A stretch of 40,000 bases of DNA, taken from Pseudomonadales bacterium (lineage in GTDB: Bacteria; Pseudomonadota; Gammaproteobacteria; Pseudomonadales; Azotimanducaceae). Under the pieces are notes generated by a model. That model was not told the origin of the DNA, ran no database searches, and worked only from the letters and a program-made list of their open reading frames with translations. Shown here piece by piece: positions 1 through 40,000 of the stretch (positions are counted from its first letter, which is position 1; each line of letters begins with the position of its first letter). The position numbers and the translations under genes were made by a program. The stretch is from positions 3,474,906-3,514,905 of the forward strand of contig OZ245934.1 in assembly GCA_965230005.1 (NCBI GenBank), in the 5' to 3' direction.

Positions 1-67
1 CGTTTCCGGGTTACGTCCGGGCAGTCCGACGATCGTCACGGCCCAGGCACCTTGAGGATCGGCCTTC

Positions 68-691
68 TCATCCAGCCCCGCCCTGCATGATCTTCTGATC
101 CTCGCCAAAGGACTTCTGCCACGCCGGCCGCGCTTCCAGACCCGCCCAGTACTCGAGCAGCTCTGGATGCCTGGGGAGGATGGGCATCATCTGAGTGCCC
201 CACATGATGGTGCTGCCGACCATCACGTCGGCCGCGGTGAAGTGATCACCCACGATGAAGGCTCGACCGCTTACCGCATCCGCCAGCACCCGGGCCACGT
301 CTTCCAGCGGCGCGAAGGGTTGATAGTCGATGTGCTCAGGGAGTTCGAGAGTCTCCCAGAGCACGGCGGGTTCTGCGGTCACCGGCGCAAAAAACAGCCA
401 GCGCAGATAAGCGCCGCGTTCCGGAGCGTCGAGGGGCACGCCGAGACCGGCCGCCGGAAAGGCGTCGGCCAGGTAGGCGCAGATGGCCGCAGTCTCAGTG
501 ACCAGCACGTCGCCATGGCGGAGTGCCGGGACCTTGCCCAGGGGATTCACCGCGAGGTATTCGGGGCGTTTGTTGTCTTCTGCCTGCAGATCGAGCAGCT
601 CGATCCGATAGGGTTCTCCAAGCTCTTCGAGCATCCAGTGAGCAACGATCGAGCGGGATGGAACGGCGTGATAGAGTACAAGGTCCGTCAT
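68..691 (-). CDS. glutathione S-transferase
   Basis: 207-aa ORF with ATG start. Thioredoxin-like GST N-domain (NPLGKVPAL, ETAAICAYL). ATGA overlap with the upstream gene. Confidence 0.85.
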   Translation of the reverse strand: MTDLVLYHAVPSRSIVAHWMLEELGEPYRIELLDLQAEDNKRPEYLAVNPLGKVPALRHGDVLVTETAAICAYLADAFPAAGLGVPLDAPERGAYLRWLFFAPVTAEPAVLWETLELPEHIDYQPFAPLEDVARVLADAVSGRAFIVGDHFTAADVMVGSTIMWGTQMMPILPRHPELLEYWAGLEARPAWQKSFGEDQKIMQGGAG

Positions 692-1119
692 TGCTCAGAC
701 GCCTCAGCCGAGGCTCCGGCACGAAGGGTATCCAGCATGCCGGTTTCCGCGTTTACCCACCATTCGTTGCCATCCGGATCCATCGCCGTAAAGCTGTAGG
801 CCACCGGACTTTCCATGAGCGGCTGGGTGATACGGGCGCCGGCGGCAACCGCCTGGTCGTGGAGCCGGTCCACCGCTGCCCGGTCATCGATTCTCAGGGA
901 AAGGCTCGACGGGCCCGCGGGATGTTCGTCTGCTCCGCGGATGTTGATACTGACCTTACCAATGCCCCAATGCAGCTCCGCATGTTCAAGCCTGCCGTCT
1001 GCACCGGGGGCCCGCCATGATTCCAGCAGTCCGAGCGCCTCGGTTGCCCAGTCGACGATGGCCTCGACATCGCTGCTGAACAGGAGCGGAAACAGCTCCC
1101 TGGTCGGTGTTTGCGCCAT
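688..1119 (-). CDS. VOC (glyoxalase/bleomycin-resistance fold) family protein
   Basis: Longest ORF trimmed to ATG 1119, which is preceded by GGAGG. Sequence is VOC-like (call from memory of family features). Confidence 0.65.
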   Translation of the reverse strand: MAQTPTRELFPLLFSSDVEAIVDWATEALGLLESWRAPGADGRLEHAELHWGIGKVSINIRGADEHPAGPSSLSLRIDDRAAVDRLHDQAVAAGARITQPLMESPVAYSFTAMDPDGNEWWVNAETGMLDTLRAGASAEASEQ

Positions 1120-1208
1120 GATTGCCTCCCCCGCAAGCCGCGCTGGCTGCCCATCATCGTAGTACTCGCAGAGGCCCGTGTCTTCTTCGCCGGGCCCCAG
1201 GGCTCTCA

Positions 1209-1448
1209 TCAGCCGGGACCGGGATCCAGATCGATCATGGCCTTACCGGCATGGAGCATTGCGTTGTCGTCAATCGCGTTCTCCGCGAGCCGCATGTCAC
1301 CGAGGGCGGCAAAGGCGTGGGCGCAGCCCCGGGGAATCTCGCGATTGCTGTAGTGCAGCGCCGCAATACGACAGTGGGCGGCGGCGCGGTCCAGCTTCTC
1401 TGCAGCGAGGCGGAACGCCTCTGCCACATCGTCTCTCGGGTCACTCAT
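1209..1448 (-). CDS. hypothetical small protein (79 aa)
   Basis: ATG at 1448 with a GGGAGAG SD. No recognisable domain. Confidence 0.4.
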   Translation of the reverse strand: MSDPRDDVAEAFRLAAEKLDRAAAHCRIAALHYSNREIPRGCAHAFAALGDMRLAENAIDDNAMLHAGKAMIDLDPGPG

Positions 1449-1473
1449 CGGTCTCTCCCTGCGATGAGATGCG

Positions 1474-2007
1474 CTACTGCCGGTCCAGCATCTCCAGTGT
1501 TTCGAAAACAAGCCGGTTCACGAGCGCGGAGCGGGATGGACCATCTTCGATGTAGCGCTTTTCCAGCACGGCATCGTAAGCATCGGAGATCTGCGTCAAA
1601 GTGCCGCTGATTTCGGCCTGATGTTCCTGCGCGTAGTCACGCCAGTGCTCCATGAACACCTGAATGGCCATGAGCTCACCGCCGTCGAGCCAGATCCCGC
1701 AGAGATCGCGGCAGGGATTGACGATGATGTTGCTCGTGCCCTGGTAATTCACTTCGTCGAGGTCACCTTCACAGCGCGGGCAGTTCAGATCCCGCTCTTC
1801 CGGCATCGGCGGCGCGTTGAAGCCCGACAAGCGCTCGAGGACCCGTGCCACCTTGTCCGCCGGCCAGCTCCGGTCACGGGTCTCGACGATGTGTGACAGC
1901 TCTCCATAATCCAGCCACACGCCGCGACAGACCTGGCAGACGTCGATGTCGACACCTTCGTAGGCAACTTCGGCGAGGGATCCGCAACCGTTCGGGCAAG
2001 GGGTCAT
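1474..2007 (-). CDS. tandem zinc-ribbon protein (zf-TFIIB-like)
   Basis: Two CxxC...CxxC units, each followed by W(L)D.GEL (CQVCRGVWLDYGEL; CRDLCGIWLDGGEL). ATG start. Confidence 0.7.
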   Translation of the reverse strand: MTPCPNGCGSLAEVAYEGVDIDVCQVCRGVWLDYGELSHIVETRDRSWPADKVARVLERLSGFNAPPMPEERDLNCPRCEGDLDEVNYQGTSNIIVNPCRDLCGIWLDGGELMAIQVFMEHWRDYAQEHQAEISGTLTQISDAYDAVLEKRYIEDGPSRSALVNRLVFETLEMLDRQ

Positions 2008-2054
2008 GATCGGGTTTCCGCGATGGCTGGGTGGTTCATTCTACCTTCCTGGCT

Positions 2055-2495
2055 TTACCCGGTTTCCCGCCGCGCGGCGGCCTGCCGCTTTTTCAGCGCC
2101 ACCTTGCGCCGGGCGGCTTCGAGCGCTTCCGTGAAGAGGTCAGCGGCGCGATCGATGCTGTCGTCCGTGAGCACGGCTTCGATCTTAGGGAAGTTCTGGT
2201 AGTAGCGCGTGCCCGCACGGTCCCGCTTCAGAAAGCCGCAGTCCACGAGGTAGCGCCGCAGGGTGACATGATCTACCCGCTCCGAGAGCGGCGACAGCAG
2301 CCCCTGGAGCTCGTCGTTCAGTTCTCTTTCTCCATAGGGGTAGCGGCGGTGCAGGCCCGCGGCGAGGAGCGCGAGCAGCGGGTCGCGCAGCCTGGGGTTC
2401 CTGGGAATCCGCTGCAGACGACCTTCCGGAAGCACCTTCTCGAGTACGTCGAGAGCGTCCTCCGGGGTCAGTCGCGCCGGGGCCTTACCCGTCAT
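2055..2495 (-). CDS. DUF2087-like protein
   Basis: 146 aa with ATG start. RYPYGERELNDEL...VTLRRYLVDCGFLKRD resembles DUF2087. Confidence 0.6.
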   Translation of the reverse strand: MTGKAPARLTPEDALDVLEKVLPEGRLQRIPRNPRLRDPLLALLAAGLHRRYPYGERELNDELQGLLSPLSERVDHVTLRRYLVDCGFLKRDRAGTRYYQNFPKIEAVLTDDSIDRAADLFTEALEAARRKVALKKRQAAARRETG

Positions 2496-2512
2496 CTGTC
2501 GACCCTTCAGCC

Positions 2513-2902
2513 TCAGGCTGCCGACGCCACGGCCTCAGCGCCAAGCTCCGGACCCCGGAGATAGCAGAACAGGACGGCGGCGAGCAGGATCGGCGGCCCG
2601 AAGGAGACCAGGGCATACACGTCCTGAGCGATGAGCGGGCTGATGGCGACGAGAAACAGCGCATAGCCAAGCAGATAGCGGGTGTGCGTGTAGCCGAGAC
2701 GCTTCAGAACGAGGTACCCGGGAAGCCCGAGAAAGACCCCGAGCACGTAGCAGAGAATCGTCAGCATCAGAATGACGGCCGCAAACTGGCTCGCGCTCAG
2801 GTTCAGCCAGAACAGAAACGGCAGGACACCGAGCACGCCCCCCAGCGGAGCCAGCAGCATGGCCTTACGCACCTTTCGTGGATCGTAGTTCGCGCCCGCC
2901 AT
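2513..2902 (-). CDS. small integral membrane protein
   Basis: 129 aa, ATG with GAGGGG SD, several hydrophobic helices. Confidence 0.6.
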   Translation of the reverse strand: MAGANYDPRKVRKAMLLAPLGGVLGVLPFLFWLNLSASQFAAVILMLTILCYVLGVFLGLPGYLVLKRLGYTHTRYLLGYALFLVAISPLIAQDVYALVSFGPPILLAAVLFCYLRGPELGAEAVASAA

Positions 2903-2961
2903 GTCCCCTCATCTGCAGCAACAACAGCCCGCTAGGGTAGCGATTCACGGGAGCCGATGCA

Positions 2962-3414
2962 TCAGAGGCCATCAGGCGGGCGGGCGACGTACCCGGTTTT
3001 ATCGTCCGGGGAAAAGCCACAGGCCCGATAAAAGGCATGGGTGGCAGGCTGCCGTGAACCGGTCTGCAGCATCGCTTTGTAGCAACCCTGGGCCCAGGCT
3101 GCCTCCAGCACGCCGGCCATGAGCGCTTTCCCATAGCCCTGGCCGCGGACCGCTGAGTCAGTCACCACGTTTTCGATAATGGCGTAAGGACGAGCGCCGC
3201 GGGTCACGTTCGGAACGACATTGAGATAGGCCGTCGCGAGCACCCGCCCCCGGTCTTCGAGGAGATAGAGCGTCAGCCAGTCCGAGGCGAAAATCGTCTC
3301 GAAGACAGCGAGGTCACTGCCGTCTTCGAGCACCGGATCGTTCGGGTGCAGCTGCCCGTAGAGTCTCAAGAGCGCGGGAACGTCCGGAGCCAACGCTTTC
3401 CGCACCGTGCTCAT
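2962..3414 (-). CDS. GNAT family N-acetyltransferase
   Basis: 150 aa. Acetyl-CoA motif A (VRGQGYGKALM). ATGA overlap with the upstream gene. Confidence 0.85.
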   Translation of the reverse strand: MSTVRKALAPDVPALLRLYGQLHPNDPVLEDGSDLAVFETIFASDWLTLYLLEDRGRVLATAYLNVVPNVTRGARPYAIIENVVTDSAVRGQGYGKALMAGVLEAAWAQGCYKAMLQTGSRQPATHAFYRACGFSPDDKTGYVARPPDGL

Positions 3415-4049
3415 GGTTCGAATCCGGGCGGTGCTTCAGAGAGGCGCCGCGGCAGGGCCAAGCGACGCACGGCGATGAACAGCGCCAGCAGCAGGCAGGC
3501 GCCACCCACCGCCGCCGGGAACAACACCGTCGTCCAGGAGTAGTGCTCGAGGGCAATGACCACGAAACCATTGCGCAAGCCGCCGAGGGCAAAGAACCCG
3601 GGATGCTCCTCAAAGGGGCGCCGGTAGGCCTTGCGCAACGTTGGTCCAAAGCCGAGGAGATCGGCTGCGGTGAGAAACACCACGGCCCAGAGCGGATCCG
3701 CGGCCAGGGCCCAGGCGGGCAGGGCGAGCACGGCGAGGGAAAACAGCACCCAGTCAGCGCCGTCGATGCTCACGTCCGCGCGCAGGCGCCAGGCCAGAAA
3801 GGCAACGTAGCCGGTGATACAGGCAGACAGGCCAATCGGCCAGGCGCCGATCCCCGCACCACCCGCCAGCTGCGCCGCAAAGACCACGAAGGTGCCGAAG
3901 GTCCAGACCATCCAGGAGAACGCATGGGGAAGGGTCTGGCCCCGATGGATGGAGCGGATATAGCCGAAGAAGAGCAGGAAGGTGAGCGCAAACGCCACGG
4001 CGCTGGCGCTTTCCTTCAGGTAGGGGAGCTCAGACCCCGCGATCTCCAT
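3411..4049 (-). CDS. integral membrane protein, unknown function
   Basis: 212 aa, multi-helix hydrophobic profile, ATG start. Confidence 0.6.
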   Translation of the reverse strand: MEIAGSELPYLKESASAVAFALTFLLFFGYIRSIHRGQTLPHAFSWMVWTFGTFVVFAAQLAGGAGIGAWPIGLSACITGYVAFLAWRLRADVSIDGADWVLFSLAVLALPAWALAADPLWAVVFLTAADLLGFGPTLRKAYRRPFEEHPGFFALGGLRNGFVVIALEHYSWTTVLFPAAVGGACLLLALFIAVRRLALPRRLSEAPPGFEP

Positions 4050-4408
4050 CAGGCGTTCCGAAGGATATAGCAGCAGGCGGAAATCCGGTCCCCGTCGCCG
4101 AGCCGCGCCTCGACGGCCACCCGCTCGTACTCCGCCCCTTCGAAGGCATCGAGCTCCGGCCAGAACTCGGCCAGATCTGCCGATTCGAAGACCTGGCCCT
4201 GCACTTCGTCACCCTGGTCATCGAGGATCAGGCCGGGATAACCCATGGCTGCCCCCCAGCCCGCCTCACGCAGGATTCCCCGGATGGAGGCAGGCCGCCA
4301 GCGGCCGTCGAGCTTCGCGAGCACGTGCTCGTTCGGACCACCCGGCTGCAGAGAGCCATAGACGAAGAGCCGGTCAGGGAAGGCCGGCGATGGGCCAGCA
4401 TCGCTCAA
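4049..4408 (-). CDS. gamma-glutamylcyclotransferase (AIG2/GGCT)-like protein
   Basis: YGSLQPGG motif region. The 228-aa track ORF overlaps the DUF1801 gene by 330 nt, so the start is placed at TTG 4408 (TTGA overlap with the upstream stop). Start uncertain. Confidence 0.55.
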   Translation of the reverse strand: MSDAGPSPAFPDRLFVYGSLQPGGPNEHVLAKLDGRWRPASIRGILREAGWGAAMGYPGLILDDQGDEVQGQVFESADLAEFWPELDAFEGAEYERVAVEARLGDGDRISACCYILRNA

Positions 4409-4980
4409 GTGCCAGTTCCCGTTCGGGTCGACTTCCTGCCCGCCTGCTGCTTCCGTGGCTGCTGTTTCCGCAGGCGCTTTTTGCGCAGGTGATAGGTGAG
4501 GGCAAGAGCCAGGCAGCGTTCGAGCGCATCTTCCGGCAGCGGCTCGGCCACGGGGAAAGTGAGCGCGCGATTGCCCTCGAAGGTGAGTTCGGGGAAGAGC
4601 GAACGAAAGGTGTCTACCAGATCTGTCTGGCAGTTGAAGTAGAGGGCTGCCTGCTCGGGCGCTTTCGCCTTCCAGCCCATGCGAACGGTGCTGCCGGAGC
4701 CGCTCTGCTCTGTGAGATAGGCGGGCTCTCCCCACTTCAGGGTTTCCGTGAGCGGGCCCACTCCGTCGAGCCGCGCGGCGCTGGCAAAGACGAGGTCACG
4801 GACCTTGAGGAGCTTATCGCGGGCCGGGGCCGGAAACGCGTCGAAGGCCGCCCGCACGTCTGCCGGCATGGCAGGGTGCTTCGACGCTCGCCGGCGCCCT
4901 GGAGCACCTACGCTGCCCTTCCTCCTCGTCCGGGTCTCTGGCCCGGTCTTCCGAGCGGCTTTACTGCTGGCTGGGGTCAT
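4405..4980 (-). CDS. DUF1801-like protein
   Basis: 191 aa with ATG start. LKWGEPAYL...ALYFNCQT region typical of the DUF1801/YdhG-like family. Basic tails at both ends. Confidence 0.6.
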   Translation of the reverse strand: MTPASSKAARKTGPETRTRRKGSVGAPGRRRASKHPAMPADVRAAFDAFPAPARDKLLKVRDLVFASAARLDGVGPLTETLKWGEPAYLTEQSGSGSTVRMGWKAKAPEQAALYFNCQTDLVDTFRSLFPELTFEGNRALTFPVAEPLPEDALERCLALALTYHLRKKRLRKQQPRKQQAGRKSTRTGTGT

Positions 4981-4985
4981 GGCAC

Positions 4986-5324
4986 TCAGTCTCCATCGTA
5001 GGCGTCCGTATCGCGCTTTCGCGCTACCCGCCGCCAGGATTGTTCCAGCAGGCGCAGAAAGCGGTCTTCCTCCACCGTCGGTCGAACGAGTACCGCCGGG
5101 TAACCCGCATAGTGATCGGTGATATAGAAGGCCATGGGGTCCTCGGCGATGAGGGCCTGCTGTTCGTCGACGCTGTTGAGGAGCATCACGATGGCATCTT
5201 CCTTCTGATGCATGCGCAGCACCAGCTTCTTGGCCACTTTCAGCGCCGGTGTGCCGTAGGAGGTGCTCGCTTCAATGCCGGGAAAGGCCTTGGCCAGTTG
5301 TCGGATCCGATCAAAGCTCAACAT
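4986..5324 (-). CDS. MmcQ/YjbR family protein
   Basis: ATG 5324 with GGGGAG SD. SYGTPALKV..K.F..... and FYITDHYAGYPAVLV are typical of the YjbR fold. Confidence 0.7.
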   Translation of the reverse strand: MLSFDRIRQLAKAFPGIEASTSYGTPALKVAKKLVLRMHQKEDAIVMLLNSVDEQQALIAEDPMAFYITDHYAGYPAVLVRPTVEEDRFLRLLEQSWRRVARKRDTDAYDGD

Positions 5325-5838
5325 CGGTACTCCCCGCCGCCAGTGTACGCAGCTCATGGATCAGGTCGTCACTCGCCCGCCGGATCTGCGCCGAGCAAGG
5401 CACAAACTCCAGGGGCGCCTCAGGGTCGGTGAAGATCAGATAGCTTCGTCCGGGCACGAAGGCAGGTTCACAAACGCCGCGTACGCGGGAGTCTTCAAAG
5501 GGCGAATGGTAAATGGCCGTTCCGGTGGCAGCGAGCTCTGGAGGCAGTGAGCCGCGCCAGCTTTCGAGCACCTGCAGGAAGATGCGGAAACGGGTCTCCT
5601 GATTGTGGCGCGGTTCCGGTGTGATTGGCCGGGCATCGGTGACGACGGCAAGCGCCACCAACGCGTGACGGGCATACAGTTCAGCCAGGGTAGCTTCGTA
5701 GTCACAGGCACACCCCAGGCTCTGCGAGGCTGGTGGGCCAACGCCGAGCGATGGCGAAGTTCGAGGCGAATCCGGCGTTCGATCGCAGCCCAGCAGCGCA
5801 AACCCCACGGCAAGCAGCAGCGCCTTGCGCCGCCTCAC
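5311..5838 (-). CDS. putative lipoprotein
   Basis: GTG start in a GTGA overlap. Signal peptide with lipobox (LLAVGFALLGC). Confidence 0.55.
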   Translation of the reverse strand: MRRRKALLLAVGFALLGCDRTPDSPRTSPSLGVGPPASQSLGCACDYEATLAELYARHALVALAVVTDARPITPEPRHNQETRFRIFLQVLESWRGSLPPELAATGTAIYHSPFEDSRVRGVCEPAFVPGRSYLIFTDPEAPLEFVPCSAQIRRASDDLIHELRTLAAGSTDVEL

Positions 5839-6272
5839 GAGTCAGGCACCTGCCGCAACCGGCGAAGGCTCAGCTTGTCCAGCTGCGGCAACTCGTCCGC
5901 AATCTCATGCCAGGGTGCTTTGTGCTCCACGTAAATGTGTCGATCCGGGCGTCGCTTCGGGTCGCCATCGAGGAGCCCCGCGGCGAGTTCGAACCAATCG
6001 CCATCGGCTTCGGGATCTGGAACCGGCGAACCGCAGACACGGCAGAAAGTCACGCGGTACGCCGGAGGTTCCTCGAGGAGCGGTGCTTCATAACTTCTGA
6101 CCAGATCCTCACCGGAGAGCCAGCGGAACTGCGACCGGCGAACACCGATGCCGGCCATGAAAGCGGTGCCGGAAACCTTACGGCAGCGGTTGCAGTGGCA
6201 AAGCTCGAAAGGGCCGACAAAGGCCTCGACTTCGAAGCGGACCGCACCGCACAGGCAGCCACCGGTGATCAC
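5835..6272 (-). CDS. GFA (CENP-V/glutathione-dependent formaldehyde-activating) family protein
   Basis: CLCGAVRF...CHCNRCRK...CRVCGSP zinc-cysteine pattern. GTGA overlap with the upstream paralog. Confidence 0.8.
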   Translation of the reverse strand: MITGGCLCGAVRFEVEAFVGPFELCHCNRCRKVSGTAFMAGIGVRRSQFRWLSGEDLVRSYEAPLLEEPPAYRVTFCRVCGSPVPDPEADGDWFELAAGLLDGDPKRRPDRHIYVEHKAPWHEIADELPQLDKLSLRRLRQVPDS

Positions 6273-6733
6273 GACCCGGCTCCCTGCGGATCCTGCGGCG
6301 TCTTCTGGCGGGATCCGGGGATCGCCACCGCCGCCGGCTCCGGCCAGGCCGCAAACTGCGGCACGCCGTCGGGGATGTCGTGCCAGGGGGCCTTCTCAGC
6401 CGTGAATATGTGCGCCGCCGGTGGCTCGGAGAAGGCAGAGTCGAGAGAACCCAGGCGCACGCGGACGAGGTCCGGGTTTGCGCCGACTTTGTTGAAGAGC
6501 GGGGATCCGCAGCGCGAACAGAAGTAGCGGCGCTTGCCCGGCGAAGACTCGAAACTCGAGAGCAGCGCTTCCCCGGCGGTGATCTCGAAACTCGCTGCGG
6601 GCACCGCCACATTCGCCGCGAACGCGCTGCCGCTCGCCTTGCGGCAGCTCGCGCAGTGGCAGTGAACGTAGGCGCCAACGATGTCCGCCGCCTGATAGCA
6701 CACGCTGCCGCAAAGACAGGATCCAGAAATCAT
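6269..6733 (-). CDS. GFA family protein
   Basis: CLCGSV...CHCASCRK...CSRCGSP. ATG start, ATGA overlap upstream. Confidence 0.8.
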   Translation of the reverse strand: MISGSCLCGSVCYQAADIVGAYVHCHCASCRKASGSAFAANVAVPAASFEITAGEALLSSFESSPGKRRYFCSRCGSPLFNKVGANPDLVRVRLGSLDSAFSEPPAAHIFTAEKAPWHDIPDGVPQFAAWPEPAAVAIPGSRQKTPQDPQGAGS

Positions 6734-7290
6734 TCAGCATCCTCCGATGCGCCGTCTCGGGCTCTCAGCGCATCAACAATCACCGCCGCTGCTGCCTCGG
6801 GCTGCATGACGGTTGTATCGATCTGCAGGGCTGGCTCCGGCAGGCCCGCGTAGTCAAAGCCGCCGGCTGCCTCGATCGTCTGATAGAGGCTGGCATCGGT
6901 CAGCTTGCCGAAGGCTTTGCGGCTCGGCGCATCGAGGCGCTCGAGGACCGTCTCCCGGGCACAAAGCAGCTCAACCAAAAACACCGATCCCTTCTCCCCT
7001 TCGATCGTTTCTATGAGCTCCTGTACCAGGCCGGTTTCCACTGTCGCTTCCGGGTGAAAGGTGAACACGAAAGCCGTGCCGCTCCGCGCGGCCTCCCGAA
7101 AGGCCGTGCGCCAGATGGCAGCCCGTACGGCTTTGAATCCTTCGGAACCGAACTCAAAGAGACTGAGGGCCAGATCCACGGTCAGATGGTTGTGGAACAG
7201 CGGAATCTCGAGGGCATCGGCGACCCGCGAACCAATGGTGAACTTTCCCGCCGCCGCGGGGCCGTAGATGAACACGACACGCGCCGCCAC
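6730..7290 (-). CDS. P-loop ATPase/small-molecule kinase-like protein
   Basis: Walker A GPAAAGK near the N-terminus. GTG start. 186 aa. Confidence 0.65.
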   Translation of the reverse strand: MAARVVFIYGPAAAGKFTIGSRVADALEIPLFHNHLTVDLALSLFEFGSEGFKAVRAAIWRTAFREAARSGTAFVFTFHPEATVETGLVQELIETIEGEKGSVFLVELLCARETVLERLDAPSRKAFGKLTDASLYQTIEAAGGFDYAGLPEPALQIDTTVMQPEAAAAVIVDALRARDGASEDAE

Positions 7291-7299
7291 GACCCGAGC

Positions 7300-7716
7300 C
7301 TACCGGTGCCCGGCCGCAAGACGGCGCTGCATGTCTTCGTACGCCGCGTTGATCAATCGTTCGAGTGCGGCGTCACCCTCACTCATAGCGAGCCGGCGCT
7401 TGACGTGGCGCATGAAGCGCCCGGTCCCTTCGAGAATACCGTCCGGGTCGGGCAGTTCCGCACCCCGGAAGAACCCGACGTTCACATGCGCTTTGAATAC
7501 GTTGACGTAGCCAAAGGCTGCTTCTCCGATACACGCCGTCGGATGATCATCGTGAAGGAGGTCCACCACGTCGTCGCCAGCCGCGCGCAGGGTTTCGAAC
7601 CAGCGCCTGCCGAGGGCGGCGAGGTCGCCGGGCCGTTCCGCGAACCATTCGTCCACCGCGCGGTGGTAACGCTCACCGCCGGAGAGCAGAAAGAGACGCT
7701 CGGGATCCATTGTCAT
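7300..7716 (-). CDS. DUF1801-like protein
   Basis: 138 aa. HVNVGFFRGAELPDP...GRFMRHVK is typical of DUF1801. Confidence 0.6.
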   Translation of the reverse strand: MTMDPERLFLLSGGERYHRAVDEWFAERPGDLAALGRRWFETLRAAGDDVVDLLHDDHPTACIGEAAFGYVNVFKAHVNVGFFRGAELPDPDGILEGTGRFMRHVKRRLAMSEGDAALERLINAAYEDMQRRLAAGHR

Positions 7717-7773
7717 TGGCAGTCTTCCCCGTTCTGAGCTGAACCGGCATCGAGCCTCCGGGTGGCCGTGGCC

Positions 7774-8361
7774 TCACTGCCGATGCTCTACCCATGCCAG
7801 GCAGTCGGCAACCGCCCGCGCCGATTCGAGGTGCAACACCTCGAGCGGCTGATAGTCCGCATAGTACTCAGGATCCCGGTAGCGCACCCGGTTCGACGAG
7901 TGATGCTGCATGGCCCAGAGAACGATGGAATCCCGGGAAAAAAACGACTGGCCAAGCGTTTCCCGGTTGCCGGTGCCGGGCCAGAGCTCCTCGCCGCTCA
8001 GGCTCCGGCGGAGCGTTCGCGCCGTGACCCGGCCGATCGTCTGCAGAAAGGGCAGATCGATGAAGACCACAACGTCGACCCTGGCCCATTTGATCGGTCG
8101 CGACCGGCTGTAATTGCCATCGAGCACCCAGTCATCACCGGCCACGGCGGCCTCCAGCTTCGGGAAGAACTCGTCGTCGGCGGCCTCAGTCCAGTCCGGC
8201 TTCCAGAAGAGGGCGTCCATCTCGATACAGGGGAGCTTCCTGGCCGCCGCGAGCCGCTTGGCAAAGGTCGTTTTGCCACTCCCGGCAGTCCCCACCACGT
8301 TGATCCGCCGGGCATGCGTCAGCACCTCGACGTTCTGCGTCAGGAGCCTGTGGTCACTCAC
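7774..8361 (-). CDS. P-loop kinase (adenylate kinase/topology-modulation-like)
   Basis: Walker A GTAGSGKTT. GTG start in a GTGA overlap with the upstream HIT gene. Confidence 0.7.
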   Translation of the reverse strand: MSDHRLLTQNVEVLTHARRINVVGTAGSGKTTFAKRLAAARKLPCIEMDALFWKPDWTEAADDEFFPKLEAAVAGDDWVLDGNYSRSRPIKWARVDVVVFIDLPFLQTIGRVTARTLRRSLSGEELWPGTGNRETLGQSFFSRDSIVLWAMQHHSSNRVRYRDPEYYADYQPLEVLHLESARAVADCLAWVEHRQ

Positions 8362-8885
8362 CGCGCGGCGCCGTCATACTCATCGTGCAGCACCGCCCTG
8401 AGGGCATCGGCATAACGTCGCAGGTCCTGCTCCGGGACCTGAACGGCGCCATGCTCATGCATGAGCGCATGGAACTGCTGCTCGGCCAGTGGCAGGCCAG
8501 CCGGCAGTGGTACGACATGCCAGTGCACGTGGGCATTTGCGGCCTGACTGCCGAGACTCAACACATAAACCCGCTCCGGTTGCAGCACCTTGCGCATGGC
8601 CTCCGCAACCCGATAGACCAGCTGTTGCAGGCGCAGATAGGCGGACTCATCAAAATCCCCCGTGACCTGCTCGCGATGCGCAACTGGCGCCACCATGACC
8701 CGACCGAAAATGGTGGGGTAACGATCCAGGAACACCACCGCCGCGTCGTCCCTGTGTACTTCGACGTGCGCGTAATCCGGGTTCCCGGAGAGAGATTCGC
8801 AGATGAAACAGCGCCGGCCGGTGGCTCGCGACACCAGAGTATCCACCTGAAAGGGGGTACGTTCGTAAGGACCGAACTCAGCCAT
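8358..8885 (-). CDS. HIT family protein
   Basis: Histidine triad HVHWHVVP. Start is ATG 8885 or GTG 8894. Confidence 0.8.
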   Translation of the reverse strand: MAEFGPYERTPFQVDTLVSRATGRRCFICESLSGNPDYAHVEVHRDDAAVVFLDRYPTIFGRVMVAPVAHREQVTGDFDESAYLRLQQLVYRVAEAMRKVLQPERVYVLSLGSQAANAHVHWHVVPLPAGLPLAEQQFHALMHEHGAVQVPEQDLRRYADALRAVLHDEYDGAAR

Positions 8886-8936
8886 GGTAGTCACGCATTC
8901 CGAAGGCCACTGAAGAAGTCCGGCGGCGTTGCGGGA

Positions 8937-9506
8937 TCAGCCACTGCTTTTACCGTCCGCCGCGGGCTGGGTGAGCCTCGCCAATAAAAAGTCGCATCGC
9001 GCATCGATCGGTCCGAGCGGTACTTCTTCCAGGGTGTAGCCACAGGCCGCGTACCACGCCTTGACCGAGTGAAACACCTGCACGGCTTCGGGAAAGGTCT
9101 GATCGCGTTCCGAGTCTGTCCGGTAGATGTCCGGCCAGGGCGGAAACAGGAAGACCGGATCGTGATAGGGGTATTCCTGCAGCAAACGGTCTCTTCGCTC
9201 ATCGCTGAGGACGCCGAGCTGCGCCAGGCCGCCCAGGGCGTCGAGCAGGCTTCGATCGAAAAAGACGAGCGCAGCACTGCTTGCCTCTGCGTGCGCATAG
9301 TTGCGGAGGTCCTCTTCGAGGATGGTTTCGGCAAACGCCTGCGGCGCCGGCCGCGGGCTCAGGCCACGGGCCTTGCGCTCGGCAATCACCTTGCGGGCAA
9401 CTTCGTCCACCACAGCATAGCCCCGCTGCCGCAGCGCCTCGAGCACGGCGGTTTTTCCGGCTCCGGGGCCACCGGTGAAAACGACCTTACGCTGCCCGGC
9501 CTTCAT
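8937..9506 (-). CDS. AAA/P-loop ATPase (AAA_28-like)
   Basis: Walker A GGPGAGKT. ATG start. 189 aa. Confidence 0.7.
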   Translation of the reverse strand: MKAGQRKVVFTGGPGAGKTAVLEALRQRGYAVVDEVARKVIAERKARGLSPRPAPQAFAETILEEDLRNYAHAEASSAALVFFDRSLLDALGGLAQLGVLSDERRDRLLQEYPYHDPVFLFPPWPDIYRTDSERDQTFPEAVQVFHSVKAWYAACGYTLEEVPLGPIDARCDFLLARLTQPAADGKSSG

Positions 9507-9557
9507 CAGCGCACCTTTCCTTCAGGGGTTCCTGATAGCGGGCCACCTGCCTCCGCT

Positions 9558-10055
9558 TCAGCGGCTCCTGCTTTTCCCGAGTTCCAGCGCGAGCGGTCTC
9601 GGGGAGGTGTCGGGCATCTGCTCGAGGTATTCAAAGAGATCTTCATAGGTCCTGGTTCGTTCGCGGAAGTACGCCACACCCGGTGTCTGCATCATCTGTC
9701 GGGCTTCCAGCGCCCAGATCTCCCACTGATCGGCCGGGAAGGTGCCATCCAGGTACTGGTGATAGAGGTTGCGGAAGATATTGAAGAATCCGTTCATGAG
9801 ATGGGTGAAGCGATTCCGTTCAGACACGCTCATCTCATGAATTCCTTCAAAACCCTGGTAACAGATTCTCGAGGCTTCCGGATCTGTGAGCAGCGCAACG
9901 TTGAGCTGGTTAAAGCCCGTCATCACGTTGTTGCTGTTGTTCGAGTTGATGCTCTTCGTGTTCTGCCGCACCTGCGCGGTGAGGTAGACGAGCGTCACAA
10001 CCACGCCCAGCGCGCCCACGATCTCCCCGATCGCGCCGATTGCCTCCCAGTTCAT
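9558..10055 (-). CDS. hypothetical membrane-anchored protein
   Basis: ATG 10055 (the track start at 10061 is TTG). One N-terminal TM helix and no known domain. Confidence 0.5.
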   Translation of the reverse strand: MNWEAIGAIGEIVGALGVVVTLVYLTAQVRQNTKSINSNNSNNVMTGFNQLNVALLTDPEASRICYQGFEGIHEMSVSERNRFTHLMNGFFNIFRNLYHQYLDGTFPADQWEIWALEARQMMQTPGVAYFRERTRTYEDLFEYLEQMPDTSPRPLALELGKSRSR

Positions 10056-10115
10056 CTGCAACCCCCGTTCAAAAGTTCGGAACCGCCCGCTTGCCGTATC
10101 TCCCGCTAAGCAGCC

Positions 10116-10517
10116 TTACACACCGCGGACGCCGACGACGAGGAGCGCCGCCAGGGCGATGAGTGAAACCGCGAAGGTCAACGATCTGAAGACCTGGAGA
10201 TTCGCGTAGTAACAGATGGCATACAAAGTTCGAGTGATGGCGAACGCCCAGGCTGCAAGCGCCGTGTGGGCCGGATCCGCGGCGGAGAGAACGCAGAACA
10301 GCAGGCCACACACGAAAATGGCGATGCTCTCATTGGCGTTGCCCACCGCCCGGCTCGCCCTGAAGAGCGGGCTCGAGTGATTCGCTTCCACAGGTGTTCC
10401 AGGCGTGTGTTTCTTCAACACGCCGATAATGTCTGCAACGAGCAGCTGCACCAGCAACAGCCCGGCCACGTAGCCCAGCGCAGCAATCGATAGCGCGTAG
10501 GGTTCGAAGGCGCTCAT
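10116..10517 (-). CDS. MAPEG family membrane protein
   Basis: Trimmed to ATG 10517. About 133 aa with 4 helices. RA..N..E motif region (RAVGNANES). Confidence 0.65.
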   Translation of the reverse strand: MSAFEPYALSIAALGYVAGLLLVQLLVADIIGVLKKHTPGTPVEANHSSPLFRASRAVGNANESIAIFVCGLLFCVLSAADPAHTALAAWAFAITRTLYAICYYANLQVFRSLTFAVSLIALAALLVVGVRGV

Positions 10518-10521
10518 GACC

Positions 10522-11454
10522 TCAATGGGAACCGCTGCAGCGCAGCGTCGTTCCGGGCTGGGTCGGCATGACGGAAGAGATTCTCCAGCCATCGGCGCTA
10601 TTCAGCGTGTAGACCACCGCCTCCGCCCTCTCAGAATCGTCATCGTACCGGCGGACGTAGTCGACGCCGACCAATGCCAGGTCTTCTCGGAGCAGGCAGG
10701 CGTCGATATCGCGAATGACATTCTGCCGCCAGCCTTCCGCTCGAACCTGGGTGCGAAACCCTTCGACCAGGCCGGCAAACGTCTCGGCGGGAACTTTCTC
10801 TGGCGCAGTGGCCGGCGCATGGATGACCACATTCGGGAGCCAGTAACTGCTGATCAGTTCAGCCGCCGGAAGGCCATCCGAATAGCCGGTGAGATACGCC
10901 TCGACGACGGCGGCCGGTTCGGGGGCCATTTCGGGGGCGTGGGACCGCAGGTATCTTCCATCGCTTCCGAAGGACTGTATGTCCCGGTGCGAGTGCAGAG
11001 AAACGAGAGCGCCGGTCTCGTCGCGCCGCAACGTCTGCGAGAATCGAACTGCCAGAGTCTCTTCCTCCCCGCCATGCGCCTTGAAGCGCTCCGTGTGAAC
11101 ACCCCAGACGACGGCGACGTCGCCATGGAGAGAGACATGAAGCGTATCAACGCCCACCTCGTAATACTCCCAAAGCGCCAGACCCTGGGTGAGCGCGGTT
11201 TTCAATTGCTCATCGGAAAGCGCCGTCACGCCCCTCGGAGCGAGGGTGCGAAAGCCAAAGCCCGGCTCAAAGCCAAAGCGCGAGGCGACGATGGCGTCGA
11301 CATCGCCGTCGTTGTAGGCCGCGTAGAGTTCATGCACTTTGCGGCGTACCTCTTCGTCAGTCAGCGCCGCCGGTCCGTCGGCGGCCAACGCCGCCCCGGA
11401 AAAACACACGACGAGCGCTATCCATCGCATCACGTCAAACCATCGAATGATCAT
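10522..11454 (-). CDS. secreted tandem SnoaL/NTF2-like protein
   Basis: Signal peptide (MRWIALVVCFSGAALA). Start is ATG 11454 (ATGA overlap) or ATG 11430. Two NTF2-like halves. Family call is weak. Confidence 0.55.
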   Translation of the reverse strand: MIIRWFDVMRWIALVVCFSGAALAADGPAALTDEEVRRKVHELYAAYNDGDVDAIVASRFGFEPGFGFRTLAPRGVTALSDEQLKTALTQGLALWEYYEVGVDTLHVSLHGDVAVVWGVHTERFKAHGGEEETLAVRFSQTLRRDETGALVSLHSHRDIQSFGSDGRYLRSHAPEMAPEPAAVVEAYLTGYSDGLPAAELISSYWLPNVVIHAPATAPEKVPAETFAGLVEGFRTQVRAEGWRQNVIRDIDACLLREDLALVGVDYVRRYDDDSERAEAVVYTLNSADGWRISSVMPTQPGTTLRCSGSH

Positions 11455-11861
11455 CTCGGGGGACCTTCTGGAAACTGTTCGAATGAATCGGAAATCTCCT
11501 GCCACGGTGCCCTGGAATCACAGTAGATGTGCATGGGTCGGACCACCTCCGGCTCTCCATCGAGAGATCCCGCGGGAATCAGGTAAATCTTGTCGTAGCG
11601 CAGCTTCGGCATCGGCGAACCACACTGGGAGCAGGACACCGCGTGGTATCCAGACGGCGCTGTGAACTCGTGCAGGTATTCCGCGCCCTGCTTCCAGGTC
11701 AGATTGCCGGCCTTAACGGCGAGCAGCGAAGCGTTTCCGGACCCCGTGAACTTCCTGCATTTACTGCAGTGGCAGAAGTAGAGGACCTTGAACGCTGCGG
11801 CTACTTCGAAGGAGATCTCTCCGCAAAGGCAACTGCCGGTGACCACGTTGTTCAGGGTCAC
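11451..11861 (-). CDS. GFA family protein
   Basis: CLCGEISF...CHCSKCRK...CSQCGSP. GTGA overlap upstream. Confidence 0.8.
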   Translation of the reverse strand: MTLNNVVTGSCLCGEISFEVAAAFKVLYFCHCSKCRKFTGSGNASLLAVKAGNLTWKQGAEYLHEFTAPSGYHAVSCSQCGSPMPKLRYDKIYLIPAGSLDGEPEVVRPMHIYCDSRAPWQEISDSFEQFPEGPPR

Positions 11862-12262
11862 ACCGCGCCTCCTGCACCGGGCCCCGTCTCATGATGAGGA
11901 AGCTCGTCTCCAATCTCACACCATCGAGGCTTCGAAGAGACCCAGAGATGCATCTCCGGTTCCGGCACCGCCCCAGAATCCAGCACACCGAGCGGTATGC
12001 CCACGATCTGCGGATGGTCTTTCGATTCAAACCACACCGGTGAGCCGCATCGCCTGCAGAAGTTTCTGATCCCTCTGCCGGAGTCGAAAGTACCAACCTC
12101 GGCACCGGACTTTTCCAGCGCTGAGGCCTGTGCCATGGCCCAGGCTGCCGGAGAGGTGCCAGAGAACTTCCGACAATTGGCGCAATGGCAGTAACGCACG
12201 CCAGTGAGCGTGCCGTTGAGCCGGAACTCGACGGAGCCGCACAAGCAGGATCCCTCAATCAT
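11858..12262 (-). CDS. GFA family protein
   Basis: CLCGSVEF...CHCANCRK...CRRCGSP. ATG start. Confidence 0.8.
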   Translation of the reverse strand: MIEGSCLCGSVEFRLNGTLTGVRYCHCANCRKFSGTSPAAWAMAQASALEKSGAEVGTFDSGRGIRNFCRRCGSPVWFESKDHPQIVGIPLGVLDSGAVPEPEMHLWVSSKPRWCEIGDELPHHETGPGAGGAV

Positions 12263-12289
12263 CGACGCATCTTCCGCACGCGAGTCATC

Positions 12290-12841
12290 TCACGACGTCC
12301 GGACCTGCGAACGGTCTGGCGCCGATTGTCGCGCCTCCCACACAGGGCGGGCCAAGGAAAAACTCAGTCCATCACTTTCCACGCCTGGCTCCTCCGAAAA
12401 ACCGATTTTGTGCAGCACGCGGATCGACGCGCGGTTTTCGCGATCAGTCAGCGCCGCAATGCGTTCCAGCTCCGGATACGCCGAGAAGGCATCATCCAGC
12501 ACTTTCTCGACGGCCTCCTGGCAAAGTCCACGGCCGCGAAGGCCGGCGTGGATGCCGTAGCCAACGGTAGCCACCCTGAAGTCTTCCTCGAAGTTCAAAC
12601 TGACGACGCCCACAACGCCCCCATCAACCTCAAGCGCCCAGTTCGGACGGCGCAACCGCTCCCTGCCCGTCATCTCAACGACAAAATCGACCGCATCATC
12701 ATGGGTAAACCCGGCCGGTACGCTGGCATTGAATCGCTCCCACCCGGGGTCGCTCTTCCAATAGTCGTAAACCGCCGGTGCATCACTCAGGACAAAGGGG
12801 CGGAGGGAGAGATTCTCGGTCTGCAGTCGGTCTGGAATCAT
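12290..12841 (-). CDS. GNAT family N-acetyltransferase (RimJ/RimL-like)
   Basis: 183 aa. LRPF...D...Y N-terminus and RGRGLCQEAV motif A. ATG start. Confidence 0.85.
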   Translation of the reverse strand: MIPDRLQTENLSLRPFVLSDAPAVYDYWKSDPGWERFNASVPAGFTHDDAVDFVVEMTGRERLRRPNWALEVDGGVVGVVSLNFEEDFRVATVGYGIHAGLRGRGLCQEAVEKVLDDAFSAYPELERIAALTDRENRASIRVLHKIGFSEEPGVESDGLSFSLARPVWEARQSAPDRSQVRTS

Positions 12842-12997
12842 CCCGGGAAACGCAGGATCAGCCTTCAGCCACGATGGGCGCCGCTGGGCGCCCTGGATCG
12901 CGAGGCGGGACCTTAGGCCGGGTGCAAGCGAACCGTGGCGAAGTGAGCAGCACGATTCTCATCCCCTCTCATCTCCCCTTGTGGATGTGAAGCTCGT

Positions 12998-13076
12998 GGC
13001 TAGAACCTACCAATGCCGCTGCGGTTTTAGAAGACCGAGCAACGCATACGAAGCAGTCGGCCCATGAGTCTGGCGC
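12998..13076 (-). repeat. possible strongly eroded attC remnant
   Basis: Lies directly 3' of the HIT gene. Ends ggctagaac...gtctggcgc|tca weakly echo gcctaac...gttaggcg|tca. Partial arm complementarity. Hand alignment only. Confidence 0.2.
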
Positions 13077-13445
13077 TCAGCTCCGTGAGAGTCTCTCGGC
13101 AGGATCGATGTTTCGCCCATAGGACTGACCATAGGCGCAGTGGAAGTGCAGGTGCTTCGAGTCCTGATACTCACCCAGATTCGTCAGAACCCGGCAGGCA
13201 CCATGTTCCTGCTCCACGGACGCGGCGACCTGTCTGACCACTTCCAACACCCTGCTGAGCGCGTCCACCGGATGATCCCCGAGATCGGTGAGCGATGGTA
13301 TGTGCGCCTTTGGAACAACGACGATATGCACCGGCCAGTAGGGCCGCGTGTGGTGGAAGGCGAGCACATCCTCCGTTTCGAGGACCACCTCGATCGGCGT
13401 GTTCCTGGGAATCGCCTCATCACAGTAAAAGTCGCTTCCTGACAA
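13077..13445 (-). CDS. HIT family protein (distal cassette)
   Basis: Histidine triad HLHFHCAYG. The only possible start is TTG 13445, one codon after an in-frame TAG. GGAG lies 9 nt upstream, inside the eroded attC. Confidence 0.75.
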   Translation of the reverse strand: MSGSDFYCDEAIPRNTPIEVVLETEDVLAFHHTRPYWPVHIVVVPKAHIPSLTDLGDHPVDALSRVLEVVRQVAASVEQEHGACRVLTNLGEYQDSKHLHFHCAYGQSYGRNIDPAERLSRS

Positions 13446-13446
13446 A

Positions 13447-13542
13447 GGCTAGCGCTCCAAAAACCAACGATAGAGGCCGGCGGGTTGGATCGGCCGCGAG
13501 AGGGCTACCGATTCGCGCGTTTGAATCATCGCCTTGCCAGGC
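13447..13542 (-). repeat. degenerate attC site
   Basis: Exactly 96 bp. The right 16 nt catcgccttgccaggc match the family. Both cores are mutated (plus strand ggctagc / gccaggc). Abuts the GNAT stop as other attCs do. Confidence 0.55.
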
Positions 13543-13543
13543 G

Positions 13544-14038
13544 TCATAGTCGTTTGACCATATAGCGGCATAGATCTCTCGCGAGCCCGAGCCCTCCGTC
13601 CATTAAAGGATACTGGTACTCATCGAAGTATTCTTCGAGTTCAGTGTCTTCGAATCCCAGCTCCCGATAGAGAGAGTACGCCTTCGGATTCGCATGGCTT
13701 ACGCCAAGGCTGATCGCTTCAAATCCCTTCAATGCGGCCCGAGATTCCATGTTGGCAATAAGAGCGCGCCCGATGCCCTGAGACCGATAGGACTCCCTGA
13801 CTTCAAGACGATAGATCTCAGGCGCTTCCGGGAAGAGTTGCTTGGCCTGAGAGTCACGAGGGCCAAGCCATCGAACGAAGCCCCATCCAAGGATCTCCCC
13901 ACTCGCCAATGCGAGATAGAGGGAGTGCTCTTCTCGAGTTTGATCTTCGAGGTCCTGCTCGAACGTCCGCTCAACCGATGGCTTTACATACCGCTTGATG
14001 AGTTCGAGATCTGCAACCTCAGCCCGCCGAATGTCCAT
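13544..14038 (-). CDS. GNAT family N-acetyltransferase (cassette)
   Basis: Trimmed to ATG 14038, since the track ORF extends through the attC. Motif A is RSQGIGRALI. Confidence 0.85.
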   Translation of the reverse strand: MDIRRAEVADLELIKRYVKPSVERTFEQDLEDQTREEHSLYLALASGEILGWGFVRWLGPRDSQAKQLFPEAPEIYRLEVRESYRSQGIGRALIANMESRAALKGFEAISLGVSHANPKAYSLYRELGFEDTELEEYFDEYQYPLMDGGLGLARDLCRYMVKRL

Positions 14039-14046
14039 GAGGTGAC

Positions 14047-14142
14047 GCCTAACGCCGCGACAGGCGGCGCTGAAATCTGGTTGGCCAGAGCGGCAGAGAA
14101 AGGAGGACAACATCAAGCAGCCGATTGATCACCTGGTTAGGC
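14047..14142 (-). repeat. integron attC site
   Basis: 96 bp, gcctaac...gttaggc on the plus strand. About 27 hand-counted mismatches to the array consensus. Arms still complementary, with 2 extra bases on the high-coordinate arm. Confidence 0.8.
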
Positions 14143-14191
14143 GTCATTTTGTGTGTTCTCCTTAAACGTCCTCAGTGGAATTCCGAAAAGA

Positions 14192-14722
14192 ATGATCACA
14201 AGCCGTTCGACTTTTGGCCGATGCCAGTGTGGTCAGGCTCGCTTCAAGCTGAATGCACCGCCGCTCTTTACGCATGCCTGCCATTGCCACAACTGTCAAC
14301 GCAGCAGCGGAAGCGCTTTCGGACTTTCCACGATAGTACTGCGCGAAAACTTCGAGGTAACCACGGGCAGTTTGGCATCAAAATCTACCAGTCCCCGGAC
14401 TACGATCTATCGGTGTTCAGAATGCGGCACGATGATCTACTCAGAATCAACTGAGTTCCCTGCTACATACATCGTTCGAGGCGGGACCTTCGACGACCCT
14501 GGCGTGGTCGAGCCCGGAGTTCACATCTGGGTGAAGCACAAACACCCGTGGATCAAGCTGCCGAGCGGTGTTCAGCAGTTTGATGAGGAGTACAACTTCA
14601 GAGAAGTGTGGCCGACCAATACCCTCGAGCGTTTAGATGCGGCAACCAATGCGCCAAGTTCCACCGGGTTGACGCCCACCGCGGGAAAACAATCAGGTGA
14701 TTGGAGCCAGGAGCAGCGGTAA
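14192..14722 (+). CDS. GFA family protein (antisense to the array)
   Basis: ATG 14192. CQCGQARF...CHCHNCQRS...CSECGT. The stop TAA lies in ggtaacaagg. Confidence 0.8.
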   Translation: MITSRSTFGRCQCGQARFKLNAPPLFTHACHCHNCQRSSGSAFGLSTIVLRENFEVTTGSLASKSTSPRTTIYRCSECGTMIYSESTEFPATYIVRGGTFDDPGVVEPGVHIWVKHKHPWIKLPSGVQQFDEEYNFREVWPTNTLERLDAATNAPSSTGLTPTAGKQSGDWSQEQR

Positions 14723-15121
14723 CAAGGAAACACAGTAGTAAAGCGCCAGTACGGCGATGTGAAGAATTCTCGCAGAGAAAAAGCCTGGAAGGGCAATCAC
14801 GAGTGCCGAGGCTCCCACACCCCACCATGGAAGTTCGAGAGATAGCACGCCCGGAAGCTGATCGACTAGCTGAGATGCTATGAAATCGATCGCTAGAAAG
14901 GAGTATCCGAATCGCGCGCACCTGAAATAGTGTTCGCCAAGGTCGTACACCTTATTCGATGCTGCCGGCACAAACGAAGTGACTGATAGCGTTAAAAGCA
15001 TAACCGGAAGAAGCAGGACGAGGATTTTGTAGTGAAAATCAAACTCTACCGTCCGATAGCCCCAGATCCCGCCGACGTGAATAATCAGGTTAACGACCAG
15101 GGCAATCGTGATCGCCAGCAA
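14693..15121 (-). CDS. integral membrane protein, start unresolved (possible frameshift)
   Basis: 142-aa hydrophobic ORF with only a TTG start and no SD. A 28-aa ATG-initiated TM ORF (15157..15243) lies just upstream in another frame. Confidence 0.45.
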   Translation of the reverse strand: MLAITIALVVNLIIHVGGIWGYRTVEFDFHYKILVLLLPVMLLTLSVTSFVPAASNKVYDLGEHYFRCARFGYSFLAIDFIASQLVDQLPGVLSLELPWWGVGASALVIALPGFFSARILHIAVLALYYCVSLLPLLLAPIT

Positions 15122-15249
15122 AAACCAGGGGTTTTTGTACTGCTCTCTGGATTGAGTTACGGCTCCCAGAACAAAAGAACGGACGTGATCGCGATTGCAG
15201 CGACAATGCCAACTAAACCCATCAGGAATTCAAAGTGGCTCATTTAGAC

Positions 15250-15345
15250 ACCTGACGCCGCGACAAGCGGCACTTGAGTCCTGCCGACTGGAGCGACAGC
15301 GAAAAGAAACCGCGGTCAAGCGTCCGATTCATCGCCTGGTTAGGC
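15250..15345 (-). repeat. integron attC site
   Basis: 96 bp, acctgac...gttaggc. About 14 mismatches to consensus. R' core reads GTCAGGT on the minus strand. Confidence 0.8.
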
Positions 15346-15365
15346 ATCAACAGGATCAAACGCCC

Positions 15366-15412
15366 GAATGTCAGGCGGCCCCTCAAGCGCTGAAACGAAC
15401 TCGTCGAAGGCG
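15366..15412 (+). repeat. attC-derived fragment, apparently inverted
   Basis: gtcaggcggcccctcaagcgc matches the minus-strand form gtc-ggcggcc-ctcaagcgc of the family (20/22 with 2 gaps). Ends ...gaaggcgctcat versus ttaggcgtcat. Confidence 0.35.
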
Positions 15413-15516
15413 CTCATATGTCCTCCCCAGGGCAACCATTGCGAATCTGAGAACCCAATAACATACACATTTTGCTAGCCTGCCAGCGACGTGTTTCAAA
15501 CCAAGAGGGGTCTGCC

Positions 15517-15990
15517 ATGAAACCTGTTGTGAACCTTTCCGAGGTGGCTTTCGACGACGTAGAGGAAAACGGTTTTTACACCTCACGCCGCGCACTCTTC
15601 AGTGAAAGCATCGGAGCGCGGGAGCTTGGATACAACTTAACCGAACTGCCGGCAGGTAAAGCGCAATGCCCTTTTCATAACCATCGAGCAGAGGAGGAGA
15701 TGTTCCTGATCCTCGAGGGGGAGGGGGAACTCAGGTTTGGACAAGCGCGTTATCCGATACGCGCGATGGATGTCATCGCTTGCCCTCCCGGTGGCTCAGA
15801 GGTCGCCCACCAGATCATAAACACAGGCGCGACGACTCTACGCTATCTTGCAGTTTCTACCCTCGCACCGGTCGAAATGGCAGAGTACCCCGATTCCGGA
15901 AAGATCGGTGTATACGGCAGCGTTGGCGAGTCTGGCGGGACCTGGCGAGCTTCGGATAAGGTCGACTATTACGATGGCGAATCGGTCTGA
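15517..15990 (+). CDS. cupin domain protein (antisense to the array)
   Basis: ATG 15517 with AGAGGGG SD. Cupin motifs PFHNHRAEEEMFLILEGEG and IACPPGG..VAHQIIN. Confidence 0.85.
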   Translation: MKPVVNLSEVAFDDVEENGFYTSRRALFSESIGARELGYNLTELPAGKAQCPFHNHRAEEEMFLILEGEGELRFGQARYPIRAMDVIACPPGGSEVAHQIINTGATTLRYLAVSTLAPVEMAEYPDSGKIGVYGSVGESGGTWRASDKVDYYDGESV

Positions 15991-16072
15991 AAGATCGACG
16001 CGAGTGACCGTTAGTGCCTCCCGCGCCTCAACGCCGAGTTTTGGGAGCTATCCGCCGGCCAAGACCACCGAG

Positions 16073-16360
16073 CTAGTCTGGTTTTTTTCCATAGGCATCG
16101 AAGTTCTGGATGTAGTCGTCCATGTTTTCTTCGAGCATCTTTTTGTACTCATCGAGAAAATACTGGATGTACTCCTGCCGCCGCTCGCCCATCTCTGCCG
16201 CGCTGTCGGATCCTCGAGCACTCAGCCAGGCATTGAAGCGCGCCGTCGCATACATCATTGAGGCGCTGACTTTTCCTGAACCCACGTCCCCTATCTGACT
16301 GTTGGCCAGATCAATGTGCGCATCTGCGCGATCGTAGAACTTGTTATCCGCTTCGCTCAT
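16073..16360 (-). CDS. DUF3144-like protein
   Basis: 95 aa, ATG with GAGGG SD. FYDRADAHIDLAN...KVSASMMYATARFNAW resembles DUF3144. Confidence 0.65.
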   Translation of the reverse strand: MSEADNKFYDRADAHIDLANSQIGDVGSGKVSASMMYATARFNAWLSARGSDSAAEMGERRQEYIQYFLDEYKKMLEENMDDYIQNFDAYGKKPD

Positions 16361-16461
16361 TAACCCTCATCCGCCCACCTGGCACTGGTCGATCGCAGTG
16401 ATTCAGGTTTGATCGTACGCTTTCCAGAAGCTGGCCGCTCTTCCCTAAGGCATAAGGTGCC

Positions 16462-17106
16462 TCAGTTGTAGCCAAGCAGCAGCTCGAGCCGCCCTTCCTG
16501 CAGGAGCGTTGCCCGCTGGATGGTGAGCGCCGGGAAGTGTTCCGTGAGCTCCTGTTGGGTGTGCGCATGATAAGGGCCCATCGTGGCATCCGGTCGAAGC
16601 AGCAGGTGGCTGCCTTTCAGAATGCCGAACCGATAGCGCTCCTGGGCACCGCCCTGGCCGCGTTCGTTTTTCCGAGCGCCCTGATGGAGTGAGCCGAAGC
16701 CGTAGCCAAGGGTTCGGCTGTCGAAGTGCGGGGCCAGGGCGCGGCTCAGCCCTTCGAGGAGTCGCAGGTCCATGTGATGGAAGGCATCCCAGAAAAGGCA
16801 CACGTCGAAAACGAGATCGTCCGGCAGGTTCAGGTAACGGGCGAAGTATTCGGCCGCGCTGCCGGCGGTGATGTCCTCGGGCACTTCGTTCACGATGTCA
16901 CAGGAGAAGAGGTCGGCGAACTGGATGCGCGCGCTGTGCGCGGCGAAGAAGTCGACCGTGCTCTGCGAGCCACTGCCTGCGTCGAGGACGTTGAGGCGGC
17001 CCCGGGACTCGAGCTGCTCGAGCATCATGGGCAGCAGGCGGCTCTCGACGGAGCTCGTGCCTGGTGCCAGATCCTGGGGCCGTGATGAATCGCGGCCAAA
17101 CACCAA
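16462..17106 (-). CDS. class I SAM-methyltransferase-like protein
   Basis: LNVLDAGSGSQS resembles motif I. TTG/GTG starts follow immediately after the bactofilin stop. High GC. Function uncertain. Confidence 0.5.
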   Translation of the reverse strand: MVFGRDSSRPQDLAPGTSSVESRLLPMMLEQLESRGRLNVLDAGSGSQSTVDFFAAHSARIQFADLFSCDIVNEVPEDITAGSAAEYFARYLNLPDDLVFDVCLFWDAFHHMDLRLLEGLSRALAPHFDSRTLGYGFGSLHQGARKNERGQGGAQERYRFGILKGSHLLLRPDATMGPYHAHTQQELTEHFPALTIQRATLLQEGRLELLLGYN

Positions 17107-17637
17107 TCAGCTCGCGCTGCTGGTGCGCTTCTCCGTGGCCGGCTCCGCTTTGCCGCTCGGGGCACTGCTCGTGGTGCTCGCCGCTTTCGGCTTCGCTGGC
17201 GTAGCGGTCTTGCCGGCGTCCACACCCGGATCCATGTCGATAGAGCCTTTGAACTTCGCGCCGTCTTCGAGGGTCACCCGGGGCGCCACGATGTTGCCGA
17301 GGACATGGCCGGACTTGGTGATCACGACTTTCTCAGCGCCGTTGATGTCGCCGTTGACCTGGCCTTCGACTTTCACGGTCTTGGCCGTAAGGTTGGCATC
17401 TACCCGGCCCTTCTGGCCGATCGTGAGATCGTGGCCGTTCAGCGAGATGGCGCCTTCCACGGTGCCTTCGACGATCAGGTTCTCCTCGCCGCTGACTTCG
17501 CCTTTAACTTTAATGGTGGATCCAATCACGGCGGTGCTCCTCGAATCTGAAAGTTCTCGATACTGGTCTGCCCGCGGGGCATCGGTACTGCCCACAGAGG
17601 GTTCCTCAGACGGGTTGTCTCTGCGCTTCTCGAACAT
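17107..17637 (-). CDS. bactofilin family polymer-forming protein
   Basis: Trimmed to ATG 17637 with GGAGG SD. Repetitive beta-helix core (IKVKGEVSGEENLIVEGTVEGAI...VKVEGQVNGDI...GNIVAPRVTLEDGAKFKGSI). Ala/Ser/Thr/Lys/Pro-rich low-complexity C-terminal tail. Confidence 0.85.
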   Translation of the reverse strand: MFEKRRDNPSEEPSVGSTDAPRADQYRELSDSRSTAVIGSTIKVKGEVSGEENLIVEGTVEGAISLNGHDLTIGQKGRVDANLTAKTVKVEGQVNGDINGAEKVVITKSGHVLGNIVAPRVTLEDGAKFKGSIDMDPGVDAGKTATPAKPKAASTTSSAPSGKAEPATEKRTSSAS

Positions 17638-17779
17638 GCTCTCGCCTCCTGTGGCTACTGCGGGGTGCGTGAATCCCGGACTATAGGCCATCGGCGCGGT
17701 CAGGAAATGACAACTTTCTGGTACCCGGCGGGCCGGTGACCGGGCCTCCTCGCCACGGCGACCCAGTCCATGAGGCTCT

Positions 17780-18709
17780 TCAGCGGATGGCGACCGGATT
17801 GATGATCGCCTGCACGGAGCCCACGAAGCGTGGCTGACCGAGCACAAAGAGGAACTCCGTGGCGCCATCGGCGGCGAGGGCGCGGGTATCCATCACCTCC
17901 AGGATGTATACCCCGTGTTTGGCGAGGAGTTCCGCGTGCACGGGAAAGGCCAGGGTCGGGTCTTCGTGGGGGATGGCTTCGAGCGCCGCCGTGTCCGCCC
18001 CGAGGGCGACCACGCCGAGTCCTGCCAGGTATCGAGCCCCCTCGAGACCGAGCCCCGGTTGCTGCGCGATGAATCCCGCCGGATCGGCGTCAGCGGTGTC
18101 GAGCCAGCCGGTGTGGAAGAGCACCACGTCGCCTTCGCCCAGGGTCACGCCGATACGCTTTGCCGCCTCATCGATCTCCGCTCGATTGAAGGCTGTGCCC
18201 GCGGGGAGAGGGTTCTGCCCGTAGAGCCTGGTCATATCCAGGAGCACACCGCGGGTGACAATCGGCGGGATCTCATGGGTCGAGAACTTGGTGAGGCCCG
18301 CCGGGCCGGCGAACTCCGCTGCCGGGGTGCCATTGTAGTAGTGGTGGTCGATGCCCATGTGGCCCAGCCCGTCGATCTGACTGCCAACGCCCATGTAGGT
18401 CGTTAACAGGTCGTCGTAGCTCGTGGCTTTGTTTGCACCTAGCGTTGCCCCGTCGCTGGCGCCGAGCTGGAGCACGGTCATGTGATACCAGCGCGGCGGA
18501 TAGGCCGGGGTATCCGGGCCCGTGGGCACGCCGAGGGCATAGCTCTTGCCGAGCTTCACGAGCGACGCGGCGCGCAGCGCTCCTGCCTCCGACAGGTTGT
18601 TCGCCGCGCCGATGGTGTCATCGGCCCCGTACCTGGATGGGTACCAGCTTTCTTCGGCAGCGGCCGCACCGGCAAGCAGCAGTCCCAGCAGCAACGTGAA
18701 TGTCTTCAT
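17780..18709 (-). CDS. secreted cyclase family protein (kynurenine formamidase-like)
   Basis: 309 aa with signal peptide. GSQIDGLGH and VLFHTGW regions typical of the putative cyclase family. GGGGAGAG SD. Confidence 0.75.
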   Translation of the reverse strand: MKTFTLLLGLLLAGAAAAEESWYPSRYGADDTIGAANNLSEAGALRAASLVKLGKSYALGVPTGPDTPAYPPRWYHMTVLQLGASDGATLGANKATSYDDLLTTYMGVGSQIDGLGHMGIDHHYYNGTPAAEFAGPAGLTKFSTHEIPPIVTRGVLLDMTRLYGQNPLPAGTAFNRAEIDEAAKRIGVTLGEGDVVLFHTGWLDTADADPAGFIAQQPGLGLEGARYLAGLGVVALGADTAALEAIPHEDPTLAFPVHAELLAKHGVYILEVMDTRALAADGATEFLFVLGQPRFVGSVQAIINPVAIR

Positions 18710-18741
18710 GACTTCTCTCCCCTGTTTGAGTCTTTCCCGAA

Positions 18742-18841
18742 TCCGGAAGCCGCGCAGCGCGCCTTTGCCGAGCTCGACCGGTCAGGTCTCTGAGGTCTTC
18801 GCAGGAGCACGCGGCTCCATCGCACGGCTGACTTGTTTGGC
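18742..18841 (-). repeat. probable eroded attC site
   Basis: Sits 10 nt beyond the VOC stop. aagccgcgcagcgcgcctttg...cgac.gg...cgcaggagcacgcgg...cttgtttggc parallels the consensus arms. R' core lost (ttccgga). Hand alignment. Confidence 0.4.
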
Positions 18842-18850
18842 CTGCTTCAT

Positions 18851-19243
18851 CTAGTCGGCCCCCTGCGAGAAGCATAGCGTGTGACCTTCGTTATCGACCA
18901 CATAGAACTCGCGCGTACCCCAATCAGTTACGGCGGGATCTCTTACGAAACTCACCCCAGCAGATCTGCACTTCTCAGCCCAGAGTCCGACGTCTTCCAC
19001 AGAGAAAAAGAGGTGCAGGTGGTTATCTTTGCTGACGACGTCAATGGATGGATCTGGTGAATCGACGAGTTTTAAGTGGAAACGCTGACCGTCACCAACT
19101 TTGATCCCCGCATAGAAATCGCTGTATTTGAACTCGAGATCGAACCCGAGCTTCGAGACGTAGAAATGGATCGACTCATCGAGTCTGGTCGTACGGAGCT
19201 GCGGTATAAGTTCGATCGTGTTTCCTCGTGTATCTTCCGCCAA
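18851..19243 (-). CDS. VOC family protein (cassette)
   Basis: 130 aa, TTG start with GGGGGA SD 7 nt upstream. Glyoxalase-like fold sequence. Low GC. Confidence 0.8.
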   Translation of the reverse strand: MAEDTRGNTIELIPQLRTTRLDESIHFYVSKLGFDLEFKYSDFYAGIKVGDGQRFHLKLVDSPDPSIDVVSKDNHLHLFFSVEDVGLWAEKCRSAGVSFVRDPAVTDWGTREFYVVDNEGHTLCFSQGAD

Positions 19244-19262
19244 CGATGTATCCCCCGATGGC

Positions 19263-19358
19263 GCCTAGCGCCGCGATAAGCGGCACTTGAGGGCGGCTGA
19301 ATGAAGCGACAGCGAAAGGAGGCAACGGTCAAGCATCCGTTTCATCGCCTTGTTCGGC
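19263..19358 (-). repeat. integron attC site
   Basis: 96 bp, gcctagc...gttcggc. 13 hand-counted mismatches to consensus. Confidence 0.85.
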
Positions 19359-19817
19359 GTCATCACCGCCGCGATTGCGATACGCGAATACCATCAGCTC
19401 AACAAAGAAAATCAGTGTAAGTGAAAGGCCACTACCAGTCCCATCCGACATCGCACTCGCGATTTCTTCCGCGTCGTCGGCACGACCAACAAGTATGAGA
19501 AAAAACATGGAGGCCAATGCTACTAACAGGATGCATACAACACTGATTACAACAACGAAGTACCACGGTTTCCGCTCGCTCAGCGCTGTGGGAATCAATG
19601 GGTCCCTCGTGCGAAGTGAGCTGACATTTCGCCACAGGAGATAACCCACTACGGCAAATCCGCCCAGCGTACTAGTCAAAGACGTTATCCAGTTAGAGTG
19701 TTCAACGGCTTCTGGTCCGAACCGCCAGACTAAGGATAGATAGATCCCATGAGTTACTAGGATCCGAACTACCTCAGCCAAGGTAAAGGCCCGATAAGCT
19801 GGTGACAGCAAAGACAT
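19329..19817 (-). CDS. small multi-TM membrane protein (cassette)
   Basis: 162 aa with ATG start. 4 hydrophobic segments and an acidic tail. The last 10 codons run into the attC. Confidence 0.65.
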   Translation of the reverse strand: MSLLSPAYRAFTLAEVVRILVTHGIYLSLVWRFGPEAVEHSNWITSLTSTLGGFAVVGYLLWRNVSSLRTRDPLIPTALSERKPWYFVVVISVVCILLVALASMFFLILVGRADDAEEIASAMSDGTGSGLSLTLIFFVELMVFAYRNRGGDDAEQGDETDA

Positions 19818-19820
19818 GGC

Positions 19821-19916
19821 GCCTAACGCCGCGATAAGCGGCGCTTGAGGGCAGTCAACTGGAGCGGTAGCGAAAGGAGGTCGCGGTCAAGCGCCCGATT
19901 CATCGCCTTGTTAAGC
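19821..19916 (-). repeat. integron attC site
   Basis: 96 bp, gcctaac...gttaagc. Identical to the site at 23667. Confidence 0.9.
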
Positions 19917-20117
19917 GACGCTGCGACTGAACTGCTCTACAACAACGTCAGGGAGGGTCGTACATTGCTTCGCATGCTCAATAGTCATGCTCACGAGAAT
20001 TCCATCCTTGTCGAGATCGACATAGATGTTCTCGTTGATCTCACGAGTCTCGGCTACTTCATGATCCGAGAACTCTAGGAGCGCAGTATCAGTATCTTCA
20101 AAGTACTTTACTTTCAT
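19911..20117 (-). CDS. DUF2283-like antitoxin candidate (copy 1)
   Basis: 68 aa. MKVKYFEDTDTALLEFSD...VDLDKDGILVSMTIEHA fits the DUF2283 pattern. ATGA overlap with the upstream gene. Stop TAA lies in R''. Confidence 0.8.
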   Translation of the reverse strand: MKVKYFEDTDTALLEFSDHEVAETREINENIYVDLDKDGILVSMTIEHAKQCTTLPDVVVEQFSRSVA

Positions 20118-20347
20118 GGTTTGAATCCTCGATCGAAGAAGGCGTTGTGCACAGTCTCGCCATCTTCCAGGAGAATGACTCTAAGGTACTTACCTTCTGA
20201 TTCGATGTATACCCAACGCCTGATCCTGCCATCCGTTTGAGTTACCTCTCTGACCGGGTTCTCAATAGCTGCGAGGATCCACTCATCAGCGATCATTGCG
20301 CGGTCCGGGCGCAATCTGATGTTTCGAAAGTATGCAGTGGTCTTCAA
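20114..20347 (-). CDS. DUF4258-like toxin candidate (copy 1)
   Basis: 77 aa, TTG start. ...DGRIRRWVYIESEGKYLRVILLEDGETVHNAFFDR. Paired with the DUF2283 gene in one cassette. Confidence 0.7.
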   Translation of the reverse strand: MKTTAYFRNIRLRPDRAMIADEWILAAIENPVREVTQTDGRIRRWVYIESEGKYLRVILLEDGETVHNAFFDRGFKP

Positions 20348-20360
20348 TCTTGGTTGTGTC

Positions 20361-20459
20361 GCTTAACGCCGCGATAAGCGGCGCTTGAGGGCCGTCGACT
20401 GGAGCGGTAGCGAAAGAAGCTGGCGGCGGTCAAGCGTCCGATTCATCGCCTTGTTAGGT
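20361..20459 (-). repeat. integron attC site
   Basis: 99 bp (3-nt insertion), gcttaac...gttaggt. Confidence 0.9.
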
Positions 20460-20521
20460 GTCATTCATTCCCCTAAATCTTGAAGCCAGTAGCACTATTG
20501 CGATCATCTACCTACTTTCGA

Positions 20522-20947
20522 TCAACCCCTAAAGGGCAGGTACTTCCTGGAAGCGAGCGAATAGCCGATGAGTCCAGCTAGCAAAATCGCTAGTACGTTC
20601 AAAGCGGCTCCGTACGATGTTCCTATAAGTATTTCCAGATGTGTGGGCGGAATACGGAGAGGCTCCCCAATTCGATAGTGAATGTGGACAATATAGGCAT
20701 GTAGAGCAAGATACAGACTAAGGAAGATAGCGGTGAATCGGTGAGTACCAATTAGCGAACCAAAAACAGCCCCTAGAAAGAGCCCCGCCGCGGACGATGG
20801 AACGACGAACTGACTACCAATCTCTAAGGAGCCGTCCAGATCGAGTTGCCTGGATAGCTGATCTGCGCCGGTTGAAACGCCGAATCCGACCAAAACGCCA
20901 AGCCCATTCCTCATATACCCATTTAGCTGAAGGAAGCCCTTGGACAT
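20522..20947 (-). CDS. small multi-TM membrane protein (cassette)
   Basis: 141 aa with ATG start and 4 hydrophobic segments. No known domain. Confidence 0.65.
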   Translation of the reverse strand: MSKGFLQLNGYMRNGLGVLVGFGVSTGADQLSRQLDLDGSLEIGSQFVVPSSAAGLFLGAVFGSLIGTHRFTAIFLSLYLALHAYIVHIHYRIGEPLRIPPTHLEILIGTSYGAALNVLAILLAGLIGYSLASRKYLPFRG

Positions 20948-20950
20948 GAC

Positions 20951-21046
20951 GCCTTACGCCGCGATAAGCGGCGCTTGAGGGCGGCCGACTGGAGCGGCAG
21001 CGTAAGGAGGTCGCGGTCAAGCGTCCGATTCATCGCCTTGTTAGGC
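20951..21046 (-). repeat. integron attC site
   Basis: 96 bp, gccttac...gttaggc. About 6 mismatches to consensus. Confidence 0.9.
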
Positions 21047-21706
21047 GTCATCATTCGTGCCCATATCCGCAAGGGGGTCTTCCGAGTCTCGTCGAATCGG
21101 TACGCGTCTATTTCGCTTCCTGAACTGCCGAGCATACTCTCGCCGTTGTTTGGTGACTTCGTACAGCACTATTCCAGATGTTGTCCCGAGATTGAGGCTC
21201 TCGATCATTCCGAACATAGGAATACTAATGCAGAGATCTGCACGCGCTACTGCAACGTCGCTTATCCCGCGAGACTCGTTTCCGAACCAGACAGCAAGCT
21301 TCGTATAAGTGGTGTAGTCGACTTCGTCCAACGTAGCGTTTTGCATTCCCTTGATATGCGGGGAGGTCACTATCGACGTAAATCGATTGGTCTCCAGATG
21401 AGAGAGACAGGATTCAGTACTATCGAATCGTTTGACGAAACTCCACTTCACAGCCGATACAGAGGATTTCGAAAGCGAGCTACGCTCACGCATATCCTGC
21501 CAGTCGTCCGGCAGAGCGTTCCTTGGATCGACCACATAGGCTTTCTCAACGCCAAGCGCGTTAACGTTCCGGATTACGGTACCGATGTTCCGTATATCTT
21601 TGGGGTCCTCGATGACTGCTATCAGATTCTTGCAGCGATATTCCTTAATCTCGTCAGCACGAAGGCGGGCAGAAGACTTAGATTTACTAGGCGCTTTTTC
21701 TTCCAT
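21041..21706 (-). CDS. SpoU/TrmH family RNA 2'-O-methyltransferase (cassette)
   Basis: 221 aa. SPOUT motifs NIGTVIRNVNALGV, WFGNESRGIS and ESLNLGTTSGIVLYE. Basic C-terminal tail. Stop TAA lies in R''. Confidence 0.85.
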   Translation of the reverse strand: MEEKAPSKSKSSARLRADEIKEYRCKNLIAVIEDPKDIRNIGTVIRNVNALGVEKAYVVDPRNALPDDWQDMRERSSLSKSSVSAVKWSFVKRFDSTESCLSHLETNRFTSIVTSPHIKGMQNATLDEVDYTTYTKLAVWFGNESRGISDVAVARADLCISIPMFGMIESLNLGTTSGIVLYEVTKQRREYARQFRKRNRRVPIRRDSEDPLADMGTNDDA

Positions 21707-21747
21707 GATTGGATACTACTAGTTACCTGGAGTTGGTTCGGGATGAC

Positions 21748-21843
21748 GCCTAACGCCGCGATAAGCGGCGCTTGAGGGCCACCGACTGGAGCAGCAGCGA
21801 AAGGAGGCGGCGGTCAAGCGTCCGATTCATCGCCTTGTTAGGC
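21748..21843 (-). repeat. integron attC site
   Basis: 96 bp, gcctaac...gttaggc. About 3 mismatches. Confidence 0.9.
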
Positions 21844-21844
21844 G

Positions 21845-22207
21845 TCATCTTCTACTCCTATCTGAACTCTCCACGAATTCCTGAGTTGGCTTATCAGGAT
21901 ACCCTCTTACGACGAGTCGGTTGGTATAGGAAAGCACCGGCAGCACCACGAGGAGCGTTCCAGTTACCGCTACAGCTAGAGCGATGCTCCAATGAAAGAG
22001 GCCGTCCAGAGCCCAAGCAATGGCTCCAATCAGAGTCGCAGCGAGAGCGTACACCAGTGACTCAGAAAAGCTCTTCGCACAGCCATACCGGCATCCACAT
22101 TTAGCGCATGTTAAAACTTCATCCACATACCCAACACCCGAGTAGTAATCTTTCGGCACAGGCTCAGAGCAGCTCGGACACTCAAGATTTCGCTTGAAGA
22201 TGGTCAT
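21845..22207 (-). CDS. Zn-ribbon plus 2-TM membrane protein (cassette)
   Basis: Trimmed to ATG 22207. CPSC...CAKCGC followed by two hydrophobic helices. 120 aa. Confidence 0.65.
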   Translation of the reverse strand: MTIFKRNLECPSCSEPVPKDYYSGVGYVDEVLTCAKCGCRYGCAKSFSESLVYALAATLIGAIAWALDGLFHWSIALAVAVTGTLLVVLPVLSYTNRLVVRGYPDKPTQEFVESSDRSRR

Positions 22208-22221
22208 CGTCTGGGGATGAC

Positions 22222-22317
22222 GCCTAACGCCGCGATAAGCGGCGCTTGAGGGCTGCTGACTGGAGCGGCAGCGAAAGGAAGCGGCGGTCAAGCGTCCGAT
22301 TCATCGCCTTGTTAGGC
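22222..22317 (-). repeat. integron attC site
   Basis: 96 bp, gcctaac...gttaggc. About 4 mismatches. Confidence 0.9.
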
Positions 22318-22318
22318 G

Positions 22319-22948
22319 TCATCGTCTGACACTCTCTACGTCAGGAACTAGTAGCCTCTGGATTTCCCATCTTCCTGATTTTTCTCTTCTACGCATCTCA
22401 ACGGCGTCATGAAACTCTTCACATGATTGCTCTGCTCTAACATAGCGCGCCTCCGCGTGAGCAACCTCAAGGTTGCTTATCATGTCATCGGCATCAGCTT
22501 CTGGTAAAAGCTCGGCTATCCTACGAACGAAAGCCACCCCCCAAGCGCGGCAGTTTTCGGAGGCAGCCTCGCAGTCTTCTTGCTCGATAGAGATCCCACC
22601 GCTAAGAAAGCGCACTGCAATGATACGGTCAGGCAATCCCGATCGAGAGAGACTAAGTCGGAGAGAGATCGCGTTCCCACTCACAACTCGATACCGAGAT
22701 TCAAAGTCGGTACCGATTTCAGGAGTGAGCAACCACCGTGAGATCGCGTTACCGCCACAGAACGCTACAAGGGTCTTAGGAAATTCGGGAATGCTATCAA
22801 CGCGGTCGGCAGACCTGTTGTCCTCGGCTATGTGGGGTCGGCCAGCTTTAACCCATACACCTTCAAGTACTTGGTGTTGCCCATAGCTCACACAACACCA
22901 GGAACCTAGAAGAAGAAACAACATTCGAGACCATGTTCCGGAGTACAT
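22319..22948 (-). CDS. secreted protein of unknown function (cassette)
   Basis: Trimmed to ATG 22948. Signal-like N-terminus (MLFLLLGSWCCVSYG). 209 aa, several Cys. Confidence 0.6.
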   Translation of the reverse strand: MYSGTWSRMLFLLLGSWCCVSYGQHQVLEGVWVKAGRPHIAEDNRSADRVDSIPEFPKTLVAFCGGNAISRWLLTPEIGTDFESRYRVVSGNAISLRLSLSRSGLPDRIIAVRFLSGGISIEQEDCEAASENCRAWGVAFVRRIAELLPEADADDMISNLEVAHAEARYVRAEQSCEEFHDAVEMRRREKSGRWEIQRLLVPDVESVRR

Positions 22949-22959
22949 GTTGCTGAGTC

Positions 22960-23055
22960 GCCTAACGCCGCGATAAGCGGCGCTTGAATCTGGCCGACTG
23001 GAGCGGTAGCGAAAGGAGGACAGAATCAAGCGTCCGATTCATCGCCTTGTTAGGC
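22960..23055 (-). repeat. integron attC site
   Basis: 96 bp. 11 differences, all in the central stem and mutually compensatory. Confidence 0.9.
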
Positions 23056-23652
23056 GTCACCTGGCTCGGCTTCCCTGTGATTTGAACCGCGGTCATCAAG
23101 GATTCGTTTCACCTCCGCAGGAAGCGAGTCCCAATCGATGTATCCAAATTCCGGGCCCTTTTCGTCCAATCGAACGACTCCATCAACTTCGACATCGAGG
23201 CTGTAAAGTATCCAGCCAGTCAAACCGAGGAAATCTCCGCGAGGCCCTGGAGGCCCGTAGATTCGCCGCGTATCCGGGTGTCGGTTGTTGTAGTCAGATG
23301 CTCGTTGTAACGCGGTGATCCGATCACACCACGGCGGCAAATCGAAGGAGAACTCTCCATGTGAATGGGCAGCGTCGTTTCTGATACGTCTTACTAAGTG
23401 CAAATCGCGATGCAGATGTCGTGATATCAGGCCCAGCTGATATGCCGCATCTATCTTTGCCGAGAACGTACCCAGCGGTGCGTCGGTCCTGGATAGAATG
23501 TCGCGCTCTCTGTTTGTTGGAGGGAGAATGAAAGCCTCAATCTGCCTGCGCAGAGCTTCCTCCAACATAGCGGCAGCAACTATGGCGGCGCTTCGATCCT
23601 CAATATCGATCAATCCAAGAAAGGCTTCTGGCGACAGAGTTGGGTCAGGCAT
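23050..23652 (-). CDS. MltR (mannitol-repressor)-like / DUF4145-like helical protein (cassette)
   Basis: 200 aa. IVAAAMLEEAL...LGTFSAKIDAAYQLGLISRHLHRDLHLVRRIRNDAAH resembles the MltR-like domain. The C-terminal half is unassigned. Confidence 0.6.
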   Translation of the reverse strand: MPDPTLSPEAFLGLIDIEDRSAAIVAAAMLEEALRRQIEAFILPPTNRERDILSRTDAPLGTFSAKIDAAYQLGLISRHLHRDLHLVRRIRNDAAHSHGEFSFDLPPWCDRITALQRASDYNNRHPDTRRIYGPPGPRGDFLGLTGWILYSLDVEVDGVVRLDEKGPEFGYIDWDSLPAEVKRILDDRGSNHREAEPGDA

Positions 23653-23666
23653 TACGTTGCAGTGAC

Positions 23667-23762
23667 GCCTAACGCCGCGATAAGCGGCGCTTGAGGGCAG
23701 TCAACTGGAGCGGTAGCGAAAGGAGGTCGCGGTCAAGCGCCCGATTCATCGCCTTGTTAAGC
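23667..23762 (-). repeat. integron attC site
   Basis: 96 bp. Identical to the site at 19821. Confidence 0.9.
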
Positions 23763-23963
23763 GACGCTGCGACTGAACTGCTCTACAACAACGTCAGGGA
23801 GGGTCGTACATTGCTTCGCATGCTCAATAGTCATGCTCACGAGAATTCCATCCTTGTCGAGATCGACATAGATGTTCTCGTTGATCTCACGAGTCTCGGC
23901 TACTTCATGATCCGAGAACTCTAGGAGCGCAGTATCAGTATCTTCAAAGTACTTTACTTTCAT
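23757..23963 (-). CDS. DUF2283-like antitoxin candidate (copy 2)
   Basis: Nucleotide-identical to 19911..20117. Confidence 0.8.
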   Translation of the reverse strand: MKVKYFEDTDTALLEFSDHEVAETREINENIYVDLDKDGILVSMTIEHAKQCTTLPDVVVEQFSRSVA

Positions 23964-24193
23964 GGTTTGAATCCTCGATCGAAGAAGGCGTTGTGCACAG
24001 TCTCGCCATCTTCCAGGAGAATGACTCTAAGGTACTTACCTTCTGATTCGATGTATACCCAACGCCTGATCCTGCCATCCGTTTGAGTTACCTCTCTGAC
24101 CGGGTTCTCAATAGCTGCGAGGATCCACTCATCAGCGATCATTGCGCGGTCGGGGCGCAATCTGGTGTGTCGAAAGTATGCGGTGGTCTTCAA
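23960..24193 (-). CDS. DUF4258-like toxin candidate (copy 2)
   Basis: Differs from copy 1 at 4 nt in the first 14 codons (N9H, I10T, two synonymous). Confidence 0.7.
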   Translation of the reverse strand: MKTTAYFRHTRLRPDRAMIADEWILAAIENPVREVTQTDGRIRRWVYIESEGKYLRVILLEDGETVHNAFFDRGFKP

Positions 24194-24206
24194 TCTTGGT
24201 TGTGTC

Positions 24207-24302
24207 GCCTAACGCCGCGATAAGCGGCGCTTGAGAGCCGCCGACTGGAGCGGTAGCGAAAGGAGGCGGCGGTCAAGCGTCCGATTCATCGCCTTGTTAG
24301 GC
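24207..24302 (-). repeat. integron attC site
   Basis: 96 bp. 1 mismatch to consensus. Confidence 0.9.
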
Positions 24303-24689
24303 GACGCCCGGTCTGCTGGACAAAAGGACTATCGCGAGAAGGATAACGAGTGGGAACATTACTCCAATGCCAGCACATCGCCATAGAGAGTAGTACACGC
24401 CACCATCTTCTTCGAATGTTGCGTACACACTACCGAAGAGTTTTCCGGCTAACGCGAAGCTTATCATCGCACTAATGAGGCTAAAGACTATTCCCTGTGA
24501 AGGGAATTCTGGGATCGGGTATGTGGCGGCGAACAGAAGTAACGTGCCAAAAACGATGGCGCCCGCAGCGATTCGCCCGGACGGTTTCATATCTAGAGAT
24601 GAGTAGTTTAAGTACGCAAGCACCGCGAAAGCCAAGCCTGATCCTAGTAAGGTCGCAAGGAAAACTCCTTTTTGACTGTAGAGTTGCAT
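24297..24689 (-). CDS. small multi-TM membrane protein (cassette)
   Basis: 130 aa with ATG start and 4 hydrophobic segments. Stop TAA lies in R''. Confidence 0.65.
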   Translation of the reverse strand: MQLYSQKGVFLATLLGSGLAFAVLAYLNYSSLDMKPSGRIAAGAIVFGTLLLFAATYPIPEFPSQGIVFSLISAMISFALAGKLFGSVYATFEEDGGVYYSLWRCAGIGVMFPLVILLAIVLLSSRPGVA

Positions 24690-24728
24690 AGGCCTACTAA
24701 TATCCTCGGAGAGCGCTGATCGTGTCGC

Positions 24729-24857
24729 CTAACGCCACCGGCATCCACATTTAGCGCATGTTAAAACTTCATCCACATACCCAACACCCGAGTAGTAATC
24801 TTTCGGCACAGGCTCAGAGCAGCTCGGACACTCAAGATTTCGCTTGAAGATGGTCAT
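24729..24857 (-). pseudogene. truncated copy of the Zn-ribbon/TM cassette gene
   Basis: 24737..24871 is identical to 22087..22221. Reading frame ends after 42 codons at the TAG of an orphan GTTAGGC core (24727..24733). Confidence 0.75.
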
Positions 24858-24871
24858 CGTCTGGGGATGAC

Positions 24872-24967
24872 GCCTAACGCCGCGATAAGCGGCGCTTGAG
24901 GGCCGCCGACTGGAGCGGCAGCGAAAGGAGGCGGCGGTCAAGCGTCCGATTCATCGCCTTGTTAGGC
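24872..24967 (-). repeat. integron attC site (first in array)
   Basis: 96 bp. 1 mismatch to consensus. Confidence 0.9.
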
Positions 24968-25000
24968 GTCACTTCGGATGCGCACCTGGGAAACAGCCTT

Positions 25001-25288
25001 TTAGTCATCACCGCTGATCTGCCAATTTATATCAAGGCCTTCGTCGCCATCGTTTCCGCCAGACTCTCGATACTTCTGGTATCCCCATTCATCCTTCGAT
25101 CTATTCTCAGCTTTGTCTCGAGCTTCTTTCTCTTTCTGGTGTTTGCTACGCAGAAACTTTTTGGCATCTTCCTCAGAGAGACGATCCGACTCAGGAATCG
25201 AGTTCCCACAGTACATGCACTTTTGAAACTCTGGGTTTCGAATTGGTTGCCCGCACTTTAAGCACTTAGGTTTCTCACTCTGAGTCAC
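25001..25288 (-). CDS. Zn-ribbon protein with charged tail (first cassette)
   Basis: CLKCG...CMYCG followed by a Lys/Glu-rich region. GTG 25288 is the first start inside the cassette. The track ORF to 25414 (TTG) crosses the attI crossover point. Confidence 0.5.
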   Translation of the reverse strand: MTQSEKPKCLKCGQPIRNPEFQKCMYCGNSIPESDRLSEEDAKKFLRSKHQKEKEARDKAENRSKDEWGYQKYRESGGNDGDEGLDINWQISGDD

Positions 25289-25306
25289 AGGAGATCTCTC
25301 AATGAC

Positions 25307-25420
25307 GCCTAACAGCCAAATAGCCGACAGCGAGTCGTGATGAAACACGACGCACTGTCGCAATAACACGAAAGGTCTCGGCGGGCGTTCACCGCTTTCC
25401 TGTATCTCACCCAAAACTCC
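25307..25420 (-). other. attI recombination site (core GTTAGGC at 25307..25313; outer limit approximate)
   Basis: The same 7-bp core as attC R' sits between intI and the first cassette. The sequence intI-ward of it is unrelated to attC. The extent toward intI is inferred by analogy. Confidence 0.55.
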
Positions 25421-25455
25421 CTAGGCTCGAACCGACAGAAATCTCCTACACACTG

Positions 25456-25483
25456 ATCATACGCTTCCCCGCGATAGGGTCAT
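25456..25483 (-). promoter_or_regulatory. candidate cassette promoter (Pc-like)
   Basis: Minus strand ATGACC-16 nt-TATGAT pointing into the array. Sequence match only. Confidence 0.2.
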
Positions 25484-25519
25484 CGAGCGGGGGCATACTT
25501 TCGCTTTTCAGGCGATATC

Positions 25520-26476
25520 GTGCCAAAGCTTCTTCAGCGAGTGCGAGAAACGGTCCGCATTCGCAACTACTCGATTCGCACTGAGCAGGCTTACGTGTAC
25601 TGGATTCGGCAGTTCATCAGGCACTATGAACTGCAGCACCCTGAGTCAATGAGCGGAGAGCAGGTTGCGGGCTTCTTGAGCCATCTGGCGCTGGAGCGTG
25701 AGGTTGCGCCTAACACTCAACGGGTGGCGCTGAATGCGCTGGTCTTCCTCTACACCCAGGTGCTCGGGCGCCATGAGTTCGAAGTGCCAGGCTATCGCTT
25801 TGCCGAGAAGCCGCGGAAGTTGCCCGTTGTGCTGTCGCGACCGGAGTTGGAAACACTGTTCGCTGCGATGAATGGGCCGTCCCTCCTCTGTGCGAAGCTC
25901 ATGTACGGCTCCGGGCTCCGAGTCATGGAGGTGGTTCGCTTGCGGGTTCACGACGTGGATGTCGAGCGCCTGAGCCTGATGGTGCGTGATGGAAAGGGCT
26001 CGCGGCAGCGCATCACTACGCTCAGTAAGGCAGTCCTTCCGGATCTTTTCCGGCAGCTTTCACTGACTCGACATTACTTCGAGGACGATAGGCAGGCGAA
26101 AGACTGGGCAGGCGTGTTCCTGCCTCATGCCCTCGATCGCAAGTATCCGGCCGCATCGACGGAGTGGGGTTGGCAGTATCTCTTTGGCGCATCCCGCCGA
26201 AGTGTCGACCCTCGCGGCGGCGGACTCCGGCGGCACCACCTTCACGAGCGCACTGTGCAGCGCGCGTTCACTCGCGCAATGCGCGCTTCGGGAATCACTA
26301 AGCCGGCCTCCTGTCATTCCCTGCGCCACTCCTTCGCCACCCATCTGCTCGAGCGCGGCGCAGACATCCGCACGGTTCAGGAGCAGCTCGGGCACTCGGA
26401 TGTGCGGACCACGGAAATCTATACGCACGTGATCAAGCGCGGCGGCCATGGCGTAGTGAGCCCGCTCGATAGCTGA
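25520..26476 (+). CDS. intI: integron integrase IntI (tyrosine recombinase)
   Basis: 318 aa, GTG start. IRTEQAYVYWIRQFI, GSGLRVMEV, GKGSRQR, HSLRHSFATHLL and LGHSDVRTTEIYTHV. Carries the IntI-specific insertion ALDRKYPAASTEWGWQYLF...RRHHLHERTVQRAF. Confidence 0.95.
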   Translation: MPKLLQRVRETVRIRNYSIRTEQAYVYWIRQFIRHYELQHPESMSGEQVAGFLSHLALEREVAPNTQRVALNALVFLYTQVLGRHEFEVPGYRFAEKPRKLPVVLSRPELETLFAAMNGPSLLCAKLMYGSGLRVMEVVRLRVHDVDVERLSLMVRDGKGSRQRITTLSKAVLPDLFRQLSLTRHYFEDDRQAKDWAGVFLPHALDRKYPAASTEWGWQYLFGASRRSVDPRGGGLRRHHLHERTVQRAFTRAMRASGITKPASCHSLRHSFATHLLERGADIRTVQEQLGHSDVRTTEIYTHVIKRGGHGVVSPLDS

Positions 26477-26485
26477 GTGGGCGGC

Positions 26486-27805
26486 TCAGTTGACCGTGTT
26501 GAAGTCCACTTCGATGGCCGTGCCCGCGCCGGGCTCACTGCGGGCCGAGATGCTCCAGCCGAACTGGTTGGCGAGCCGTTTGACGATGGAGAGGCCGAGG
26601 CCGTGGCCTTTGGTGATGCCGCGGCTTTCGTCGGCACGGTAGAAAGGCTCGAACGCTTTGTCGAGCTCCTCCGACGTCATACCCACGCCGGAGTCTTCAA
26701 TGCGCACGCGACCGCGATCGATATGCACGTCGACAGCGCCATCGCTCGTGTAGTTCACGGCGTTCCGGATCAGGTTGCCGAGCACGATGTCCACGACGGC
26801 GGCCGGCGCTCGCACGGTCATTTGGGCATGCTCGTGTACCGCAAGCTTGTTATTCGCTTTCTGGGCGATGGCGCCAACCTGATCCAGCTGATGGAGTACC
26901 ACGTCATTCACGTTCACGTCCACGCTGGGCGAGCTGACGTCCTCTTCGCGTGCGAGCATGAGCAGCGTCTGCAGGAGCGTCTCCATGTCGTCGACGGTCC
27001 GACGCATCCGCGCCAGCGCGCGCACTTCATGAGCGGGCCGATCTTCGTTCGCCTCGAGGAGGTCGAGGGTGCCTTTGAAAACGGCAACCGGCGTGCGCAG
27101 TTCGTGGCCGGCGTCGCGGGTGAATACTCGCTCCCGCTCGATGAAGGCAGCCAGCCGCTCGCTGAAATGATTCACGGCTTCCACCATGGTCACCACTTCG
27201 GCGTCCCGTTCGCTTTCCAACCAGGCGAAGTCGAGTTTCGGCGCAGCCGTGCTGTCGAAATCGAAGCTGTCCAGATAGTCGGCGAGACGTACGATCGGCG
27301 AGATGGCGCGCTGCGAGAGGCTGTAGGTGATGTAGCCCATCACGTAAAGCAGGATCAGCACCAGGGCACCGGGAAGAATGCCAAAGAAGAAGGCGAGATC
27401 AGATACCCGGTCGGATTCGAAGACGAGATACAGGCGCTCGCCGCTCCGCTCCGAAACGTGCACGAGCGTTCGCTTGTCGCCGACCATCGCGTCGTGAAAA
27501 CCGAGCGGCGGCAGGCTGCGCAGCAGTTCGGGCACGCCGCTGTCGTCCTCGCCGAAGGCCATGTAGCCGTGAAGGTTATCGACGTCGGGGAGAGGGTGGT
27601 CAGGATTTTCGGCGCGCCGCTCCCAGAAGTGCTCGGCTTCCAGGTTGATGGCTTCGCGCATCACCACCCCGTAAACGAGTTCGTTCGCAAAGTAGATGCC
27701 CGCAGCGATGGTGACGCTGATGATCGCCGCCTGGATGGCGAACAGCCGCACGAGCTTCGCCCGGACCCCGATCGGTCGGGCATGCGCGTTCTTCGCGACG
27801 TTCAC
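26486..27805 (-). CDS. sensor histidine kinase
   Basis: 439 aa, two TM segments. H-box AGHELRTP, N-box LIRNAVNYT, G-boxes EDSGVGM and GHGLGLSIV. GTGA overlap upstream. Confidence 0.9.
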   Translation of the reverse strand: MNVAKNAHARPIGVRAKLVRLFAIQAAIISVTIAAGIYFANELVYGVVMREAINLEAEHFWERRAENPDHPLPDVDNLHGYMAFGEDDSGVPELLRSLPPLGFHDAMVGDKRTLVHVSERSGERLYLVFESDRVSDLAFFFGILPGALVLILLYVMGYITYSLSQRAISPIVRLADYLDSFDFDSTAAPKLDFAWLESERDAEVVTMVEAVNHFSERLAAFIERERVFTRDAGHELRTPVAVFKGTLDLLEANEDRPAHEVRALARMRRTVDDMETLLQTLLMLAREEDVSSPSVDVNVNDVVLHQLDQVGAIAQKANNKLAVHEHAQMTVRAPAAVVDIVLGNLIRNAVNYTSDGAVDVHIDRGRVRIEDSGVGMTSEELDKAFEPFYRADESRGITKGHGLGLSIVKRLANQFGWSISARSEPGAGTAIEVDFNTVN

Positions 27806-28395
27806 TGTGTGTTACTCATGGCTGACCGCTCCCCTGACAGCGCCACGTTGTCTTTCCCCAGTACTGCTTCTCGTCCGGATGCTTCGGACCCCGGCGCCGT
27901 CCACTGCACTGCCTTGCCGAAAACAAGGTAGAACACGACACCCCACGCCGCAGAAATCATACCCAGTCGCAGCGGTTCCACAACGGTTACCGCACCCAGG
28001 CGCTCCCCGGCCAGGTAGGTGACCGGCGCAAACACGGCTGCGAGCAGTCCCGCGAGCCAGGGCCGCGGCTGCAGCCACGCCATGCTGTGATTCACGGTGA
28101 GTGCGAAACCGAGCCAGAGCGCCAGAATCCAGGCGGGCGCAAGTACCGCGCCTTCCCCGTAACTCAATGCATCCAGGGCGATCCACGCGGAGTCAATGGC
28201 AAAACCCACTGCCGCCAGGATCGCCATGATCCAGAGATCGCTTCGGATCAGGGGCTGGCCCACGTTCATGCCGAGCAACAGGCCAACCCCCAGGAAGCCC
28301 CAGATGGGCTGCCCGGCAGCACCACCGATCACGCAGGCGAACCAGGTGACCTGGAAAATCACGGCATTGGCGATGAGATGGCTGCGCGCTTGCAT
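27802..28395 (-). CDS. integral membrane protein (DUF2878-like)
   Basis: 197 aa, about 5 TM helices, ATG start. DUF assignment is from memory and tentative. Confidence 0.5.
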   Translation of the reverse strand: MQARSHLIANAVIFQVTWFACVIGGAAGQPIWGFLGVGLLLGMNVGQPLIRSDLWIMAILAAVGFAIDSAWIALDALSYGEGAVLAPAWILALWLGFALTVNHSMAWLQPRPWLAGLLAAVFAPVTYLAGERLGAVTVVEPLRLGMISAAWGVVFYLVFGKAVQWTAPGSEASGREAVLGKDNVALSGERSAMSNTQ

Positions 28396-28474
28396 GGCAA
28401 GGAGCTCGTAAACCCTACAGAAACAGTCGGAAAATACTGCGCGTGTGGCCGTGAAAGGCGCGTCACCGTCTCAT

Positions 28475-30070
28475 TTAGGGACTATCTGGCTCTATCTTGC
28501 TGTTTTCACTGACTTTTTCCGGGGCGCCAAGGCCCGGAGGGCGCCGATGGCCAGCCGCCTGCTCAAAAGCGTAGGCCATGGCCAGCAGCAAGGGCTCGCT
28601 CCAGGGCCGCCCGAGCAGCTCGAGACCCACGGGTAAGCCGTCATCCGTGAAGCCGGCCGGCATGCTGATGGCCGGCATCCCGCTCTTCGCGGCCAGCTGG
28701 CAGTTGCTGCCATCCTGCGGTTCATAGAGCGGAGCGGCCTTGCGCCGGATCGTCGGGTAGGCCAGGGCATCGAGGTCATCGGCGGCCATGGCGGCGAGCA
28801 CGGCCGTGCGGATCACCTCCCGCTGCGCAAGCGCCGCGCGATAAAGCGGTTCACTCTCCGCGTTCATGGCCTCGGAGACCCGCAGTGGTTCGTCCACCAC
28901 CGGGTGATAGCGACCGCTCAGAAGAATCTCCGTGAGGTTCTGCACCGGTGCGTCGGGGTGCGCGGCCAGGTAGGCGTTAATGTCTGTTTTGAAGTCGTGG
29001 GCGAGCACGAAGAAGCCTGTTGCGTCCACATTCAGAAGGCCGTCGAGATTCGGTATGCGCACCCGCACCAGCTCGGCGCCGAGGGCGGAAAGCTCTGCGG
29101 TCGCCTCGCCGATCACGGCCACCACTTCCGCGTCTTCCCGATCGAGGAGCAGCAGATCCTCGAGCACGCCGATCCGCTTCCCGGCCAGGGCTCCGGGATT
29201 CAGACTGTTCAGGTAGCTGTCCGGCACATGCCCTTCGCTGGCGGCGGTCTGCGGGTCGGCGGGATCGAAGCCGACCACGGCATCGAGCACGATGGCGAGA
29301 TCCGCAACCGAGCGGGCGAGCGGTCCGGCTATGTCCTGGGTGTGCGAGAGCGGAATGATGCCGCGGCGGCTGGCGAGGCCCTGCGTGCCGCGCAGTCCCA
29401 CGAGGTTGTTGTGGGCGGCCGGAATCCGGATGGAGCCGCAGGTGTCGGAGCCCATGCCAACGGCGGCAAAGTTCGCCGCCACGGCAGCACCCGTGCCGCC
29501 GCTCGAACCACCCGGGTTTCGCCTCGGATCGTAGGGGTTGCGCACGGCACCGAAGGCCGACCCTTCGCTGGTAATACCGTAGGCGAATTCGTGCATGTTG
29601 GTCTTGCCGAGGATGATGGCCCCCGCTTCACGCAGGCGTTCGACCAGGGCCGCATCGTGATCGGGTGCAAAATCGTGCAGCAGCACGGATCCCGCCGTAG
29701 TCGGCATACCGCGGGTTTCGAAGTTGTCTTTCACCAGCACGGGGATGCCATGCAGCGGGCCCCGCGGACCTCGGGTCACCCGTTCCGAGTCGAGGACGTC
29801 GGCCATGCGCAACGCATCTTCGTTCAGGGCTGCGATGCTGTTCAGCGCCGGGCCCGCGGCGTCATAGCGGGAGATTCGCTCGAGATAAAACTCCGTGAGT
29901 GACCGGGCTGTGAGGCGGCCCTTGCCCATGGCCAGCTGCAGTTCCAGGATCGACGCCTCGAGGGGATCGAAGGCTGTCGAGGGGTCCTCCGGCGCGTCCT
30001 GCGCAGACAAGAATCCCAACGGAGCTGCCGCAAGCAGGAGGATCAGGCTTGTCCCAAGCCACCGGCTCAC
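28475..30070 (-). CDS. secreted amidase (amidase signature family)
   Basis: 531 aa with signal peptide. AS signature GGSSGGTGAAVAA...GSDTCGSIRIPA. GTG start. Confidence 0.9.
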   Translation of the reverse strand: MSRWLGTSLILLLAAAPLGFLSAQDAPEDPSTAFDPLEASILELQLAMGKGRLTARSLTEFYLERISRYDAAGPALNSIAALNEDALRMADVLDSERVTRGPRGPLHGIPVLVKDNFETRGMPTTAGSVLLHDFAPDHDAALVERLREAGAIILGKTNMHEFAYGITSEGSAFGAVRNPYDPRRNPGGSSGGTGAAVAANFAAVGMGSDTCGSIRIPAAHNNLVGLRGTQGLASRRGIIPLSHTQDIAGPLARSVADLAIVLDAVVGFDPADPQTAASEGHVPDSYLNSLNPGALAGKRIGVLEDLLLLDREDAEVVAVIGEATAELSALGAELVRVRIPNLDGLLNVDATGFFVLAHDFKTDINAYLAAHPDAPVQNLTEILLSGRYHPVVDEPLRVSEAMNAESEPLYRAALAQREVIRTAVLAAMAADDLDALAYPTIRRKAAPLYEPQDGSNCQLAAKSGMPAISMPAGFTDDGLPVGLELLGRPWSEPLLLAMAYAFEQAAGHRRPPGLGAPEKVSENSKIEPDSP

Positions 30071-31464
30071 CAGATTGCCTCGCCTTCCGAATGCTGAGGC
30101 GGCTCGATGGCGAGGAGCTTCGCCACCGTGGCCGCCAGATCAATCTGCCGAACTTCAGCAGGCAGAGCCTTCGGCACGCTCCGGCCCATGGCGAAGAAGA
30201 TGCCGCCCATGTCCGGATGCTGCGGGTCATAGCCGTGCATGCCGAGCTCTTTACCCATGAGCGTGGCTGCGTTGATCAGGGCCCGCTGCGAGGCGGACAC
30301 CTCGTAGAGCGTGTAGGGCGGCGGGACGAGCAGAACCCAGTCGCCAAGGCGCGTGTCGCGGCGCAAGCGATAAGGCGCCGGCAGCTCTTCACGCTTGTAG
30401 TAGCTGCTCCCGGGTACTTCGGCAAAAAACTCATCCAGGGTGCTGCGCACCAGCGCGTCGTCGGCCGGCTCCTCGAGATGCACCTGAGCGACCGCGCCCC
30501 CCAGCACCCGCGCTTTGATGCCCGCATCCGCGAGCGCGCCGCGGATGTCGAGGTAGTCGGTAGCCACAGCCATGCCGTGATCGGAAACGAGGATGAGGCT
30601 CAGCCGGGGCCAGAGCTCGAGCGCATCGATACCCTCCAGCAGTCGCACGAGCTGCAAATCCTGGGCCCGAATCTGCGCGGCAATGCCCCTGCCGTTCGGT
30701 CCCTCGTCGTGGCCGATGCTGTCGGCTCCGGCCCAGTAAGACATGATCAACCGGGGCCGCTCACCCTCCGGCAGCGCCAGCCACTCGAGGATCTGATCGA
30801 CTTTTACCGACTCCGGGCGATCGCCGTCGAAGGGCGCCACGCGGTAGCGGGTGCCGAGGCCCCGCCAGTCGGACTCGGACCCCACCCAGAAGTAGGTGGC
30901 CGTATCCACGCCCTGCCGCTGGGCGGCGATCCAGAGCGGCTCCGCTTCGATCCAGTTCGCATCGGCGTCATAGGCATAACGGCCGCGATCGGGATCGAGG
31001 AACACGTTGTCGACGATACCGTGGCGATCGGGATGGGTGCCGGTAGCCATGGAGACATGGGTCGGGAAGGTATTCGAAGGGAACACGGGCGTGAGGCGCC
31101 CGGCTCTCGCGCCTTCGCGCTCAACGCGGCGCAGACCGGGAAACTCTCCGAGATCGGGAAAGTCGTGGCGCATGCCGTCCCAGCTGAGCACCACCACAAT
31201 CGGATCAGCGTCTGGTTCACCTGGAGCGTTCGACACGGCCGAACCCGAGTCTCCCGCGTTGACGGTTTCGCCGGCATCGCCAGCGGTTTCTCCGCGGACG
31301 ATGCCCTGGGTGGCCTGGCTCTGTTCGGCGCCTGTGGCCTGCTCGACACCTGTGGCTTTCTCGACACCCTTCGCAGCCTCGCCGCGCTCGCCACGGTCCG
31401 CACAGCCGAACGGCAGCACAAGCGCCAGCAGCAGCGCGGCGATACTGAGCGGACGCGTATTCAT
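30067..31464 (-). CDS. nucleotide pyrophosphatase/phosphodiesterase (alkaline phosphatase superfamily) lipoprotein
   Basis: 465 aa, lipobox LPFGC. VLSWDGMRHD and FPSNTFPTHVSMATGTHPDRHGIVDN. Confidence 0.85.
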   Translation of the reverse strand: MNTRPLSIAALLLALVLPFGCADRGERGEAAKGVEKATGVEQATGAEQSQATQGIVRGETAGDAGETVNAGDSGSAVSNAPGEPDADPIVVVLSWDGMRHDFPDLGEFPGLRRVEREGARAGRLTPVFPSNTFPTHVSMATGTHPDRHGIVDNVFLDPDRGRYAYDADANWIEAEPLWIAAQRQGVDTATYFWVGSESDWRGLGTRYRVAPFDGDRPESVKVDQILEWLALPEGERPRLIMSYWAGADSIGHDEGPNGRGIAAQIRAQDLQLVRLLEGIDALELWPRLSLILVSDHGMAVATDYLDIRGALADAGIKARVLGGAVAQVHLEEPADDALVRSTLDEFFAEVPGSSYYKREELPAPYRLRRDTRLGDWVLLVPPPYTLYEVSASQRALINAATLMGKELGMHGYDPQHPDMGGIFFAMGRSVPKALPAEVRQIDLAATVAKLLAIEPPQHSEGEAIW

Positions 31465-32198
31465 GACTGACTCCTGCCCTGTAACGCCTGCAGCTCCCGA
31501 AGCAGGGTCATACGCTCGAGATCCTCTTCCTCGAGTCTCGTCCAGTCGATGCCGTCCGGCACCGGCAGCGGTTCTGGGATACGGATGGTTTCTGTTGGCG
31601 TGCAGATGAGGGACAGCGGCAGATCGTTCGCCTCGATGGGAAAGTCCGCGACCAGCTGCGCATCGTGCACCGTCGTCGCCACGGGCACCGGCGCATGGCC
31701 GAGCTCGCGGAGGAGGGCGAACTCGAGATCGCTGTAACCCTCGCCTTTACCGCAGCGCTTCCCGGCCCGCGTCACGGCGGCACAGCCGGTGACAATCGCA
31801 TCGAGCTGCGGCATGGCGTCGAGATCCACCAGCTCCGAGTAATCGGCCATGCTCGAGAGACTCGCCGCGGCGTCGAAGTCGGCTTCACGGATGCGTGCCG
31901 GATCGAGCAAGTGGAAACCTCCAGTGAGCCGGGGGGTGGGGACGTAAACCCGGATGCCGCGCAGCAGCGCCAGGCGTCGAACTTCGCGCTGCGGTGAGTC
32001 CGGGTTCACCTTGATGGCGCTCGCGTCGCGCCAGGGGGACTCTTCGAAGAGTCGCCTGGCAGCCAGATCGGCACCCACGAAATTCGGGATACGACCGTGG
32101 GGCGGAAACGGAAAGCGAGCGAGTTTCTCGGCCTGTAGCCGATCCCAGGCCCAGCCTCGGGCATCCGCCTTTCGCTCGAAGATGAGGTCTGTCAACAA
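31461..32198 (-). CDS. 5-formyltetrahydrofolate cyclo-ligase family protein
   Basis: 245 aa. GRIPNFVGA...IKVNPDSPQ...VYVPTPRL pattern of 5-FCL-like proteins. TTG start is uncertain. Confidence 0.65.
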   Translation of the reverse strand: MLTDLIFERKADARGWAWDRLQAEKLARFPFPPHGRIPNFVGADLAARRLFEESPWRDASAIKVNPDSPQREVRRLALLRGIRVYVPTPRLTGGFHLLDPARIREADFDAAASLSSMADYSELVDLDAMPQLDAIVTGCAAVTRAGKRCGKGEGYSDLEFALLRELGHAPVPVATTVHDAQLVADFPIEANDLPLSLICTPTETIRIPEPLPVPDGIDWTRLEEEDLERMTLLRELQALQGRSQS

Positions 32199-32255
32199 CC
32201 CGTCTTAACTTTCCGATGCGGACAGGCATACTACACGGCCCGCTCAGGAGTTTGC

Positions 32256-33590
32256 ATGACCGGACGTGCCGCCCAGGCCATTCTCGGGCGTTATCCCGCC
32301 CTCGGCTTTCCGCAATTCCGGCGCTACTGGTTCGCGTCCTTCGCCTCCGTTGGCGCCACGCAACTGGTCACGCTCGGGCAGGGCTGGCTCATCTTCGAGC
32401 TCTCGGGCTCGGCTCTGCAGCTCGGCGTGCTCGGCGCTGCCGCGTCGATCCCGAACATCCTCATGACGCTGCTCGGGGGCGTGATTGCCGACCGCTTCGA
32501 CCGGCGTCGTATCCTGATGGTGACTTCGGCGATCACCGCCGCGCTCCTCGCCGTGCTGACGGTGCTGGATGTCACCGGCCTGGTCACGGTCTGGCACGTG
32601 CTCGTGATTGCCGCGCTGATCTCCCTGGTCACGGGCCTCGACTGGCCGGCCCGGGCATCCATCTTCCCGCTCTTGCTCGATCGCCACGCCTACCTGTCCG
32701 GCGTCGCCCTGAACGCCTTCATCTGGCAGTCGACGCGCATGGCGATCCCCGCCCTGGGCGGTCTCATCATCGCCATCGCCGGTGACACCTGGCCCGTGTT
32801 CGCCGCTGCCGCCATCGGCTTCGCGGTCATGGTGATCGTGCTGCTGAGCATTCGTGTGCAGGTGCCCGCCACCGTGCATGTCTCGCCGCTGGAACAGCTC
32901 AAGGAAGGCTTCCGTTTCATCTTCACCACCGAGCTCTTCCGCTGGCTCCTGGGCCTGACTTTCGTCGGTATGTTCTTCGCCCAGTCCTATGTGCAGATCA
33001 TGCCGATTTTTGCGGACCTGCTGGGCACGGACGAGACGGGCTACGGTTATCTGCTCTCTGCCGGTGGCCTCGGCTCGGTGATGGGGACTCTGCTCATGGG
33101 CATGGTCCAGGAGTCGCGCCGCCTCGGCTGGATCATGCTCATGGGCGCCGCGGCTTCCGTGCTCACGCTCTGGGCCTTCGCGGCCAGCGCCGCTCTGCAG
33201 AGCCTGCCGCTGGCCCTGCTGCTCGCCTTCCTCATCGCCGCCACTGCCTCGGCGTTCATGATCATCTCCATGACCATCATGCAGCTGCTCGTGCCCGATG
33301 AGCTTCGGGGCCGCGTGATGGGCATTCACACCATCGGTTACAGCCTCGTTCCGTTGGGCGGTTTGTTTCTCGGGGCGCTGGCGGAAAGCTCAGGGGCAGG
33401 AATGGCCGTGTTCGTGGGCGGGGCCGTTTATCTCTTCGCCATTGCGGTGACGCTGCTCTGGCAGCCGACCATTCGCCGCCTGGATGGTGCGGCGCTGCAG
33501 GCGCCCGCTTCAGGGTCCGATGGTGTGGCGGGGGAAGGCGCCGCCGCAGACGAGGCTGGCGCAGACGGTCAGCCGCTGGCAACGCGCTGA
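32256..33590 (+). CDS. MFS transporter
   Basis: 444 aa, about 12 TM helices. GGVIADRFDRRRIL loop motif. ATG with GGAG SD. Confidence 0.85.
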   Translation: MTGRAAQAILGRYPALGFPQFRRYWFASFASVGATQLVTLGQGWLIFELSGSALQLGVLGAAASIPNILMTLLGGVIADRFDRRRILMVTSAITAALLAVLTVLDVTGLVTVWHVLVIAALISLVTGLDWPARASIFPLLLDRHAYLSGVALNAFIWQSTRMAIPALGGLIIAIAGDTWPVFAAAAIGFAVMVIVLLSIRVQVPATVHVSPLEQLKEGFRFIFTTELFRWLLGLTFVGMFFAQSYVQIMPIFADLLGTDETGYGYLLSAGGLGSVMGTLLMGMVQESRRLGWIMLMGAAASVLTLWAFAASAALQSLPLALLLAFLIAATASAFMIISMTIMQLLVPDELRGRVMGIHTIGYSLVPLGGLFLGALAESSGAGMAVFVGGAVYLFAIAVTLLWQPTIRRLDGAALQAPASGSDGVAGEGAAADEAGADGQPLATR

Positions 33591-34444
33591 CCGCGCTCCT
33601 TCTCGAGCTCGAGCTGCTGATGCAGCACCTGCAGCGACTTGTTCTGCAGTTCCCGCTCGCGCTCGAGTTCGATCACCCGACGCTTCTCGACTTCCAGGTC
33701 CCGGGCGAGACGTTCGTAGTCCATGGTCTTCTGCGCAAGACGGGCTTCGAGCTCGGCAACCATACGCTTGGCTTCGTCGTCCACCGCAGCCGCACCGCCA
33801 GCGCTGTCGGCTGAGCTGACCTCGGCTTCCGCCCTGGCGAGCTCGGATTTGAGGGTCAGCACTTCGGCTTCTGCGGCTGCGGCTTCCGCCGTCGCGTCGG
33901 CTGCCTGACTGCGGGCAGCGCGGAGTTCTTTCTCGAGACGAATCACCTGAGCCTGGAGAGCGGGATCGGCATCGGCGGGGACACTCGAAGCCGTGGGTCC
34001 CAGATCCAGCGTGTTACCCCCCATCATGCTGTCTTCGGCCGCCGGATCATTCACCGGCGACCCGTCGTTGTTCAGGAGCTGGCCTGCGTCGCCATCGGCA
34101 TCCACGTCGGCCAGGTCTTCGAGGGTTTCGTGCTGGGCGATGTGCTGTTTCAGCACACGATCTTTGTCCTTCGCGTCGCTTTCTGCTTTGCGGACGTCCT
34201 CGACGAGGCCGTTGATGCGCACGTCCTTCTCTTTGAGATCGTCCTTGAGACGGTTGATCTGCTCATCGCGGGAGCGGATGAGGGACTCGAACTGCGGCAC
34301 CCGTGCGCGGGCATCGGCCAGGGTGCGCTGCATGTCTTCGTCCTGCTTTGCCGCCATGATGTGGCGCAGGATCCAGCCGGCTGCTCCGCCGGCAAGCAGG
34401 GCCAGCAGCAGGTAGAAGAACATTTTCAGGATCAGATAGATCAC
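33569..34444 (-). CDS. membrane-anchored coiled-coil protein
   Basis: 291 aa, N-terminal TM helix, long heptad-like Glu/Lys/Arg/Ala-rich segments. GTGA overlap with the upstream OmpA-like gene. Confidence 0.6.
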   Translation of the reverse strand: MIYLILKMFFYLLLALLAGGAAGWILRHIMAAKQDEDMQRTLADARARVPQFESLIRSRDEQINRLKDDLKEKDVRINGLVEDVRKAESDAKDKDRVLKQHIAQHETLEDLADVDADGDAGQLLNNDGSPVNDPAAEDSMMGGNTLDLGPTASSVPADADPALQAQVIRLEKELRAARSQAADATAEAAAAEAEVLTLKSELARAEAEVSSADSAGGAAAVDDEAKRMVAELEARLAQKTMDYERLARDLEVEKRRVIELERERELQNKSLQVLHQQLELEKERGQRVASG

Positions 34445-35109
34445 GCCGCATCTCCAATGACACGGAACTCGACCCGGCGGTTGGCGCGGCGGCCTTCCTC
34501 CGTGGTGTTGTCCGCAATCGGTTGAGTCTCACCATAGCCCCGGGATACCAGCTGCGATGCCGACACGCCGCTCTGCACCAGATACTTCGCCACCGCGTCG
34601 GCGCGACGTTGGGAGAGTTTCATGTTGATGGCGGCATCGCCTTCGGCATCCGTGTGGCTCGCGATCTCGAGCCGCGTATCGCAATTCCGGGCAATGCTCG
34701 CGAGCAGGGTCAGGAGCGGAAAGCTCTCGTCGGTCAGCTCGGCCTTGCCGCGCTTGAACGTGACCCGCTCCCGGGCAAGGAAATCGTTGAATTCGCGCTG
34801 GCAGGTGCCCGCTTCGCCGATGATTTCGATCTGGTTATCCACGCTCGTCACCCCCGGCACGTTGGCGGCAATCTCACCGGCCTTCATCTTCGAGGGGTAA
34901 TCGGGGGCCGCCCCCGTCAGCACGATCTCCTGACCGGACGGGGTAACGCTGGCCCAGAACAGGTCCTGCTTACTCACTGCCTCTGCGGCCGAGGTGCCCA
35001 GCTCCTGCTCGATGTCCGAAGCTTCGAGGAACACACAGATGAAAAACAGGCACACAAAGAAGCTGCCCGTCGTCGTGAGGACCTCGAATTGGGAAAAACG
35101 CAAATCCAT
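34441..35109 (-). CDS. OmpA/MotB-domain protein
   Basis: 222 aa, N-terminal TM helix, BON-like segment. C-terminal OmpA motif SHTDAEGD...NMKLSQRRADAV...RRANRRVEF. Confidence 0.8.
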   Translation of the reverse strand: MDLRFSQFEVLTTTGSFFVCLFFICVFLEASDIEQELGTSAAEAVSKQDLFWASVTPSGQEIVLTGAAPDYPSKMKAGEIAANVPGVTSVDNQIEIIGEAGTCQREFNDFLARERVTFKRGKAELTDESFPLLTLLASIARNCDTRLEIASHTDAEGDAAINMKLSQRRADAVAKYLVQSGVSASQLVSRGYGETQPIADNTTEEGRRANRRVEFRVIGDAA

Positions 35110-35241
35110 GTATCGACAGTTACCAATTCGATGCGCCGAATTGTCGCGCGAATGGCTGGTTTCTTGTGTTAACCAGGTCTCAGGCTGGCTGGGGTGTTGG
35201 TCTCGATCAGGCGCAGAACCGCATCCCGATCAGGGTGCGGA

Positions 35242-36024
35242 TCAGGACTCTTCGAGACGGCGCAGGTAGGCGCGCGTTTTCCACCAGTAGCGGAGGTCGG
35301 CCTCCAGCGTCTTGAAGAAGTGCGGCGCGTCGTCTTTATAGCGCTGGCGGTGCGCCTCAACGCCGTCCAGGCAGGCCATCCAGCTGTCGTCCTTTTCATA
35401 ACCGAGGCTCACCAGCTTCTCCGCCACTGCCGGATAAGCATCGAGCTGCCCGCGAATGCGCGGCAGATGCTCGCGCCAGGCCGAGAGGCGCGCGGGGTCC
35501 AGGCGCCGGGCGCCGCCGAGAGAGATACCGGCGCGATCGGGCACGTCAGCGCCTTCCGGATAGTTCATGAAGTCGCGGCGCCGCTCGAGAAAGGGAAAGC
35601 GCGCTTCAACGGTTCTCTGCACCGCCTCCGGATCGGCGAGCAGATCCTCGTAGCGCAGATTCAGCCAGCGCGGATGGTCGTCGAGGCGCTCGATCACCGC
35701 CTGATAATCCAACCAGCGCCGGAAGCCGGTGAAGTACACGTCGGGAAAGTCCGGATGCCGACTCGTGGTCACGGCCCGCGGGTCCCGGGTCATGGCAACG
35801 ACGTGGAGCTTTTTGTCAGCGAGAAAGGCGCGCTCGATGCGTATCGTATCCGGCGGCTTTTTCGTCAGGTAAAGGGTTTCTCCCGGCGGCACCGGCCGGA
35901 ACAGGGGCGCCTCGTGTTCCGAACGTCCGCTGAAGTTATAGCCGTACCAGAGGAGCTCCATCATCAGCGTGGTACCACTGCGATAGCAGCCAACCACATG
36001 CACCCGGGTGGGCCGCCCGCTCAT
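35242..36024 (-). CDS. sulfotransferase family protein
   Basis: 260 aa. PAPS-binding loop-like GCYRSGTTLMMELL. ATG start. Confidence 0.7.
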   Translation of the reverse strand: MSGRPTRVHVVGCYRSGTTLMMELLWYGYNFSGRSEHEAPLFRPVPPGETLYLTKKPPDTIRIERAFLADKKLHVVAMTRDPRAVTTSRHPDFPDVYFTGFRRWLDYQAVIERLDDHPRWLNLRYEDLLADPEAVQRTVEARFPFLERRRDFMNYPEGADVPDRAGISLGGARRLDPARLSAWREHLPRIRGQLDAYPAVAEKLVSLGYEKDDSWMACLDGVEAHRQRYKDDAPHFFKTLEADLRYWWKTRAYLRRLEES

Positions 36025-36078
36025 GGCGCAGCCTGCTCCGGGAGCACTCTCACCGGCAACGCCATCAGAACCGGACTG

Positions 36079-38856
36079 TCACCCGTCGAAAGGATCGCGC
36101 TTGCTCGTGTCGAGATCATGGTCGGCAGCGAAAGACCGAGCCACCTCTGCCTGGCCGAGATTGTTCTGCGCAAGGGTCGAGAGTGCCGTGTAGGCCACCC
36201 ATTCCGCGGAGACCTCAAAGTACTCCCGCAGCACGTGCCGGTCTTCGGACAGACCAAAGCCGTCCGTACCCAGAACTTCAAAGGGGCCCGGCACCCAGCG
36301 GGCGATGGAGAGGGGCAGCGCTTTCATATAGTCGCTGGCGGCAACAAAGACACCTTCCTCGCCGTCGAGGAGCTGCGCCACGAGGGGCTTCCGCGCCGCT
36401 GCGCCAATGCTCATGAGCTGCTCCCGCTCCGCCGCGTTACCCTCCCGGGCGAGTTCGTTGTAACTGGTCACGGACCAGAGGTTGCTCGCGATTCCGAGCG
36501 CCCGGAGATACTCCCGCGCCTTCTGCACCTCGCTCATGATCGCACCGCTGCCGAAGAGGTTCACGGTGGCGCCTTCTTCCCGGTCGAAGCAGTACATACC
36601 GGCGAGCACCCCGGCCGCCACGCGGCCCTCTTCGTCTTCCGGCATGGCCGGCATGGGAATGTTCTGGTTCGTCACCGTGAGGTAGTAGAAGACGTCTTCC
36701 TGCTCGCCGTACATGCGGCGGATGCCGTCGCGGACGATCAGGATCAGCTCATAGGCAAAGGCCGGATCGTAGCTTTTCATGTTCGGCACGGTGCTCGCCA
36801 TGAGATGCGAGTGACCGTCCTGGTGCTGCACACCTTCGCCGTTCAGCGTTGTGCGCCCCGAGGTGCCTCCAAGCAGAAAACCTTTGGCCATCATGTCGCC
36901 GCAGGCCCAGATCATGTCGCCGACGCGCTGAAAGCCGAACATGGAATAGAAGATGTAGAAGGGAATCATCGGCAGGCCATGATTCGCGTAGGCCGTGCCG
37001 GCGGCCAGGAAGCTCGCCATGGCGCCGGTTTCGCAGATACCCTCCTGCAGAATCTGACCGTCTTCCGCTTCCCGGTATGGGGCGATGGTGCCGGCATCCA
37101 CCGGTTTGTATTGCTGACCGGCGGAAGAGTAGATGCCTGCCTGCGGAAAAAGGCCGTCCATGCCGAAGGTGCGCGCTTCGTCCGGCACGATGGGCACGAC
37201 GTAGCGGCCGAGGGTTTTGTCGCGCAGGAGCTTGGCGAGCATGCGCACCACAACCATGGTTGTGGAGATCGAGCGGTCCGTACCCTCCGTGCCTTTGATC
37301 AGATCGGCAAACAGGTCGAGGTCCGGCGGCGCGAGCCGTTCACAAGCTACTCGACGCTCTGGCAGAAACCCGCCGAGGGCTTCCCGGCGCGCCAGGGCAT
37401 AGGTGATTTCTTCTGAATCCGTCGGCGGCAGATAAAAGTCAGCCGCCAGCACGGCGTCTTCCTCGAGAGGTATGTCGAGGCGCTTCGCCAGCTCCCGTCG
37501 CTCATCGGCGGAGAGGTGCTTCTTCTGATGCACGGTGTTGCTGCCTTCCGTGCCGGGGCCCAGGCCATCGCCCTTGACAGTCTTCAACAGAACGACACAC
37601 GGTTTACCGGTCACCTGGGCCGCCCGCTCGAAGGCCGCATAAATCTTCTGATGATCGTGGCCGCCGCGCTTGATGGACCGGATCTCTTCGTCCGTGAGCG
37701 TTTTCATGAGCTCTTTCAGCGCCGGCGACGTTTCCACCCAGTGCTCGCGCACGGCATCCCCCGGGGAGACGGTGTACATCTGATAGTCACCATCGACGGC
37801 CTGCTCCATACGCTCCTGAAGGATGCCGTCTTCGTCCCGGGCAAACAGCGGATCCCAGCCGCCGCCCCAGATCACCTTGATCACGTGCCAGTCGGCACCG
37901 CGGAAGGCGCGCTCGAGCTCCTGAATAATCTTGCCGTTGCCGCGCACGGGACCGTCGAGGCGCTGCAGGTTGCAGTTGATCACCAGCACCAGGTTGTCGA
38001 GGCCTTCGCGGCTGGCGATGTTGATCGTGCCGAGCACTTCCGGTTCGTCCGCTTCTCCATCGCCAATGAAGGTCCAGATCTTGCCGCCGTTATCCGGTTT
38101 CAGGCCGCGGCTCTCGAGGTACTTGGTGAAACGCGCCTGGTAGATGGCGCTCGGCGTGGAGAGCCCCATGCTCGCCGTCGGCATCTGCCAGAACCAGGGG
38201 AGGCGCCGCGGATGCGGATAGCTCGGCAGGCCACCGCCTTCGGCGAGCTCGCGGCGGAAGTTGGCGAGCTGCGTGGCGGTGAGGCGGCCTTCGAGAAAGG
38301 CCCGGGCGTAAACCCCCGGGGCCGTATGCGCCTGAAAGTGCACCTGGTCGCCGCCATAGTGCTCGGAGCGGGCTCGAAACACATGGTTGAAGCCCACTTC
38401 CATCATGGTCGCCGCCGAGAGATAAGTGGCGATGTGGCCGCCAACGCCGGAGCCCGAGTCGTAAGCCTGCAGCACCATGGCAACGGCGTTCCAGCGGATG
38501 ATGTTGCCGATGCGGGTTTCCAGCTCGACGTTGCCGGGATAGCGAGGCTGCTCACGCACATCGATGGTGTTCTTGTAGGGCGTGTTGAGGGCGGCGTCCG
38601 TGAGCACCAGACCGCGATGCGAGAGGTGCGCCTGCAGGGCACGCATGAGCTCCCGGGCGCCTTCAGCGCCGCGTTCTTTGAGCACATCGTCCATGGCGTC
38701 GAGCCACTCGGCGGCTTCTTCTTTCCAGGCGGGATCCAGACCCGTGCCCGGTACCTGCGCGTCGTCCCTGCTGATGCTCTCTGCCACTGCTCTACCTCCA
38801 GTGCCTTCGTGTCGTGCGGGCGTAGCGTGCCTCGCGCCGCCGAGCGGATCGTGCAT
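36079..38856 (-). CDS. aceE: pyruvate dehydrogenase E1 component (homodimeric type)
   Basis: Collinear similarity to E. coli AceE across the length (YPGN.ELE..I...IRWNA, GHI..Y.S.A, INCNLQRLDGPV.GNGKII.ELE, GTDGFG.S). Start set at ATG 38856; the track start 38943 adds 29 unsupported residues. Confidence 0.9.
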   Translation of the reverse strand: MHDPLGGARHATPARHEGTGGRAVAESISRDDAQVPGTGLDPAWKEEAAEWLDAMDDVLKERGAEGARELMRALQAHLSHRGLVLTDAALNTPYKNTIDVREQPRYPGNVELETRIGNIIRWNAVAMVLQAYDSGSGVGGHIATYLSAATMMEVGFNHVFRARSEHYGGDQVHFQAHTAPGVYARAFLEGRLTATQLANFRRELAEGGGLPSYPHPRRLPWFWQMPTASMGLSTPSAIYQARFTKYLESRGLKPDNGGKIWTFIGDGEADEPEVLGTINIASREGLDNLVLVINCNLQRLDGPVRGNGKIIQELERAFRGADWHVIKVIWGGGWDPLFARDEDGILQERMEQAVDGDYQMYTVSPGDAVREHWVETSPALKELMKTLTDEEIRSIKRGGHDHQKIYAAFERAAQVTGKPCVVLLKTVKGDGLGPGTEGSNTVHQKKHLSADERRELAKRLDIPLEEDAVLAADFYLPPTDSEEITYALARREALGGFLPERRVACERLAPPDLDLFADLIKGTEGTDRSISTTMVVVRMLAKLLRDKTLGRYVVPIVPDEARTFGMDGLFPQAGIYSSAGQQYKPVDAGTIAPYREAEDGQILQEGICETGAMASFLAAGTAYANHGLPMIPFYIFYSMFGFQRVGDMIWACGDMMAKGFLLGGTSGRTTLNGEGVQHQDGHSHLMASTVPNMKSYDPAFAYELILIVRDGIRRMYGEQEDVFYYLTVTNQNIPMPAMPEDEEGRVAAGVLAGMYCFDREEGATVNLFGSGAIMSEVQKAREYLRALGIASNLWSVTSYNELAREGNAAEREQLMSIGAAARKPLVAQLLDGEEGVFVAASDYMKALPLSIARWVPGPFEVLGTDGFGLSEDRHVLREYFEVSAEWVAYTALSTLAQNNLGQAEVARSFAADHDLDTSKRDPFDG

Positions 38857-39059
38857 GATAATCGAGCCGTCGGACGAGGGGGTACATTCGGGAAATGGAC
38901 CCGCTAAACTCGCTGCAGCGAGGGGCACAGACCTCACGCGCATGAGGAGAGATGCCGCGCGGCCTGCGCGGATCGGGTCGCCAGGCCCACTCGAAGAACC
39001 GGCTGCAGAGAGAGCCGGACGCTCAGCTCGCTGAGCTCAGGTAGTTAAAGAGGGGTTCC

Positions 39060-40000
39060 ATGTCAGCACCAACCCTGCGGTCGCTCGCGGCCGCCAGCAT
39101 CACGTTCGCCACCTTATTTGCGCTCAGCGCCTGCACCGGCGAGGAAGCCGCCACACCGGCGGAGGCGGAAGCGCCGATCGCGGCGGCCACCGCGGAGACG
39201 GTGAGCCGGTCGAGCGCCATTCAGGCAGCCACCGGCAACATCGACGGCAGCCGCATCGGCCAGGCCGACAAGGAACCGGGCAACTGGCTCGCCCATGGCC
39301 GCACCTACGACGAGCAGCGCTTCAGTCCGCTCACCGATATCAACGCCGAGAACGCCGGCGAACTCGGGCTCGCCTGGTACTGGGATACGGACACCCGCCG
39401 CGGCCTGGAGGCCACGCCCATCGTCGTGGACGGGGTTATGTTCTCCACCGGGTCCTGGTCCGTGGTCTGGGCCCACGATGCAAAAACCGGCGAGTTGCTC
39501 TGGTCCTACGATCCGCAGGTGCCGAAGGAGTGGGGTAAGTACGCCTGCTGCGACGTGGTCAATCGCGGCGTGGCCGCCTGGGAAGGCCGCATCTACTCCG
39601 GCACCCTGGACGGGCGCCTGATTGCCCTGGACGCCGGCACCGGCGAGCTCATCTGGGACGTGCAGACGACGGACCGCGAACGCCCGTACACGATCACCGG
39701 CGCCCCGCGCATCATCAAAGACAAGGTCATCATCGGTAATGGCGGCGCCGAGTACGGCGTGCGCGGTTACGTGAGCGCCTACGACACGAGCACCGGGGAA
39801 ATGGCCTGGCGCTTCTATACGGTGCCCGGCAATCCGGCCGAGGGCTTCGAGAACGAGGCCATGGAGCAGGCGGCGGCCACCTGGCGCGGCGGCAAGTGGT
39901 GGGAAGTCGGCGGCGGCGGCACGGTCTGGGATTCCATGTCCTTCGACCCGGAGCTGAACCTCCTTTACGTCGGCGTCGGCAACGGCTCGCCCTGGAACCG
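39060..40000 (+). CDS. PQQ-dependent alcohol dehydrogenase (methanol/ethanol family), 3'-truncated by window end
   Basis: Not in the ORF track because it has no stop. My translation from ATG 39060: lipoprotein signal (LFALSAC), then [17 protein letters not shown], the vicinal-Cys motif [10 protein letters not shown] and [26 protein letters not shown]. Confidence 0.85.

Follow-up and report, generated by a model that had tools for sequence, protein, structure and literature searches.

Does the 40-kb stretch of DNA analysed here (the window), which comes from an uncultured marine-type gammaproteobacterium, hold a complete integron, and if so, of what kind is it and how far does it reach? An integrase gene, an attI site and 13 attC hairpins that bound cassettes are all present in the window. 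We are highly confident that the array and intI (19263-26476), together with the distal sites out to 13447, form a complete sedentary-type chromosomal integron of a Pseudomonadales (Azotimanducaceae-like) gammaproteobacterium. An earlier note on the same DNA had called an integron here, and the call is borne out nearly base for base in the integrase model, the attC starts and the attI core. Integrons of this type are already well known and this locus is an ordinary further example; its distal end appears to pass into a long stretch of former cassettes without recombination sites.

Table 1 Features of the integron locus by position in the window; attC scores are in bits for models R1 and R2
Feature	Position	Strand	Remarks
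intI, integron integrase	25520..26476	+	318 aa, GTG start; TIGR02249, Pfam, 2A3V alignment
Candidate cassette promoter Pc	25456..25483	-	ATGACC-16 nt-TATGAT, directed into array; sigma-70 consensus match alone
attI	25307..25370	-	crossover core GTTAGGC 25313..25307; flank GCCTAACAGCCAAAT...GTCGTG (+ strand)
Proximal array	19269..25312	-	11 units: 435, 145, 520, 540, 707, 738, 474, 797, 590, 540, 558 bp
attC 1	24872..24967	+ (bottom strand)	R' GTTAGGC; R1 122, R2 81; fold -30.9 kcal/mol
Bare R' core GTTAGGC	24727..24733	-	end of 145-bp truncated unit (24877->24733)
attC 2	24207..24302	+	R1 121, R2 81
attC 3	23667..23762	+	R1 109, R2 63
attC 4	22960..23055	+	R1 116, R2 80.5; inner stem distinct through compensatory changes
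attC 5	22222..22317	+	R1 119.7, R2 78.7
attC 6	21748..21843	+	R1 116.5, R2 77.9
attC 7	20951..21046	+	R1 115, R2 71; R' GTAAGGC, hence crossover triplet GTA not GTT
attC 8	20361..20459	+	99 nt owing to 3-nt insertion in loop; R1 105, R2 72
attC 9	19821..19916	+	identical to attC 3, within duplicated cassette
attC 10	19263..19358	+	R' GCTAGGC, triplet mutated; upstream ORF enters site by 30 nt; R1 93, R2 46
Interval without attC	15256..19268	-	4013 bp, six genes; host composition in three middle genes
Glyoxalase	18851-19243	-	Pfam
Cyclase	17780-18709	-	Pfam; host composition
Bactofilin	17107-17640	-	Pfam; host composition
Bactofilin partner protein	16462-17106	-	214 aa; host composition
DUF3144	16073-16360	-	Pfam
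Cupin, reversed	15472-15990	+	Pfam
attC 11	15250..15345	+	R' GTCAGGT, triplet mutated; R1 88.5, R2 42.6
Distal array	13453..15255	-	two units (1203 + 600 bp): membrane protein, reversed GFA-family gene, GNAT acetyltransferase
attC 12	14047..14142	+	L arms eroded, both R boxes intact; R1 77, R2 30.5; 73% identity to attC 1
attC 13	13447..13542	+	heavily eroded; R boxes GCCTGGC/GCTAGCC; R1 65, missed by R2; 63.5% identity to attC 1
Tail without attC	68..13445	-	at least 27 consecutive small genes, many with 4-nt overlaps

The open reading frame that had been read as IntI is present with the motifs quoted for it. It scores 420.6 bits against the integron-integrase model TIGR02249 (cut-off 265) over profile positions 1-314 of 315, and so passes the integron-specific model on which the earlier note had staked its call. 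Pfam finds Phage_integrase and SAM_4 domains, and residues 5-317 align without gaps to residues 6-318 of VchIntIA, whose structure is solved (2A3V; E 5.7e-90), including the integron-specific segment. This segment (about residues 205-245) is intact, and all of the catalytic residues (R134, K159, H266, R269, H292 and Y301) are in place. The IntI1-type model NF011946 scores IntI under its cut-off, the best plasmid-borne match is about 51% identical, and the composition of intI is near that of the host (GC3 0.72). No LexA box (CTGT-N8-ACAG, at most one mismatch) was found upstream of intI here or in six relatives, which counts against our reading; absence of the box has been associated with inactive integrases (PMC8946536).

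All 13 repeats begin where they had been listed, as 12 copies plus an eroded one at 13447. They are 96 nt long in 12 cases and 99 nt at 20361, end in RYYYAAC and GTTRRRY, and share one polarity; the window contains 19 copies of GTTAGGC where 2.8 would be expected, a count that none of 100 shuffles reached. The repeats fold into a common hairpin, in which 89.8% of cells are paired, whereas slid partners never gave more than 43%, and seven pairs show compensatory changes. When the + strand, which is the attC bottom strand, is folded, R boxes are seen together with an internal loop adjoining the R box, and single bases bulge at two points of the '' arm; in well-preserved copies a T and a C bulge from this 3' (R''/L'') arm. 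The two unpaired bases from which polarity had been deduced are seen where expected, and the folds carry the boxes and extrahelical bases whose lack had been named as grounds for doubt. In the three distal copies the minimum-energy fold is not the single hairpin. In the textbook sites, as in the VchIntIA-VCR structure, T and G bulge from the bottom strand; here C and T do, which we counted against the assignment.

Model R1, built from the window's own repeats, gives 65-122 bits on the + strand and 44 bits or less on the - strand. Its matches are confined to the 12 kb upstream of intI, with none elsewhere in the 40 kb. In four related genomes (L002, L003, L005 and L006), and also in distant integrons, it detects arrays that lie upstream of intI and are oriented relative to it as here. 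The covariance check that had been proposed for these sites was approximated with R2, a held-out covariance model trained only on attC sites adjoining unrelated intI genes from other phyla; with it, 12 of the 13 repeats score 30-81 bits on the + strand, and the opposite strand does not exceed 37 bits. R2 is not fully independent because R1 first picked its training sites. The R' triplet departs from GTT in four of the 13 sites (13447 GCT, 15250 GTC, 19263 GCT, 20951 GTA), another point against our reading. Having lost both R boxes, attC 13 is probably dead.

Across the proximal array, each unit holds a short minus-strand ORF starting 6-45 nt past the core. Among their products are a zinc-ribbon protein, membrane proteins, a DUF4145/MtlR-like protein and a SpoU methylase, and a two-gene DUF2283 module occurs twice; family searches found no transposase or resistance family among the cassette ORFs, as the earlier note had it. 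The array genes average 0.505 GC versus 0.63-0.66 in the host flank, in keeping with the AT-richness remarked on before. Spacing had been put at 0.45-0.7 kb apart from one 145-bp truncated unit; the range proved too narrow, the units measuring 435-797 bp, and the exception is real. It consists of the opening 141 nt of the cassette starting at 22227, fused directly to bare GGCGTTAGGC, and is the product of an internal deletion in a copy of cassette 22227->21754. A 540-bp cassette is also present in two copies with five mismatches between them, and the two duplications together speak for recent activity or rearrangement. The ten proximal attC sites share 89.5% pairwise identity.

Comparison with relatives locates the point of cassette insertion. 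From intI as far as 25302 the sequence is homologous to that of L001, the closest relative; the homology ends at the attI core, beyond which the first cassette is a different one. The attI flank is conserved in all six relatives (L001-L006). This breakpoint at the GTTAGGC core, placed on the minus strand just where the earlier note had put it, validates the predicted attI. The candidate Pc is the sole sigma-70-like match in 25200-25800, where 0.2 are expected; the TGATCA inside it is conserved in relatives, and five of the six keep CTGATCAT (exact in L001, L002, L005 and L006, one mismatch in L003), with L004 the one in which it is not conserved. As a tyrosine recombinase, IntI would bind the folded bottom strand of the attC hairpin, here the + strand, and recombine it with the double-stranded attI or with a second attC, so that circular cassettes would enter beside intI, oriented so that a promoter between intI and attI reads them, and could later be cut out. 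Only one strand would be a substrate, owing to the pair of bulged bases on the R''/L'' arm and the small internal loop beside the R box, and these features would thereby fix cassette orientation. We infer that IntI is active at present and that the candidate Pc drives the array; the nine sites with a canonical GTT would still be usable and the four with mutated triplets frozen.

The intI gene occupies the same chromosomal locus in five Azotimanducaceae-type genomes (L002-L006), whose IntI proteins are 67-71% identical to this one, and the right flank (28478-39036, amidase-to-PDH-E1 genes) follows intI immediately, in conserved synteny, in all five. No homologue of the window's attC-bounded cassette ORFs was found in the relatives' arrays, so that the comparison suggested earlier as a check on cassette turnover shows a shared locus with entirely different cassettes. 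A sedentary rather than clinical or mobile integron, a chromosomal reservoir as first proposed, is supported by this shared locus, by the sub-threshold IntI1-type score, by the 51% identity to plasmid-borne IntI and by the lack of transposase and resistance families. Counted against it, the 13 attC sites fall below the more than 19 that Cury et al. (PMC4889954) required of a sedentary integron whose frequency within the species is not known. The closest likeness is to the Vibrio cholerae superintegron (VchIntIA, VCR attC): the integrase aligns with 2A3V over its whole length, the layout runs from divergent intI through attI to the array, a homogeneous lineage-specific attC family bounds cassettes of mostly unknown function, a duplicated two-gene module has toxin-antitoxin-like architecture, and the site is chromosomal and vertically inherited. 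Unlike that array of about 179 cassettes (PMC11023631), this one is far smaller with its 13 attC sites, its attC measure 96 nt versus about 120-130 nt, no LexA box was found, C and T bulge from its attC hairpins, low-GC cassettes sit in a high-GC host, and the distal end is decayed with embedded host genes. Mobile integrons of classes 1-5 share the recombination chemistry and site logic (attI, attC, G/TT crossover) but differ in their integrase, about 51% identical at the plasmid-borne best and with NF011946 under its cut-off here, and in context, since this locus has a fixed chromosomal site, no Tn402/tni, qacE-delta or sul1 surroundings and no resistance cassettes.

Could the element be something other than a resident, working integron? 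That the repeats are unrelated REP/BIME-like palindromes which happen to adjoin a Xer-like recombinase is scarcely credible: they are GC-rich, imperfectly palindromic and intergenic, but they occur only upstream of intI, keep one polarity with RYYYAAC/GTTRRRY ends, yield a model that finds arrays beside other intI genes, and accompany a recombinase that passes TIGR02249. An integron that is mobile, or that belongs to a recently acquired transposon, island or ICE, would fit the array's GC below the host's; the shared locus and 67-71% identity of IntI in five genomes, the near-host composition of intI, the absence of transposase and conjugation families from family searches and the distance from IntI1-type and plasmid-borne integrases make it very improbable. 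More weight, though still little, goes to an integron that is structurally complete but functionally retired, its IntI unexpressed or inactive, a frozen relic altered solely through deletions, duplications and point mutations. The lack of a LexA box or other recognisable regulation, the mutated crossover triplets at four sites, the erosion of the three distal ones, the truncated unit made by plain deletion and the host DNA within the array would all suit it. However, the full-length IntI with all its catalytic residues, the 92-98% identity of the proximal attC sites to one another, the switch of first cassette exactly at the attI core and the lack of any cassette in common with relatives together suggest that cassettes have entered at attI after the species diverged.

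A further alternative concerns the extent of the integron. The interval between attC 10 and attC 11 had been treated as an array unit; R1, R2 and an R-box scan find no attC in it, and its cyclase, bactofilin and partner genes have GC3 of 0.76-0.81 versus 0.38-0.66 in cassette genes. In relatives, the bactofilin and partner genes are conserved as a pair that lies in non-integron contexts. We rejected these 4013 bp as a single cassette because they enclose host-GC core genes and lack attC. One might then recognise a complete integron (19263-26476) and a separate CALIN (13447-15345) split by a rearrangement that imported host genes, as has been described (Cury et al., PMC4889954). The 3.9 kb without attC, the core gene pair that lies elsewhere in relatives and the dead triplets (GCT, GTC) of both bordering sites give this some force, and the three distal sites alone would satisfy the CALIN definition of Cury et al. 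2016. We nevertheless consider it unlikely, if the least unlikely of these alternatives: both groups share strand, polarity and attC family, and low-GC cassette-like genes (glyoxalase, DUF3144, cupin) flank the host segment on both sides. Being co-oriented with the intI-linked array and, at 3917 bp, just under the 4-kb default clustering distance of IntegronFinder, the distal sites belong to that array by the default rule. Whether one or two elements are counted is bookkeeping more than biology.

Beyond attC 13, the single complete integron that we favour meets a left flank that had been described as housekeeping. That description fails, because what lies there is a run of at least 27 small genes, closely packed on one strand and belonging to families typical of cassettes: HIT (two), GNAT (two, or three with the L085 ortholog at 1209-1511), GFA (four), SnoaL-like, MAPEG, AAA_28, AAA_18, DUF1801 (two), YjbR, GGACT, glyoxalase and GST. 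No trace of an attC could be detected in 68..13445. The tail is syntenic with L085 except for gene-sized indels, and its GC climbs with distance from attI. These genes are probably fossil cassettes. The ilvD-linked integrons of Xanthomonas offer a parallel, with an ancestral acquisition at one locus, vertical intI descent, lineage-specific decaying arrays and occasional genes without a recognisable attC that are cassettes elsewhere, two of which were reported (PMC12444791). The present locus resembles them in its conserved-locus acquisition, vertical intI, differing and decaying arrays and attC-less genes; it differs in an intact intI, mostly truncated there, in adjoining amidase-to-PDH-E1 genes rather than ilvD, and in an attC-less stretch of at least 13 kb versus two genes. 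An age gradient runs along the locus, from identical or near-identical attC close to attI, through eroded attC distally, to co-oriented small genes without attC.

The integrase gene intI is a 318-codon ORF located at the right edge of a low-GC trough. Using profile searches, we found that IntI matches the NCBIfam model TIGR02249 "integron integrase" with 420.6 bits (curated cut-off 265) over profile positions 1-314 of 315, and is below cut-off with the XerC, XerD and XerA models. With the IntI1-type model NF011946 it scores 310.9 bits, below the cut-off of 435. Residues 5-317 align gap-free with residues 6-318 of the crystallised Vibrio integron integrase 2A3V (E 5.7e-90), and the catalytic set is complete (R134, K159, H266, R269, H292, Y301). 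A ALDRKYPAASTEWGWQYLF...RRHH stretch sets integron integrases apart from other tyrosine recombinases; it falls inside the aligned part of IntI, where the integron-specific segment is ungapped across residues 190-245. The TIGR02249 score and this ungapped alignment bear out the integron-specific insertion that an earlier note had read in IntI.

The attI core, GTTAGGC, lies between the first cassette and intI, at 206 bp upstream of the latter. Of six relatives compared around intI, the closest (L001, a MAG contig with an 86% identical IntI) matches the window from intI as far as 25302, slightly past this core. Beyond that point its first cassette is a different one and terminates with an attC site of the same family. 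Toward intI, the 40 nt adjoining the core (GCCTAACAGCCAAAT...GTCGTG, + strand) are kept in all six relatives. Since homology with L001 breaks at the core and its flank is conserved, the comparison gives direct evidence for insertion at the core, as the earlier note had placed attI. Cassette turnover at attI relative to L001 would also favour IntI-catalysed attI x attC and attC x attC recombination, as indirect support. The intI-attI spacer contains a single sigma-70-like match, a candidate Pc by consensus, which points into the array and is overlapped by a TGATCA motif conserved in most relatives. A CTGATCAT motif is located in the same spacer, with equivalent positions in L001-L003, L005 and L006. 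The window contains no LexA box at 0 mismatches, and neither here nor in L001-L006 is a gammaproteobacterial LexA box with up to one mismatch present upstream of intI. The CTGATCAT motif is conserved, and the genomes bearing it lack a LexA box there; this integron family may be controlled by some regulator besides LexA.

A direct-repeat search returned one family of 13 copies in the window, each exactly where the earlier note had located it. That note had described a 96-bp palindrome, which is correct for 12 copies; the copy at 20361 measures 99 nt. On the minus strand, the coding strand for nearly all ORFs between the repeats, the consensus starts with GCCTAAC (RYYYAAC, R'' box) and ends with GTTAGGC (GTTRRRY, R' box), and 8/13 sites pass a strict R-box scan (RYYYAAC...GTTRRRY). 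The hairpin has 89.8% of cells paired, versus 22-43% with partners slid by 1-3 columns, and seven of its pairs differ between copies at both positions, mainly within the inner stem. Folded as + strand DNA, the proximal ten copies except 19263 form an 8-bp R stem, then a 2x2 internal loop and a long stem with one A·G mismatch and two single-base bulges, C and T, seven positions apart on the 3' (R''/L'') arm. These proximal copies show the R boxes, and their two extra bases are on the arm to which the earlier note had assigned them. The polarity of the bulges indicates that the + strand is the recombinogenic bottom strand, in agreement with intI on the right and ORFs on the minus strand; a part for unpaired attC features in strand choice has been described (PMC8946536). 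For the distal copies 15250, 14047 and 13447, a single hairpin is not the minimum-energy fold. Mean pairwise identity is 89.5% among the proximal ten and 81.8% among all 13. Four sites have a crossover triplet other than GTT, and because crossover at G|TT is the established rule, we infer that these four are poor or dead substrates. In all attC flanks, the palindrome reaches past the R boxes (ATGACGCCTAAC...GTTAGGCGTCAT(G), e.g. 24868-24971).

Features of the window and their positions
Feature	Position	Strand	Remark
Tail gene run	68-13445	-	left of the array
Gene for 212-aa protein	3411-4049	-	
YjbR gene	5016-5294	-	72% nt identical to its L086 counterpart
Tail genes absent from L085 tail	6730-7290, 9558-10061	-	
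R'-like cores at tail junctions	7291-7300, 10110-10116, 7770-7775		post hoc, no valid null
GNAT gene	12290-12841	-	
HIT-GNAT gap	12842-13076		attC remnant withdrawn
attC 13447	13447 (start)	+	triplet GCT; 64% identity to 24872
attC 14047	14047 (start)	+	73% identity to 24872
GFA-family gene	14153-14722	+	inside array
attC 15250	15250 (start)	+	triplet GTC; 86% identity to 24872
Cupin gene	15472-15990	+	inside array
Bactofilin, 214-aa partner, cyclase	16462-18709		
attC 19263	19263 (start)	+	triplet GCT
540-bp cassette copies (units 4 and 10)	23673-24212, 19827-20366		
attC 20951	20951 (start)	+	triplet GTA
Start of unit 7	22083-22227		
Cassette ORF	22319-22948	-	GC3 0.47
Unit 2	24733-24877		
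attC 24872	24872 (start)	+	first copy
attI core	25313..25307	-	GTTAGGC
CTGATCAT motif	25456-25470		
Candidate Pc	25483..25456		
intI	25520-26476	+	
Amidase, phosphodiesterase, 5-FTHF cyclo-ligase, MFS transporter, OmpA-family protein, PDH E1	28478-39036		right flank

Using a covariance model built from the 13 copies (R1), searched over the 40 kb with filters off, we recovered only these 13, with + strand scores of 65-122 bits and - strand scores no higher than 44 bits; elsewhere, scores did not exceed about 16 bits. A strict RYYYAAC...GTTRRRY scan of both strands found no further attC site in the window, nor did a second, held-out model (R2) with filters off. R2 was built from 35 sites of ten distant loci, its training sequences all coming from other integrons. 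It recovers 12/13 window repeats (30-81 bits on the + strand, at most 37 on the opposite strand) and misses 13447, in a test that is not fully independent since R1 picked the training sites; covariance scoring thus agrees with the attC assignment of the earlier note for these 12. When R1 was run on 80 loci around relatives of IntI, it found arrays of matches in L002, L003, L005 and L006, placed upstream of intI and oriented relative to it as in the window, and weaker matches in distant integrons such as those of Capsulimonadaceae, a betaproteobacterium and Verrucomicrobiota. The outer arms of the R2 consensus, GCCTAACGCCGCG.TAAGCGGCG...CGTCCG.TTCA.CGCCTTGTTAGGC, are nearly the same as those of the window's attC sites and both bulge positions are the same, indicating that this attC type is widely shared. 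Such a match of arms with distant phyla would fit a wide circulation of cassettes of this type. The arrays of L002, L003, L005 and L006 mix two attC subfamilies, one of 96 nt (90-118 bits with R1) and one of 99 nt with another loop (47-59 bits); the window has only the 96-nt one of these two. Rfam at gathering thresholds gave no match in the window, which is uninformative because attC is not an RNA family.

GC content is 61% over the whole window and 63-66% in its outer parts, with a trough of 51-54% at 13.5-16 kb and 19-26 kb. Cut at the G|TT of each core, the array divides into 14 units, which from attI measure 435, 145, 520, 540, 707, 738, 474, 797, 590, 540, 558, 4013, 1203 and 600 bp. Cassette ORFs start 6-45 nt past the core, two of them at the ATG of GTTAGGCGYCATG, 6 nt past it. 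In those two, the core's AGG occupies the position of a ribosome-binding site. Several ORFs stop at a TGA or TAA within GATGACGCCTAAC, with C-termini such as -DDA, and one extends 30 nt into its own attC site. The families identified are SpoU methylase, DUF4145/MtlR-like, DUF2283, glyoxalase, GNAT, GFA, cupin and DUF3144; the remaining array proteins are without family assignment, and an NCBIfam search of them gave two sub-threshold hints only. Units 4 and 10 are one two-gene cassette, encoding a 77-aa protein and a DUF2283 protein in a toxin-antitoxin-like architecture, that is duplicated in direct orientation 3846 bp apart. The 5 mismatches between the copies all lie within 60 nt of the cassette 5' end, and homologous recombination between the two copies could readily cause a deletion. 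The first 141 nt of unit 2 are identical to the start of unit 7 and run directly into the terminal nucleotides of an attC site, of which a bare GTTAGGC core is left. Unit 2, already noted as a truncated unit of 145 bp, is therefore an internally deleted copy of another cassette. The GFA-family and cupin genes within the array are the two exceptions to the common orientation of the cassette ORFs, both being read from the + strand. Between the GFA gene and the end of a membrane-protein ORF on the minus strand there is an overlap of 30 nt.

We compared the flanks and cassettes with those of relatives. The right-flank genes follow directly after intI in L002-L006, whose IntI proteins are 67-71% identical. 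Three of the five are complete chromosomes under the label Candidatus Azotimanducaceae, and L006 has a left-side gene in common with the window as well. In 264 kb of array sequence taken from 80 loci, no homologue was found for any attC-bounded cassette ORF of the window, 22319-22948 included. The cassette turnover that the earlier note had raised is thus apparent across related genomes, which share no window cassette, and the first cassette differs already in L001. Family searches of the window genes returned no transposase, transposition or resistance families, as had been read from the sequence, and the best plasmid-borne IntI is 51% identical; these results and the NF011946 score place the integron outside mobile classes 1-5. 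Sedentary integrons have been defined by more than 19 attC sites or by presence in most genomes of a species (Cury et al., PMC4889954). Because 13 sites are too few on size alone, the sedentary call rests on the conservation of the chromosomal locus in L002-L006 and on the homogeneity of the proximal ten attC sites. Together with the lack of mobile-class features, these uphold a sedentary rather than a mobile integron, so that the complete integron of the earlier note is confirmed as an observation and supported in its interpretation. GC skew in the flanks is weak, averaging about -0.01. The locus represents one more lineage with a vertically inherited chromosomal integron, in uncultured Azotimanducaceae-like Pseudomonadales, and adds about 20 cassette genes, mostly of unknown function, which are useful for catalogues and unsurprising. 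The more interesting side is its architecture. The first reading needs correction in three respects: some cores are probably dead, host DNA is present within the array, and the left flank does not consist of housekeeping genes.

Host DNA is found between attC sites 19263 and 15250, where no model or scan detected an attC site. This 4-kb interval is not a cassette and contains genes of host composition. The outer genes of the interval (glyoxalase, DUF3144 and the reversed cupin) have cassette-like composition. GC3 is 0.76-0.81 in the bactofilin, its 214-aa partner and the cyclase, and 0.81 in the host histidine kinase. Relatives also keep the bactofilin and 214-aa protein genes as a conserved pair of neighbours, in surroundings that have no connection with integrons; in the L006 genome, 2.76 Mb separate the pair from the integron. 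In L001, the pair (87% nt identical) has the opposite position relative to intI: it is contained in a segment of roughly 2 kb (1636-3656) that lies between intI and the histidine kinase and is flanked by a 7-bp direct repeat, TCAGTTG, with GTT in it. In the window and in L004, intI directly adjoins the histidine kinase. Because the pair sits at different places in the window, L001 and other relatives, host genes have moved around the integron at least once in the clade of the window and L001. Both attC sites bordering the interval have non-GTT triplets.

To the left of 13445, every plausible gene up to the window edge is on the minus strand, and the run continues off the edge. This tail comprises at least 27 consecutive genes of 100-330 codons, co-oriented with the cassettes, many of which overlap the next by 4 nt (ATGA or GTGA). 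Their families are cassette-typical (GFA x4, GNAT, HIT x2, DUF1801 x2, YjbR, SnoaL-like, MAPEG, GGACT, glyoxalase and GST), and such a run of small genes contradicts the housekeeping flank of the earlier note. The tail is syntenic, at 73-80% nt identity, with another contig of the L001 MAG (L085, 1875-16184), in which the last attC sites are followed by an orthologue of the window's GNAT gene. Four single genes are present in one of these two tails and absent from the other, and at one place a set of three genes is replaced.

One reading, to which we give about an even chance, is that past 13447 the array grades into former cassettes, now devoid of attC sites, which make up a tail of at least 13 kb, form overlapping operon-like units and have reached host GC. 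It is supported by the co-oriented genes of cassette families, by a stepwise drop in attC identity toward the tail, and by a rise in gene GC with distance from attI (Spearman rho 0.89 for all window genes; 0.65, p = 0.0015, within the tail alone). Comparison with relatives provides further support. For the two tail genes absent from the L085 tail, L002, L003 and L006 carry homologues as attC-bounded cassettes. In L086, a locus of the L006 genome, at least 29 co-oriented small genes follow the integrase (5100-21107), gene GC rises with distance from attI (rho 0.67) and attC scores fall with distance. This locus contains 25-35 nt fragments of the attC 5' arm at 8123-8238 and 12803-12847 (equalled in 0/1000 and 1/1000 shuffles), which directly follow gene stops, with the next gene starting immediately; the second is directly 3' of a YjbR gene related to that of the window. 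These fragments appear to be snapshots of attC sites under deletion. Three genes common to the window and L086 tails have kept their orientation and reversed their order.

The tail could also be simply an adjacent host island. The change in composition is mainly a step at 13.4 kb and less a gradient, and no attC trace in the window's own tail survived shuffle and host-gene controls; these two results hold the former-cassette reading at about even. Candidate remnants picked by eye, at ~18830 after the glyoxalase stop, at ~16440 after the stop of the 214-aa gene and at several tail junctions, were suggestive in a first test; under stricter scoring, set against shuffles and host-gene controls, none could be told from chance, and they were withdrawn. 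A further remnant picked by eye, in the HIT-GNAT gap, was withdrawn as well and is borderline (33/1000 shuffles). At several tail junctions, R'-like GGTAGGC, GTAAGGC or GTGAGGC contains the upstream gene's stop codon, an observation made post hoc. Also post hoc, an exact GTTAGGC is present at L085 7394-7400, at a junction where the window has an additional gene.

The locus has an apparent age structure, with fresh sites, sites with probably dead cores, eroded sites and a long attC-less, co-oriented run of host composition in order within one window. If the tail consists of former cassettes, it is a stratified record of cassettes turning into fixed chromosomal genes and a direct way to study the domestication of captured genes, and site-based tools such as IntegronFinder understate the integron-derived share of the genome. 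The nearest precedent found is a remark on two attC-less genes downstream of ilvD in Xanthomonas cucurbitae (PMC12444791). One tail gene encodes a 212-aa protein without a Pfam family. Its homologues at 57-70% identity number more than 990 and come from very diverse taxa, a planctomycete among them; this patchy, HGT-like spread would fit a once-mobile gene. The L006 homologue of this protein is annotated as a GNAT-domain fusion.
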